DNA from: Bacteroidota bacterium
GTDB taxonomy: Bacteria; Bacteroidota; Ignavibacteria; UBA10030; UBA8401
Length of the DNA stretch: 38,606 nt
Direction of reading: 5' to 3'
Assembly: GCA_023229405.1 (NCBI GenBank)
Contig: JALNZH010000002.1
Coordinates: forward strand, 1 to 38,606
In this document: positions 1 to 38,606 of the stretch, piece by piece
How the letters are laid out: every line of letters begins with the position of its first letter
Numbering within the stretch: the stretch's first letter is position 1
Made by a program: the position numbers and the translations under genes
Notes under the pieces: model-generated
The model's input: the letters and a program-made list of their open reading frames with translations, nothing else
Told to the model about the DNA's origin: nothing
The model's database searches: none

Positions 1-109
1 GGAAAGGATGCGTCTCCCGATAGGGATGCCTTCGGCAGAAGGATGACTTAACTATCTTAGCCTGCGCCTTGCTCACCATGACCGTTTTTCTTGTTTTGCA
101 TAACGTGAG
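1..109. repeat. Left arm of a 109-nt inverted repeat (REP-like modular palindromic element), truncated by the window edge
   Basis: Reverse complement of 10231..10339 with 105/109 matches (manual alignment). Built from short GC-rich palindromes (tccc..ggga, tgcc..ggca). Confidence 0.85.
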
Positions 110-274
110 AGAATAATAAGAATTATAACAAATTAGTCCTCTGGTTCGAGAGCAGTAAAAAATTAACTTGCGTGTTGTGCCGCAGAATGCTAAGTTTCGG
201 TACCAATCCCGCAAGACGGGTAACATACCGTGCTATTCAGGCCTGATGTAAATTAATAGCATTGAGTATGATCT

Positions 275-311
275 AATCCCAGAACAGAGAGACTATTCTG
301 GGATTTTTTTT
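275..311 (+). terminator. Rho-independent terminator with no coding gene upstream in the window
   Basis: 10-bp stem aatcccagaa/ttctgggatt (275-284/296-305), 11-nt loop, then a T-run to 311. Confidence 0.7.
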
Positions 312-694
312 GATGTGATGATGTACAGCTGGCTCACTGTTTTTGTTCTGTCTCCAGGACTATGGGTACGAAACATTTTCGTAATTACACTTTTCTCAGA
401 ACCACCCACCGGCAGATATTTCAGCCTGTCAGTGAAATTTCCAACTCGATTGCAATGATGGTACGATTCGGAGCCACAGTGCATTTCCTTCGTCGATTAT
501 CCTCATTTTGTATCAACTGTGTTAACTATAACACAGGTGTATCGAGTATATTTTGAAAGAATTTCGAAGTTTCTCATTTTTAATACAGAGAATATTTAAA
601 AGATTACAGCGATTGCATGCGGGTCACGGAAACGAACAATGCTTCACCGTAAAGGACATTGATTTCTACAGAACACAATGAAAGGAAAGCAAAA

Positions 695-1501
695 ATGAAA
701 CGAACTTTTGTATTGCTGACCGGCGTTATTTTTGCCGCACTGTTTCCGTTTTGCGAGAAGACGATCACCGACAGCGAAGGAAAAGAAATGTGCCTGGATG
801 AATACATCGCAAAGACAGGGAAGGATAGGAGTCTTATTGAAGAAGAGGCACGCAGCCGTGGTATAGAAGCAAGCGCGGTGCTGCTGGAATTGTATAAGAC
901 TGTGACGGGTGTTGCCGATGTTATATTTGACTGCGGCGCTTCGCAACTGTACGATCCGCTCTGCGACAGCACCGGCGGCGAATACTCAAAGGCAGGTACG
1001 CCGACTATCGCTTTGGAAAAGATCGAAGATTATATTGGCGATATGCCGCAGGACAGTATTGATTTGGTATTTATGCTGGACGCTACCGGTTCTATGAGTG
1101 ATGATATTCTTGAAGTAAAGAAAAAACTCTCTTCCATCATTGCGGTATTATCGGGTAAATATGCGAGGATTTCTATGGTGATGTTCCGAGATAAGAATGT
1201 GGATTCTGTATGGTACGCGCGAAACACAAATAATCTGATTGCTGCTGGTAGTTCTGAACTGCCGGCATTTTTAGGAACGATACAGCCGACAGGTGGCGGG
1301 GATTTTCCAGAATCAATGTTTGATGCTGCGCATAAAACGATCACGGAACTACAGTGGAAATCGAAAGGCCGTCTGCTTGTAGTGATGACGGATGCCGGTC
1401 CGTTAACGGGAAGCAAAACGCAATATACGCTTCAAAATATCACCGACCTTTGCATCGAAAAGAAGGTGGTTCCGTTTGTAGTGCTTGTGAGTGTAAAATA
1501 A
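695..1501 (+). CDS. Secreted/lipoprotein von Willebrand factor A (vWA) domain protein
   Basis: ORF 659..1501. ATG at 695 is preceded by aaaggaaag. N-terminal signal MKRTFVLLTGVIFAALFPFC. MIDAS-like VFMLDATGSMSDD and later LLVVMTDAGP are typical of vWA folds. Confidence 0.75.
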   Translation: MKRTFVLLTGVIFAALFPFCEKTITDSEGKEMCLDEYIAKTGKDRSLIEEEARSRGIEASAVLLELYKTVTGVADVIFDCGASQLYDPLCDSTGGEYSKAGTPTIALEKIEDYIGDMPQDSIDLVFMLDATGSMSDDILEVKKKLSSIIAVLSGKYARISMVMFRDKNVDSVWYARNTNNLIAAGSSELPAFLGTIQPTGGGDFPESMFDAAHKTITELQWKSKGRLLVVMTDAGPLTGSKTQYTLQNITDLCIEKKVVPFVVLVSVK

Positions 1502-2235
1502 AAATAGCGGCTGAGGCAATGGTTGGGATGGTACGGATGGTTGCGTATACGTAATCAAATGAAATGTTAAAACCGAACAGTATTGCTCAATATAAATCAG
1601 TTTCTGTTGTTAAAAATATCAAACATGAGTTTATACTTGTCCAAAATAAATCATACAAGAGAAAAACTTATTCCTTCTTTTCTTGACGGGGTTCCGAAGG
1701 AATGCCAACATGGTATAAAGATTTGGTCGGCACAAGAAAAGAAGCACAAAAACCCCTTGCGACATGTAACGCACGCGATGAATCCCGTTCGCACTTGTCC
1801 GTAGATGGCAAATAATGTCATCAAAAGTCCCTTCATGATTTCAGACTCCCCTCTGTATCTCCCCCTTGGTAGGGGGAGAAAAAGCTCACTCAATCCTCCT
1901 AAATTTCGCTCCTTCCCACATCTTATCCGACACTGTAAGAAATGTAGGGGAGGGCTTATTTTTCTCAACATAACATATCTTCCATACATCCACCTGTTTC
2001 GATAAATTTTTGTCAATAAAGGTTTTATTTTTGGATAGCTATGACATGAGTTTATAAGTAAAAATATCTCGCAATTTCGCATACGGTTTCCAGTGGATTA
2101 TAATACAACCGATTCATTTGTAAATGATTTATTATTTGCTGCCACCGCGTCACCTCCTTCGGCATATAATTGGTCACCATTCTTATTGCTTAAACGGAAA
2201 AATATTACCACCAATATTCAGTCGACTGATGTTGA

Positions 2236-2508
2236 CCAATCAGGGCTACTCTATCTTCAATTCTATCCAATCCCTTCAACAATTCTGCAAAAATTCAATT
2301 TCAATTACGTAAACCATCCTACACCAATGTAGTAGTGTATAACACTTTGGGCCAAAGCGTTGTGACTTTGTTAACCGGCATAGCCCAAGCAAATAAACTC
2401 TACACATTAAACTTTCAATCAAGGGGTTTAACACGCGGGATGTATTTCTGTATCCTGAAACACCAGAGTGGATTGTCTGTTGCCGAACTTATTTTTTCCC
2501 AAATATAA
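2236..2508 (+). pseudogene. Orphan T9SS C-terminal sorting domain (passenger domain lost)
   Basis: The frame opens after TGA 2233-2235 with no start codon. Translation ..SNPFNNSAKIQFQLRKPSYTNVVVYNTLGQSVVTLL..GMYFCILKHQSGLSVAELIFSQI* is a complete Por-type tail. All upstream frames are full of stops. Confidence 0.65.
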
Positions 2509-2822
2509 GTTCGGATGGATAAGATATAGAGACGATTCCACTGAAAGACACTATTGCTCAGAAACTGATTCAAAAACAAAAGCTAATTTTTCACCATTGT
2601 TATTCTCGTTTGCCTTGCGCACCTGTGGCGGGTACACCGGCAGGCAGGGATACTTTACCACTAGACTCCCGATAGAAACATTCGGGAGAGACAATGGAGT
2701 TTTTGAGATCAGTGCTCAGTTGTTATTTCGCCGCTTCGTCATACTTTTCATTAGATGTTGGGTGTTGTTTTTGGGATGAATCCGTTTTAGATTGTACTGT
2801 TCTTTATCACTCAGGGGGCTGT

Positions 2823-3380
2823 TTGAAAACGAAGGACAGAATACTCATCATTGATGATGATCAGATGTTTCTGGGGATGGTGCAGTCGATGCTGCACGAC
2901 GAAGGATACGAAATTGCTGCCAATACCAACGTGCGCGAAGGATTGGAGAGACTAGACCGGTTCGATCCCGACGTTTTGATTCTGGACTGGCAGATGCCGG
3001 GTATTACGGGAATTGAAGCGATCGACATGATCCGCAAACAACAGAAGTATGACAGTCTCTATATTATAATGCTCTCCGGCAAAATCATGACGGACAATAT
3101 CGTCACAGCGATTACAGCCGGCGCGGATGATTACGTCATCAAACCATTCTCTTCCGAGGAACTGATGGCAAGAGTTTTGAACGGTGTTCGGAGCCGGAGA
3201 CGTCGTTCGCTTGGCAACGAAAACAGGGAAGCCATCTTGAAAGGTCTGCAGAAGATCGAAACTCTTTCTCAGCAACTTGCCAACACAAGTGCAAAGGATA
3301 AACGCTCTTCCTCTTGGAATACCGATATCAGGGTGATTGTGTCGGATCTGAAGGATCTGTTGAAATCGTATTCCTCATGA
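2823..3380 (+). CDS. Stand-alone CheY-like receiver protein with a helical C-terminal tail
   Basis: ORF 2694..3380 has no ATG before the receiver. An in-frame TTG at 2823 follows cagggggc. Motifs ILIIDDD, DVLILDWQMPGITG, MLSGK and ADDYVIKPF. No output domain recognised. Confidence 0.8.
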   Translation: MKTKDRILIIDDDQMFLGMVQSMLHDEGYEIAANTNVREGLERLDRFDPDVLILDWQMPGITGIEAIDMIRKQQKYDSLYIIMLSGKIMTDNIVTAITAGADDYVIKPFSSEELMARVLNGVRSRRRRSLGNENREAILKGLQKIETLSQQLANTSAKDKRSSSWNTDIRVIVSDLKDLLKSYSS

Positions 3381-3439
3381 AGAGAACATCTGCATTTGTG
3401 TCGCACAGTTGAATCACGCTCATACAAAAATCCATCAGT

Positions 3440-5671
3440 ATGAATACTGAAGCTCATCAGGCGAAACAAGAGTCATCTTCGTGGAGCGGTGATGTGTGGG
3501 GAGGATTGGCAGCGATGCTGGTTGCACTCCCTTCGTCCATCGCGTTTGGAGTGTTGACCTATTCTGTTATGGGGGCTGAATATTCCGGTGTGGGTGCGAT
3601 GTCCGGTATGCTCGGTGCCGCCGCTCTAGGACTTGTTGCACCATTCTTTGGCAAAACCGGCGGACTTATCTCAGCGCCCTGTGCACCGTCCGCAGCCGTT
3701 CTGTCTGCGCTGATTGCCGGTTTAATTGCCGGCAAGGCCAGTACCGGACTTGCTCCGGAACACATCTTTGTCCTCCTTGCGCTTACCGCTCTGCTTGCCG
3801 CAGGACTTCAGATATTCTACGGCGCTATCGGCGGTGGACGCTTAATCAAATTTATTCCCTACCCTGTTGTCAGCGGGTATCTCTCCGGCGTTGGTGTGTT
3901 GATTGCCCTTGGTCAAATTCCGAAACTATTCGGTTATGCCAAAGGGATTTCGCTCTATCAGGGATTAACCTCACCGGAACTCTGGAAATGGGAAGGACTT
4001 GCGGTCGGGATTGTTACCATCGTTCTGATGGGATTAGCGCCGCGGATGACAAAAAAAATTCCTGCTGCTATCCTGGGACTTCTTGGAGGAATTGGTTTTT
4101 ATTTTGTCCTCGCATTCTTTTCGCCATCGATGCTAACTCTCTCCAGTAATCCGCTCATCATCGGTCCTATACAGACATCCGGTTCTTTCTTCGATGTTGC
4201 AGCGAACAGAATGACTTCATTATTTTCCATTGACGTTGCTTCCATCCAGCTTATTATCGTCCCCGCTCTTACTCTTTCAGTGTTACTATCAATCGACACA
4301 CTAAAAACTTGCGTCGGGCTCGACGCACTTACACGGAGCCGGCATAATTCAGACCGGGAATTGATGGGGCAGGGAATTGGTAACTTTGCATCATTTCTTG
4401 TCGGTGGTATGCCGGGCGCAGGAACGATGGGGCCGACACTTGTGAATATTACGAGCGGCGGTCGCACCCCTCGTTCAGGATTTATTGAAGGAATATTTGT
4501 TGTCCTTGCCATTCTTCTCTTAAGCCAGTTGATAGCGTGGGTTCCTATCGGCGCACTTGCCGGCATTCTACTTGTTATTGCGTGGAGGATGTTTGACAAA
4601 AGCATGTTTCGACTGTTGAGATATCCCGAAGGACGGTTGGATTTTGCCGTGATTGCAGGAGTTGTGCTTGTTTCGATGACAGTCGATTTGATTGCAGCTT
4701 CCGGTGTTGGTATTGCACTTGCAATTTTGTTGTTCATCAGGGATCAGATTCACGGTTCGGTTATTCGCCGGAAACTGTACCTGAACCAGATATCGTCAAA
4801 AACTCTCCGCTGTGATGCGGAACGGGAAATACTCAACATGCAAGGGGATCAGGGGGTGTTCTGTGAGCTGCAAGGAAATCTTTTTTTCGGCACCACCGAT
4901 CAACTATTCACTCAGCTCAATACCGACCTGCGAACAAAACGATACATTCTGCTAGACATGCGACGGGTTCAATCTCTGGATTATACAGCTGCGCACATGT
5001 TCGAACAGATGCACGAACAGTTGGCCGAACGCGGCGGACAACTGGTGTTTAGCGGCATGCCTTCAGGATTGCTGGATGAGCGAAACTTTGAACACTATTT
5101 ATCCCAATTGGGTGTCGTCAGTGAAGAAGCGGGAGTAATGATTTCGGAAACTCTGGACGGTGCACTGGAATGGATGGAAGAACGCATTCTCGAAAACGCT
5201 GGTGCAAGCAAAGAAGTGGAGGAGCATTTACTTGATGCAAAAGATTTCGATCTGTTCCGTGAATTCGACGAACGAACAATCAACGAACTGAGAACATGTA
5301 TGAGCGAACTGTCGCTTGCGCCGGAGGAGAAGATCTTCTCGCAGGGAGATGTTGCGGATGAGATCTTTCTGGTACGGCGCGGAAGCGTTCGTGTGATGCT
5401 TCCTCTTGAACGGGGGAAACGTCATCATCTTGCCACTATCGGTACCGGAAATTTTTTTGGTGAACTGGCATTTCTTGATAAGGGAGTCCGCTCTGCTGAT
5501 GTGGAAGCAAAAGTCCCCACGGATCTCTATATCCTTTCCCGTGCACGGTTTAATGAACAGTCCAGATCCAATCCCACCTTCGGCGTTCAAGTCTTCGCCC
5601 GCCTGGCGCACGCTATTGCGTTGCGGCTTCGTCAAACAGATGCCGAGTTAAGAGTGCTTGAAGAGCGGTAA
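3440..5671 (+). CDS. SulP/SLC26-family anion transporter fused to STAS and a cyclic-nucleotide-binding domain
   Basis: About a dozen hydrophobic segments in the N-terminal 430 aa. STAS-like GVFCELQGNLFFGTTDQL..LLDMRRVQSLDYTAAHM. C-terminal cNMP motif FGELAFLDKGVRSADVEA. Confidence 0.85.
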   Translation: MNTEAHQAKQESSSWSGDVWGGLAAMLVALPSSIAFGVLTYSVMGAEYSGVGAMSGMLGAAALGLVAPFFGKTGGLISAPCAPSAAVLSALIAGLIAGKASTGLAPEHIFVLLALTALLAAGLQIFYGAIGGGRLIKFIPYPVVSGYLSGVGVLIALGQIPKLFGYAKGISLYQGLTSPELWKWEGLAVGIVTIVLMGLAPRMTKKIPAAILGLLGGIGFYFVLAFFSPSMLTLSSNPLIIGPIQTSGSFFDVAANRMTSLFSIDVASIQLIIVPALTLSVLLSIDTLKTCVGLDALTRSRHNSDRELMGQGIGNFASFLVGGMPGAGTMGPTLVNITSGGRTPRSGFIEGIFVVLAILLLSQLIAWVPIGALAGILLVIAWRMFDKSMFRLLRYPEGRLDFAVIAGVVLVSMTVDLIAASGVGIALAILLFIRDQIHGSVIRRKLYLNQISSKTLRCDAEREILNMQGDQGVFCELQGNLFFGTTDQLFTQLNTDLRTKRYILLDMRRVQSLDYTAAHMFEQMHEQLAERGGQLVFSGMPSGLLDERNFEHYLSQLGVVSEEAGVMISETLDGALEWMEERILENAGASKEVEEHLLDAKDFDLFREFDERTINELRTCMSELSLAPEEKIFSQGDVADEIFLVRRGSVRVMLPLERGKRHHLATIGTGNFFGELAFLDKGVRSADVEAKVPTDLYILSRARFNEQSRSNPTFGVQVFARLAHAIALRLRQTDAELRVLEER

Positions 5672-6016
5672 ACTAATAATGATGGAGAATATTTCATTCT
5701 GGAGCATTATTCTACGGTAGATCATTAAGGGTTAGTCTTTCCAAATATAATAGACAAATCTAGAATATTTATTAGAAGTGGATTCAAAATTGCTTTTATC
5801 GTTATTCCGAACGGAGACCCGCCACGAAGTGGTCATGGAGGGAAAGGGTCGAGTGAGGAATCTGGGTTTGATTTTGAGTGTAAAAACAAGATTTCTTATC
5901 CCACAGATTAAAGGTGCCGTGGCGGTATTCGAAATGGCAATAAGTGGTGTTTTTGAGGCCACTTCTAATTCTCTTTTAAATTTTGTTTTTGGTTTACGAT
6001 TAACGTTACGAAAGTA

Positions 6017-6085
6017 GAAATTTGCGAACCGCAGTATCGAACGCGGGATATTTGTTTAAAACAATAATTCCACAATTACCACGTT
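6017..6085 (+). repeat. Repeat family copy A (5' part only), directly upstream of CDS 6115
   Basis: About 68 nt matching 7751..7819 with about 4 mismatches (gaaatttgcgaaccgcagtatcgaacgcgggatatttgtttaaaacaataattccacaattaccacg). Lacks the 3' hairpin arm. Confidence 0.85.
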
Positions 6086-6114
6086 CGTCACTATTAGAAT
6101 AAGGAGAAAGGTGT

Positions 6115-7710
6115 ATGTATTTTGTCTATCGTCTAAATAATCTTCTGATATATATTCTATTGCCATTATTTGTTATTAAAGGTGATGTTTATTCCCAAGA
6201 ATTGCAGAAGTATTTTAATAATCATGACATTCATCAAGTGTTTTTGCAACAGAATATTTATATGCAGGAGTTTGATATTCAAAATATTTATGCCGGCACA
6301 AAAATATTTATTGATACAACGGTGCAAAACCACTTTGTGCCGAATATATTGTTAAATAGCAAAAGAAGTAATAATAGAAACTCTCAAACGAGTACGCATG
6401 TTGTTGACACAGTATTTATTATAAAATCGAACGTTACCGTAAGGTATATTTATTCTTACAACAACATTGAGATTATTGAAGAATTATCCCAGCAATTGGT
6501 AAATAATCTCTGGACAAATAGTGGACGGGTAACAAAAAAATACGATGCAAACGATCATTGCGTAACGAATTTGATTGAACAATGGATAAATAACCAATGG
6601 GTCAACAACCTTCACATGTCCTATACATATGATGCAAAGGGAAATTTGCTATCGCAAATCTGGGAACTTTGGACAAACAATCAATGGATTAATCTTGTAC
6701 GATTTACTAATACTTATGATGGCAACAATAATATGCTTACCTACTCCGCTGAGGGTTGGGGAAATGGCCAATGGAATAAAGATTACCGCTATTCGTATAC
6801 TTATACTGCAAAGGGATTTCAGAGTTCGCAAGTATATCAACAGGGTACGAATAACCAATGGGCAAATGTCCGTCAATACACCTATTCCTATAATGTAAAC
6901 GGATATTTGCTATCATATTTACATCAAAAATGGTCGAATAGCCAATGGGTAAAAAATAATCAGGCAACATATACGTATGATGCAAGCGGTAATCAGATAT
7001 TAGAATTTTATCAACAATGGAATGTAAATGCTTGGGTAAACAGTGCTCGCTATACTAGCACATATGATGCAAGTGGCAATTTGACAACAAAGTTGAATGA
7101 GCAATGGACTGGAAATCAATGGGCTTCCTTTTTTCGATATTCATATTCCTACGACATTAATGGTAATCAGACTTCGTTTTTATTTGAGGAAAGAAAAAAT
7201 AACCAGTGGGTGAATAGTGCTCGACAGACGTACAAATTTTTATTGGTTAGCCTATTATCAGAAGGAACGTACGAAGAATGGAAAGATTCAGTATGGATAC
7301 CTTCGAATGGGAATTTCTATGCATCCGACAACGCCGGTAACTATTTTTCATATAACTGCCACAGAATTAATTTTATCTATAAATTAATAGTGACCAGTGT
7401 AAATCAAAACAACGGATTAAAATTAAATCAATATTTTCTAAATCAAAATTTCCCAAATCCATTCAATCCGTCAACCACAATACTTTTTAGAGTACCTGAA
7501 CGAAGTGATGTGAGAATTACCATTTTTAATACTCTCGGTCAAATAATCTCTGAGATTCTGAACGAAACGAAAGAGGCGGGTTTGCATGAACACGAATTCA
7601 AGGCGTCCGAACTATCATCTGGAATATACTATTACAAGATTGAAGCTGTCTCAGAACAGAATCCAGGGAGAGTGTTTGTTGATACGAAGAGGATGGCCTT
7701 GATTAAATAA
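6115..7710 (+). CDS. T9SS-sorted secreted protein built of ~29-aa Trp/YD-like repeats
   Basis: RBS aaggag at 6101. Signal peptide present. Eight to nine units of NNQW(V/I)N..R.(T/S)Y(T/S)YD(A)(S/K)GN. C-terminal tail NQNFPNPFNPSTTILFRVPE..GIYYYKIEAV..KRMALIK. Confidence 0.8.
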   Translation: MYFVYRLNNLLIYILLPLFVIKGDVYSQELQKYFNNHDIHQVFLQQNIYMQEFDIQNIYAGTKIFIDTTVQNHFVPNILLNSKRSNNRNSQTSTHVVDTVFIIKSNVTVRYIYSYNNIEIIEELSQQLVNNLWTNSGRVTKKYDANDHCVTNLIEQWINNQWVNNLHMSYTYDAKGNLLSQIWELWTNNQWINLVRFTNTYDGNNNMLTYSAEGWGNGQWNKDYRYSYTYTAKGFQSSQVYQQGTNNQWANVRQYTYSYNVNGYLLSYLHQKWSNSQWVKNNQATYTYDASGNQILEFYQQWNVNAWVNSARYTSTYDASGNLTTKLNEQWTGNQWASFFRYSYSYDINGNQTSFLFEERKNNQWVNSARQTYKFLLVSLLSEGTYEEWKDSVWIPSNGNFYASDNAGNYFSYNCHRINFIYKLIVTSVNQNNGLKLNQYFLNQNFPNPFNPSTTILFRVPERSDVRITIFNTLGQIISEILNETKEAGLHEHEFKASELSSGIYYYKIEAVSEQNPGRVFVDTKRMALIK

Positions 7711-7750
7711 CCAGAACAATCAATCTCTGCTTTTAAAATTGTAGATTTAT

Positions 7751-7853
7751 GGAATTTGCGAACTGCGGTATCGAACGCGGGATATTTGTTTAAAACAATA
7801 ATTCCTCAATTACCACGGTCGGCAATTGAGGAATTATGTTGTGCTCCCAATGG
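7751..7853 (+). repeat. Repeat family copy B (most complete), just downstream of CDS 6115..7710
   Basis: 5' part equals copy A. Contains a perfect 14-bp hairpin 7798-7811/7824-7837 with a 12-nt loop. 3' part is homologous to 32041..32104. Confidence 0.85.
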
Positions 7854-8128
7854 TCTGTACCGAAGGAATCCATTTGAAAACCGTCGGTATTTTAGCTGAC
7901 GAACCGGTATTACAATCACCTTTTTAAAACAACATAGTTCAACTTAGCTGGTAGATCAGTTTTAACAAATTCTTTGTTCTACAAAATACAATTGGGTACA
8001 TTGCATGAAGGAAGTAGAAACATTGAGTCACGAACATTGTTCTCAAATTCCGATACTCCCGGACTCTTGATGCGCTATTGTGTTCAGAAGTTTTATTACT
8101 CACAAGCACATGTTATTTCGAATCCATT

Positions 8129-8815
8129 ATGATGCTACGAAACAAGCCACGGCAAAATAAAATCACTGTACCAAAAATCCGGATATTACTTATAGAAGAC
8201 AACCGTATTTTACGGGATGGCATCACTGCCATGATCAATGGACACAGCGATATTATCGTTGTAGCTGTTTCAAACGGAAGAGATCACACTTTATTAAAAG
8301 CACGTACAGTAAAACCGGATCTTGTGCTAATGGATTTTGGATTGGCGAGTCAAAACAGTTTGAGTGTTGTTCAGACCTTGAAAAATGATTTTCCTGCCAT
8401 CAAAATAATTGGAATGGGTCTCGTTCCCACCCAAATGGATATTATGGAATTTGTGCAAGCAGGGGCTGATGGTTTTATCCTAAAAAATGTAGCCGTGGGA
8501 GAAGTGATCAAAACAATTCGCGCGGTAGTTGCCGGAGAAAAATCACTTCCTCCTCCCATGACCGAATCGCTCTTTTCTCAAGTGGTGGAGCATGCCCTTT
8601 TGAAAGGGAAAAGAAACATTTCGAGTGCCATTAGAATGACCCTACGCGAAAAGGAAATTATTGCTTTAATTGTTGAGGGAATGAGTAACAAACATATTGC
8701 CGAAACACTTCATATTGCTACGTTTACCGTAAAAAGCCATGTGCATAATATATTGGAAAAATTAGCTTTGCACAGCCGGCTTCAGATTGCTATGCACGCC
8801 CGCGACGAAAAATAA
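8129..8815 (+). CDS. NarL/FixJ (LuxR-HTH) family response regulator, orphan, paralogue 1
   Basis: ORF 8078..8815 (TTG); first ATGs at 8129/8132. Receiver motifs IRILLIEDN, DLVLMD, GADGFILKN. HTH LREKEIIALIVEGMSNKHIAETLHIATFTVKSHVHNILEKL. Collinear with 13025..13750. Confidence 0.85.
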   Translation: MMLRNKPRQNKITVPKIRILLIEDNRILRDGITAMINGHSDIIVVAVSNGRDHTLLKARTVKPDLVLMDFGLASQNSLSVVQTLKNDFPAIKIIGMGLVPTQMDIMEFVQAGADGFILKNVAVGEVIKTIRAVVAGEKSLPPPMTESLFSQVVEHALLKGKRNISSAIRMTLREKEIIALIVEGMSNKHIAETLHIATFTVKSHVHNILEKLALHSRLQIAMHARDEK

Positions 8816-8978
8816 TTATACTTTCGTTTCGACCGATCCTCTCCGAAGCACTTCTCTGGAACATCCGCAGGATTTGACAGTATCACGTACAGCTGATATA
8901 CAACAGTTTTCTGAATTTGCGAGGTGAGCAATTACAAAATTGTTGTTTGTCCGACATTTATCGAAGCAAAGTATACTT

Positions 8979-9060
8979 AAGGATTAATTCCTTTTCCATC
9001 CTTTTGGACGATTACAATTGAATGCAATCATCGATATACTCATTCATAATTCAGAAGAGA
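8979..9060 (+). promoter_or_regulatory. Conserved bipartite upstream element, copy 1 (box1 8999-9015, N12, box2 9028-9046)
   Basis: aaggattaattccttttccaTCCTTTTGGACGATTAC-aattgaatgcaa-TCATCGATATACTCATTCAtaattcagaagag. Aligns with copies at 13982, 15114 and 15463. Lies about 118 nt before ATG 9178. Confidence 0.7.
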
Positions 9061-9177
9061 AAGTTACTCCTTCATCGAGTAATAGAAACAGTGCTGATGG
9101 GTGCTGAATTAATTTGCACGATCTTTCATTGATTGTGTGTTGTAAGAATATTCATGTAAAATATAAAAGGAACGGTA

Positions 9178-9981
9178 ATGAAAAAGAAAAATAGTATTGC
9201 GTCTTGCATCTTCATCGGTCTTTTAATTTTAGCAGTTGGATGCAAAAATTCAGATGATCCAGTAACTTCCAATTCGAAAGCTTCAGCAGTCAATCTTTCA
9301 GTTGGGTTCTCAAAAGTAGGTTCAAGCAATTCACTTTTAAAAACAACTTCTGCTGATTCATTGCGCATAGACAGTGTTGTGGCTGTATTCCAAAGAATAA
9401 AATTTGAAGCACACATAGAAACTGCAACCATCGATTCCATGGGACATGATACAATGGAAACAGAGAGTGAATCAAACTATACATTTAAAGGACCGTTTAT
9501 TGTTCATATTCGAGATTCAAGTGCCATAAATTTTGCAAACCAATTGCTTCCTACCGGTGTATATACCGGGATTAAATTCAAAATTCACGCTATGCAGAAC
9601 GGTGAAAGATACGAAGACAGCGACGATTACAATCACCGAAAAGTTGCTGCAAATAATGATTCAATGATGGGTTATAGTATCGCTGTATGGGGCGCAATAC
9701 AAAAAGATGGAGTATGGGTACCGTTTGCTTTCAAATCAAACATTGAAGTTGAATATAAACTGAAAGGCAATTTTACAATTGCGGTCTCAACAACATCTAT
9801 CAATATGGCCCTTCGTTTTAATACGGCGGATTGGTTTAAAGACATTCAAACGGGTTTATTGTTGGATCCGACCATCTCCACATCAGAAAACAGAGCTACT
9901 ATCAACAACTCGATTAAAAAATCTTTTGAAAAAGGTTATGGCGGCAGAGATTTCAATGACGATGGACATCCGGATGATTAA
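9178..9981 (+). CDS. Lipoprotein of unknown function (possibly DUF4382-like beta-sandwich)
   Basis: Lipobox MKKKNSIASCIFIGLLILAVGCKN. Segment FKGPFIVHIRDSSAINFANQLLPTGVYTGIKFKIH resembles DUF4382-type lipoproteins; the family call is tentative. Confidence 0.6.
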   Translation: MKKKNSIASCIFIGLLILAVGCKNSDDPVTSNSKASAVNLSVGFSKVGSSNSLLKTTSADSLRIDSVVAVFQRIKFEAHIETATIDSMGHDTMETESESNYTFKGPFIVHIRDSSAINFANQLLPTGVYTGIKFKIHAMQNGERYEDSDDYNHRKVAANNDSMMGYSIAVWGAIQKDGVWVPFAFKSNIEVEYKLKGNFTIAVSTTSINMALRFNTADWFKDIQTGLLLDPTISTSENRATINNSIKKSFEKGYGGRDFNDDGHPDD

Positions 9982-10010
9982 CTCACGTTACGAAAAGAAT
10001 TAAAATCAAT

Positions 10011-10079
10011 CGTCATTCCCGCACGTTCTTAGCGGGAATCTATATAATGGATGCCCGACTAAAGCATTCGGGCATGACG
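10011..10079. repeat. REP-like nested palindromes
   Basis: attcccgc/gcgggaat (10015-22/10032-39) and atgcccga/tcgggcat (10051-58/10068-75), enclosed by cgtcat..atgacg. Confidence 0.8.
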
Positions 10080-10154
10080 ACTTTACTTTATTAGGCGGTT
10101 ATTTTCTCTGCATAACATTAGTGATTAAGATAAAATAGAACCACAATGCGGCAA

Positions 10155-10189
10155 AAATCCTACAAACATACGTTGTAGGATTTTTTTTT
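10155..10189 (+). terminator. Rho-independent terminator (A-run upstream, so possibly bidirectional)
   Basis: 11-bp stem aaatcctacaa/ttgtaggattt, 7-nt loop, then a T9 run. Confidence 0.7.
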
Positions 10190-10230
10190 GACTTCGAGAT
10201 ATGATGCAATTGAGATATTCCAATAAATCA

Positions 10231-10339
10231 CTCACGTTACGCAAAACAAGAAAAACGGTCATGGTGAGCAAGGCGCAGGTTAAGATAGTTACGTCATTCT
10301 TCTGCCGAAGGCATCCCTATCGGGAGACGCATCCTTTCC
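10231..10339. repeat. Right arm of the 109-nt inverted repeat
   Basis: Reverse complement of 1..109 (105/109). Its first ~20 nt (ctcacgttacg.aaaa) also recur at 9982..10000. Confidence 0.85.
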
Positions 10340-10623
10340 CGCAGGGATTCCTTCGGAACAAACAGCAAAGGATTTGCTCAGGATGACCGCTGTTTCTGTG
10401 CCGTGTCGAACCATTTTTCCTTTTTGCGTAACATCAGTAAATCATCCCTTTGGACTATTGTTTTACCGATGTATCTATTACTTATTAGTGTATTATAGAT
10501 AAGCACCACACATTCTTCTGAAAAGCTGCAACTTGCTATAAATAGATGGACATCTGGTGCATGCAATTTTTACCAATAGAATTTGTTATTCATTCAAAAA
10601 AACAAATCCGGAGATAAAAGATC

Positions 10624-12372
10624 ATGAAGAAAAAAGAGGCACCATCTCATCGTAATGTCCTTCCAAAATCTCCTACCAGTATTCAGGGATTGGATGAAAT
10701 TACGGGCGGAGGATTACCAAAAGGGAGACCGACGCTTATTTGTGGCGGCGCGGGTTGTGGAAAGACTCTTTTTGCTATGGAGTTTCTTGTGCGTGGAGCA
10801 ACGCTGTACAATGAGCCGGGTGTCTTTATATCGTTCGAGGAAACAGAGAAAGAACTTACGGCAAATGTTGCTTCGTTAGGATTCGATTTAGACAAACTTG
10901 TAAAGCGGAAAAAAATTTGGTTGGAGCACATTCATATTGAACGAAATGAACTCGAACAAAGCGGTGAATACGATCTGGAGGGATTGTTTATTAGGATACA
11001 TTCTGCAATTGAAAAAATTGATGCAAAACGTGTTGTTCTTGATACGATGGAAATACTTTTTTCAGAATTGCCAAATCCACAGATACTGCGCAAAGAGCTA
11101 CATCGGTTGTTCCAATGGCTGAAAAAAAGAGGAGTAACAACAATTGTTACTGCAGAGCGAGGCGAAGGTGCCTTAACTCGTGAAGGATTGGAAGAGTATG
11201 TTTCTGATTGCGTCATCCTGCTTGATCATCGCGTGATCGATCAATCATCTATTCGTCGACTGCGGATTGTAAAATATCGCGGTTCATCGCATGGTACAAA
11301 CGAGTATCCTTTCCTTATTGATGAAGATGGTTTTTCTGTTCTTCCTGTCACTTCTCTGGGACTGAATCACATCTCATCCCCAGAGAGAATTTCTACCGGT
11401 CTTCCGCGTCTCGACACCATGCTCTCCGGTAAAGGATATTTCCGAGGCAGTACGGTGCTTGTTTCGGGCACTGCCGGTACTGGCAAGACGAGCATTGCCG
11501 CACAATTTGTTGAAGCGGCATGCAAGCGAGGAGAACGCGTTCTCTTTTTCACATTCGAAGAGTCTTCAAATCAGATTGTTCGCAATATGCGCTCCATTGG
11601 AATAGATTTAGAACCATGGGTAAACAAAGGATTGCTTCAGTTTCATGCAACACGCCCCACACTCTATGGTTTAGAAACTCATCTGTCAACGAGCATCAAA
11701 TTGGTTAATAAATTTAGACCAAGCATCGTGATACTCGATCCTATTAATGCATTCGTGCTGGGAGAAAACCAAACGGAAGTCAATATCATGTTGGTGCGCC
11801 TTGTAGATTTTTTAAAGATGAGACGGGTCACTGCGTTTTTCACAAGTCTGACATCCGGCAACGATACTATGGAATCGACCGACGTGTACATCTCATCCTT
11901 GATTGATACATGGCTGCTTGTTCGTGATTTAGAAATTGGTGGCGAACGGAACAGAGGTTTGTATGTGCTTAAATCGCGCGGCATGGCGCACTCCAATCAG
12001 ATCCGCGAGTTTAGACTGACAAATAACGGAATTGAGCTGCTTGACGTGTACGTTGGCTCAGAAGGTGTTTTGACCGGTTCGGCGCGATTATCACAAGAAA
12101 CAAAAGATGAGGCTGAACAATTATTGCGTCAGCAGGAGATCGGATCAAAACAATTTAAATTGGAACGTAAACGCGATGCATTAGCAGCTCAGATTGTTGT
12201 ATTGCGATCTGAATTTGAGGCTGAAGCATCAGATGCACTTAAAGTGATCGGGATTGAAAAAGCAATAAATGAACGCTTCACGCTGGACAAGATAAAAATG
12301 AGTAAGAGCCGAAGAGGTGATGCATCGACAAAAATATCGTACGCTTCAAACGGAAACGGAAGAAAAAAATAA
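10624..12372 (+). CDS. kaiC: KaiC-family double-domain autokinase/ATPase with an extended C-terminal tail
   Basis: Two RecA-like halves with Walker A motifs (CGGAGCGKT; GTAGTGKTS). GLDEITGGGLPKGRPTLI and ..TDVYISSLIDTWLLVRDLEIGGERNRGLYVLKSRGMAHSNQIREF are collinear with cyanobacterial KaiC. 582 aa. Confidence 0.9.
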   Translation: MKKKEAPSHRNVLPKSPTSIQGLDEITGGGLPKGRPTLICGGAGCGKTLFAMEFLVRGATLYNEPGVFISFEETEKELTANVASLGFDLDKLVKRKKIWLEHIHIERNELEQSGEYDLEGLFIRIHSAIEKIDAKRVVLDTMEILFSELPNPQILRKELHRLFQWLKKRGVTTIVTAERGEGALTREGLEEYVSDCVILLDHRVIDQSSIRRLRIVKYRGSSHGTNEYPFLIDEDGFSVLPVTSLGLNHISSPERISTGLPRLDTMLSGKGYFRGSTVLVSGTAGTGKTSIAAQFVEAACKRGERVLFFTFEESSNQIVRNMRSIGIDLEPWVNKGLLQFHATRPTLYGLETHLSTSIKLVNKFRPSIVILDPINAFVLGENQTEVNIMLVRLVDFLKMRRVTAFFTSLTSGNDTMESTDVYISSLIDTWLLVRDLEIGGERNRGLYVLKSRGMAHSNQIREFRLTNNGIELLDVYVGSEGVLTGSARLSQETKDEAEQLLRQQEIGSKQFKLERKRDALAAQIVVLRSEFEAEASDALKVIGIEKAINERFTLDKIKMSKSRRGDASTKISYASNGNGRKK

Positions 12373-12387
12373 TTAAAGGAATGTAGT

Positions 12388-12765
12388 GTGAATATTGAAC
12401 ATGAAAAATTGAAAACGCGCCGCTCTAAGGCTCTACTTGTTAAGGAAAATGAGCCATCTGTCAAAGCGGGAGATTCCAGATGGGATTTGAATCTGTATGT
12501 TGTAGGCGAGAGTCCGAAAGCCGTCACTGCATTTAACAATCTTAAAATAATTTGTGAGGAACAATTAAAAGACAAGTATCAAATAAACGTGATCGATCTT
12601 TTAAAGAATCCACAGAGTGCGCACGATAACCAAATTGTTGCTGTTCCGACATTGGTGCGTAAACTACCGTTGCCGGAGAGGAACATTATTGGAGATCTTT
12701 CAAATAGAGAGCGCGTATTGGTTGGATTAGGTCTTAAAGAACTTGGTGAACTTACGGTTGCGTGA
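12388..12765 (+). CDS. kaiB: KaiB (thioredoxin-like fold) with an N-terminal extension
   Basis: [65 protein letters not shown] is collinear with KaiB. GTG start lies 15 nt after the kaiC stop and follows aaagga. Confidence 0.88.
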
Positions 12766-12793
12766 AAATCTGCGACAGTGGATGAAAAGTAAA

Positions 12794-12826
12794 TTCTGAT
12801 AATATTCAATAGGAATATTATCAGAA
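12794..12826 (+). terminator. Perfect 14-bp hairpin after kaiB; possible terminator without a U-tract
   Basis: ttctgataatattc-aatag-gaatattatcagaa. Not followed by a T-run, so the function is uncertain. Confidence 0.3.
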
Positions 12827-13024
12827 GGAGTCTCAAAAATGAATTGTATTGTTATTCTCTACGAGTCGTAGACCGAACAAAGTCCCAAAGGGACAAGTGA
12901 GGAATCTCGTTTGAATAATTAAAGACAAAACCGAGATTTCTCTCTTGCTAAAGCGGGATCGAAATGATAGTGACGAGGTATTTTTAAGACGGCTTTTAGT
13001 AGCACCTTATAGCGTTTTGCACAC

Positions 13025-13750
13025 ATGTTCCAAAGGAAAGCAATCGGTATTAACTTCATTCCGTATGCTACCACGAAACAAATTGGACAAAAAATAGTGT
13101 CTATGCCTAAAATTCGAATACTCCTTGTAGAAGATAACCGCATTTTGCGTGATGGCATTACTGCGATGATCAACGGTCAGAAAGATGTCATGGTTGCGGC
13201 TGTTTGCGACGGCAGGGATGACACCATATCGAAAGCACGCACATCGAAACCGCAAGTGGTGTTGATTGATCTCGGTTTGGAGAGTCAGAACAGTTTGGAC
13301 GTAGTGCAGTTGTTGAAGAAGGAGTTTCCGGATATCAAAATTATTGGGATGGGTCTTAATCCATCACAATCGGATATTATGGAATTCGTGCAAGCAGGGG
13401 CGGAGGGTTTTATACTTAAAAACGCAACGCTTGAAGAGGTGATCAATACAATTCGAGCAGTAGCCTGCGGAGAAAAAATACTCCCTTCCTTAATGACCGG
13501 ATCACTCTTTTTTCAAGTGGCAGAACATGCACTCCTGAAAGGAAAAAGAAACCTTAATAGCGCCGTCCGTATGACAGAGCGTGAAAAAGAAGTGATTGCA
13601 TTGATTGTTGAGGGAATGAGTAACAAGCAAATTGGTGACAATCTCAGTATCGCAACGTTCACCGTTAAAAGTCATGTACATAATATTCTGGAAAAGTTAG
13701 CTTTACAAAGCCGTCTTCAAATTGCAATGCACGTCAGTAATGGAAAATAA
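13025..13750 (+). CDS. NarL/FixJ (LuxR-HTH) family response regulator, orphan, paralogue 2
   Basis: ATG 13025; alternative starts GTG 13094 and ATG 13103 (MPKIRILLVEDN). Residues KIVSMPKIR align with KITVPKIR of paralogue 1, favouring an upstream start. Same receiver and HTH motifs as 8129..8815. Confidence 0.85.
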   Translation: MFQRKAIGINFIPYATTKQIGQKIVSMPKIRILLVEDNRILRDGITAMINGQKDVMVAAVCDGRDDTISKARTSKPQVVLIDLGLESQNSLDVVQLLKKEFPDIKIIGMGLNPSQSDIMEFVQAGAEGFILKNATLEEVINTIRAVACGEKILPSLMTGSLFFQVAEHALLKGKRNLNSAVRMTEREKEVIALIVEGMSNKQIGDNLSIATFTVKSHVHNILEKLALQSRLQIAMHVSNGK

Positions 13751-13808
13751 TTTTAGTTCCAATCTCACCAATCCACTCAGAAGTAGTACATCATATTCCT
13801 GAAAAGAG

Positions 13809-13847
13809 AAACACAATCGAGAAGTTTATAGCCTCATTGTGTTTTTT
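13809..13847 (+). terminator. Probable rho-independent terminator of the regulator gene
   Basis: 9-bp stem aaacacaat/attgtgttt with an 18-nt loop, followed by a T-run. Confidence 0.5.
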
Positions 13848-13981
13848 CTGTTGTATACTGGGAATTCCGTCGAACTTCGATCACTCACTCTCTGGCTATC
13901 AAAGCAGCAATCGCCGTCAACCCGATGGATGGCATAGAGTAACTCTCAACTACACCATTACTTGGTATTATTTACAACACT

Positions 13982-14063
13982 TAAGAGTTAGCTCTTTTAT
14001 TGTCCTTTTGGGCGATTACTTCTGGAGGCAGTCATGAGTATACTCATTCACGATTCAGGAGAG
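13982..14063 (+). promoter_or_regulatory. Conserved bipartite upstream element, copy 2 (box1 14003-14019, N12, box2 14032-14050)
   Basis: taagagttagctcttttattgTCCTTTTGGGCGATTAC-ttctggaggcag-TCATGAGTATACTCATTCAcgattcaggagagg. Lies between terminator 13809 and ATG 14169. Confidence 0.7.
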
Positions 14064-14168
14064 GATTTCATTTCTTCATTGATCAAAGAGAACTTCTGCT
14101 GATTCTGCAACGTACGCCTTATTAAAGGGATTACATTTTTAAGTGTTATGATTCATTTAAGGAGATTT

Positions 14169-15026
14169 ATGAAAAACGCAAATATTCAAATCCACACACA
14201 ATCAGCGATACGACCGGCTATCATTATGTCTATTTCGCTTGCAATGTTTCTTTTCGCAGCGTGCGAATCGAATTCACCATCCACCCAACAAGACATCAGT
14301 GGTCCGTCTTCAACAGCAACAACAATTAACAAAAAAGTTGCTTCTTTTGACGCTGTATCGAACCTTGCTGTTCTAGCGCCGGTAAATCTTGGTTTAGCCG
14401 ACGGATTTGCAATTCTGTCGTACGCTGGAATCACCAATACCGGTATCACAAGTATTACTGGAAATCTTGGAGCGAGTCCTATAACCGGTGCTTCACTGAC
14501 TGGATTTGAGACAGTAGCTTTAGTTGGAACAACGTATACCGTTGATGCTAGCGGTCCTGTAGGTTACGTAACAGATGCTACGATGTTAACTCAGGCAATG
14601 CTTGATGTAACAGTTGCATATAATGATGCCGCAGGACGAACGGAAAATCCAATTGGTATAGAAGGAAATCTTGGCGGACAGACACTTCTTCCGGGACTTT
14701 ATAAATCTACCGGTGCGCTTGAAATCTCATCCGGCGATCTTACGCTCGATGCTCAAGGTGATGTGAATGCTGTTTGGATTTTTCAAGTAGCGTCCAGTTT
14801 CAATATGACATCAGGTCGCCAAGTGTTCTTAACCGGCGGTGCGAAAGCTTCCAACATTTTTTGGCAGGTCGGTAGTTCTGCAACATTTGGAACAACTGCA
14901 GTAATGAAGGGAACCATTTTGGCGTATGCAACAGTAACACTTGCTACAGGTGCATCATTGGAAGGCAGAGCATTAGCTCGAACCGCCAATGTTACATTAG
15001 ATGCTAATACCATTGTGAAGCCGTAA
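14169..15026 (+). CDS. Lipoprotein with a DUF3494 / type-1 ice-binding-protein-like beta-helix domain (subtype A)
   Basis: ORF 14148..15026; ATG 14169 follows aaggag. Lipobox LFAAC. Family motifs [88 protein letters not shown]. Confidence 0.85.
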   Translation: MKNANIQIHTQSAIRPAIIMSISLAMFLFAACESNSPSTQQDISGPSSTATTINKKVASFDAVSNLAVLAPVNLGLADGFAILSYAGITNTGITSITGNLGASPITGASLTGFETVALVGTTYTVDASGPVGYVTDATMLTQAMLDVTVAYNDAAGRTENPIGIEGNLGGQTLLPGLYKSTGALEISSGDLTLDAQGDVNAVWIFQVASSFNMTSGRQVFLTGGAKASNIFWQVGSSATFGTTAVMKGTILAYATVTLATGASLEGRALARTANVTLDANTIVKP

Positions 15027-15066
15027 ACTAATTGGATTGATTTCTCAATTATTGGCTGAACATCGG

Positions 15067-15097
15067 AACCCCGCTCTCACAAGGGCGGGGTTTTTTA
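15067..15097 (+). terminator. Rho-independent terminator
   Basis: GC-rich stem ccccgc(t)c/gggcgggg followed by T6. Confidence 0.75.
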
Positions 15098-15113
15098 TTG
15101 ATCGCTAACTACA

Positions 15114-15190
15114 AAGGATTAACTCTTTTTCCATCCCTTCGGGCGATTACACTCGAACACATTCATCTGTATACTCATTCACAGTGTAAT
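15114..15190 (+). promoter_or_regulatory. Conserved bipartite upstream element, copy 3 (box1 15134-15150, N12, box2 15163-15181)
   Basis: aaggattaactctttttccaTCCCTTCGGGCGATTAC-actcgaacacat-TCATCTGTATACTCATTCAcag. Ends about 50 nt before sORF ATG 15239. Confidence 0.7.
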
Positions 15191-15238
15191 TGAATTTATA
15201 TAATAAAAACGATACACAAAAATTAAAAGGAGCGAATC

Positions 15239-15394
15239 ATGGAAATTATTATTGGTCTTATCGCTTATGCCGTAGTTTTATATTTCCTTGTATCCTTTGG
15301 ACGATTTTCCAAAGAATGTGATAATTCTATGGGGGAATACTTTGGTAAACGGAATGTAAGGAAAAGTAAGAAAGCAATCGCACAACTTTCATAG
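15239..15394 (+). CDS. Small membrane protein, 51 aa (below the ORF-track cutoff)
   Basis: Strong RBS aaggag 6 nt before the ATG. MEIIIGLIAYAVVLYFLVSFGRFSKECDNSMGEYFGKRNVRKSKKAIAQLS has one TM helix and a basic tail. Sits directly behind element copy 3. Confidence 0.5.
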   Translation: MEIIIGLIAYAVVLYFLVSFGRFSKECDNSMGEYFGKRNVRKSKKAIAQLS

Positions 15395-15462
15395 AGATGT
15401 ACTAGAATTGATTGTTTGGTTGTTTCGATTTTCTGTTCCAGTGAGCGCTACAAATCATACTA

Positions 15463-15544
15463 AAGGATTAACTCTTTTTCCGTCCTTTTGGGCGATTACT
15501 TTTCAACATAGTCATCGGTATACTCTTCCACAATTCAGGGGAGA
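15463..15544 (+). promoter_or_regulatory. Conserved bipartite upstream element, copy 4 (box1 15483-15499, N12, box2 15512-15530)
   Basis: aaggattaactctttttccgTCCTTTTGGGCGATTAC-ttttcaacatag-TCATCGGTATACTCTTCCAcaattcaggggagatg. About 190 nt before ATG 15735. Confidence 0.7.
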
Positions 15545-15734
15545 TGTACTCTCTTAGTACACCGACGGATATTTTCACTGAAAAGAAGCCAAATGACAAA
15601 TTCAAATAATGAATACGAACAACGAGAACTTGACATCAAGGAAGAGTTTCGAAAAAGAATCAACTAAAAAAGTAAGTATGAAATCGTCTTCGTGACACAA
15701 CCCGTAATTAATTAATAAATACAGAAAGAATGTT

Positions 15735-16574
15735 ATGAAAAACCTATCCACAAATTCAACACCTATCGTAGTAAGCCGATGGATGCAATTCGTCGGTATC
15801 TCACGAACAGTGGGATTAACAGTAATATTACCGGCATTTCTTTTTATTGCTGGCTGCAAAAAAGATGATGCAATTGCTTCACCTCCATCCTCAATAACCA
15901 TTCCACTTCAAACTACCGTACAGGCGGTAGTTAATCTTCGTTCCGATGCAGGTTTTGCAATTCTTGGAGGCTCATTGGTTTCCAATGTTCCAACATCCGC
16001 CATTACAGGGGATATTGGATTGAGTCCGGCAGCACGCTCATTCATCACCGGTTTTGGTTTAACAGAGGTAACGGGGACAATTTATGCCGCCGACGATATT
16101 TCTCCTGCAGGTGTGTCTGCGATGTTAACAGCGGCAAAGGGCGATTTAACCACAGCATATAATGATGCTGCAGGACGTACATCAACAGATATAGTGCTCC
16201 TTGCCGGAAATCTTGGCGGACTGACACTGACGCCAGGTCTCTATAAGTCGAGCGGTTCGCTTGAAATTTCATCAGGCGATCTTACGTTCGATGCCAAAGG
16301 AAATGCACATGCTGTTTTTATCATTCAGATTGCATCCACACTAAACACAACATCGGGTCGAAAGATTATTTTAAGCGGCGGTGCAAAAGCATCGAACATT
16401 TTTTGGCAGGTTGGTACTTCAGCAACTCTTGGAACAACCTCTGTATTCAAGGGAACCATCATGGCTGATCAATCGATCTCGCTGAATACCGGTGCAATAG
16501 TTGAAGGAAGATTGTTAGCGCGCATTGCTGCAGTAACGTTAGCCGGCAATACTGTTGTAAAACCGACACCATAA
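15735..16574 (+). CDS. Lipoprotein with a DUF3494 / ice-binding-like domain (chimeric subtype B-A-B)
   Basis: Lipobox FLFIAGC. Motifs [110 protein letters not shown]. Confidence 0.85.
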
Positions 16575-16611
16575 AATAGCTGAACAAAGCGATAATTTAA
16601 TCACTGAACAT

Positions 16612-16643
16612 TGAAATCCCGCTTTCCGGAGCGGGAGATTTCA
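16612..16643. repeat. REP-like hairpin of the aatcccgc family
   Basis: tgaaatcccgc/gcggg(ag)atttca. An A-run rather than a T-run follows. Confidence 0.6.
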
Positions 16644-16716
16644 AAAAATAAATTTCGCTCAGTTTTACTAACCATCTGTCTGAAGTTAGTGGTTACATCA
16701 AAAGAAAGAAAAGATC

Positions 16717-16845
16717 ATGAGAACACTCGACGTTATCGCTCTGGTCCTGTTCGTCATGTGGATGTTAGGTGTCATTCACATTCTTTTAGGAATTGCAATT
16801 GTAGCATTCTTCTTCAGTGTAACTCGCAGACGAAAGGCTTTTTAA
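16717..16845 (+). CDS. Small hydrophobic membrane protein, 42 aa (possibly lmo0937/DUF5670-like)
   Basis: MRTLDVIALVLFVMWMLGVIHILLGIAIVAFFFSVTRRRKAF has two hydrophobic stretches and an RRRK tail. Only a purine-rich weak RBS. The overlapping 86-aa track ORF (16611..16871) runs through a REP hairpin. Confidence 0.4.
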   Translation: MRTLDVIALVLFVMWMLGVIHILLGIAIVAFFFSVTRRRKAF

Positions 16846-16877
16846 CCAAAGGAACGGAGCCTAAGACGTAATCTTTT

Positions 16878-17117
16878 ATGGACGCAATAATTCATGACGA
16901 AGAAATTCAAAATGCAGATCAAAAAACATTGAATGACAAAATCTTTTTCTCGAACAATATTAGAATGAAAATCACAATGAAAACTGCAAAATTATTTCTC
17001 TATTACGGTTACACAATGGCAACGATATGGATGTTGTATTCTCATTTTCTGAAAGAGCAACGACAGTGCAAAATGCCGGCTCACATAGAAGAAGATGAAT
17101 TCATAAACTGGCAGTAG
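16878..17117 (+). CDS. Hypothetical small protein with one hydrophobic segment
   Basis: 79-aa ORF with a weak RBS and the hydrophobic stretch AKLFLYYGYTMATIWMLYSHF. No recognisable family. Confidence 0.25.
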   Translation: MDAIIHDEEIQNADQKTLNDKIFFSNNIRMKITMKTAKLFLYYGYTMATIWMLYSHFLKEQRQCKMPAHIEEDEFINWQ

Positions 17118-17244
17118 AAAAATTTGAACAAATAATTGAACAATAATTTTAGCTCGTAGTAGAACAGGTAGACCGTGCTCTATAAGAGCGGGACGATTCG
17201 AACAAAAAACATTTAGTCATTATTATTTACACCATGGAGAAGTT

Positions 17245-18330
17245 ATGAATACCGATACAAAACACACAACAAATAATTTAGCACGATTGACACGCTTCTT
17301 TGGAGTGATCCTGCCAGTTGCGTTGATCTTCTCAGTCACAGCAATGTCTCAAACATTGACTGCGGTAAATTTAGGATCATCCGCCAATTACGTTATTCTG
17401 GCTGGTTCATTAGTTTCAAACATTCCGGCTTCTGCGGTTACAGGGAATATCGGTTTGAGTCCCGCAGCGGGCAGCAGCATAACCGGATTTGGTTTAACTG
17501 AAGTTACCGGGACCATCTACACGGTTGATGCTACCGGTCCTGTCGGTTCGACAATGGCACCGACAATACTGACGGCGGCAAAGGGTGATTTAACCATTGG
17601 GTACAACGATGCCGCAGGACGCACACCAATACCAACGGGTACATATTTAAATCCGGGATCAGGAAATATTGGCGGATTAACACTTGTTCCGGGTCTGTAT
17701 AAATTTACAAGCGATGCTTCAATAACGGGATCTGATGTTACTCTCACAGGCACCGCAACAGATGTCTGGATATTCCAGATTGCTGCTGGTCTGAACGTCG
17801 GCACTGGCATTAAAGTTATTCTTGCCGGTGGTGCAAGAGCAGCAAACATTTTTTGGCAGGTCGGTAGCTCGGCGACCCTGGGTACAACCTCTGTATTCAA
17901 AGGAACGATCATGGCTGGTCAATCAATCTCGTTGGGTACTGGAGCATCTTTGGAAGGTAGGGCGTTAGCAAGTAATGCCGCAGTTACATTAGAATCTAGT
18001 GTTGTTACCAGACCGTCGACAACGACCGCTGTAGCAAATGGAATCGTAACGCCACAACAATATGAACTCTTCCAAAATTATCCGAACCCATTCAACCCAT
18101 CCACACAGATTCATTATAATCTTGAGAAGGCTGTTCAGGTTTCTCTCAAGGTCTACAATCTTCTTGGTGATGAAGTTGCAACACTGGTGAAGGGTCCTCA
18201 AGAAGCAGGTAGTTATGCTGTGCCGTTCAATAGCAATATGGGAACACGTAATCTTTCAAGCGGTGTCTACTTTTACCGTTTGGAAGCCGGGCCATTTCTT
18301 TCAACAAAAAAATTTACACTTGTAAAGTAG
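17245..18330 (+). CDS. T9SS-sorted DUF3494 / ice-binding-like protein (subtype B)
   Basis: RBS ggaga and a signal peptide. Motifs [90 protein letters not shown]9SS tail LFQNYPNPFNPSTQIHYNL..GVYFYRLEAG..KKFTLVK. Confidence 0.88.
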   Translation: MNTDTKHTTNNLARLTRFFGVILPVALIFSVTAMSQTLTAVNLGSSANYVILAGSLVSNIPASAVTGNIGLSPAAGSSITGFGLTEVTGTIYTVDATGPVGSTMAPTILTAAKGDLTIGYNDAAGRTPIPTGTYLNPGSGNIGGLTLVPGLYKFTSDASITGSDVTLTGTATDVWIFQIAAGLNVGTGIKVILAGGARAANIFWQVGSSATLGTTSVFKGTIMAGQSISLGTGASLEGRALASNAAVTLESSVVTRPSTTTAVANGIVTPQQYELFQNYPNPFNPSTQIHYNLEKAVQVSLKVYNLLGDEVATLVKGPQEAGSYAVPFNSNMGTRNLSSGVYFYRLEAGPFLSTKKFTLVK

Positions 18331-18417
18331 TTCTTATTTATAAATCCACTTTCAAGAGTGGGGACAATTTTCCTAAACAATATCTTATTCATTTTCAATA
18401 ACTAAAGAGAAAGTCTT

Positions 18418-20763
18418 ATGAACATTAACACAACAAATAAATTACGCCGATGGTCTCGTTTTGTCGGAGCAATGGTGTCAGCAGCTTTGATGATGTCTGT
18501 CACCGCCAAGTCTCAATCATTGATGCCAGTAAATCTGGGGTCGACCTCCAATTTTTCAATTTTGGCTGGTTCATTAATCTCAAACATTCCAACGTCTGCT
18601 GTTATTGGTGATATCGGTTTAAGCCCTGCCGCTGGCAGTGGTGTAATTGGATTTGGACAAACTGAAGTGACAGGAATAATATATACGGTCGATGCTACTG
18701 GTCCTGTCGGTTCAGTAATTGATGCTACGAAGCTAACTACAGCGCAGGGTGATTTAACGATTGCATACAACGATGCTGCAGGGCGTACGCCAATTCCGAC
18801 GGGTACATTTTTGAATCCGGGATCGGGAAATATTGGAGGATTAACACTTGCTCCAGGATTGTATAAATTCACAAGTGACGCATCGATTTCAGGTTCTGAT
18901 GTTACGCTCACAGGCAGCGCAACAGATGTCTGGATATTCCAGATTGCAGCTGGTCTTAATGTAGGCACTGGTATTAAAGTTATTCTTGCCGGTGGTGCAA
19001 AAGCATCGAACATTTTTTGGCAGGTTGGTACATCAGTCACACTGGGAACAACTTCGGTCTTCAAGGGAACCATTTTGGCAGATCAATCTATCTCGCTAAA
19101 TACCGGTGCAACAGTTGAAGGAAGATTATTAGCCCGCATTGCTGCGGTTACATTGGCCTCTAATGCTGTTACCAATCCGACCATCATCACTTTGCAAGCT
19201 CCATTGTTAACATCACCAGCTGACGAAGCAACACATCAGTCAACATCTGTTGAGTTGAAATGGTTTGCTTCAACTGGAGACAGCGTGTATCATTTACAAA
19301 TTGATACGAACAACGTTTTTGGTACAACGGTGTATAACGATTCAACTCTTACAGGAACCCTGCATAAAACAGCAGGTTTAATGAATGGAACAAAATATTT
19401 CTGGCGCGTAAGTGTAAAAGATAGTGCGAAGTATGGTGGCGGAACAAGCGCGTATTCGACCATTCGAAGTTTTACAACATTGAATCTCATATCTATTCCG
19501 CAACCACCAGTGTTAGAATTGCCGGCTGACCTGGCAACGAATCAATCAACAACAATTGAATTGACGTGGTTTGCTGCCGTTGGAGACAGCGTGTATCATT
19601 TACAAATTGATACAAGCAAATTTTTTAGTTCAACGGTGTATAACGACTCAACTCTCAAAGGTAGCTTGCATAAAATTACAGGCTTAAAGAATGCAACAAA
19701 ATATTACTGGCGTGTAAGTGTAAAAGACAGTGCAACGAATGGTTTCGGAACGAGTGCTTATTCAACAGTACGAAGTTTTACAACATGGAACGTTACACCA
19801 ACAACACCTCTTTTGCCGGTCACTCTTGGTATGACTGATCGATTTGCGATTTTATCGTATGCAGGAATAACCAATACAGGTCCTACAAGTATTATCGGAG
19901 ATGTTGGAGTGAGTCCTCTTGCTGCTTCGTATATGACCGGATTTGGTACACCCAATATCGTCGGAACGATCTATGGAGTTGACGCAACAGGTCCTGAAGG
20001 CTCGGTAGTTTTTCCTTCGATGTTAACACAGGCCATGGGTGATTTAACGACAGCATTTAACGATGCGGCAGGACGAACAGTAGATCCGATCGGTGTGTCC
20101 GGAAATCTTGGTGGACTTACTCTCTATTCTGGTTTGTATAAATCCACTGGGTCACTTGAAATATCATCAGGCGATCTTACGCTCGATGCTCAAGATGACA
20201 CAGCTGCTGTTTGGGTTTTTCAAATAGCTTCCAGTTTCGATATGACATCAGGTCGCCAAGTTTTCCTTACGGGCGGTGCAAAAGCTTCCAATATTTTTTG
20301 GCAAATGGGAAGTGCGGCAACGTTTGGAACGACGACTATAATGAAGGGAACCATTATGGCGTATACAACAATTACGTTTGCTACAGGCGCATCGTTGGAA
20401 GGCAGAGCATTAGCGCGAACGGCTGGTATTACATTGCAAAGCAATACCATCGGCAAAGTTGCGGGACCGACTTCTGTTCGGTCAGAAAATGTACCCCAAG
20501 AATTTACACTTTTACAGAATTACCCGAATCCGTTCAATCCAACAACAAATATTGAATTCACCGTTCCATTCAATGGACGAGCAACATTGAAAGTATTCAA
20601 TGCGATCGGACAGGAAGTTGCGACATTGTTCAACGGTGAAGCGGAAGCAGGAAAATACAATACAGTGCAATTCAACGCTTCAGGATTGGCAACTGGATTG
20701 TATTTTTCACGATTGGAGTTTGGCGGTGTAGTGCAGTTGAAAAAAATGATGCTGGTAAAATAA
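18418..20763 (+). CDS. T9SS-sorted protein: DUF3494(B) - 2x FN3-like repeats - DUF3494(A) - sorting tail
   Basis: Domain 1 about 18520-19176. Two 102-aa-period repeats at 19201-19479 and 19513-19785 (..W(F)A..GDSVYHLQIDT..Y(F/Y)WRVSVKD..). Domain 2 about 19813-20457. Tail LLQNYPNPFNPTTNIEF..GLYFSRLEFG..KKMMLVK. Confidence 0.88.
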   Translation: MNINTTNKLRRWSRFVGAMVSAALMMSVTAKSQSLMPVNLGSTSNFSILAGSLISNIPTSAVIGDIGLSPAAGSGVIGFGQTEVTGIIYTVDATGPVGSVIDATKLTTAQGDLTIAYNDAAGRTPIPTGTFLNPGSGNIGGLTLAPGLYKFTSDASISGSDVTLTGSATDVWIFQIAAGLNVGTGIKVILAGGAKASNIFWQVGTSVTLGTTSVFKGTILADQSISLNTGATVEGRLLARIAAVTLASNAVTNPTIITLQAPLLTSPADEATHQSTSVELKWFASTGDSVYHLQIDTNNVFGTTVYNDSTLTGTLHKTAGLMNGTKYFWRVSVKDSAKYGGGTSAYSTIRSFTTLNLISIPQPPVLELPADLATNQSTTIELTWFAAVGDSVYHLQIDTSKFFSSTVYNDSTLKGSLHKITGLKNATKYYWRVSVKDSATNGFGTSAYSTVRSFTTWNVTPTTPLLPVTLGMTDRFAILSYAGITNTGPTSIIGDVGVSPLAASYMTGFGTPNIVGTIYGVDATGPEGSVVFPSMLTQAMGDLTTAFNDAAGRTVDPIGVSGNLGGLTLYSGLYKSTGSLEISSGDLTLDAQDDTAAVWVFQIASSFDMTSGRQVFLTGGAKASNIFWQMGSAATFGTTTIMKGTIMAYTTITFATGASLEGRALARTAGITLQSNTIGKVAGPTSVRSENVPQEFTLLQNYPNPFNPTTNIEFTVPFNGRATLKVFNAIGQEVATLFNGEAEAGKYNTVQFNASGLATGLYFSRLEFGGVVQLKKMMLVK

Positions 20764-20789
20764 AACACTATTAGGTAATAAAATAAATG

Positions 20790-20825
20790 AAGCGTTTCGG
20801 TTTTTTTACCGGAACGCTTTTTTTA
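20790..20825 (+). terminator. Rho-independent terminator
   Basis: 11-bp stem aagcgtttcgg/ccggaacgctt (one G-U pair), 8-nt loop, then T7+. Confidence 0.75.
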
Positions 20826-20870
20826 TCAATGGGTTTTACTTTGCGGACACAAAATATTCTAGGAGAAATC

Positions 20871-21626
20871 ATGAATCATATTAATTGCTCGTTTCGATTG
20901 TCTGCTGTACTTATTGCATTACTAACATTGACGATCCTGCCGGCGAGGTCACAAGTGAATATGAAACTTGGGGGCGGTATCGGTATAGTCAGTCCGACTT
21001 CAGATTTCAGCGGTTCTACCATTGACTACTATAACGGTTCAAACTATGGACTCGTCAGTGGTCTTACCATTCATGGAAAGACGAAGATCGGATTATCAGG
21101 ATTGAATATTGTCGGTGAAATTGATTATGCGTCATTACAAAATACCGGAAATTCTGGACCAGGACGGGGATTGGTGAATATATCACAAAATATCATATCG
21201 CTGAAAGTCGGACCTGAGTTTCATCTCACCATTCCCATAATACCAATTACTCCATACATCGGTGCAAACATAGCAATGAATAGATTCAGCGGAGAGACAA
21301 CGTTTCGCGGAGTATCGAAAGTTCCGAGTGCAACATATAGTGTAACAGACGCAACACGATTTGGTGTTGGATTTTCTGCCGGTTCGGAAGTGAGTATTGG
21401 TCATTTGTTATCGTTCGATTTTAATTTCTCATACAACTTCATGAATGTCGCCGGTAAGGAATGGAATAACGTTAATCCGGAAACAAACCAACGCATCGAT
21501 TCCTATCTTTCGTTGAATGATGGTATCGATCCTCAGTACACCACAGGAGATGAAAATCATTTTATTGTCAGCACGCGTAATATTAATTCAGTTCTGGTTA
21601 CGGTAAGCATCTTGTTCGGTGTATAG
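20871..21626 (+). CDS. Outer-membrane beta-barrel protein (porin-like, unknown function)
   Basis: ORF 20787..21626, but 20787-20825 is the terminator. ATG 20871 follows aggag. Signal LIALLTLTILPARSQ. Alternating-hydrophobicity strands rich in G/S/N/Y/F. Confidence 0.6.
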   Translation: MNHINCSFRLSAVLIALLTLTILPARSQVNMKLGGGIGIVSPTSDFSGSTIDYYNGSNYGLVSGLTIHGKTKIGLSGLNIVGEIDYASLQNTGNSGPGRGLVNISQNIISLKVGPEFHLTIPIIPITPYIGANIAMNRFSGETTFRGVSKVPSATYSVTDATRFGVGFSAGSEVSIGHLLSFDFNFSYNFMNVAGKEWNNVNPETNQRIDSYLSLNDGIDPQYTTGDENHFIVSTRNINSVLVTVSILFGV

Positions 21627-21707
21627 TATGGTTAATGGGTAGAAGGCTGAGGAAATACAGCAACAAATTCACGAATTGTTACACCATAAACATAAGGAAT
21701 TTATACC

Positions 21708-22202
21708 ATGAACCATTATCGTTTTGCAATTATTGCCTGTTGTGTGTTTCTCGCATTTCAGGAATCCAAAGCTCAAGTGCACCGCTTTGGACTTGGTGTG
21801 ATCATCGGTGAACCTGCGGGAATCAGCGCAAAGTTGTGGACATCAAACCACACCGCATTTAATTTCGGTGCTGGTTGGTCGGTAGGAGGAGATCGTATGG
21901 GGAGGTATGATTACTATTATAATGGAACAAACCGAGTTCACGTACACATGGACTACTTGTGGCATTCGTTTGATGTCATCCGTTCATCCGAACTATTTCC
22001 GCTATTCTATGGCATTGGTTGTCGTATAAACAATGGTGCCGGGTATGACGCTTCGGTTGCAGTTCGAGGTGTGTTCGGCTTTGCATGGCTGCCGCATAAA
22101 GTGCCAATAGATATATTTATAGAGCTCGTTCCGATGCTCCAACTTTCACCTGCAAGCAGTTTTGGTATTGATGCCGGAGTTGGCGCACGATATTTTTTTT
22201 GA
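21708..22202 (+). CDS. Small outer-membrane beta-barrel protein
   Basis: Signal MNHYRFAIIACCVFLAFQESKAQ. Short amphipathic strands. Ends GVGARYFF (C-terminal aromatic beta-signal). Confidence 0.6.
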   Translation: MNHYRFAIIACCVFLAFQESKAQVHRFGLGVIIGEPAGISAKLWTSNHTAFNFGAGWSVGGDRMGRYDYYYNGTNRVHVHMDYLWHSFDVIRSSELFPLFYGIGCRINNGAGYDASVAVRGVFGFAWLPHKVPIDIFIELVPMLQLSPASSFGIDAGVGARYFF

Positions 22203-22281
22203 TGGATTTTCGTATTCCTACATTTACTGTGTAAGGTGATTTCAATCAAATTGATTTCACAAAACTGTTATGTGAAACGAT

Positions 22282-24429
22282 ATGTCAACAGACGTTTTCG
22301 AACGGAGGTTTTTCAATATGAAAAATATCAAAAAAACGAAACTTGAACTGAGTGGAGAACTACAATCTGCAAATCAGAAAGCCGCTGAAATCGAAACACA
22401 ATTGAATGGACATGGAGAGACACGTTCCCAAACGATGAATGACGTGCGTGATTCCGAGATCCGCTACCGACGACTCTTTGAAACTTCTCAGAATGGTATT
22501 TTAATACTCGATGCTGAATCCGGTGCAATCACTGATGCGAACCCTTTCCTCAGGGAAATGCTGGGCTATGCATCAGAGGAATTGATCGGAAAACGATTGT
22601 GGGAGATTGGTGCATTCGTTGATGTCAAAGACAGTAAAGCTGCGTTCGAAGAATTGCAGCTCAAAGAATATATTCGGTACGAGGATTTGCCGTTAAAGAC
22701 CAAAGAGGGACAAAGTAGAGAGGTGGAGTTTGTAAGCAATGTCTATCTTGTTAATGGCAAAAAAGTAATTCAATGCAATATCCGGGACATTTCCGAACGC
22801 AGAGAGATTGAAAAAGGGTTGGAAAAAACCCGCAAAGAGCTTGAGGTAACAAAAATATCCGAAGATGCAGCCCGCGAATACGCCGAGAGCATCATCAACA
22901 CCGTACGTGAATCCTTAATAGCTTTGGATCAAGATTTAAGAGTTGTCACAGCCAGTCGTTCCTTCTATGAAATCTTTAAAGTAAAACCTGAAGAGACTGT
23001 GGGTCAGCTCATTTATGATCTGGGGAATAAACAGTGGGATATTCCCAAGCTGCGGGAACTGCTGGAAACAATCCTTCCAAAAAAAGCAACCTTCGACAAC
23101 TATGAGGTTAAACACGATTTTTCTACCATTGGCAGACGCATTATGCTTTTAAATGCACGACAGATTCAAAGAGTGTTGGGTAAAGAACGGATCATCCTGC
23201 TGGCTATTGAAGATATCACTGAGCGCAGAGAAATTGAAAATGGACTTGAAAAAACTCGTAAAGAACTTGAAGTAACAAAAATATCCGAAGATGCAGCCCG
23301 CGAATACGCCGAGAGCATCATCAACACCGTACGTGAATCCTTAATAGCTTTGGATCAAGATTTAAGAGTTGTCACAGCCAGTCGTTCCTTCTATGACGTT
23401 TTTAAGGTAAAGCCTGAAGAGACTGTGGGTCAGCTAATTTATGATTTGGGAAATAAACAGTGGAATATCCCCAAACTGCGAGAACTGCTGGAAACAATCC
23501 TTCCACAAAAAGCAACCTTCGATAACTATGAGGTTGAACACGATTTTGCTACCATTGGCAGGCGCATTATGCTTTTAAATGCACGACAGATTCAAAGAGT
23601 GTTGGGTAAAAAAAGGATCATCTTGCTGGCTATTGAAGATATTACCGAGCGCAAAGAAATTGAAAATGGTCTGGAAAAAGCCCATGAAGATTTAAAAGAA
23701 TTAGCCGCAGAGTTAAACCGCACCGCTAAAGTAAAATCTGAATTCTTGTCTAACATGTCGCATGAGCTTAGGACTCCGCTCAACTCCATCAACGGTTTCT
23801 CCGAAGTTTTATTCGATGAGACGTTCGGACCGCTTAATGAAAAACAGAAAAAATATGTTAATAATGTTTTAACAAGTGGTAAGCATCTTCTCTTATTGAT
23901 AAATCAGATTCTTGATATGGCAAAAGTTGAAGCGGGAAAGATGAAGCTAGTTTTATCCACATTACCCATGAAAACCTTGTTAAATGAAATTTCATTACTG
24001 TTGGCAGATATGGTAAGCAAAAAGAAACTGCACATGGACCTTGAAATTTCCGAAGATTTGCCGAATATCGAAGCAGATGAACTTAAGGTAAAAGAGATTT
24101 TGTACAACTTACTTTCAAACGCTGTGAAATTCACGCGTGAGGGTGGAAGAATTGGAATGTGGGCAAAGAAAGCCGATTCCGAAATAGAAATAGTGGTCTG
24201 GGATACAGGGGTCGGTATCGCACCTGAAAACATGGAAAAAATATTTGAAGGTTTTTTCCGTGTTGATACTCCCTATTCTCGTGTAACTGAGGGGACAGGA
24301 CTCGGTTTGCCCCTTTCTAAAAAACTGGTTGAGCTGCATGGCGGAAAACTTTCTGTGGAATCAGCAGGACTCTATAAAGGTATCTCGGTCCGGTTTACGT
24401 TGCCGATTGTATCCAGAAAGGTGGTGTGA
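22282..24429 (+). CDS. Cytoplasmic PAS-PAS-PAS sensor histidine kinase
   Basis: No TM segments. PAS 1 (RYRRLFETSQNGILILD..). Two duplicated PAS units (REYAESIINTVRESLIALDQDLRVVTASRSFY..). HisKA FLSNMSHELRTPLNSINGFSE. HATPase WDTGVGIAPENMEKIFEGFFRV..GTGLGLPLSKKLVELHGG. Confidence 0.9.
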   Translation: MSTDVFERRFFNMKNIKKTKLELSGELQSANQKAAEIETQLNGHGETRSQTMNDVRDSEIRYRRLFETSQNGILILDAESGAITDANPFLREMLGYASEELIGKRLWEIGAFVDVKDSKAAFEELQLKEYIRYEDLPLKTKEGQSREVEFVSNVYLVNGKKVIQCNIRDISERREIEKGLEKTRKELEVTKISEDAAREYAESIINTVRESLIALDQDLRVVTASRSFYEIFKVKPEETVGQLIYDLGNKQWDIPKLRELLETILPKKATFDNYEVKHDFSTIGRRIMLLNARQIQRVLGKERIILLAIEDITERREIENGLEKTRKELEVTKISEDAAREYAESIINTVRESLIALDQDLRVVTASRSFYDVFKVKPEETVGQLIYDLGNKQWNIPKLRELLETILPQKATFDNYEVEHDFATIGRRIMLLNARQIQRVLGKKRIILLAIEDITERKEIENGLEKAHEDLKELAAELNRTAKVKSEFLSNMSHELRTPLNSINGFSEVLFDETFGPLNEKQKKYVNNVLTSGKHLLLLINQILDMAKVEAGKMKLVLSTLPMKTLLNEISLLLADMVSKKKLHMDLEISEDLPNIEADELKVKEILYNLLSNAVKFTREGGRIGMWAKKADSEIEIVVWDTGVGIAPENMEKIFEGFFRVDTPYSRVTEGTGLGLPLSKKLVELHGGKLSVESAGLYKGISVRFTLPIVSRKVV
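22795..23646 (+). repeat. Tandem duplication, 2 x 426 bp (142 codons), inside the kinase gene
   Basis: Unit boundaries ga(a/g)cgcagaga(g/a)attgaaaa at 22795, 23221 and 23647. A 125-nt identical run at 22846-22970 = 23272-23396. Confidence 0.95.
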
Positions 24430-24430
24430 G

Positions 24431-25843
24431 ATGAGGAAGAAAGCATTGGTTGTCGACGACAATGGAAACAATTTGATGTTGGAAAAAGATCTTTTAGAGG
24501 TCGCTGGCTTCGAAGTATTTGGAGCTGAAAATGCTTCCAGTGGAATTACAATCGCCAAGAGAGAAAAACCTGATATCATCGTTATGGATATGCGGCTTCC
24601 GGATATGCGTGGTTCTGAGGCTGCCAAAGCATTACGTCTAGACAAAGAGACACGTAATATTCCCATTGTTTTTGTGACCGCTTCCGTAATGGCAGAAGGC
24701 AAAGAAGAAATAAACTCAATACCGAACTGTGGATTTATTGGTAAGCCGATAAACTCACGCACGTTTGCAAAAGAAATTAGTCAATTTATTACTAAGGAAA
24801 TAAAAGACAAACCTGTAATCTTAGTTGTTGATGACAAAATCCAAAACATTGAACTTCTCGAAGTATATCTTGTTCCGCAGGGTTATGAAATTATCAAGGC
24901 AACAAGCGGTGAAAAAGCGCTGCTGAAACTTTCTGTTCACCCAATCGATCTGATACTGATGGATGTAGTGATGCCCGCGATGGATGGTTTTGAAGTCACC
25001 CGTACACTTAAGCAAGATGATAAAACTCGATTGATACCGATAATTTTAGTCACAGCATTGCATGAAACAGAAGACCGGGTTAAAGGAATTGAAGCTGGGT
25101 GTGATGATTTTATTTCAAAGCCTGTTGATAAGATGGAACTTTTAGCCAAGGTAGATTCACTGCTTAGAACTAAATCTCTGCATGACAAAGTAAGCGAAGC
25201 CCGCGAATATGCTGAAAGTATTATCAATACAGTACGTGAATCGTTAATCATTTTAGACAAAGATTTAAGAGTTGTCACGGTCAGTCGTTCCTTCTATGAC
25301 ATCTTTAGGGTAAAACCTGAAGAGACCGTGGGGCAGCATATTTATGACTTGGGTAATAAACAGTGGGATATCCCCAAGCTGCGGGAACTGTTGGAAACAA
25401 TTCTTCCCCAAAAAACTACCTTTGACGACTTCGAAGTTGAACACGATTTTACCATCATTGGCAGACGTACAATGCTTTTAAATGCCCGACAGACTCAACG
25501 AGCGTTGGGCAAGGAACTGATCATCTTGTTGGCTATTGAAGATATTACAGAACGAAAGCGGACAGAAGAGGCACTCGCGGAAGGAGCAAAAGAACGTGAG
25601 AAATTAATTAAAGAGCTTCAATACGCTTTAGACAACATCAAAACCCTACAAGGACTTATTCCTATATGTGCCAATTGTAAAAAGATAAGAGACGATAAAG
25701 GGTTCTGGAACCAAGTAGAAGGATACATTATGGCACATAGCGATGCAACGTTCACGCATGGTGTGTGCCCAGAGTGTGCAAAGAAATTGTACGGAGATCA
25801 TTATGACCAAACGATTAAAAACCTACAAAAGAAAAACATATAA
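24431..25843 (+). CDS. REC-REC-PAS protein with a C-terminal Cys4 zinc-ribbon-like motif
   Basis: ATG 24431 lies directly after the upstream TGA (one nt between). Receiver 1 KALVVDDN..DIIVMDMRLPDM. Receiver 2 VILVVDDK..DLILMDVVMPAMDG. Third copy of the REYAESIINTVRESL PAS unit. Tail ICANCKKIRDDKGFWNQVEGYIMAHSDATFTHGVCPECAKKLYG. Confidence 0.88.
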   Translation: MRKKALVVDDNGNNLMLEKDLLEVAGFEVFGAENASSGITIAKREKPDIIVMDMRLPDMRGSEAAKALRLDKETRNIPIVFVTASVMAEGKEEINSIPNCGFIGKPINSRTFAKEISQFITKEIKDKPVILVVDDKIQNIELLEVYLVPQGYEIIKATSGEKALLKLSVHPIDLILMDVVMPAMDGFEVTRTLKQDDKTRLIPIILVTALHETEDRVKGIEAGCDDFISKPVDKMELLAKVDSLLRTKSLHDKVSEAREYAESIINTVRESLIILDKDLRVVTVSRSFYDIFRVKPEETVGQHIYDLGNKQWDIPKLRELLETILPQKTTFDDFEVEHDFTIIGRRTMLLNARQTQRALGKELIILLAIEDITERKRTEEALAEGAKEREKLIKELQYALDNIKTLQGLIPICANCKKIRDDKGFWNQVEGYIMAHSDATFTHGVCPECAKKLYGDHYDQTIKNLQKKNI

Positions 25844-25930
25844 CCGAAAGGAAATGATGTAACCTTACAGAGCGGTTTACAATAGTATCAGAAGGGAACT
25901 CCCGATACCACAATACAAAAGAGGCGGAGA

Positions 25931-28714
25931 ATGAAAACCAAACCGGTAATTTTAGTTGTCGATGATCAGATACAAAATATTGAACTTCTCGAAGTATATC
26001 TTATTCCGGAGGGATATGAAATTATCAAAGCGGAAAGTGGCGAAGAAGCGCTGGAAAAACTTTCTGCTCATCAAATCGATCTGATTCTGCTCGACATCAT
26101 TATGCCTGGTTTGGGAGGATTAGAAGTTATTCGCAGGATCAGGCAAGATAAGAAAATATGTCAGCTTCCGATAATTATAATTACCGTACAGTCAGAAACA
26201 GAAGATCGGATAAAAGGAATTAAAGCAGGTTGTGATGAATTTCTTTCATCACCATTTGATAAGACAGAGCTGTTAGCTCGGATTCAGTCTCTGTTAAAGG
26301 TTAAAGCCTATGACGACTTAATGAGTAATTACCAGAAAAAACTAGAGTCCGAGGTAGCCAAGAAAACCGATGAATTAAATCATGCCTTAGAGAATCTGAA
26401 GCAGGATATCACCGAGCGCAAGCAAGCCGAAGAAGCATTGTATGAAAGTGAACAACATTACCGTCTGCTGGTGGAATCCTTGCCCGATGGTGTGGTTGTC
26501 CACCGCCAAGGGCATGTTGTCTTTGCCAACCGTACATGTGCTACAATAATCGGGGCGGAGAGATCGGTTGATCTAATCGGAAAGTCTGTTATGGAATTTG
26601 TACATCCTGACTACCAAAAACTGGCATTACACCGCATCCAACAGTCTTTAAGAGATGGTGTTCCCATCCCTTTAATGGAAGAAAAATTTGTTCGGCTGGA
26701 CGGAACAGTGATTGACGTTGAGGTATCTGCTATTTCGTTTCCTTACGACGGTAAACCGGCAGTGCTCACAGTCTTTAACGACATCACCGAGCGCAAACAT
26801 GCTGAAGAAACCATTCTGGCAGAGAAAAACTTCAGCACAGCAATCATCGACAGTTTACCGGGTTTATTTTACATTTATGACGACAAAGGGAAATTCCTGC
26901 GTTGGAATAAAAACGTTGAAATCCTTTCGGGGTATTCATCCGATGAAATTTTGAATATGTCACCGCTGGACTTTTTTGAAGAACCAGACAAAACGTATAT
27001 AGCAGAAATAATTCGACAGGTATTTATTACAGGCAAAGATGCAACTGCAGATGTAGATTTTGTTTCCAAAAACAGAACTAAGACACGGTATTCTTTCTCC
27101 GGTAAAATATTTATGACTGAAGGAAAGCCGACGCTTATCGGAATAGCAATTGATATAGCAGAACGTAAGCGTGCAGAACAGGAACTGCTTAAAATTCGCC
27201 TGGGCATCGAGCGATCCTCTGATGCAATCTTTATGACAGATACTGTCGGTGTAATCCAATATGTTAATCCAGCATTTGAAAACATTTACGGTTATACTTC
27301 AAATGAAGCTTGCGGACAAACACCTCGAATCTTGAAATCAGGTAAAAATACTCTTTCATATTACTCACAATTATGGGATACGCTATTGTCGAAGAATGCG
27401 TTCACCGCTGAAATCAGTAATAAAACAAAAGGTGGTAGTCTTATTTCCGTTGAAGTTTCTAATAATCCCATACTCGACAAACAAGACAACATTATTGGAT
27501 TCATGGGCATTCATCGAGATATCACTTTGCGTAAACAATCGGAGGAAAAAGAAAAAAATTTAGAATCACAACTCAATCAAGCCCAAAAACTTGAAAGTAT
27601 CGGAACACTTTCCAGCGGCATTGCCCACGATTTCAACAACATTCTCGGCATCATTTTGGGCCATACCACTCTCTTGCAGCATCTTAGAGAAAATCCAAAG
27701 AAACTTTCACAAAGTATTGAGGCAATTATCAATGCAACACAGCGGGGCTCGTCGTTGGTGAAACAGCTTCTCACGTTTGCAAGGAAATCAGAAGTGATCT
27801 TTGAAACCGTATATATAAACGATATAATTACGGAAATCAATATACTTCTGCGGGAGACAATCCAAAAAAACATTGTCATCTCCACTTCTCTCCAACAGGA
27901 TTTACCAGCGATCGTTGCCGATGCCAGTCAGATACATCAAGTGTTGTTGAACCTTTGTGTGAATGCACGAGACGCAATGCCGAATGGCGGAACGCTTGCA
28001 ATTTCATCCAGCACCATCGAAGGTGAAGCTATAAAATTGCAATTCAAAAAAATCACTGCTCGGCTGTATGTCAAAATCGAAGTTGTCGATACGGGAATCG
28101 GTATGGATGAAGCAACCCGTCTGAGAATCTTTGAGCCATTCTTCACAACAAAAGGTCCCGGAAAAGGAACCGGCTTAGGTCTTTCAACGGTGTTTGGTAT
28201 TGTTGAACATCATAGCGGTTTCATCGATATCCGGAGCGTACTAGGAAAGGGGACGAGTTGTATTGTCTATCTCCCAATACCAGAACGCTCTCTTGAAGAA
28301 TTGGTGGTGGTCAAAAATGATTGCAAGGAAATACCCGGTGGAACAGAGACTATTTTGCTCATCGAAGATGAGGAACTGCTTAGGGAATTAGTGAATGCAA
28401 TCCTTGTCTCAAAGGGCTATACGATACTAATAGCAGTAGACGGCGTAGAGGGAGTAGAAATGTATAAGGGCCATCAAGAACAAATATCACTTGTACTCTC
28501 TGATCTAGGTCTTCCCTTGTTGGACGGCAGTGAGGTCTTCAAAAAAATTCGAGAGATTAACTCGAAAGCAAAAATAATTATCGCAAGCGGCTTTTTCAAT
28601 CCGGAGACGAAGTTGGAGATGGATAACGCCGGTTTAAATAATTTCATTCAGAAACCGTATATGCCCAACGAATTATTGCAAAAAATTCGTGATGCAATCG
28701 ACACACCTGAGTGA
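25931..28714 (+). CDS. Hybrid REC-(PAS)n-HisKA-HATPase-REC sensor kinase
   Basis: N-terminal receiver [22 protein letters not shown]. Several PAS units ([15 protein letters not shown].., ITERKHAEE.., IAERKRAEQ..). His[18 protein letters not shown]. HATPase [27 protein letters not shown]-terminal receiver [21 protein letters not shown]. Confidence 0.9.
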
Positions 28715-30366
28715 TGCAAGATGCAGTTGTATTATTCCGTTTCCAAACTCTCAGAAGGTGCAAAAAACACGTACTGCCAAACTTCGTTCAGCCTTTGTTA
28801 ATATTATCTATGAATGACAGCGAAAATACATTCACTCGTTATGTGTCGAACATAAACTTTGTAAAGGGGAGAGAAGAGTATGTCCTTGCTGTCCTACTTT
28901 TTTGTATCGCATGGATAACGTGCAGTCTATTATATCTCCAAAATGAAAGCGCGTTGATGTATTTCGGCGACGCCGTTTCACACATTGTTCGCGCTCGTCA
29001 GTTCATTGATTCTCAACAGCTAGGCATTCTCAATATCGGCACAGTCTGGCTTCCGCTTCCACATCTTCTGTTGCTTCCATTTGTAGCATTCGACGCACTT
29101 TTCTATTCGGGAATTGCCGGAGCAGCAATCGGAATTCCATTTTTTGTCGGCACCGGGCTTCTACTATTTTCCATTGTCGAAGTACTCACCGACTCACGCT
29201 CAATCGCGTTCTTTGTTGCACTTCTGTTCGGACTGAATCCAAATATCATCTACATTGCGCTAACGCCGATGACTGAAATGTCGCTATTATTTTTTGTAAC
29301 ACTCGGTGGATTTGCATTGTTGAAATGGCTTCGTTCGGGAAAAGATCGATGGATTATTGTGTGTGCGTTAGCGGTCATGTGTGCAACACTCTGCCGTTAC
29401 GAAGCATGGCTTCTTGCTCCGTTTGTTTCATTCGTTGTTCTCTATGAAGGATGGCAATTATGGAATAAAGGAAAGAAATCTTCTGCGATAATGAACGTAT
29501 TGATCGCACCAATCGGTTGGTTTGGGATCGCTTTCTGGTTTGTCTGGAATTATGTTTATTACGGAGATGCATTGAAATTTGCACATTGGACATATTCCGT
29601 TGGGACGGACGCTGTTCGAATAACATTACATGATCGACCGCAGGAGATCATTCTCATTCTCGGTAAAGCGTTACTCTGGATTTTTGGACCGATGTTGTTG
29701 ATGGCAAGCGTACTTATCCTATTTTTTTTAAAAAAGGTATATGCGCGGAAAGAGCAATTGCTTCTTCTCCTGTTCTTTTCTCTTCCCGCATGGTTCGTCC
29801 TTGCGGCAATTCTTATCGGTTTTGTACAGATCGATCAATGGTGGTGGAACTGGAGATTTATTCTCACATTCGGATTATTCCTCTCCGTTGCAAGTGCGTT
29901 ATGTCTGCAAGAATTGTTTCAGAAGATTCGATCAAAGATCGTGCATGCTTTTGTTGTGATCTGTTTTTATGCAATGCCGTTTGTTCAGATTGCCGTACCA
30001 TCCGTTGGAGTGGCACTATTTAACGATGCATCAAAAAGTTTTGATTCGCGGTCGCGAACTGCCGCAGCACTGGGTGAAGAGATTCAAAAAAGATATAATG
30101 GCGGTTCTATTGCATTGCTGACAGGATACGGGGTCGGTCAACGGATTATGATCTCCAGCTGTTTACCCTTAAAAACGTTTAACGTAATGTATTTTTCCGG
30201 CGACACACTGCTTACTGTTGCTGATCGCTATATTGTTCTCGGAAAAGACCGAACGCCTGAATCGGAAGAGTTTTCACGCTATTGGATCTCAAATAAAGAA
30301 ACATTGCTCCGTTTGTACAATATTAGTTCGGAGGACAATTATTTTGTTCTGTTGGAACGAAAATAA
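28711..30366 (+). CDS. Polytopic membrane protein, GT-C fold (ArnT/PMT-like) glycosyltransferase candidate
   Basis: More than 10 hydrophobic segments. The overall pattern resembles 4-amino-L-arabinose/dolichyl-phosphate-mannose transferase-like proteins, but the family call is tentative. GTG 28711 overlaps the upstream stop (GTGA). Alternative ATGs at 28714 and 28810. Confidence 0.55.
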   Translation: MMQDAVVLFRFQTLRRCKKHVLPNFVQPLLILSMNDSENTFTRYVSNINFVKGREEYVLAVLLFCIAWITCSLLYLQNESALMYFGDAVSHIVRARQFIDSQQLGILNIGTVWLPLPHLLLLPFVAFDALFYSGIAGAAIGIPFFVGTGLLLFSIVEVLTDSRSIAFFVALLFGLNPNIIYIALTPMTEMSLLFFVTLGGFALLKWLRSGKDRWIIVCALAVMCATLCRYEAWLLAPFVSFVVLYEGWQLWNKGKKSSAIMNVLIAPIGWFGIAFWFVWNYVYYGDALKFAHWTYSVGTDAVRITLHDRPQEIILILGKALLWIFGPMLLMASVLILFFLKKVYARKEQLLLLLFFSLPAWFVLAAILIGFVQIDQWWWNWRFILTFGLFLSVASALCLQELFQKIRSKIVHAFVVICFYAMPFVQIAVPSVGVALFNDASKSFDSRSRTAAALGEEIQKRYNGGSIALLTGYGVGQRIMISSCLPLKTFNVMYFSGDTLLTVADRYIVLGKDRTPESEEFSRYWISNKETLLRLYNISSEDNYFVLLERK

Positions 30367-30713
30367 ATTTTTTTTTTCTGCGACGGGAAGGAATACGGTA
30401 ACATTGTTTCGTGATCGTAACCAATCAACGCTCCAACAACTCTACAGGTAATAACCGTTACAAATCCTTTGATGGAAGATCCATTGTCATTGAAATCGAA
30501 AATCGATTTTGCGGCGATTCCTCCGAGTAAGAGCCCGCCAAATCCCCCGAGTGCTGCATTAAATCTGTTATCGTTCTGGGAATAAATGAGTCGGGAGATT
30601 GATCCTGTTGGGACTGAAAGCTGCACTGAATCTTCACCGGATTCATCTACGACTGAATCACTTGATGCGTGAATAAGCGTCATGAGAATGACGGAAGAAT
30701 CTTTCAATTGCAT
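30339..30713 (-). CDS. Hypothetical small protein with a glycine-zipper segment
   Basis: ggagg sits immediately upstream of the ATG with only a 2-nt spacer. AALGGFGGLLLGGIAAKS glycine zipper. The 3' end overlaps the convergent CDS by 28 nt. Confidence 0.35.
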   Translation of the reverse strand: MQLKDSSVILMTLIHASSDSVVDESGEDSVQLSVPTGSISRLIYSQNDNRFNAALGGFGGLLLGGIAAKSIFDFNDNGSSIKGFVTVITCRVVGALIGYDHETMLPYSFPSQKKKIYFRSNRTK

Positions 30714-30998
30714 TACCTCCTAGTTCCTTGTATTTTTTTGATAGTATGAAATGAAAATTCATACAAGCGGTGGGTCCCATGAAAAGAAGCATCTCCATCG
30801 CAACATTCACGAATTTTTTCTTCCAGGCAGTGTCCTCACAATATTCATTCAATTTACCGGTTGATACGATCACATCTGGATCCATTATCGAAAAAAATTC
30901 TTTTCGCAAAAAAGGTCATGAGATAGTACAGAAGTTATCATTGCATCTTCGTCATTGACTACGGACATACCGATCTGAATTTTATTTTAACGTGGAAA

Positions 30999-31136
30999 AC
31001 CGCCGCCTCTGGCGGCGGTCATTAACAATTGGCTTCGCCTGTTAGAGCTTTGAAATAATTTGCGGTGGCGAAGCCACACATCGGGCGGAAAGCCATCGCC
31101 TATGGCGATGGATAGTCCGATGTGAGCAAATTATTT
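30999..31136. other. Cluster of five GC-rich stems in an AT-rich spacer (REP-like element or structured RNA)
   Basis: accgccgcc/ggcggcggt (30999-31007/31011-19). ggcttcgcc/ggcgaagcc (31031-39/31067-75). aaataatttgc/gcaaattattt (31053-63/31126-36). cacatcgg/ccgatgtg (31077-84/31117-24). ccatcgcc/ggcgatgg (31093-100/31104-11). Confidence 0.6.
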
Positions 31137-31330
31137 ACTTTTACGGTATTGAAGTTACTTCAGTAAGAAAATTAAAGGCATTTGTTGAGACAAAGAAGCT
31201 GGTTATGATGAGGTAGTGGAGGGAGCCTGGGAAAAATCAAACCATAAAATAGTATGAAATTTTTAATCAAATAAATCAGAGTGTGTTCCAGTACGCACTA
31301 AAACAAGCTCTGAACTGGTAAGCATGTAAA

Positions 31331-31531
31331 TTAAGAGCCAGTCCGGTTGTATATGACATTCTCTGCAATCCTTAAATTCACCTTGTAAAGGATGGTCTTT
31401 GAAGTGGGAATCGAGCTTTTTCCATTTGCTAGAGATTCAATAATTGCATGAAGCAAATCTATATTGTAACCACGCTTCAGGCATCGTTTATAGTCGGCAT
31501 TAAATTTTGATACTCGCCGTATAGAGACCAT
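31331..31531 (-). CDS. YafQ/RelE-family toxin remnant (66 aa, core and C-terminus missing)
   Basis: The N-terminus F.ADYKRCLKRGYNIDLLHAIIESLANGK and the end ILYKV..VIYNRTGS align by eye with the YafQ termini. About 26 central residues are absent. The start overlaps the antitoxin stop (TAATG). Confidence 0.55.
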   Translation of the reverse strand: MVSIRRVSKFNADYKRCLKRGYNIDLLHAIIESLANGKSSIPTSKTILYKVNLRIAENVIYNRTGS

Positions 31532-31788
31532 TACTTTGAAAGCTCCTGAAAAAGTGCTTTCGTTGACTTGAACTTCTTTCCGCGTCCTTTGCGACCTTCA
31601 GCAATCGCCGCGAGAGTTTCGTTGTTTGGTATCTTCACTTCAAACGGTATACCCCGCATTAATTCCACTTGCTTATAAAATACCGTTATCGCCTCAGTCG
31701 CACTAAGACCGACGGCAGAAAATATCTTTTCTACATTATGTTTTAAATTCGGTTCCATTCGTGCCTGTACCATTGCTGTTCGTGCCAT
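31531..31788 (-). CDS. RelB/DinJ-family antitoxin
   Basis: MVQARMEPNLKHNVEKIFSAVGLSATEAITVFYKQVELMRGIPFEVKIPN matches the DinJ ribbon-helix-helix N-terminus. RBS ggagag. Confidence 0.8.
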   Translation of the reverse strand: MARTAMVQARMEPNLKHNVEKIFSAVGLSATEAITVFYKQVELMRGIPFEVKIPNNETLAAIAEGRKGRGKKFKSTKALFQELSK

Positions 31789-32040
31789 AGAATTCTCTCC
31801 TTGTATTTCTTCAATGCATTACAAATGTAAGACAAAGTCAAACATTGCTGAATAAACAAAAAATATCCAAGTTTTATCGTTATTTGTCAGGGGAGCAGTG
31901 ATTCAAAGTCCGAGTAAAAAAGGTGTATACCGTTTTGTATACCAAACCTCAATTTTTATACACTTTGTCTGTGGGCGGGAAGAATTGTAGAACTTGATAA
32001 GTGTGGAACTGCAGAATTGTTTTTCGTAAGAAATGTTCTC

Positions 32041-32104
32041 TAAAACGACAATTTCACAATTACCCGGTTCAGCAATTGTGAAATTGTATTGTACTCCCAA
32101 CTGG
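32041..32104 (+). repeat. Repeat family copy C (3' part with hairpin)
   Basis: taaaacgacaatttcacaattacccggttcagcaattgtgaaattgtattgtactcccaactgg is homologous to 7791..7853. 12-bp hairpin at 32050-61/32074-85 with two compensatory pair changes relative to copy B. Confidence 0.8.
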
Positions 32105-32624
32105 AATCGAACCCGTGTTACAAGCTTGAAAAAATCCTCGTTAGACGTTTTTGAGTTAAATTCGTCACTTTAAGGTCGATTTTTAGGAGAGTTGTTAGCA
32201 GTCTGTTAGCAGATCGACGGCAACAATGAATTCAGTTTTAATATGCAACGCGGTAAAACAATTTGCACGATAAGAAATATTTCAATACACCTAAAATAGT
32301 ATCAGAGCAATTGACAGCAAGGCATAATGCAATCGGGAAAAACAAAAAGCCATGATTAATTAGGTGACGGCATACCATTGTAATTTTTGACTAACTATTT
32401 TTTCCGCTGATTGCTCTGCAACATATAATGATTCGAATAGACTGCTAATTACTCTAAAAGGTTCTTGATCTGACTCATACCAAACAGAAAATCATTTTTG
32501 TTCGTCATTATTGTGCCCTTGAATTTCCACTTTACGGTTTTTCTTTTCAGAATTGCACCAGGCACCTATTATTTAATAATTTATCAAACTTCATTTTGCC
32601 CACTTAACATATATCTGTTCAGAA

Positions 32625-33461
32625 TTATTGGTCGATTATTTTAGAGAAAGTGATACTCGATGCTAATTGCACAAAGAACCACGCGTCCAGAATAATATTT
32701 TGTCGAGCCATTCCACCTACCGGAAATCTTCCACCGCCTCGTCTGCTCTCGCGGCCCATTCCTCCGGGGGGTGTTCCACCCTCGGGTCTATCAGGTATCT
32801 CTTCTCTAACTTTCGAGTGGTCAAATATTCCAAGCTCAAATCCTATACAAATTGGGCTTGAAAGAGAAGAAATGTTATAAGGAACATCATGCGGTTCAAT
32901 TTTGCGAAAAGGAATTTTCATTTCGTACACAGCTTCTTCAAGTGAATCATTTAATGCAATGTCAATTCCATTTCTTAAATATTTTGAGAAACGGAATTTA
33001 TCGTCTTCTTCAGGATAGAGGATATCAAACTCGTGTAACATTTCGGAAAGCCGTTGCTTCATTATGTCTGAAAATTCACCCCCCATCATTTCCATAGGAG
33101 ATAAATTGCCATGTGTATAATTCATCATTCCAATCGGAAAACGAATGCCAAGTCGTTTCTTATTTTCACCTTCCGCATCGAACCAGATTGTAAAACCAAA
33201 CATCATTGCTTGCCGAAGCATTTTTTTTGTAGGGCGGAAAAGGATGTAGAGATAATCACTGTCATTTTGAAAGCCGTACGATATTTTTGCTCTCTGATCG
33301 TACGTTGTTGCTGTGACCCAATCGTTGATTTTTCCGTCGATCACAATTGATGAATCAGTCCACCGACTTGCGATTGGTGTTGATAAATTTGAACAACCTA
33401 TGAATGAACCAATAAGAAGGAGAAATAACGAAAGCGAAACTTTTGGAAGAATATTATTCAT
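32625..33461 (-). CDS. Lipoprotein, possibly with a CBM9/DOMON-like fold; Met- and Gly/Arg-rich C-terminal part
   Basis: Lipobox LLLIGSFIGCSN. SIVIDGKINDW resembles the start of CBM9/DOMON-like modules. Segments MEMMGGEF, RQAMMFGF and PEGGTPPGGMGRESRRGGGRFPVGGM. Confidence 0.6.
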   Translation of the reverse strand: MNNILPKVSLSLFLLLIGSFIGCSNLSTPIASRWTDSSIVIDGKINDWVTATTYDQRAKISYGFQNDSDYLYILFRPTKKMLRQAMMFGFTIWFDAEGENKKRLGIRFPIGMMNYTHGNLSPMEMMGGEFSDIMKQRLSEMLHEFDILYPEEDDKFRFSKYLRNGIDIALNDSLEEAVYEMKIPFRKIEPHDVPYNISSLSSPICIGFELGIFDHSKVREEIPDRPEGGTPPGGMGRESRRGGGRFPVGGMARQNIILDAWFFVQLASSITFSKIIDQ

Positions 33462-33506
33462 ACTAACAAACTTGGTCGGTTAAAAAGACTTTTGGCAATA
33501 TGTTCG

Positions 33507-33785
33507 TCATGCTTGAAATTGCCATTGAATTTTTTGCATCACAACTATTTCGATATCTCTTTCCGCTAGATCAATTGATTCATATTGCCCCCATTTCACA
33601 TCAGGGGTGTTCAATCCAATTTCAAACCATACCAAGAACAATTTATCCTTACAATGTTCATCCATGGTTATCACATCGGTTTTCTGTGTTAGAGAAGCAT
33701 TTTCTTCACATTCAATCCACACTTTCCGTTTTAGACCTTCATTATTGTGCCAAATACCTTCTTTAATTTTATAAGTAGTGTTCAT
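33507..33785 (-). CDS. Hypothetical cytoplasmic protein (92 aa)
   Basis: Its start abuts the stop of the upstream gene (33786), consistent with operon membership. No family recognised. Confidence 0.45.
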   Translation of the reverse strand: MNTTYKIKEGIWHNNEGLKRKVWIECEENASLTQKTDVITMDEHCKDKLFLVWFEIGLNTPDVKWGQYESIDLAERDIEIVVMQKIQWQFQA

Positions 33786-34493
33786 TTACTCTCCAATTCC
33801 ACGTGGTCTCATCTGAAATTTCCGCTGTTGTTCCAGCGTCAAGATAGATTCCAACTCCTTTTGTGTTGAATCGAAGAATATCATCATTCCTGGGTGCGGC
33901 AATGAATCGCGGGGAAAGAAAACCCTTCCGTCTCTAATCCTCCCCGGTAACGAATCACGGAAAAAATCGCTCCTTTCCATCCCAATTTTAAACTGCACCG
34001 AATCGTGAAAAGCAAGAAATCTTGTTGGTCCCTTTTTAATCTGTTTTTCTTTTTCACTGAATAGTTGTGTCAACTGCTGTTGTTGTTTTTCTGTCAACTG
34101 TAAATAATCTTTCAACATTGCTACACGCATCGCAATTGAGTTTTTCGACATTATTTCCATACGCTCACTGAACTTTTTTTTCTGAGCATCATTTAAAACT
34201 GGCGTAATTTCTTCTTCTAGCCGACGCAGGACGAGTAATGTTGGATCTGACATGATTTGAACAGCTTTAGGCGGCGGGAAATGAGAGGCAAGAATACTAT
34301 CGATACGCGATTGTTGTTGTTCGTTCAAATCCAATTCTTTCTTCAGAATGCTGCTGATGCGTTCTTGTGGCGGCAATCGCCAGAACTCCTGTTCACGCTC
34401 TGCTCGGAAGAGAGAATCACCAATAACACCGATCATAATTCCGATGATAAGTGTTCCAGAAAACATTAGGACAGTTTTTAGTTTTGTGTTCAT
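33786..34493 (-). CDS. Membrane-anchored periplasmic LTXXQ-motif (Spy/CpxP/ZraP-like) protein
   Basis: N-terminal TM VLMFSGTLIIGIMIGVIG. Repeated L(N/T)xxQ motifs: LNEQQQSRI, LNDAQKKKF, LTEKQQQQL, LTLEQQRKF. Confidence 0.7.
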   Translation of the reverse strand: MNTKLKTVLMFSGTLIIGIMIGVIGDSLFRAEREQEFWRLPPQERISSILKKELDLNEQQQSRIDSILASHFPPPKAVQIMSDPTLLVLRRLEEEITPVLNDAQKKKFSERMEIMSKNSIAMRVAMLKDYLQLTEKQQQQLTQLFSEKEKQIKKGPTRFLAFHDSVQFKIGMERSDFFRDSLPGRIRDGRVFFPRDSLPHPGMMIFFDSTQKELESILTLEQQRKFQMRPRGIGE

Positions 34494-34497
34494 ACGT

Positions 34498-34908
34498 TCA
34501 TCTCTGAAAAGTGTCTATCTGTGTAATATCAGCTGTTTCCCAAAACGAAAAATGAAACAATGCATCAAGCGAAATGCTTTGTGTAACATGCAAATTATAC
34601 GTGCTCAATATTACCAGCAGCAGGGATCCAATAACAACGACTCTTCGAAATGCCCACAGCAGCGATTCCCAATATTCTTGTTTACTGATAATATTTTTTG
34701 ATATGCGATACAGTAATTCTTCAATGAACCGTTCTGAAAATGATTGGACGGATAATTCTTGTAATACCGTTCTTAATTTCTCTATCTGGCGATGCTCTTC
34801 AGATAGTTCAGCGGTAGATATCAAGGCTTTGTTCAATAAAGATTGTTCTTCCAATGAAAGAGCAGCATCGAATGAACGATACAACAGAGTAGTAATTGAA
34901 GTGTTCAT
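34498..34908 (-). CDS. Putative anti-sigma factor (single-pass membrane protein)
   Basis: Lies 8 nt downstream of the ECF sigma gene. One TM (RRVVVIGSLLLVILSTY). No HxxxCxxC motif, so the call is by position only. Confidence 0.45.
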   Translation of the reverse strand: MNTSITTLLYRSFDAALSLEEQSLLNKALISTAELSEEHRQIEKLRTVLQELSVQSFSERFIEELLYRISKNIISKQEYWESLLWAFRRVVVIGSLLLVILSTYNLHVTQSISLDALFHFSFWETADITQIDTFQR

Positions 34909-34916
34909 AAAGTCTC

Positions 34917-35453
34917 TCAGATTAATGGCTTCAAAATTCCCCGCAGTTTTTGTTGCGCTCTGGCGAGTCGTGATAAGACGGTGCCAACCGGAACGTTGAG
35001 CAGTTTTGCAGTCTCTTCTGTCGAGTAGCCGTCGATCAAGCGGAGAATAACAACAGCGCGAAATTCCGGTGAAATTTGAAGTAGAGCATTCTGCAATATT
35101 TCTTTCACGTCGTTTGTTTCATTTAGTGATGTCATAAGAATTGTGCTGTCAGATACTTCGTCAGATAACGGAATAAAAAATAAGAATTTCCTCTTACGTC
35201 TCTTCAGTTCGTTCAACGAAAGATTGATTGCGATGCGTGTAAGATACGTGCCGAGAGATGATTCTTCCCGGAATGCTGAGAGTGCATGGTAAAAACGGAT
35301 AAATACTTCCTGTCCGATATCTTCGGCATCGTCTTTGTTACCCAACATTCCTTTAACCGTTGCGGCAACCCTCGATTCATACCGTTGTACCAGTTCTTCA
35401 AACGCTCTCTGATCACCCGTTCGAGCAAGATGCAATAATTCTTTTTCGGTCAC
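34917..35453 (-). CDS. ECF-type RNA polymerase sigma-70 family factor
   Basis: Region 2 AFEELVQRYESRVAATVKGMLGNKDDAEDIGQEVFIRFY. Region 4 HTH GYSTEETAKLLNVPVGTVLSRLARAQQKL. GTG start. Confidence 0.88.
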   Translation of the reverse strand: MTEKELLHLARTGDQRAFEELVQRYESRVAATVKGMLGNKDDAEDIGQEVFIRFYHALSAFREESSLGTYLTRIAINLSLNELKRRKRKFLFFIPLSDEVSDSTILMTSLNETNDVKEILQNALLQISPEFRAVVILRLIDGYSTEETAKLLNVPVGTVLSRLARAQQKLRGILKPLI

Positions 35454-35652
35454 ACTTCCTTTTCGATAATTCTTTCTTGCGTATTCATTCCATTAGACAA
35501 CGGAATAACCTTTTTTATTCCCGTTATTGTAATGGATTAGACGCGTCAAACGATAAATAATCACCACAATTGTTTGTTCAATGGAATAAATAGGGCGCTT
35601 TGATTGTCCAATAGGTAGTAATATTAATTTCTAAATAATTATCAAATTATCT

Positions 35653-38118
35653 ATGACAATACAATCTTTGCTAATGCCTCTAACATGCATAGCGCTCATC
35701 ATAATGATCTTGCATGGAGCAGGAGCGCAAATATCATTCGGACAGCAAACTGTAACGACTTCAAACAAAGATACAACGACGATCACCATAACAGGAATTA
35801 TCAAAGATAAAAAAACTGGTGAGACTTTGCCGTATGCAAGCGTCACAATCAAGGGAACTAAAAAAGGTTCGATGGCGAATACAAACGGATTGTTTACGAT
35901 TTTTAACGTTTCAAATGACACCTGTGTTATGGTCGCATCATACATCGGATACAAAAGTAAAGAGATCTTGCTGACATCAAAACAGTTAACGTCGCGACTC
36001 ATCGTGGAGCTAGAAGCAGTGACGGTTGAAATGCGCAGCGTGACCATCGAAGCAGAGACAGAAGATATCATGAGTATGAGCAGTACGCAAGCAAGCACAA
36101 TTACGATGTCGCCGCAACAACTTGCGATGCTGCCGAATGTCGGCGACAAAGATATCATGCGGGCGTTCCAGTTGATGCCTGGAGTCAGTGGAAGTAATGA
36201 GAATTCGTCTGGCCTGTACGTTCGAGGCGGGACACCGGACCAGAATCTGATTGTGTATGACGGCTTCACGGTATACCACGTCGATCATCTTTATGGATTT
36301 TTTAGCGCATTCAATGCCAACGCAGTGAAGGATGTGCAACTGCACAAAAGCGGTTTCGAATCGAAGTTTGGTGAAAGGCTTTCGAGCGTCACTGAGATCA
36401 CCGGCAAGGACGGCAATTCGAAGAGGACGAATATTGCAGGGAACATGACATTACTGAGTGCGGACGGGATCATCGAGGGGCCGATTGGGAAAAAAATTTC
36501 CTACCTATTGGCATTCCGTCGATCGTGGGAAGGAGGGATATACTCGAAGATCTTCGATAAGTATAATACCGAAAATACCAATACTATACAGCGTCCCGCT
36601 ATGGGTGGAGGGTTCGGCAGTTCTGAGAATACTGTTTCCTCGTATTTTTATGACTTGAACGGAAAACTGACCTACCATTCAGGTGACGATGATGTGATTT
36701 CGTTGAGTCTCTATAACGGTGCCGATAACTTGGACAACGGCCAAAAACCGGAGGCATCTTCCTCTCTTCCAGGCGGCCGGGGAAATTTTAATTTCGAGAT
36801 TAATGATCTGACGAACTACGGGAACATCGGAAGTAGTGTAAAGTGGAGCAGGAAATGGAATCCGGAGTTTACCAGTGCGACACTCATCAGTTTTTCCAAT
36901 TACTACAGCGATCGTGACAGAACGAACAAAGGATCGGTCAGCATGCCAGACGGAGAAACGCGCGAGTTCAAACAGGGTACGCTTGAAAACAACGATCTGT
37001 ACGACTTCAGTTTTAAAAACGATTACAATTATGACATTTCACAATCAAGTCAGTTAGGATTCGGATTATTTGCTACGCGGTATGATATTTCATATTCGTT
37101 CGCTCAGAACGATACGATCAAAATTCTGGACAGAAGAAACAACGGAATGATCATCGGTGGATATGGAGAATCCGGAGTGGATCTTTTCGATGAACGGCTA
37201 CACATTAAACCCGGATTGCGTGCGACATGGTTCGATCAAACGAACTCGGTGTATATAGAACCTCGATTATCCGCTCACTATCATTATTCCGAAGAACTTT
37301 CATTCAATTTTGCCACGGGATTGTATCATCAATTTGCAAACCGAATTACTCGTGAAGATATTCTTTCCGGCAGCAGGGATTTCTGGATACTATCCGATAA
37401 AAGTCGAATTCCAGTAAGTTCTGCGATTCATTTCGTCGCTGGAACGTCCTACGAAGAATGGGGATATTTATTCAGCGCCGAAGCATATTATAAAATTCTT
37501 GATAATCTTTCCGAATATTCTCTTCGATATACTCCAAACTTCCGACAGCGGGGGCTTACATACGAAGAGAATTTCTTCCATGGCTCAGGATATGCGCGCG
37601 GAATAGAATTTCTTGTGCAAAAAAAATACGGCAAGATCAGCGGATGGGTAAGTTACACGCTCGGTCAAGCAATGAACAAATTCGACATATATTCAAAGAA
37701 TTATTATCCTGCTAATCACGACGTCACGCATGAATTGAAGATCGTTTCTCTCTATAATTGGAAGCAATGGAATTTTTCTGCAACATGGATCTACGCAACC
37801 GGACGCCCCTACACTGCACCCCTTGGCGCATACACAATGACTCTTCTCGACGGGACGACTCAAGACTACTACACTGTTGGAACAAAGAACGGCATTCGAT
37901 TCCCAGATTATCACCGCCTTGATGTTGCAGTGAATTATAAATTTATTGATGAGGACGATAAAAGGGAGATTGGATCTGTCGGTCTTTCACTGTTTAATGT
38001 GTACAGCAGAAAAAATGTGTGGTATAAAGAGTTTCAGATCGTGGAAGGAGAGATTATTGAGACGAGCATTAATTATATAGGGTTTACTCCAAACATCACC
38101 CTTAGTTTAACATTCTAA
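35653..38118 (+). CDS. TonB-dependent receptor with an N-terminal carboxypeptidase-regulatory-like domain
   Basis: Signal peptide present. ITGIIKDKKTGETLPYASVTIKG. Plug region DIMRAFQLMPGVSG..GLYVRGGTPDQNLIVYDG. Long barrel ending TPNITLSLTF. Confidence 0.88.
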   Translation: MTIQSLLMPLTCIALIIMILHGAGAQISFGQQTVTTSNKDTTTITITGIIKDKKTGETLPYASVTIKGTKKGSMANTNGLFTIFNVSNDTCVMVASYIGYKSKEILLTSKQLTSRLIVELEAVTVEMRSVTIEAETEDIMSMSSTQASTITMSPQQLAMLPNVGDKDIMRAFQLMPGVSGSNENSSGLYVRGGTPDQNLIVYDGFTVYHVDHLYGFFSAFNANAVKDVQLHKSGFESKFGERLSSVTEITGKDGNSKRTNIAGNMTLLSADGIIEGPIGKKISYLLAFRRSWEGGIYSKIFDKYNTENTNTIQRPAMGGGFGSSENTVSSYFYDLNGKLTYHSGDDDVISLSLYNGADNLDNGQKPEASSSLPGGRGNFNFEINDLTNYGNIGSSVKWSRKWNPEFTSATLISFSNYYSDRDRTNKGSVSMPDGETREFKQGTLENNDLYDFSFKNDYNYDISQSSQLGFGLFATRYDISYSFAQNDTIKILDRRNNGMIIGGYGESGVDLFDERLHIKPGLRATWFDQTNSVYIEPRLSAHYHYSEELSFNFATGLYHQFANRITREDILSGSRDFWILSDKSRIPVSSAIHFVAGTSYEEWGYLFSAEAYYKILDNLSEYSLRYTPNFRQRGLTYEENFFHGSGYARGIEFLVQKKYGKISGWVSYTLGQAMNKFDIYSKNYYPANHDVTHELKIVSLYNWKQWNFSATWIYATGRPYTAPLGAYTMTLLDGTTQDYYTVGTKNGIRFPDYHRLDVAVNYKFIDEDDKREIGSVGLSLFNVYSRKNVWYKEFQIVEGEIIETSINYIGFTPNITLSLTF

Positions 38119-38127
38119 AAATCGGTA

Positions 38128-38606
38128 ATGAATATGAAAGCTATTTTTATTTTTATGTTTCCCTTCGTTTTTCTTTACTCTTCCTGTAGTGACAATAGCT
38201 TCACAGAATTAGATACGGCAAACGTTCCCGTTGTTGAAGCGTATTTAAAAGTGGGACAACCACTCAGCGTAAAGATTAGAACGGTCATTCCTTATGGCAC
38301 GAGCAGTACCAATGTGGTAGATATTAATACTTTAACCGTTACGGTAACGGTGGATACCATTACCCGTCAACTGTTATCGGTAGGAGGCGGTAATTATGTT
38401 GATAGCTCACTTGTAATTGCTGAAAATAAGGAATATGAATTACAGGTGAATTACAATGGAAAGATGGTCACGGCAAGCACCGTCGTCCCCACAAAACCTG
38501 AAAATTTTTCTCAATCTGCTTCTGAAATTACAATACCAACATTCGACTTCAACAGCGGGACACGGCCTACGTTTCCCGATCCTGTAAAACTAACCTGGGT
38601 AAATAC
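38128..38606 (+). CDS. Lipoprotein, DUF4249-like, 5' partial (runs off the window)
   Basis: Open frame from ATG 38128/38134 to the window end. Lipobox FVFLYSSCSD. A position immediately after a CarboxypepD_reg-type TonB receptor is typical for DUF4249 lipoproteins. Confidence 0.6.
   Translation, partial: MNMKAIFIFMFPFVFLYSSCSDNSFTELDTANVPVVEAYLKVGQPLSVKIRTVIPYGTSSTNVVDINTLTVTVTVDTITRQLLSVGGGNYVDSSLVIAENKEYELQVNYNGKMVTASTVVPTKPENFSQSASEITIPTFDFNSGTRPTFPDPVKLTWVN

Follow-up and report, generated by a model that had tools for sequence, protein, structure and literature searches.

A candidate regulon of an orphan NarL-type regulator, a conserved cis element, DUF3494 surface protein genes and, recurrently, a KaiC2-type kaiCB pair in uncultured Bacteroidota

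The KaiBC hourglass of R. sphaeroides, a member of the KaiC2 subgroup, is known from solved structures (PDB 8DBA and 8FWJ; Pitsawong et al. 2023, PMC10076222). In cyanobacteria the output of KaiC runs through SasA/CikA to the response regulator RpaA, which in turn drives kaiBC. KaiA3 (Sll0485) of Synechocystis combines a NarL-type receiver with a KaiA-like C-terminus and is encoded beside kaiB3 (PMC11372060). Pseudo-receivers have been defined (PMC12632262), and cyanobacterial Kai proteins have as partners the pseudo-receivers of CikA and KaiA. Tandem arrays of DUF3494 genes were reported for polar genomes (PMC9957290). A published survey of the neighbourhoods of ice-binding protein genes listed regulators of the LytTR type, but neither LuxR regulators nor Kai genes. 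In the literature searched, no paper linked KaiC with DUF3494.

We analysed a window of 38,606 nucleotides, the whole stretch taken from contig JALNZH010000002.1 of a Bacteroidota bacterium. The following features were located; domain assignments of RR1, RR2, KaiC, IBP1 to IBP4 and the first barrel protein are from Pfam.

7798-7837, no strand assigned: hairpin with a 17/18-bp stem, terminator-like on the minus strand, left edge of the co-directional block
8129-8815, plus: RR1, NarL/LuxR-type response regulator, REC and GerE HTH
8974-9056, plus: element copy 1, AAAGGAT-N13-ATCCTTT palindrome, GATTAC and TATACT -10-like box, precedes U267
9178-9981, plus: U267, lipoprotein-like secreted protein, first gene after element copy 1
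10153-10185, plus: terminator-like hairpin with T-run between U267 and kaiC
10442-10462, plus: half-element TCATCCCTTTGGACTATTG, fifth copy, 181 nt upstream of kaiC
10624-12372, plus: KaiC of the KaiC2 / R. sphaeroides type, two KaiC domains (355 bits)
12388-12765, plus: KaiB, start codon uncertain, KaiB domain at residues 34-116
13103-13750, plus: RR2, RR1 paralogue of the same atypical NarL-type family, REC and GerE
13977-14060, plus: element copy 2, precedes IBP1
14148-15026, plus: IBP1, DUF3494, lipoprotein-like signal
15065-15094, plus: strong intrinsic-terminator-like hairpin 3' of IBP1
15109-15188, plus: element copy 3, precedes the membrane sORF
15239-15394, plus: 51-aa membrane sORF, conserved in the relatives L003 and L011
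15457-15541, plus: element copy 4, precedes IBP2
15735-16574, plus: IBP2, DUF3494, lipoprotein-like
16682-17244, plus: leader or intergenic region 5' of IBP3, conserved (75% identity with L003)
17245-18330, plus: IBP3, DUF3494 and T9SS C-terminal sorting domain
18418-20763, plus: IBP4, two DUF3494 domains, two FN3-like repeats, T9SS sorting domain
20787-21626, plus: outer-membrane beta-barrel protein (OMP_b-brl)
21708-22202, plus: U164, 164-aa small barrel-like outer-membrane protein with aromatic last residue
22282-30366, plus: same-strand continuation of four genes, beyond the region first described
22282-24429, plus: PAS-HisKA kinase
between 24429 and 25931, plus: REC-REC-PAS protein, second gene of the continuation
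25931-28714, plus: hybrid REC-PAS-HisKA kinase
ending at 30366, plus: 551-aa ORF, last gene of the continuation

All named genes from 8129 to 22202 were found on the plus strand, as the original prediction had stated, and the gene content was confirmed with Pfam. A T9SS-cargo gene lies upstream of the hairpin at 7798-7837. The array had been described as ending with two outer-membrane barrel genes. Both are present at 20787-22202, but the co-directional block does not stop there and reaches 30366. Position 22202 is an arbitrary end, as two kinases and a receiver protein continue on the same strand. The three signalling genes of the continuation are missing at the corresponding place in L003.

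KaiC carries a double ATPase domain with both Walker/EE motifs and a Ser-Ser phosphosite (ISSLIDT); about 60 residues at its C-terminus form a coiled-coil extension. Its best solved relative was R. sphaeroides KaiC 8DBA (E=5e-203), with an alignment of 551 residues that runs through the coiled-coil tail. The best match of KaiB was also the R. sphaeroides protein, and no KaiA was found in the window. This likeness, drawn from sequence, supports the earlier proposal that the pair is of the putative KaiA-independent KaiC2 or Rhodobacter hourglass type (PMC10076222). In contrast to many outgroup KaiC2 loci, where a PAS-HisKA_3 kinase directly follows kaiC-kaiB, the gene after kaiB here encodes the atypical NarL-type regulator RR2. 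Furthermore, kaiC has the presumed cis element of this regulator upstream.

RR1 and RR2 had been described as closely related regulators on either side of kaiC-kaiB; they are paralogues with 74% protein identity. They share the REC and GerE architecture of NarL, VraR and DesR, with VraR and NarL as best solved relatives, and the acidic pair, the phospho-acceptor Asp and the Lys are kept in the receivers of their family. In contrast to these regulators, the family has Gly at the conserved Thr/Ser position, reaches no NCBIfam equivalog cutoff and in most genomes lacks an adjoining HisKA_3 partner kinase. The claim of no adjacent kinase holds for this NarL-partner class, of which none adjoins a regulator in the window or in 70+ relatives. 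It does not hold for kinases in general, as the PAS-HisKA and hybrid kinases follow at 22282-28714. The loci support the reading of the regulators as orphans, in the NarL sense, throughout the family. A receiver without the conserved Thr/Ser is a pseudo-receiver by the published definition (PMC12632262) and recalls the Kai-binding pseudo-receivers of CikA and KaiA. As for KaiA3, the gene of a NarL-type receiver protein is the direct neighbour of kaiB/kaiC, and these genes occur together across genomes. However, the C-terminal half is a bona fide GerE/LuxR DNA-binding domain (Pfam, E=2e-17) and not a KaiA-like helix bundle. The regulator should act as transcription factor, not as KaiA. The recognition helix is invariant. 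Searches gave 3587 matches at E<=1e-20, the top 120 clusters being 69-96% identical, and the family is tightly conserved in uncultured Bacteroidota, Ignavibacteria and allied phyla.

The motif GGCGATTAC-N12-TCATNNNTATACTC was detected at four sites of the window, all on the plus strand (9007, 14011, 15142 and 15491); 100 shuffles contained no match, and none is expected by chance. As described before, copies follow both regulator genes and precede U267, IBP1, the membrane sORF and IBP2. The count of four is correct for full copies, but there is an additional half copy upstream of kaiC (E=0.036 at window level). Its place is kept in 7 species, and more distant relatives have the full palindrome there. 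The whole element of about 85 bp consists of the 7-bp inverted repeat, the GATTAC box, a spacer of about 19 nt and the TATACT box. With nhmmer, 137 copies were found in the window and 88 loci, of which 131 lie on the same strand as the regulator. In 47 of 72 species loci a copy begins 19-315 nt past the stop codon of the regulator gene; 43% of the element matches fall into these intervals, which make up 2.6% of the sequence. From this co-location and co-conservation we infer that the regulator binds the element. In the presumed operator the centres of the half-sites are about 20 bp apart, which differs from the 7-2-7 site of NarL.

The element could alternatively act after transcription, as a structured RNA of the 5' leader or riboswitch-like kind that controls the downstream genes. 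Its uniform orientation, its distance of 50-200 nt to the start codons downstream and the inverted repeat inside it would agree with this. However, no Rfam family matched, the alifold consensus energy was -0.85, and the palindrome arms are nearly invariant, with non-compensatory changes that break pairs. In addition, the -10-like hexamer in the 3' part of the block, conserved to 84-100% per position, fits a promoter, and a promoter scan chose ATTACA-18-TATACT in two copies, copy 1 among them. Conservation is at the DNA level and not at the RNA level. An RNA function is thus extremely unlikely, and we read the element as a putative DNA operator plus promoter.

The first gene 3' of the element encodes DUF3494 in 35 cases, KaiC in 7 and the regulator itself in 5. 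U164 recurs in these clusters, and the element precedes a U164-like gene in 4 other loci. Elsewhere CsbD, baeRF3, DUF4398 and OmpA-like genes follow, a set suggestive of a general regulon for the envelope or for stress.

The relatives all stem from metagenomes, as assembled genomes or as contigs, and their taxon labels are unreliable. The comparison suggested with the original prediction of an integrated module was carried out: kaiCB, the regulator family, the element and DUF3494 were found together in many related genomes in spite of rearrangements, and kaiCB and the DUF3494 array are syntenic elsewhere too. The cluster is conserved over dozens of uncultured species. DUF3494 genes lie within 2.5 kb downstream of the regulator in 18 of 22 close relatives. 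KaiC-KaiB directly adjoins the regulator in about 16 species; it is immediately upstream in 10 of 27, the order regulator-then-KaiC occurs in 6 distant relatives, and regulators stand on both sides in 6 species. Searches with the regulator and with KaiC gave the same link of kaiCB, regulator and element. Within the KaiC clade of at least 73% identity the regulator adjoins in 8 of 18 loci and the element is present in 12 of 18; in 62 KaiC loci at 58-69% identity neither was found. An element within 400 nt upstream of kaiC was present in 17 of 29 clade loci, compared with 1 of 59 outgroup loci.

If the gene order were simply inherited, or if the genes hitch-hiked, e.g. on an island that spreads laterally, kaiCB would be functionally uncoupled from the regulator-DUF3494 unit. 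All relatives do come from a single broad group of uncultured lineages, and the close relatives L003, L010 and L011 have nearly the same gene order. Yet the linkage persists to about 50% regulator and 73% KaiC identity and spans at least four architectures with differing intervening genes. The common cis element precedes kaiC, the GC content is flat over the block, and neither integrase nor tRNA was found at its flanks in the window. Such uncoupling is very improbable.

Only about one in three regulator-DUF3494 loci has KaiCB; the other two thirds have none within 10 kb. Thus, it is an accessory of this unit and cannot be its general input. This bears on the original prediction in its strict form, with KaiCB as upstream timer, the regulators as output and the DUF3494 array gated in time. 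The state of KaiC would reach RR1 and RR2 through direct binding or via a kinase whose gene lies elsewhere. In at least 24 outgroup KaiC2 loci the gene directly after kaiB encodes a PAS-HisKA_3 kinase, and the regulator does take this place. Three loci (L019, L022 and L024, type B) carry the full chain of KaiC, KaiB, PAS-HisKA_3 kinase, canonical LuxR regulator, family regulator, element and DUF3494. In the outgroup loci L117 and L142 the order is KaiC-KaiB-KaiB-HisKA_3 kinase-regulator, with DUF3494 downstream. The pseudo-receiver and the precedent of KaiA3 fit a strict timer as well. In contrast, the missing NarL-class kinase and the many family regulators, the majority, without adjoining KaiCB speak against it, and the element upstream of kaiC argues for the opposite arrow at least as strongly. 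We consider the strict form doubtful.

The position of the element in the 17 clade loci marks kaiCB as at least a probable target of the regulon. It could be no more than cargo: a regulator with an unrelated signal would activate kaiCB along with the surface protein genes, and KaiCB would act elsewhere, e.g. in stress resistance, without feedback on the regulator. The stress- and envelope-type co-members (CsbD in 14 loci, OmpA-like, DUF4398, outer-membrane barrels) and the restriction of KaiCB to a third of the loci are in line with this. However, regulator genes flank kaiCB on both sides in six species, the family adjoins two KaiC types, long and short, of about 60% identity, which exceeds the expectation for simple cargo, and a dedicated kinase stands between KaiB and the regulators in the type-B chain. 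We consider a pure cargo role rather unlikely.

The closest known counterparts of the DUF3494 proteins are EfcIBP (6EIO) and FfIBP (4NU2). The proteins matched Pfam Ice_binding with up to E=1e-121 and EfcIBP with E=2e-55 in the PDB. They are secreted, lipoprotein-like or T9SS cargo, and stand in tandem, as in polar genomes. IBP1 reached 216 bits, under the cutoff of 400 for the NCBIfam ice-binding equivalog. We call them ice-binding-like surface proteins, putative ice binders. IBP2 is missing from L003, the closest long relative. U267 had no Pfam or NCBIfam match; related ORFs are present in 6 loci. IBP3, IBP4 and the barrel genes are without an element of their own, and their inclusion in the regulon depends on read-through across the 670-nt conserved leader, which contains two conserved sORFs (16717-16845 and 16977-17117).

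On balance we favour, with moderate confidence, a conserved regulator-element unit in which kaiCB is a recurrent member, probably driven by the regulator and probably feeding back on it. The core would be the orphan atypical regulator, here RR1 and RR2, and the element as its operator fused to an activator-dependent promoter. The copies in the window would head four transcription units (U267, IBP1, the membrane sORF and IBP2), the last possibly reading through into IBP3, IBP4 and the two barrel genes. KaiC-KaiB, a predicted hourglass-type ATPase/autokinase, recurs between or beside the regulator genes. The regulator probably drives kaiCB along with the surface protein genes, since most relatives have their own element variant about 180 nt upstream of kaiC. 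Membership of kaiC is weaker in the organism of the window than in its relatives, because only a half-element and the hairpin at 10153-10185 precede it. Feedback of KaiCB on the regulator is proposed by analogy with RpaA and kaiBC of cyanobacteria, where a response regulator is likewise genetically tied to kaiBC; a presumed operator upstream of kaiC suggests a similar transcription-feedback loop. In contrast to cyanobacteria, the regulator is of NarL/LuxR and not of OmpR type, no SasA-like kinase with KaiB-like domain is present here, the targets are DUF3494 surface proteins and stress-type genes, and the hosts, Bacteroidota/Ignavibacteria-like lineages, are uncultured and non-phototrophic.

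The mechanism is only partly established. Wiring from regulator to kaiCB is seen at least as clearly as wiring from KaiC to regulator; a functional interaction of both, and signalling from KaiC in particular, we only infer. Gating of the array by light or freeze-thaw cycles is pure speculation. The cluster offers a candidate, open to testing, for the link between Kai timers outside cyanobacteria and gene expression.

The gene content of the window was determined by an ORF listing and Pfam scans. The genes form a long run on the + strand as anticipated by the original prediction, and the two paralogous NarL/LuxR-type response regulators, RR1 and RR2, are indeed closely related (74% identity). 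The array was thought to end at 22202, but the + strand block runs on to 30366.

Genes of the + strand block and of the region beyond it
8129-8815, + strand: RR1, response regulator with REC and GerE domains (Pfam)
9178-9981, + strand: U267, lipoprotein-like ORF without family match
10624-12372, + strand: KaiC (Pfam)
12388-12765, + strand: KaiB (Pfam)
13103-13750, + strand: RR2, response regulator with REC and GerE domains (Pfam)
14148-15026, + strand: IBP1, DUF3494
15239-15394, + strand: sORF, 51-aa membrane protein
15735-16574, + strand: IBP2, DUF3494
17245-18330, + strand: IBP3, DUF3494 with T9SS sorting domain
18418-20763, + strand: IBP4, two DUF3494 domains with T9SS sorting domain
20787-21626, + strand: OMP1, OMP_b-brl barrel
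21708-22202, + strand: U164, small barrel-like ORF
After 22202, to 30366, + strand: PAS-HisKA kinase (HK1), REC-REC-PAS protein, hybrid kinase and 551-aa ORF (U551)
31531-31788, - strand: RelB antitoxin, beyond the block
33786-34493, - strand: LTXXQ periplasmic protein, beyond the block, with the ECF sigma factor
34917-35453, - strand: ECF sigma factor, beyond the block
35653-38118, + strand: TonB-dependent receptor, beyond the block

For U267 no Pfam or NCBIfam match was obtained. A mobile island is not supported, as the GC content is flat, tRNA genes are absent and no integrase domain was detected in the ORFs scanned. Beyond the block the strand flips (30339-38118). Upstream, a stand-alone receiver protein and a SulP-STAS-cNMP-binding transporter are encoded on the same strand (2694-5671); no link to the module was seen.

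The region following the array (22282-25843) contains duplicated modules. In HK1 a module of coiled coil and PAS_4 is repeated in tandem, the two copies being about 95% identical. A further, closely similar copy is encoded by the next gene, that of the REC-REC-PAS protein, where a Cys-rich tail (LIPICANCKKIRDDKGFW...HGVCPECAKKLY) follows it. Judged from the sequence, domains appear to have been duplicated or shuffled recently between these neighbouring signalling genes. L003, the closest long relative, lacks the three signalling genes at the matching position. There, a U164-like gene is directly followed by a U551-like gene (17476-19620, compared with 22282-28714 of the window), which indicates that the three genes were inserted or deleted here. 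A role of HK1 as light sensor was rejected, because a LOV signature is missing from the first of its PAS domains. HK1 was also dismissed as a conserved partner: compared with the kinases near the regulator in five related loci (L067, L074, L076, L082 and L024), its similarity is confined to the N-terminal PAS.

For RR1 and RR2 the Pfam domains Response_reg and GerE both scored above the model cutoffs. The best 120 clusters of a protein search with RR2 were 69-96% identical and are named just as regulators of Bacteroidota MAGs. In the receiver of this family E10-D11, D56 and K106 are invariant. The regulator resembles VraR and NarL, but the conserved Thr/Ser position, T in VraR and S87 in NarL, is occupied by Gly84, and the active-site quintet is incomplete. 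Receivers without any one of the five active-site residues are defined as pseudo-receivers, and the pseudo-receiver of CikA binds KaiB (review, PMC12632262). Thus, the receiver with Gly84 is a pseudo-receiver by this definition. The DNA-recognition helix was invariant in an alignment of 16 sequences. As an example of a NarL-type receiver with ties to Kai proteins, KaiA3 comes closest; it joins such a receiver to a KaiA-like domain and is encoded beside kaiB3 (PMC11372060). A KaiA3-like chimera was rejected for the regulator described here, since its C-terminus is a real GerE HTH and not a KaiA-like four-helix motif. The kinases of the window are HisKA (PF00512) types, not HisKA_3. Kinases with HisKA_3 adjoin the regulator family solely in three bridging loci (L019, L022 and L024); hence, the family is genuinely orphan.

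KaiC contains two tandem KaiC domains (355 bits, Pfam) and reached 729 with NCBIfam PRK09302 (cutoff 408). Its Walker A and Glu-pair motifs, GAGCGKT/SFEETE and GTAGTGKT/TFEESS, are invariant in the KaiC alignment A4. The best solved relative is KaiC of R. sphaeroides (8DBA, E=5e-203); the alignment includes the coiled-coil tail, reaches residue 564 of 582 and places ISSLIDT opposite GLSSLMD (S413/S414). A Ser-Ser instead of a Ser-Thr pair and a C-terminal coiled-coil extension of about 50 aa were described for KaiC2, a subgroup acting as KaiA-independent hourglass (Pitsawong et al., PMC10076222). The match to 8DBA through the tail, the Ser-Ser site and the passed NCBIfam KaiC cutoff are, at the sequence level, marks of this subgroup. 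The kaiB gene starts 16 nt after kaiC, and the best match of KaiB is again the protein of R. sphaeroides. No KaiA domain was found in the ORFs scanned in the 38.6-kb window. The cyanobacterial SasA-RpaA pair consists of a kinase with KaiB-like domain and an OmpR-type regulator; such a kinase is not present, and the regulator found here is of LuxR type. A likeness to this clock output would be functional only. For DUF3494 (PF11999) five domains were detected in four genes with E=1e-59 to 1e-121 (Pfam), and EfcIBP and FfIBP (6EIO, 4NU2) are the relatives in the PDB. IBP1 reached 216 bits and missed the cutoff of 400 bits set for the NCBIfam ice-binding equivalog IBP_CFB.

The proposed box1-N12-box2 element proved to be real. 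Four + strand matches of GGCGATTAC-N12-TCATNNNTATACTC were found, compared with none in 100 shuffles, and the full conserved block comprises about 85 nt. Terminator-like hairpins are located 3' of IBP1 (15065-15094) and of U267 (10153-10185), so that the four copies appear to head separate transcription units. A profile, built first from the four copies of the window and then from 56 copies, was used to search the window and 88 related loci. This resulted in 137 copies, 131 of them on the strand of the regulator. The distance from regulator stop to element start was 19-315 nt (median 162) in 47 of 72 species loci. The stretches following the regulator represent 2.6% of the sequence, yet 43% of the element matches are located there.

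The core of the element is AAAGGATTAAcTCcTTTTtCATCCtTTtGGgCgATTAC, followed after about 19 nt by TATACT. A structured RNA was rejected: no Rfam match was obtained at gathering or E-value thresholds, the alifold energy was -0.85 and arm changes were non-compensatory among the 56 copies. Hardly any variation is seen in the 7-bp arms AAAGGAT/ATCCTTT, and the existing changes break the pairing. Together with the weak fold and the missing Rfam match, this argues for a protein-binding DNA site. Sigma-54 and Bacteroidetes -33/-7 promoters were dropped as well, because spacing and bases did not fit when the 56-copy alignment was inspected by eye. A promoter scan picked ATTACA-18-TATACT inside two copies. 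With this predicted promoter and the signature of a protein site, the element is read as a putative operator fused to an activator-dependent promoter. Its presumed binder is the co-located regulator with the invariant recognition helix.

The first ORF after every element copy was classified. DUF3494 was found in 35 cases, baeRF_family3 in 12, KaiC and CsbD in seven each, the regulator itself in five and U164-like genes in four. Further first ORFs were DUF4398, OmpA-like, sigma factor and outer-membrane barrel genes. In distant relatives baeRF_family3 (about 240 aa), a bacterial homologue of archaeo-eukaryotic release factors, is the commonest first gene, about 100-300 nt downstream of the element (L067, L069, L074, L076, L077, L079-L082, L087 and L088). 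Its presence in the presumed element regulon was not expected. The 560-nt stretch before IBP3 (16682-17244) is 75% identical to L003 12512-13007; in it lie two small ORFs that are conserved, one for a 42-aa membrane protein (16717-16845) and one of 46 aa (16977-17117). IBP2 is absent from L003; thus, the fourth element copy (15457-15541 in the window) there abuts the leader of IBP3 directly.

The co-occurrence of kaiCB, the regulators, the element and DUF3494 genes expected from the window was found in its relatives in both search directions. A scan with the regulator alignment, restricted to one genome per species, resulted in 79 loci, whose neighbourhoods were scored with the proteins of the window. 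The labels of the MAGs include Bacteroidota, Ignavibacteria, Melioribacteraceae, Fibrobacterota, Calditrichota and others. In L003 (regulator 89% identical) the gene order is as in the window. L004 (82%) shows KaiC, KaiB, regulator, a small ORF, three DUF3494 genes, barrel and a U164-like gene, and L007 (76%) carries the regulator and the DUF3494 array without KaiCB. Among loci with at least 60% regulator identity, DUF3494 was located within 2.5 kb downstream in 18 of 22 with enough downstream sequence, and KaiC-KaiB immediately upstream in 10 of 27 with enough upstream sequence. Six relatives with 50-59% identity have the regulator followed by KaiC, which mirrors RR1 and kaiC of the window, and in six species regulator genes flank kaiCB on both sides. 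Clustering of all ORFs around the regulator loci ranked a second LuxR-type regulator first (33 loci), followed by DUF3494 (23 + 12), KaiC (17), CsbD (14), KaiB (13) and baeRF3 (11).

The kaiC gene of the window is preceded by a half-site, TCATCCCTTTGGACTATTG (10442-10462), and has no full element copy. Seven species have the core of this half-site at -169 to -188 relative to the start of kaiC, and the complete palindrome is present in the more distant relatives. An element or half-element within 400 nt upstream of kaiC was detected in 17 of 29 clade loci (at least 73% identity) versus one of 59 outgroup loci; this one is itself linked to the regulator. A metagenome scan with the KaiC alignment yielded 80 loci. 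For the 18 loci with at least 73% identity the regulator was adjacent in eight and the element present in 12; most others are short contigs. At 58-69% identity neither regulator adjacency nor the element was found in any of 62 loci, and at least 24 of these have a PAS-HisKA_3-like kinase directly 3' of kaiB. The parts, their conservation and their co-occurrence in both directions are direct observations. Inherited gene order alone is unlikely to account for the linkage, as it is kept in four architectures, with two types of KaiC and despite about 50% divergence of the regulator, and includes a shared cis element.

Two regions next to kaiCB may be mentioned. The 337-nt gap between kaiB and RR2 contains a perfect hairpin with a 14-bp stem (12794-12826), which was terminator-like on the - strand only in the scan. 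Between U267 and kaiC (10010-10190) several hairpins are found, with a terminator-like stem at the end. This stretch matched the Bacteroides sRNA BTnc005 of Rfam below threshold (23.5 bits versus 174.8, E=0.056) and may be a small RNA or just a terminator region.

In a strict reading, the KaiCB timer signals to the regulator. The best evidence for Kai signalling towards NarL-type regulators, as far as gene order indicates, is provided by L019, L022 and L024. In these loci KaiC is shorter (about 490 aa) and 60% identical; it is followed by KaiB, a PAS-HisKA_3 kinase, a canonical LuxR regulator and a regulator of the studied family, and then by the element and DUF3494. They bridge the usual KaiC2 architecture and that of the window. 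Against the strict reading stands the lack of an adjacent kinase to carry the signal. In two outgroup loci with 59-64% KaiC identity, L117 (1-9606) and L142 (8958-13972), KaiC, two tandem kaiB genes, a PAS-HisKA_3 kinase and a regulator or receiver are followed by DUF3494. Thus, the link between Kai and DUF3494 extends beyond the studied regulator family.

As the model with the best support, we propose that the orphan regulator would bind the palindrome of the element and activate the TATACT promoter ahead of surface and stress genes, in most relatives also of kaiCB. KaiCB would then be a co-regulated partner, probably feeding back on the regulator. Regulator binding, promoter activity and any contact between Kai proteins and regulator are what we infer here. 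Two thirds of the loci with regulator and DUF3494 have no KaiCB nearby, which weakens this model, and kaiCB as pure cargo of the regulon is about as likely as feedback. By analogy with the pseudo-receivers of CikA and KaiA in cyanobacteria, the KaiB-KaiC complex might read the pseudo-receiver directly. A KaiC2-type hourglass would then control the element without histidine kinase, and the regulator would drive kaiCB and close a feedback loop. We consider this combination rather improbable.

In full-text literature searches no paper pairing KaiC with DUF3494, ice-binding or Ignavibacteria was found. To our knowledge, no transcriptional readout is known for the Rhodobacter-type hourglass. The regulators listed in a survey of the genes around IBPs in Arctic MAGs are of LytTR type; LuxR regulators and Kai genes are not among the neighbours listed. 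Homologues of KaiB and KaiC are widespread outside cyanobacteria. According to Schmelling et al. (2017, PMC5520375), output factors are missing or unknown there, and the Kai proteins of Bacteroidetes are limited to KaiB2/KaiC2-like ones. None of the parts described here is of a new kind; what is new is their wiring. If direct reading of the receiver were true, a transcriptional output and feedback pathway of a Kai timer would be defined for the first time outside cyanobacteria, and the timer would control cell-surface DUF3494 proteins. The locus and its relatives provide a clonable set of a regulator family, a defined DNA element and target genes including kaiCB itself. This makes directly testable what non-cyanobacterial Kai proteins control and what controls them. 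Furthermore, the 'ice-binding-like' DUF3494 genes of these lineages from peat, groundwater and sediment metagenomes gain a first candidate for a dedicated regulator, which bears on the question of true ice binding versus a broader surface or stress role of DUF3494.

Follow-up and report, generated by a model that had tools for sequence, protein, structure and literature searches.

The question raised by this locus is what role is played by a two-box repeat that occurs four times in its intergenic regions. Within the window (the whole stretch of 38,606 nt that was analysed), re-reading of the sequence placed the copies at 8979-9060, 13982-14063, 15114-15190 and 15463-15544, all on the plus strand, as described in the first-pass annotation, and a repeat search returned the same four-copy family. 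The pattern TCCYTTYGGRCGATTAC-N12-TCATNNNTATACTC had zero-mismatch matches at exactly four sites of the window and none in 100 dinucleotide shuffles, while an HMM of the element scored the four copies at 77-92 bits (E 1e-22 to 2e-27). The four repeats are a genuine family. The distances reported to the next start codons were also correct, these lying 118, 106, 49 and 191 nt beyond the ends of copies 1 to 4, respectively.

The family extends to at least 32 distinct copies, drawn from the window and from approximately 15 Ignavibacteria/Bacteroidota MAG or metagenome loci. A 90-column alignment of 32 distinct copies is gapless, and the flanks and leaders around them are unalignable. The two boxes had been described as separated by 12 nt of fixed length and free sequence; the fixed length holds, but the sequence is not free, its 11th base being A in 32/32 distinct copies and its 4th base mostly C. 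Strict matches in genome assemblies were all located within one gene neighbourhood, without the genome-wide spread of a generic repeat. A partial fifth copy, CATCCCTTTGGACTATT, was identified on the plus strand at 10443-10459, upstream of kaiC (pattern expected 0.03 times by chance). It consists of the right arm of the inverted repeat described below and the flank of the -35, with no -10 at the usual distance. Similar partial copies occur in the kaiC upstream regions of two other loci (L010 and L012).

The first-pass annotation had taken the fixed gap between the boxes as a sign of a DNA target or promoter, and this was borne out: a -35-like TTAC stands at the 3' end of box1, with TATACT 17 bp on. 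Positions 1, 2 and 6 of this hexamer (columns T60, A61 and T65) are invariant in 32/32 distinct copies (TAnnnT), and positions 3-5 vary among the diverged copies (TATATT, TACACT, TATGTT, TAAGTT and TATCAT), a pattern that suggests a sigma-70-type -10 hexamer. The gap from TTACnn to the -10 is always 17 bp, and T37 and T38 are invariant among the 32 copies. The -35-like region matches TTGACA at 2-4 of six positions, read either as TTACnn at 17 bp or as ATTACn at 18 bp; TTACnn is a poor match, and TTGACA may not be the normal promoter consensus of Ignavibacteria. The supposedly free 12 nt are predicted to be most of the promoter spacer. As the three bases CGG before the -10 carry little information, a -10 of the GGGTAT or CGT type is disfavoured. 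Transcription is predicted to start about 7 nt after the -10 hexamer, which puts TATACT at -12 to -7, and the negative position numbers used here, counted from that start, are all predicted likewise; the contigs retrieved by way of the downstream proteins were all genomic. The near-identity extends over approximately 75 bp, more than the two promoter hexamers and a single dimer site would require: TCAT (-19 to -16), an invariant A (-21) and GGGCG (-41 to -37) are conserved as well. This conservation pattern fits DNA recognition rather than RNA structure.

In the window, the putative promoter/operator of copy 1 spans 8978-9047 (plus strand; delimited from alignment A3), with inverted-repeat arms at 8978-8984 and 8998-9004, a -35-like TTACAA at 9012-9017, the -10 TATACT at 9035-9040 and a predicted start near A9046, ahead of a lipoprotein gene (9178-9981). 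That of copy 2 spans 13982-14051 (plus strand; -10 TATACT at 14039-14044) before a DUF3494 gene (14169-15026); its box1 deviates from the consensus (AAGAGTTAGCTCTTTTATTG) and its left arm is degenerate (AAGAGT). Copy 3 (15113-15182, plus strand; -10 TATACT at 15170-15175) precedes an ORF for a 51-aa membrane peptide (15239-15394) and begins approximately 20 nt past the intrinsic terminator of the upstream gene (15065-15094), leaving no room for a promoter further upstream of this copy and its relatives. Copy 4 (15462-15531, plus strand; -10 TATACT at 15519-15524) stands before a second DUF3494 gene (15735-16574), and in relatives a CsbD gene is found directly 3' of its equivalent. Column N of alignment A3 corresponds to position 8975+N in copy 1, 13979+N in copy 2, 15110+N in copy 3 and 15459+N in copy 4.

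Upstream of the -35, an inverted repeat with 7-bp arms, AAAGGAT-N13-ATCCTTT, occupies the stretch from about -69 to about -43. It is absent from the first-pass annotation. Its arms are conserved in sequence, with pairs formed in 92% of cells, and stand 20 bp apart centre to centre, wider than a classical dimer site of the NarL family. A pyrimidine tract (TCYTTT-like) lies between them, around one helical turn from each, its register shifting between copies. Repeated half-sites upstream of or overlapping the -35, as looked for in a NarL/FixJ (LuxR-type) operator, are therefore present. A different site had been proposed earlier, namely the heptamer TACTCAT of box2 as a NarL half-site. This is not supported: the heptamer coincides with the end of the -10 hexamer, and no column of box2 is less conserved than its fifth base; copy 4 (TACTCTT) fails the TACYYMT consensus, which single heptamers satisfy at 38 places in the window; and for the paired 7-2-7 arrangement of NarL sites there was one match, with 2 mismatches, where 3.0 were expected. 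The palindrome GTATAC, also singled out in box2, is lost in diverged copies (TATATT, TACACT, TATGTT). If the regulator binds, the inverted repeat in box1 would be a better candidate for its site than the heptamer.

Two NarL/LuxR-type response regulators are encoded on the plus strand of the window. RR1 (8078-8815) comprises a receiver and a GerE helix-turn-helix domain and is a candidate binder of the element; its true start is probably later, giving a protein of about 215 aa. RR2 (13025-13750, likely start 13103) is 73% identical to RR1, the GerE/HTH region being nearly identical. The regulator is a full NarL-family protein, with VraR, NarL, DevR and DesR as its closest solved structures. The suspected link between the element and these regulators is strong by gene order: the element was found at most approximately 620 nt downstream of the regulator gene in 7/7 loci retrieved using the regulator protein alone, usually before csbD and a giant DUF3494 gene, and the regulator gene accompanies the element in 8 of 11 loci retrieved by the motif. 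Genes kaiC (10624-12372) and kaiB (12388-12765) are located on the plus strand directly upstream of RR2. This kaiBC-regulator linkage recurs in many related loci, and PAS kinases are encoded nearby in the window and in several relatives. KaiBC does not accompany the regulator everywhere (L024 and L037-L040 lack it at this place), and any Kai input would accordingly be optional or lineage-specific.

All copies examined are co-oriented with the next gene. The genes behind them encode DUF3494 ice-binding proteins, CsbD, YtxH, BrkB, the small membrane peptide, the lipoprotein and KaiB, and in two loci (L002 and L005) head-to-head pairs of elements face divergent CsbD and YtxH genes. Start codons, where assignable (23 of 35 copies), lie 32-125 nt after the -10, and in all but one diverged copy 63-125 nt after it.

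The reading that we favour, with somewhat better than even confidence, is that each copy is an approximately 70-bp sigma-70-type, activator-dependent promoter together with its operator, belonging to a new regulon that is probably controlled by the adjacent NarL-type regulator. RR1 and RR2, resembling NarL, VraR and DesR and encoded immediately upstream, would bind the array of half-sites as dimers or oligomers, and the bound regulator would recruit RNA polymerase to the poor -35. We infer activation as the direction of control, so that a small regulon would be switched on: the DUF3494 proteins, CsbD, YtxH, BrkB, the membrane peptide, the lipoprotein and parts of the kaiBC-regulator cluster. 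The element is most likely a fresh example, in Ignavibacteria-like bacteria, of an ordinary kind of control element.

An unlikely alternative is that a dedicated sigma factor, of the SigB/SigF kind or an ECF factor, reads a GATTAC -35 and a CGGTAT -10 without any binding by the regulator. The SigB regulon of Bacillus classically includes CsbD and YtxH (PMC7824861), whose genes follow the element in several MAGs, strong conservation of both boxes is typical of such promoters, and GATTAC-N16-CGGTAT loosely resembles GTTTaa-N13-15-GGGTAT. Furthermore, the two regulators had been named as the only DNA-binding proteins encoded nearby, which is incomplete, an ECF sigma factor gene being present in the window at 34917-35453, 19 kb from the element. 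This gene shows no linkage to the element in other genomes, however, nor is any sigma gene linked to it in the other loci. Conservation is weak at C57, G58 and G59 and strong at A63, C64 and T65, and because the bases after TAT are conserved and those before it only weakly, the conserved hexamer is TATACT, not GGGTAT. The diverged copies, moreover, best conserve the inverted repeat at -69 to -43, which is beyond any sigma footprint. As promoter classes, both were tried and rejected: for SigB (GTTTaa, 13-15 nt, GGG(A/T)A(A/T)), the G run is weak, the conserved hexamer lies 3 nt off, and a spacing of 16 falls outside the 13-15 of SigB promoters (PMC7824861); for ECF promoters, the AAC/CGT pair, spaced by about 16 nt, is missing, with TAC instead of AAC and CGG columns of low information, as read off the alignment. 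Quite improbable, too, is that the element is a promoter/operator whose repeat is read by an unlinked factor or repressor, the regulator being simply the first gene of a conserved cluster. The regulator is tied to the element by gene order and could be a mere upstream neighbour in such a cluster, the 20-bp separation of the arms is unusual for the NarL family, and on inspection of the sequence the partial palindrome around GTATAC in box2 overlaps the -10, as repressor operators often do. Against this, the regulator stays adjacent in every locus found through its protein despite differing KaiBC and kinase neighbourhoods, and no other DNA-binding gene was consistently near the element among the loci compared.

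A reading at the RNA level is again quite improbable, the 80 nt then being the sensing domain of a cis-regulatory (riboswitch-like) RNA, or the 5' part of a small RNA, with its promoter further upstream and the variable downstream leaders as expression platforms. A conserved core with variable structures downstream is the usual riboswitch layout, and AAAGGAU/AUCCUUU could pair over 7 bp, the basal pair alternating between U-A and U-G. The inverted repeat scored 0.124 for covariation (shuffles 0.122), a value reached by 268 of 500 shuffles, and a second candidate hairpin did no better than shuffles; the alignment that the first-pass annotation had called for showed plain sequence conservation. 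Its view of the element as neither coding nor a structured hairpin is supported. Single-sided changes mostly break pairs, with A-C at pair 5-27 in four copies. In L002_3210 and L040, an A-to-G change in the left arm occurs together with a T-to-C change in the right arm; this pair-keeping double change is compatible with RNA pairing, and a symmetric protein site predicts the same. RNAalifold predicted a single weak stem in 90 nt (the inverted repeat, -3.0 kcal/mol), fold energies of the window copies were ordinary (z-scores -0.64, -1.74, -1.20 and -0.86) with a different structure for each, and no Rfam family matched at gathering or permissive thresholds. The 32 copies have zero insertions or deletions in the loops, there is no conserved promoter upstream, a terminator ends 20 nt before copy 3, and the conservation of TAnnnT has no RNA rationale. 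Helices do occur in leaders. After copy 2, one is predicted at 14055-14102 (plus strand), where TCAGGAGAGG (14055-14064) would pair with CTTCTGCTGA (14093-14102) around a small hairpin; for about 8 of 18 leaders, the minimum-energy fold contains a helix of this type. In these models the helix is part of the transcribed leader, not of the promoter, and it would account for the ATTCAGGRGAG of the first-pass annotation. In the copy-2 class only, a 9-bp perfect inverted repeat (within 13967-13984 and 14139-14156) brackets element and leader, with one compensatory change in L009. This bracketing repeat and the several intergenic copies would also suit a dispersed, generic MITE/REP-like repeat or a promoter switch that works by inversion, which we consider very improbable: the copies keep to their one neighbourhood and always face the next gene, terminal inverted repeats and target duplications are lacking, the orientation is the same in every assembly and no recombinase gene was identified in the window. 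Equally remote is a tiny minus-strand peptide (M-x5-N-R-P-K-G...) with its ATG opposite the CAT of TCAT, a stop in TTAACT and the 12-nt gap as four free codons. The gap is divisible by three, the variable box1 columns 27, 30 and 33 would fall on the third positions of Lys, Pro and Arg codons, where the changes are synonymous, and the ATG is present in 32 of 35 copies. This minus-strand ORF nevertheless lacks a coding pattern: the copies have their stop at codon 12, 13 or 16, yet the DNA past the earlier stops (GGATTAAC) stays conserved and is more conserved than any other part; the Gly and Asn codons hardly ever differ at their third positions; and neither L024 copy retains the start. The ATG has no ribosome-binding site in front of it, and transcription would run away from all associated genes and, at copy 3, into the terminator.

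As a putative promoter/operator of a NarL-type regulator, the element shares features with several known systems. The regulator matches the structure of DesR (4ldz, E 8e-19 by sequence search), the cold-responsive NarL-family regulator acting at Pdes and related promoters in Bacillus subtilis. AAAGGA, TCYTTT and TCCTTT follow each other here at steps of about 10-11 bp in a layout similar to that of Pdes, and the targets are likewise cold-related. The half-site sequence appears unrelated, however, the operator described here is predicted from sequence, no DesK-like membrane kinase is adjacent, and an ice-binding and general-stress regulon takes the place of the desaturase or ABC transporter. 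With the 7-2-7 operators of NarL (TACYYMT-NN-AKRRGTA), the element shares the regulator family, NarL being the second-best solved match, and in both cases inverted repeats make up a dimeric site, putatively so here; the repeat found here has 7-bp arms 13 bp apart, and as a site does not satisfy the heptamer consensus. SigB promoters of Bacillus (GTTTaa-N13-15-GGG(A/T)A(A/T)) are also highly conserved two-box promoters and have the hallmark genes csbD and ytxH in common with this family (PMC7824861). Box sequences and spacing differ, no sigma, RsbV or RsbW genes are linked to the element and, unlike with SigB, a response regulator seems to be in control here. In Pseudomonas, it has been described that a module of KaiC, histidine kinase and response regulator interacts physically and promotes stress resistance (bioRxiv 10.1101/2022.01.26.477890). 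The arrangement in the window, with kaiC and kaiB directly upstream of the regulator and PAS kinases nearby, resembles such modules (e.g. that of Pseudomonas putida), for which a target promoter motif is not described.

A broader interpretation, which we put forward tentatively and consider possible rather than probable, is that the element is the output promoter of an unrecognised general-stress and freeze response in Ignavibacteriota, acting through the NarL-type regulator. The regulator, fed in many genomes by a non-cyanobacterial KaiC-KaiB module and PAS kinases, would fill an unusually long, rigidly spaced array of 40 bp, and CsbD, YtxH, BrkB and the secreted ice-binding proteins would be switched on together. 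We know of no SigB, RpoS or EcfG-type general-stress system described in Ignavibacteriota. If this interpretation is true, the motif would be a direct read-out of the targets of KaiBC homologues outside the cyanobacteria.

The four copies of the intergenic element reported in the first-pass annotation (8979-9060, 13982-14063, 15114-15190 and 15463-15544, plus strand), each consisting of a conserved box1, a 12-nt gap and a conserved box2, are present as described. They were confirmed by reading the sequence, were grouped as a single repeat family (D10) by repeat search and score 77-92 bits with the element HMM. A pattern of 31 specified bases taken from the earlier consensus matches the window only at these four copies, with no match in 100 shuffles. 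All four are intergenic, with the next start codon 49-191 nt further on, and copy 3 begins approximately 20 nt past a strong intrinsic terminator (15065-15094). A partial fifth copy (CATCCCTTTGGACTATT, 10443-10459) lies approximately 165 nt upstream of kaiC (10624-12372) and possesses no -10 at the usual distance. Comparable partial copies occur upstream of kaiC in two related loci (L010 and L012), and the copy may serve in feedback control of the kaiCB-regulator operon.

The cluster opens with a gene for a NarL/LuxR-type response regulator (RR1, 8078-8815), followed by copy 1, a lipoprotein gene, the partial copy, kaiC, kaiB (12388-12765) and the gene for a second such regulator (RR2, 13025-13750, likely start 13103). 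Copy 2 then precedes a DUF3494 gene, copy 3 a 51-aa membrane peptide and copy 4 three genes that together encode four more DUF3494 domains (15735-16574, 17245-18330 and, with two of these domains, 18418-20763), after which an outer-membrane protein and PAS kinases are encoded. Upstream of the cluster are a SulP-family transporter fused to STAS and cyclic-nucleotide-binding domains (3440-5671), preceded by a stand-alone receiver protein (2694-3380), and a type-IX-secreted protein gene (6115-7710; weak RHS-repeat similarity). The latter contains 87-nt tandem-like repeats (6578-7171) and is flanked by two near-identical 72-nt stretches (6019-6090 and 7753-7824). Downstream are a RelB antitoxin gene (31531-31788) and a separate envelope-stress module on the minus strand (33786-35453) comprising an ECF sigma factor (34917-35453), a possible anti-sigma factor (34498-34908) and an LTXXQ/Spy-like protein (33786-34493).

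In a scan of both public collections with GGRCGATTAC-N12-TCATNNNTATAC, the real loci numbered 11 in genome assemblies and six in metagenomes, several of which duplicate each other or the window; six further matches were due to chance, in unrelated DNA. The real loci all belong to Ignavibacteria/Bacteroidota MAGs, and HMM search added more diverged copies within the same loci. The resulting 32 distinct copies align without gaps over 90 columns; outside the element the upstream DNA is unalignable and the downstream leaders are rich in insertions and deletions. Several strict matches occur in each of two assemblies (C13_metabat.bin.24 and STD1_190), in both cases entirely within this gene neighbourhood, so that the element is not a genome-wide repeat, a prospect that the first-pass annotation had wished to see checked. 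Its remark that the element was not recognised as any described motif agrees with our finding no relevant match in Rfam and no description of the motif, of the gene combination or of this regulator-regulon pairing in the searchable literature.

Information per column among the 32 copies is highest at AAAGGATTA, ATCCTTT, ATTAC and TCAT, together with positions 1, 2 and 6 (T, A and T) of TATACT. These three positions are unchanged throughout, even in diverged copies where the hexamer reads TATATT, TACACT, TATGTT, TAAGTT or TATCAT, and this is the pattern by which sigma-70-type -10 elements are recognised. TTACnn, both T of which are invariant, is located exactly 17 bp upstream of TATACT. With this promoter layout the 12-nt gap constitutes most of the promoter spacer, explaining its fixed length and mostly unconstrained sequence; the earlier argument from a fixed spacer of free sequence to a promoter is thus upheld, for a sequence that is mostly rather than wholly free. 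Counted from a predicted start approximately 7 nt past TATACT, which for copies 1-4 falls near 9046, 14050, 15181 and 15530, the element comprises a left arm AAAGGAT (-69 to -63), a pyrimidine tract with a TCYTTT-like unit (about -58 to -51), a right arm ATCCTTT (-49 to -43), GGGCG (-41 to -37), TTACnn (-35 to -30), TCAT (-19 to -16) and TATACT (-12 to -7). Look-ups of the DUF3494 protein and the 51-aa peptide, made in search of transcript-derived contigs that would show the start, yielded genomic contigs only. AAAGGA, TCYTTT and TCCTTT recur at steps of 10-11 bp, so that a single face of the helix presents an inverted repeat and a direct repeat. The adjacent regulator would bind this array and activate a promoter with a weak -35, with transcription beginning approximately 7 nt past TATACT; TCAT, the invariant A two bases ahead of it and GGGCG are conserved features to which this model assigns no role. 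It is probable that the element works as DNA, as promoter and operator (the sum of three such readings), and moderately likely that it does so with the adjacent regulator as its binder. In kind it would be an ordinary activator-dependent promoter/operator.

A promoter for a SigB-like or ECF sigma factor is disfavoured, as the conserved hexamer is TATACT and not GGGTAT or CGT, the spacing does not fit and the element is not accompanied by any sigma gene. The ECF sigma gene of the window is 19 kb away. Sigma-54 and Bacteroidetes TTTG / TAnnTTTG promoters were rejected by eye from the alignment. Through every full copy runs a minus-strand ORF of 11-15 codons (M-x5-N-R-P-K-G..., e.g. 9031 down to 8984), in the frame of which the three variable box1 bases, 3 nt apart, are synonymous third positions. 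Against a micro-ORF, two third positions are almost invariant and some copies no longer have the start; moreover, the ORF is judged to be coincidental because its stop codon shifts between copies and the DNA past the stop is still conserved. An inverton or mobile repeat was rejected, as the distribution and orientation of the copies do not fit.

A structured RNA received no support from RNAalifold (four and 32 copies), pair counts for two stems or shuffled folds. The box1-box2 helix proposed by RNAalifold from four copies is gone with 32, in keeping with the earlier statement that no convincing pairing of the boxes was seen, and RNAalifold of the 32 copies (90 nt) gave nothing beyond one stem, with a total of -3.0 kcal/mol. 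The sole recurrent stem, AAAGGAU/AUCCUUU, pairs in 92% of cells, its single-sided changes are mostly pair-breaking and its covariation (0.124, versus 0.122 in shuffles) answers the earlier question of covariation or plain conservation in favour of sequence conservation only. By pair counts, a small CGUCC-UUUU-GGGCG hairpin was no better supported. Single-sequence folds of copies 1-4 were no better than shuffles, each copy giving a different fold. Rfam showed nothing relevant for the whole window at gathering scores or for the element regions at permissive E-values, weak matches at 15026-15108 being the terminator. No conserved promoter precedes the element, and the space ahead of copy 3 is too short to hold one.

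The association with the regulator was examined independently of the motif by a homologue search with RR2 (3587 matches), from which the contigs of seven homologues (69-76% identical) were retrieved. In all seven the element lies downstream of the regulator gene, within about 620 nt (approximately 230-610), usually followed by genes for a 105-aa CsbD protein, a giant DUF3494 protein and an OmpA-like protein. KaiBC adjoins the regulator in some of these loci but not in others, so the regulator, not KaiBC, is the constant partner of the element. In Pseudomonas, a kaiC-kaiB module has been shown to promote stress resistance and to interact with both a kinase and a regulator (10.1101/2022.01.26.477890). 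RR1 and RR2 share 73% identity, with a nearly identical GerE/HTH region, and among solved structures the nearest to them are VraR, NarL, DevR and DesR. Their receivers retain the acidic pair, the phospho-acceptor Asp and the Lys, with low Pfam receiver scores (55-63 bits), and carry Gly at the conserved Thr/Ser switch residue of VraR and NarL; activation of these regulators may be atypical. Involvement of a NarL-family regulator, as suspected earlier, is plausible from gene order (7/7 loci) and the upstream repeat, but not from the heptamer TACTCAT offered as a NarL half-site. This heptamer joins the end of the -10 hexamer to the three bases that follow. Copy 4 departs from it, and no column of box2 is less conserved than the heptamer's fifth base. 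Single heptamers number 38 in the window, where no 7-2-7 arrangement was found beyond chance.

ATTCAGGRGAG, earlier listed as usually shared by the copies, lies past the predicted start and would thus be part of the leader rather than of the promoter. In leaders of the copy-2 class and some csbD leaders, single-sequence folds and inspection pair TCAGGAGAGG with CUUCUnCUGA approximately 30 nt downstream (TCAGGAGAGG/CTTCTGCTGA; 14055-14064 with 14093-14102 in the window, and in the leaders of L007, L009, L013 and L019). The loop of the hairpin inside this helix is often UCAUCGA (TCATCGA), so that the TCATCG of box2 recurs there, 43-46 nt further downstream. Automatic alignment of the leaders gave no consensus structure. 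In some relatives a short hairpin and a T run follow, approximately 40 nt before the start codon (weak in the window, approximately 14117-14140). The modelled leader helix suggests a second, RNA-level control layer specific to some genes. In the copy-2 gene class only, an inverted repeat (core AACACTTAA/TTAAGTGTT; 13967-13984 and 14139-14156) brackets copy 2 and the whole leader, its end falling approximately 15 nt short of the ribosome-binding site of the DUF3494 gene. L013 and L019 retain this repeat, as does L009 with a compensatory T-A to A-T change.

In other genomes the element is followed by genes for DUF3494, CsbD, YtxH, BrkB/YihY, KaiB, a receiver protein and type-IX-secreted proteins. 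It precedes CsbD, YtxH and BrkB/YihY genes in nine loci (L002, L004, L005, L024, L028 and L037-L040), often followed by very large DUF3494 proteins (850-1700 aa) that contain Big_5 or fn3 repeats, and by an OmpA-like gene. L002 and L005 each possess two head-to-head copies, with csbD in one direction and ytxH in the other. CsbD, YtxH and BrkB are hallmark general-stress proteins in other bacteria. A csbD gene seems to have been lost from the 190-nt gap after copy 4 (15545-15734), since only short unrelated ORFs are present there, while in L007 a CsbD-like gene directly follows the equivalent copy.

The 70-bp module could serve as a reporter promoter and could guide the annotation of stress and cold genes in metagenomes. 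Its interest beyond the routine lies in its long, rigid conservation, the coupling of ice-binding to general stress and the frequent putative kaiC-kaiB input. The motif marks a compact regulon in uncultured Ignavibacteria-like bacteria, comprising secreted DUF3494 ice-binding proteins together with CsbD, YtxH and BrkB, and points to one response regulator as the candidate switch of these genes. To our knowledge, few targets of Kai homologues in non-photosynthetic bacteria have been described; because the regulator is encoded directly behind kaiC-kaiB in many genomes, the element is a candidate output of such homologues.

Follow-up and report, generated by a model that had tools for sequence, protein, structure and literature searches.

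A tandem array of DUF3494 (ice-binding-protein) genes with two predicted export routes and a predicted promoter shared with general stress genes in an Ignavibacteria-like bacterium

What would an uncultured Ignavibacteria-like bacterium gain from five neighboring copies of an ice-binding-protein fold, and how would it turn them on? The question is raised by a window of 38,606 nt (the whole stretch of DNA analyzed here), in which an earlier note had placed four open reading frames (ORFs) encoding five DUF3494 domains. All four ORFs were present at the coordinates proposed (Table 1), and an HMM search with PF11999 (Ice_binding; gathering cut-off, 28.7 bits) matched every gene, gene 4 in two stretches, i.e., five domains within 6.6 kb, well past chance. 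For gene 1, the start given is the gene caller's choice, with AAGGAG as a strong Shine-Dalgarno sequence 4 nt ahead of it; a start at position 14148 is also possible.

Table 1. Coordinates of the array, its promoter elements, and neighboring features in the window
Feature	Position (nt)	Strand	Remarks
Paralogous response regulator	8078-8815		
Element copy, fourth	8973-9060	+	nhmmer E 1e-17
Lipoprotein	9178-9981		267 aa
KaiC homologue	10624-12372	+	582 aa; Rhodobacter KaiC type; C-terminal coiled-coil extension; Pfam KaiC 1.5e-106
KaiB homologue	12388-12765	+	125 aa; Pfam KaiB 1.4e-24
NarL/LuxR-type response regulator	13025-13750	+	Pfam Response_reg + GerE
Element copy 5′ of gene 1	13976-14065	+	Repeat family D9, alignments, nhmmer E 6e-15
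Gene 1	14169-15026	+	285 aa; predicted lipoprotein; one DUF3494 domain, subtype A; PF11999 9.9e-66
Intrinsic terminator after gene 1	15065-15094	+	13-bp stem, 7 GC pairs, then T-run
Element copy 5′ of 51-aa ORF	15107-15195	+	-10 TATACT at 15170-15175
Small ORF	15239-15394	+	51 aa; predicted single-pass membrane protein; strong Shine-Dalgarno AAAGGAG
Element copy 5′ of gene 2	15456-15545	+	-10 TATACT at 15519-15524
Gene 2	15735-16574	+	279 aa; predicted lipoprotein; one DUF3494 domain, subtype C; PF11999 2.1e-67
Small hydrophobic ORF	16717-16845	+	42 aa; weak DUF5670-like match (Pfam, E 0.005)
Gene 3	17245-18330	+	Sec signal, one DUF3494 domain, T9SS C-terminal domain; PF11999 7.6e-59
Gene 3, DUF3494 domain	17395-18009	+	Subtype B; residues 51-255
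Gene 3, T9SS C-terminal domain	18079-18315	+	Type A; residues 279-357
Gene 4	18418-20763	+	781 aa; two DUF3494 domains; PF11999 6.9e-121, two stretches
Gene 4, N-terminal DUF3494 domain	18520-19173	+	Subtype B
Gene 4, two FN3-like beta-sandwiches	19207-19785	+	Titin FN3 match E 6.8e-7
Gene 4, C-terminal DUF3494 domain	19849-20451	+	Subtype A
Gene 4, T9SS C-terminal domain	20521-20751	+	
Strong intrinsic terminator after gene 4	20789-20820	+	13-bp stem, then T-run
Outer-membrane beta-barrel protein	20871-21626	+	251 aa from corrected start; PF13505 8.6e-10
Protein with signal peptide	21708-22202	+	164 aa; no confident family

Likeness to Flavobacterium and Typhula ice-binding proteins (IBPs), which the earlier note had proposed for these genes, was upheld as similarity to FfIBP and TisAFP. 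The hallmark blocks quoted for the family were also found but with small deviations from the pattern: FAIL(A/S)G reads FAILSY in gene 1, gene 3 has GYNDAAGR, and the C-terminal domain of gene 4 has AFNDAAGR, SGLYK, FWQMGSAAT, and GITL. The gene 2 domain, the only one of subtype C, shares 56–65% identity with the other four domains in the window. Scored with the NCBIfam model IBP_CFB (equivalog cut-off, 400), genes 1–3 reached 177–216 bits, while gene 4 attained 402 bits only with its two domains summed. Such arrays have already been described in the literature, and five domains is not an exceptional number: IBP arrays are common in related metagenome-assembled genomes (MAGs), with up to ten domains per 20 kb, and tandem and multi-domain IBPs are in print (PMC9957290). 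The array adds an ordinary member to a known protein family, and its regulation is unusually easy to read.

Two export routes are predicted from the protein termini, with genes 1 and 2 encoding lipoproteins and genes 3 and 4 encoding T9SS cargo with type-A tails, in line with the anchoring modes first proposed. Specifically, the lipobox cysteine is the sole cysteine of the protein in both gene 1 (LFAAC, Cys32) and gene 2 (FIAGC, Cys41), and genes 3 and 4 encode none. The tail of gene 3 scored 32.5 bits with PF18962 (cut-off, 27) and 36.3 with TIGR04183 (cut-off, 23), and that of gene 4, at 35.9 bits with PF18962, likewise exceeded the curated cut-offs of both models. The KKDD that comes after Cys41 of gene 2 is similar to the surface-lipoprotein export signal of Bacteroidetes. 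In the gene 1 protein, a signal peptide with a lipobox runs to Cys32 and is followed by a Ser/Thr/Pro-rich tether of ~40 residues that is predicted to be disordered and extends to ~residue 65, and then by a beta-solenoid from ~75 to 285; in its AF2 model, pLDDT was >90 over the domain and <50 at residues 1–65. Gene 4 begins with a Sec signal, and its AF2 secondary-structure layout is consistent with the assigned domains; the linker between its solenoids contains an internal 291-nt repeat of 80% identity (repeat family D4), and its two FN3 domains act as spacers between the two solenoids.

Structural comparison by Foldseek placed the gene 1 model close to EfcIBP (6EIO; TM 0.89, 51% identity) and FfIBP (4NU2; TM 0.92, 47% identity), and all 31 of its 31 significant matches were IBPs. 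By sequence, the top PDB matches were EfcIBP for gene 1 (1.7e-55) and FfIBP for gene 3 (1e-53), both of which have measured thermal hysteresis (PMC10992025), and Antarctic Chlamydomonas ICE-MDV IBPs were among the gene 1 homologues (E ~1e-69). The putative ice-binding face retains its Thr/Ser ladder but not the strict FfIBP tetrapeptide, which is conserved at 0 of 3 positions in each of the five domains. Where the domains align with the three T-A/G-x-T/N motifs of FfIBP and with one more coil, the ladder residues are T,T,T,T for gene 1 and the C-terminal domain of gene 4 and S,T,S,T for genes 2 and 3 and the N-terminal domain of gene 4; FfIBP has T,T,N,T and EfcIBP has T,S,T,T. The flat face of the exported domains, with its ladder, may be pictured as binding ice, and domains bound in this way could inhibit recrystallization at the surface of the cell, maintain a film of liquid around it, or attach it to ice during freeze-thaw. 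Overall, we consider it reasonably probable that the array gives the cell, on demand, a surface coat built from beta-solenoid domains of DUF3494 (IBP-1 fold).

A tentative alternative, to which we give distinctly less credence, is that the domains serve as general adhesins of the cell surface or bind ordered water rather than ice. In a general stress or sessility response, the fold would then attach the cell to periodic surfaces such as minerals or polysaccharide, or help to build a biofilm or a protective coat. The architecture itself is adhesin-like, a distal solenoid being held off a lipid or T9SS anchor by a tether or by FN3 spacers, and the genes co-regulated with the array belong to general stress, none of them being cold-specific. 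Raymond et al. suggest that DUF3494 binds other repeating substrates, e.g., minerals, and DUF3494 proteins are known in tropical and hot-spring habitats (PMC7783341). Close relatives also come from never-frozen habitats: domains of 45–73% identity occur in MAGs from a Danish wastewater plant, the Rifle aquifer, Crystal Geyser, Horonobe deep groundwater, a deep mine, and a warm sulfidic spring, for which, given these habitats, ice is unlikely to be the selective agent. However, many relatives were recovered as MAGs from peat, fen, permafrost, and boreal-lake sites that freeze seasonally (e.g., Stordalen fen, SPRUCE, Chersky, and glacier-fed streams). A domain of similar structure, CAA/PF20597, serves for adhesion both in temperate diatoms and in surface proteins that bacteria anchor by LPXTG, PEP-CTERM, or T9SS (bioRxiv 10.1101/2023.03.06.531300), but CAA domains have no Thr-rich face, whereas the ladder is retained here. 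Moreover, the solved structures that match genes 1 and 3 at E <= 0.001 are studied IBPs without exception, two of them at 47–51% identity. Gene 2 orthologues (82–93% identity) occur in many MAGs, but neither of the two closest relatives (L076 and L002) has one.

Turning to regulation, we found four copies of one element in the window. Genes 1 and 2 and the small membrane-protein gene each lie directly behind a copy of their own, while repeat search, alignment, and nhmmer revealed none 5′ of gene 3 or gene 4; of the copies, a generic sigma-70 scan listed only the one 5′ of the 51-aa ORF. The fourth copy lies just 3′ of the paralogous response regulator and ahead of the 267-aa lipoprotein gene, whose product had no Pfam, NCBIfam, or PDB match. 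Based on its sequence, the element is predicted to be a sigma-70-type promoter with a conserved upstream site. In the gene 1 copy, a -35 hexamer TTACTT is separated by a 17-nt spacer from the -10 hexamer TATACT (14039-14044), with the conserved site at ~-37 to -70. Forty copies aligned essentially without gaps, with blocks at -35 (TTAC), at -10 (TATACT) 17 nt further on, and at -37 to -70. The upstream site is partly palindromic (AAAGGAnTAAnTCCTTT...TCATCCTTTYGG), and the AAAGGATTAAC block belongs to the element.

The element HMM gave 74 matches in 32 of 76 IBP loci, every one co-oriented with the genes, and a search of the genome collection with an exact 27-nt degenerate pattern found at least 119 stretches that contain it (~0.5 expected by chance, by our estimate), nearly all from MAGs labelled Ignavibacteria, Bacteroidota, or Kapaibacterium. 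Among 100 genes located 3′ of the element, CsbD was the most common (25), followed by PAS sensors (5), PRC-barrel (4), DUF4398 (4), and KaiC, DnaJ, OmpA, and DUF3494 (3 each). The "dedicated upstream elements" that had been described are real but not dedicated to the array: the promoter/operator of which they are copies occurs across the lineage, mostly ahead of general-stress genes (e.g., CsbD, PRC-barrel, DUF4398, DnaJ, and KaiC). That the array is regulated was borne out, though only genes 1 and 2 among its four genes have a direct copy. As a group, the element-associated genes are those of general stress, without cold specificity.

It is improbable that the element is instead a structured cis-regulatory RNA (a 5′ leader or thermosensor) or an ECF or sigma-54 promoter: the closest copies do stay conserved for ~10–20 nt beyond TATACT, the centre of an AAAGGA...TCCTTT inverted repeat changes from TTAA to CTAG in some copies, and an ECF-type sigma-factor gene follows the element in L067 and L175, as in an autoregulated sigma factor, but the window has no Rfam match, RNAalifold on 40 copies predicted zero base pairs, the widely conserved part lies 5′ of the -10 (weaker matches cover only model positions ~5–45), so that most of the conserved sequence would be untranscribed, the block spacing is that of -35/17 nt/-10, and on inspection neither GG-N10-GC (sigma-54) nor AAC-N16-CGT (ECF) fits the conserved columns.

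Upstream of the array, the KaiC homologue scored 729 bits with NCBIfam NF006799 (cut-off, 408) and matched PDB 8DBA over residues 14–564 (E 4.7e-203); the KaiB homologue matched NCBIfam KaiB models under their equivalog cut-offs, and the top NCBIfam match of the response regulator was NarL, under the model cut-off. The order KaiC-KaiB-response regulator-element-IBP is kept in five related loci (L004, L016, L045, L050, and L076), and the KaiC homologue is part of a conserved regulatory cassette. The element lies ~0–320 nt past the stop codon of the response-regulator orthologue in 10/10 IBP-seeded and ~15/27 element-seeded cases, and the two are co-oriented in 26 of the 27 element-seeded cases. 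With gene adjacency as the sole basis, the response regulator is a candidate activator of the element-bearing promoters.

Within and beyond the array, the 51-aa ORF is called as a gene in L001 and has homologues behind the element in L076, L017, and L010, while homologues of the 42-aa ORF occur in L076 and L002, the former with an element directly 5′ and the orthologues of genes 3 and 4 next. No canonical terminator was found 3′ of gene 2, and for that reason gene 2, the 42-aa ORF, gene 3, and gene 4 may share one transcript. The terminator after gene 4 lies within the next ORF, that of the beta-barrel protein, when this ORF is read at its longest; the L076 orthologue, 251 aa long, fits a start at 20871. 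Homologues of the beta-barrel occur in 8 of 76 IBP loci. The 164-aa protein is the commonest conserved neighbor of IBP arrays (15/76 IBP loci and 10/119 element loci), and its homologue in L076 is preceded by an element.

Taken together, at least two array genes are predicted to be turned on from a promoter common to general stress genes. The NarL-type response regulator would bind the partly palindromic upstream site and activate the element promoters, and it would probably act downstream of the adjacent KaiC-KaiB timer and PAS histidine kinases; the same promoter would drive the general-stress regulon of the lineage, including CsbD, PRC-barrel, DUF4398, DnaJ, and KaiC. The most likely outcome predicted for the surface coat is stress-induced display of domains that inhibit recrystallization or mediate adhesion.

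Several known systems share parts of this arrangement. EfcIBP (PDB 6EIO), from a bacterial consort of the Antarctic ciliate Euplotes focardii, was the top match in structure and sequence to gene 1 and the C-terminal domain of gene 4, with which it shares the Thr ladder at aligned positions, a signal peptide, and secretion; however, it lacks the ~11-residue capping-head insert present in all five window domains and consists of one soluble domain, without a lipobox, a T9SS tail, or FN3 spacers. FfIBP (PDB 4NU2; Flavobacterium frigoris PS1), the basis of IBP_CFB (NF045625) and the top match to gene 3 and the N-terminal domain of gene 4, shares the capping-head region and the FCB superphylum with the window proteins, but its capping region has a disulfide, whereas the window domains have no cysteine, do not strictly retain its T-A/G-x-T/N motifs, and individually fall below the IBP_CFB equivalog cut-off. 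Several DUF3494 domains per protein, as in gene 4, are also found in the two-domain IBPv (PDB 5UYT; Flavobacteriaceae bacterium 3519-10), and IBPs of Arctic MAGs, mostly Bacteroidota, include double- and triple-domain proteins and tandem genes on a contig, as here (Winder et al. 2023, PMC9957290). Compared with these, the two domains of gene 4 are of different subtypes with two FN3 modules between them and a T9SS end, the lineage is Ignavibacteria-like and from a non-marine metagenome, and the promoter wiring is undescribed for IBPv and the Arctic cases. SfIBP_1 of Shewanella frigidimarina (PDB 6BG8), a proposed ice adhesin, is likewise surface-anchored with beta-sandwich spacers that extend its DUF3494 domain; it matched the window proteins significantly in sequence and structure but at just 31% identity, and it differs in its tandem Ig-like domains, anchoring mode, and single ice-binding domain. 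Finally, choice-of-anchor A/PF20597 proteins (Bacillus anthracis BA_0871 and diatom Trailins) have in common the three-faced, helix-braced beta-solenoid, and those of bacteria are surface proteins that use alternative anchors, T9SS among them; PF20597 has no detectable sequence similarity to PF11999 and no Thr-rich face, whereas the window proteins are clear PF11999 members.

The four ORFs of the putative ice-binding protein (IBP) array reported in the earlier note were all recovered where it had placed them (see the table), and each of them matched Pfam PF11999, with E-values of 9.9e-66, 2.1e-67, 7.6e-59 and 6.9e-121 for genes 1 to 4, respectively, and two separate domains in gene 4. Scores ranged from 199 to 227 bits per single-domain protein and reached 402 bits for the two-domain protein, compared with the threshold we used, the Pfam gathering score of 28.7 bits. 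The family sequence blocks quoted in that note were also found, with small departures in single domains, in a five-domain alignment. The ATG at the start of gene 1 is preceded by AAGGAG at the proper distance and is also where gene calling on the identical ENA contig (assembly ERZ27247322) begins the gene; an alternative ATG lies upstream at 14148. The GC content of the array (0.37-0.44 per 1-kb window) falls inside the range of the remaining sequence.

Structure prediction for genes 1 and 4 (AF2) yielded the expected IBP-type beta-solenoid. Specifically, the gene 1 model has a pLDDT of >90 over the solenoid and a helix (residues 138-155) amid stacked strands, with no confident structure over residues 1-65, where the signal peptide and a tether rich in Ser, Thr and Pro lie. 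Foldseek placed this model at TM 0.84-0.92 to 31 IBP chains, and all 31 matches with E <0.001 were IBPs, including 6EIO (target-normalised TM 0.89, 51% identity) and 4NU2 (TM 0.92, 47% identity). The PDB sequence search likewise returned only studied ice-binding proteins, with EfcIBP (6EIO) at the top for gene 1, FfIBP (4NU2 and mutants) at the top for gene 3, and ColAFP, LeIBP, TisAFP, IBPv, SfIBP_1 and the 2025 Cryosericum IBPs ranking lower. Since IBPs alone were matched in both searches, membership in PF11999 is secure and the family assignment is correct. The gene 4 model displays the discontinuous solenoid plus helix layout twice, at lower confidence; MAFFT placed every single-domain homologue on the C-terminal domain, which left three sequences for modelling the N-terminal domain and accounts for its low confidence, and we used this full-length model for layout only. 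NCBIfam NF045625 (IBP_CFB), an equivalog of the Flavobacterium-type ice-binding protein with a whole-protein cut-off of 400 bits, was not reached by gene 1 (215.8 bits), gene 2 (176.6 bits) or gene 3 (209.5 bits), and the 402.4 bits of gene 4 are only the sum of two domains that each score below 400.

The five domains fall into three subtypes in the five-domain alignment: A pairs gene 1 with the gene 4 C-terminal domain at 71% identity, B pairs gene 3 with the gene 4 N-terminal domain at 80% identity, and C is represented by gene 2, which shares 56-65% identity with the other four domains. Half-by-half identities hinted that gene 2 might have been pieced together recently from genes 1, 3 and 4; many MAGs contain orthologues 82-93% identical to it, which rules this out and establishes gene 2 as a third, conserved subtype.

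Next, we compared the array with 76 IBP-seeded loci, 75 of which were found via gene 4 (in species-representative genomes) or its 90%-identical relative, the remaining one being the ENA copy of the same contig. Two or more DUF3494 domains occurred in 49 of the 76, with some loci carrying 7-10 within ~20 kb, and gene 4 matched >2,500 database proteins at E <=1e-10, many of them two-domain T9SS proteins. Arctic MAGs have already been reported to carry IBP genes in tandem as well as IBPs with two or three domains (Winder et al. 2023, PMC9957290). The array itself is therefore ordinary and of a kind already known, and what the present analysis adds is the regulatory picture. The loci nearest to ours, with gene 4 relatives at 92% and 90% identity, share its gene order except that gene 2 is missing. 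In the two closest relatives, L076 and L002, the same upstream element instead precedes a gene for a small membrane protein (L076) or one resembling CsbD (L002), indicating that closely related strains differ in the cargo of this promoter. Among the neighbours of IBP arrays, the one conserved most often (in 15 of the 76 loci) is a 164-aa secreted protein of no confident family.

Features of the window discussed in the text
Feature	Coordinates	Strand	Remark
531-aa protein	6115-7710		type-A T9SS C-terminal domain; upstream of paralogous regulator
Paralogous response regulator	8078-8815		precedes fourth element copy
Element copy (fourth)	8973-9060	+	before 267-aa lipoprotein
267-aa lipoprotein	9178-9981		lipobox VGC, then KNSDD
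Weak partial element match	10442-10466		upstream of kaiC; E 0.01
kaiC	10624-12372		
kaiB	12388-12765		
NarL/LuxR-type response regulator	13025-13750		
Element copy	13976-14065	+	before gene 1; TATACT at 14039-14044
Gene 1	14169-15026	+	one domain
Terminator	15065-15094		strong; follows gene 1
Element copy	15107-15195	+	before 51-aa ORF; TATACT at 15170-15175
51-aa membrane-protein ORF	15239-15394		between genes 1 and 2
Element copy	15456-15545	+	before gene 2; TATACT at 15519-15524
Gene 2	15735-16574	+	one domain; N-terminal motif 15735-15800
Hairpin	16618-16648		followed by A-run
42-aa ORF	16717-16845		
Gene 3	17245-18330	+	one domain; N-terminal motif 17245-17310
Gene 4	18418-20763	+	two domains; N-terminal motif 18418-18480
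Terminator	20789-20820		clear; follows gene 4
Outer-membrane beta-barrel ORF	20871-21626		start probable; 251 aa
164-aa secreted protein	21708-22202		
Histidine kinase gene	22282-24429		PAS-HisKA-HATPase
Tandem duplication	22793-23683		426-nt unit, 2.1 copies, 91% identical
RelB/DinJ-type antitoxin gene and YafQ-like toxin ORF	31331-31788	−	

The earlier note had described the elements upstream of the array as dedicated to it. A repeat finder did reveal an element of ~85 nt before genes 1 and 2, as well as before the 51-aa ORF between them, and there is a fourth copy before a 267-aa lipoprotein gene; however, in Ignavibacteria-type MAGs the same element mostly fronts CsbD, PRC-barrel, DUF4398, DnaJ, OmpA, KaiC and small membrane-protein genes, and is thus present as claimed but not dedicated. 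A profile search of the window found no element before gene 3 or gene 4 and, beyond the four copies, only a weak partial match upstream of kaiC. The profile built from these copies detected 74 further ones, spread over 32 of the 76 IBP loci and always co-oriented with the genes. Forty copies align nearly gapless (one single-base gap in one copy) and share the conserved blocks AAAGGATTAAC, TTTCATCCTTTYGG and CGATT, with a TTACnn hexamer beginning at the final TT of CGATT and TATACT positioned exactly 17 nt after the hexamer, a motif summarised as AAAGGATTAAC-N6-TTTCATCCTTTYGGNCGATTAC-N17-TATACT. We read the element as a putative promoter of the sigma-70 type whose -35 hexamer is weak and whose conserved upstream site, at ~-37 to -70, is partly palindromic (AAAGGAnTAAnTCCTTT). 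A sigma-54 or ECF promoter fits poorly, the spacing of the conserved blocks in the 40-copy alignment being unsuitable on inspection; the ECF sigma-factor gene that lies behind the element in each of two loci leaves some room for a specialised sigma factor. A structured RNA is unlikely given the lack of any Rfam match and the 0 base pairs returned by RNAalifold on the 40 copies.

To define how widely the element occurs, we derived from it a 27-nt degenerate pattern, for which we estimate ~0.5 chance matches in the 596-Gb genome collection searched. The pattern was found in at least 119 stretches and, among the matches listed, nearly all were in MAGs labelled Ignavibacteria, Bacteroidota or Kapaibacterium. 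In Ignavibacteria-type MAGs the motif occurs many times per genome; outside the window it is present in seven IBP-seeded loci (L002, L004, L016, L017, L045, L067 and L076) and in the element-seeded loci L077-L195. We then scanned against Pfam a set of 100 genes, each the first behind a listed pattern match, of which 25 were CsbD-like, 5 encoded PAS sensors, 4 PRC-barrel proteins and 4 DUF4398 lipoproteins, with KaiC, DnaJ, OmpA and DUF3494 accounting for 3 each. This make-up argues that the element serves a general-stress-type regulon and not ice-binding genes alone. Small membrane-protein genes are also among the element-fronted genes of Ignavibacteria-type MAGs, and single downstream ORFs look like Hsp20 and GroES, judged by eye from their translations only. 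Taken as a whole, the element looks like the promoter of a lineage-wide, previously undescribed general-stress-type regulon, into which, we infer, genes 1 and 2 at least, and possibly all four, are wired. Such a conserved promoter motif would offer a practical handle on the stress regulon of Ignavibacteria and on the targets of non-cyanobacterial KaiBC. The 267-aa lipoprotein behind the fourth copy would belong to the same putative regulon; it had no informative match in Pfam, NCBIfam or PDB sequences.

Three regulator genes lie directly upstream of the array and encode KaiC, KaiB and a NarL/LuxR-type response regulator. KaiC scores 729 bits against NCBIfam NF006799 (equivalog cut-off, 408), contains two KaiC-domain stretches (Pfam) and best matches Rhodobacter KaiC in the PDB (8DBA, E 4.7e-203), C-terminal (coiled-coil) extension included. 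The order KaiC-KaiB-regulator-element-IBP recurs in five related loci (L004, L016, L045, L050 and L076), in some of which kaiC is itself preceded by the element. Among the IBP-seeded loci, the element follows the regulator orthologue by ~200 nt in 10 of 10 cases examined. The orthologue was present in 27 of the 119 element-seeded loci, which form an independent set, co-oriented with the element in 26 of these 27, and in ~15 of the 27 the element starts 0-320 nt from the regulator stop codon; in four element-seeded loci the element lies 200-350 nt before kaiC. On this evidence, which is adjacency and not proof, the response regulator is the best candidate for the factor binding the upstream site, and kaiC is a probable target of the same promoter.

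A more far-reaching scenario, which we regard as speculative and would sooner doubt than adopt, is that an hourglass timer made of KaiC and KaiB, together with the adjacent NarL-type regulator, runs the lineage-wide stress regulon of Ignavibacteria-type Bacteroidota, surface IBPs included, to give a timed or anticipatory anti-ice coat. One conserved promoter/operator would then control CsbD, PRC-barrel, DUF4398, DnaJ and small membrane proteins as well as kaiC itself, and the surface IBPs joined to this regulon would be deployed, for example, ahead of night or seasonal frost, not merely after cold shock. In a Verrucomicrobiota MAG from SPRUCE peat (locus L044), KaiC (60% identity) and KaiB homologues lie <=5 kb from two DUF3494 genes, which could reflect either neighbourhood transfer between phyla or an independent functional link.

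The transcription units that we infer for the array begin with gene 1, flanked by an element of its own and a strong terminator; one element likewise stands before the 51-aa ORF and one before gene 2. A hairpin after gene 2 was rejected as its terminator, being followed by an A-run instead of a T-run and absent from the terminator scan, and in L076 the element directly precedes a homologue of the 42-aa ORF followed by the gene 3 and gene 4 orthologues. Together, these two observations suggest that gene 2, the 42-aa ORF, gene 3 and gene 4 may form one operon, behind which the clear terminator lies. The outer-membrane beta-barrel ORF that follows probably starts at 20871 and not at 20787, because the first 30 codons of the longer reading overlap the strong terminator hairpin and the resulting 251 aa match the length in L076.

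The two anchoring modes proposed previously held up, with lipoboxes in genes 1 and 2 and T9SS C-terminal domains above both the Pfam and NCBIfam cut-offs in genes 3 and 4. Lipoproteins were judged by pattern inspection only ([LIVMF..][..][AGS]-C after an uncharged h-region and a basic n-region), which gave ...SLAMFLFAAC (Cys32) in gene 1 and FIAGC (Cys41) in gene 2. An acidic or Lys-rich, K-(D/E)2-like motif after the +1 Cys is the surface-lipoprotein export signal known from Capnocytophaga and Bacteroides and may not hold in Ignavibacteria; gene 2 reads C-KKDD, its orthologues C-EKDD and C-SDDE, and the 267-aa lipoprotein C-KNSDD, with gene 1 having only C-ESNS. The T9SS tails score 36.3 (gene 3) and 31.7 bits (gene 4) against TIGR04183 (cut-off, 23) and 32.5 and 35.9 bits against PF18962 (cut-off, 27), and in the gene 4 model the sorting domain forms a beta-sandwich at residues 709-779. 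The N-termini of both proteins, as read from sequence, are hydrophobic and of the Sec type, ending in AMS/Q and AKS/Q, so that genes 3 and 4 are predicted to encode type-A T9SS cargo with Sec signals. No T9SS machinery genes (PorU/V, SprA and others) were found inside the 38.6-kb window; another T9SS-tailed protein there, of 531 aa, indicates that the organism uses such tails. Apart from its tail, that protein had no informative Pfam, NCBIfam or PDB sequence match. Genes 2, 3 and 4 and many homologues (e.g., in L004, L007 and L042) share an N-terminal motif before the hydrophobic core, a T/N-rich stretch followed by R-W-x-R-F-x-G, which differs from the canonical twin-arginine signal. The 200-residue linker of gene 4 consists of a pair of FN3-like modules: it contains an internal 291-nt repeat (80% identity), scores 24.5 bits against Pfam fn3 (below the cut-off of 25), matches titin FN3 (E 6.8e-7) and is modelled as two beta-sandwiches (residues 264-354 and 365-456).

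Further downstream, the duplicated unit inside the histidine kinase gene corresponds to the PAS module and preceding coiled segment of this sensor kinase, and the 6 kb beyond the gene encode more PAS, receiver and kinase proteins, with the PAS histidine kinases lying within 22282-28714. On the (−) strand, behind the antitoxin gene (PF04221, 51 bits) comes a 66-aa toxin ORF that covers only profile positions 3-39 of 88, which suggests a truncated or decayed toxin.

DUF3494 is the commonest microbial ice-binding fold. Counting for ice binding in the array, positions aligned to the FfIBP motif form a Thr/Ser ladder (subtype A reads T,T,T,T, which in gene 1 are T89, T239, T257 and T276, and both B and C read S,T,S,T), the domains are ~50% identical to EfcIBP and FfIBP, which both have measured thermal hysteresis (0.53 °C and 2.5 °C, respectively, at 50 micromolar; PMC10992025), and gene 1 homologues include IBPs of the Antarctic Chlamydomonas ICE-MDV. 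Counting against it, none of the five domains keeps the strict FfIBP motif T-A/G-x-T/N at any of its three sites. The main rival, that the domains act as an adhesin or coat unrelated to ice, is in keeping with the worldwide occurrence of DUF3494 and the possibility of other periodic substrates as targets (PMC7783341; PMC12337378), as well as with the adhesive role of a structurally similar domain in temperate diatoms (bioRxiv 10.1101/2023.03.06.531300). Habitat evidence is mixed: relatives come from Stordalen fen, SPRUCE peat, Chersky permafrost, boreal lakes, glacier-fed streams and Danish soils, but equally from Crystal Geyser, Zodletone spring, a deep mine, the deep groundwater of Horonobe, the Rifle aquifer and a wastewater plant in Denmark, and the literature under ERZ27247322 or related MAG accessions yielded nothing useful on the sampling environment of the contig. 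On balance, we lean toward stress-induced surface display of putative ice-binding domains, acting in recrystallisation inhibition or adhesion to ice, as the likeliest function, and consider a role unrelated to ice unlikely, if a serious contender.

The array bears on what DUF3494 does in soil, peat, aquifer and engineered environments and on the regulation of this domain. With three subtypes, two display modes (lipid anchor and T9SS) and an explicit promoter/operator adjoined by a candidate regulator, the locus is a compact test bed. If the domains bind ice, they would show envelope protection in freeze-thaw habitats by a non-polar anaerobe-type lineage; if they do not, they would provide a clean example of a non-ice PF11999 function.

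Compared with characterized systems, the array differs from FfIBP, which has a capping-region disulfide: the lipobox Cys is the sole cysteine in gene 1 and in gene 2, and genes 3 and 4 have none, making an FfIBP-type disulfide impossible in these domains. EfcIBP lacks the capping insert, whereas the alignment reveals one in the array domains; the T,S,T,T ladder of this active protein resembles those of the array subtypes. The CAA/PF20597 domain of temperate diatoms, which acts as an adhesive, is structurally similar to the array fold. Finally, the ice adhesins SfIBP_1 and MpIBP combine a surface anchor, extenders and a distal ice-binding domain, and the layout of the array, with the gene 1 tether and the gene 4 FN3 spacers, appears compatible with this plan.
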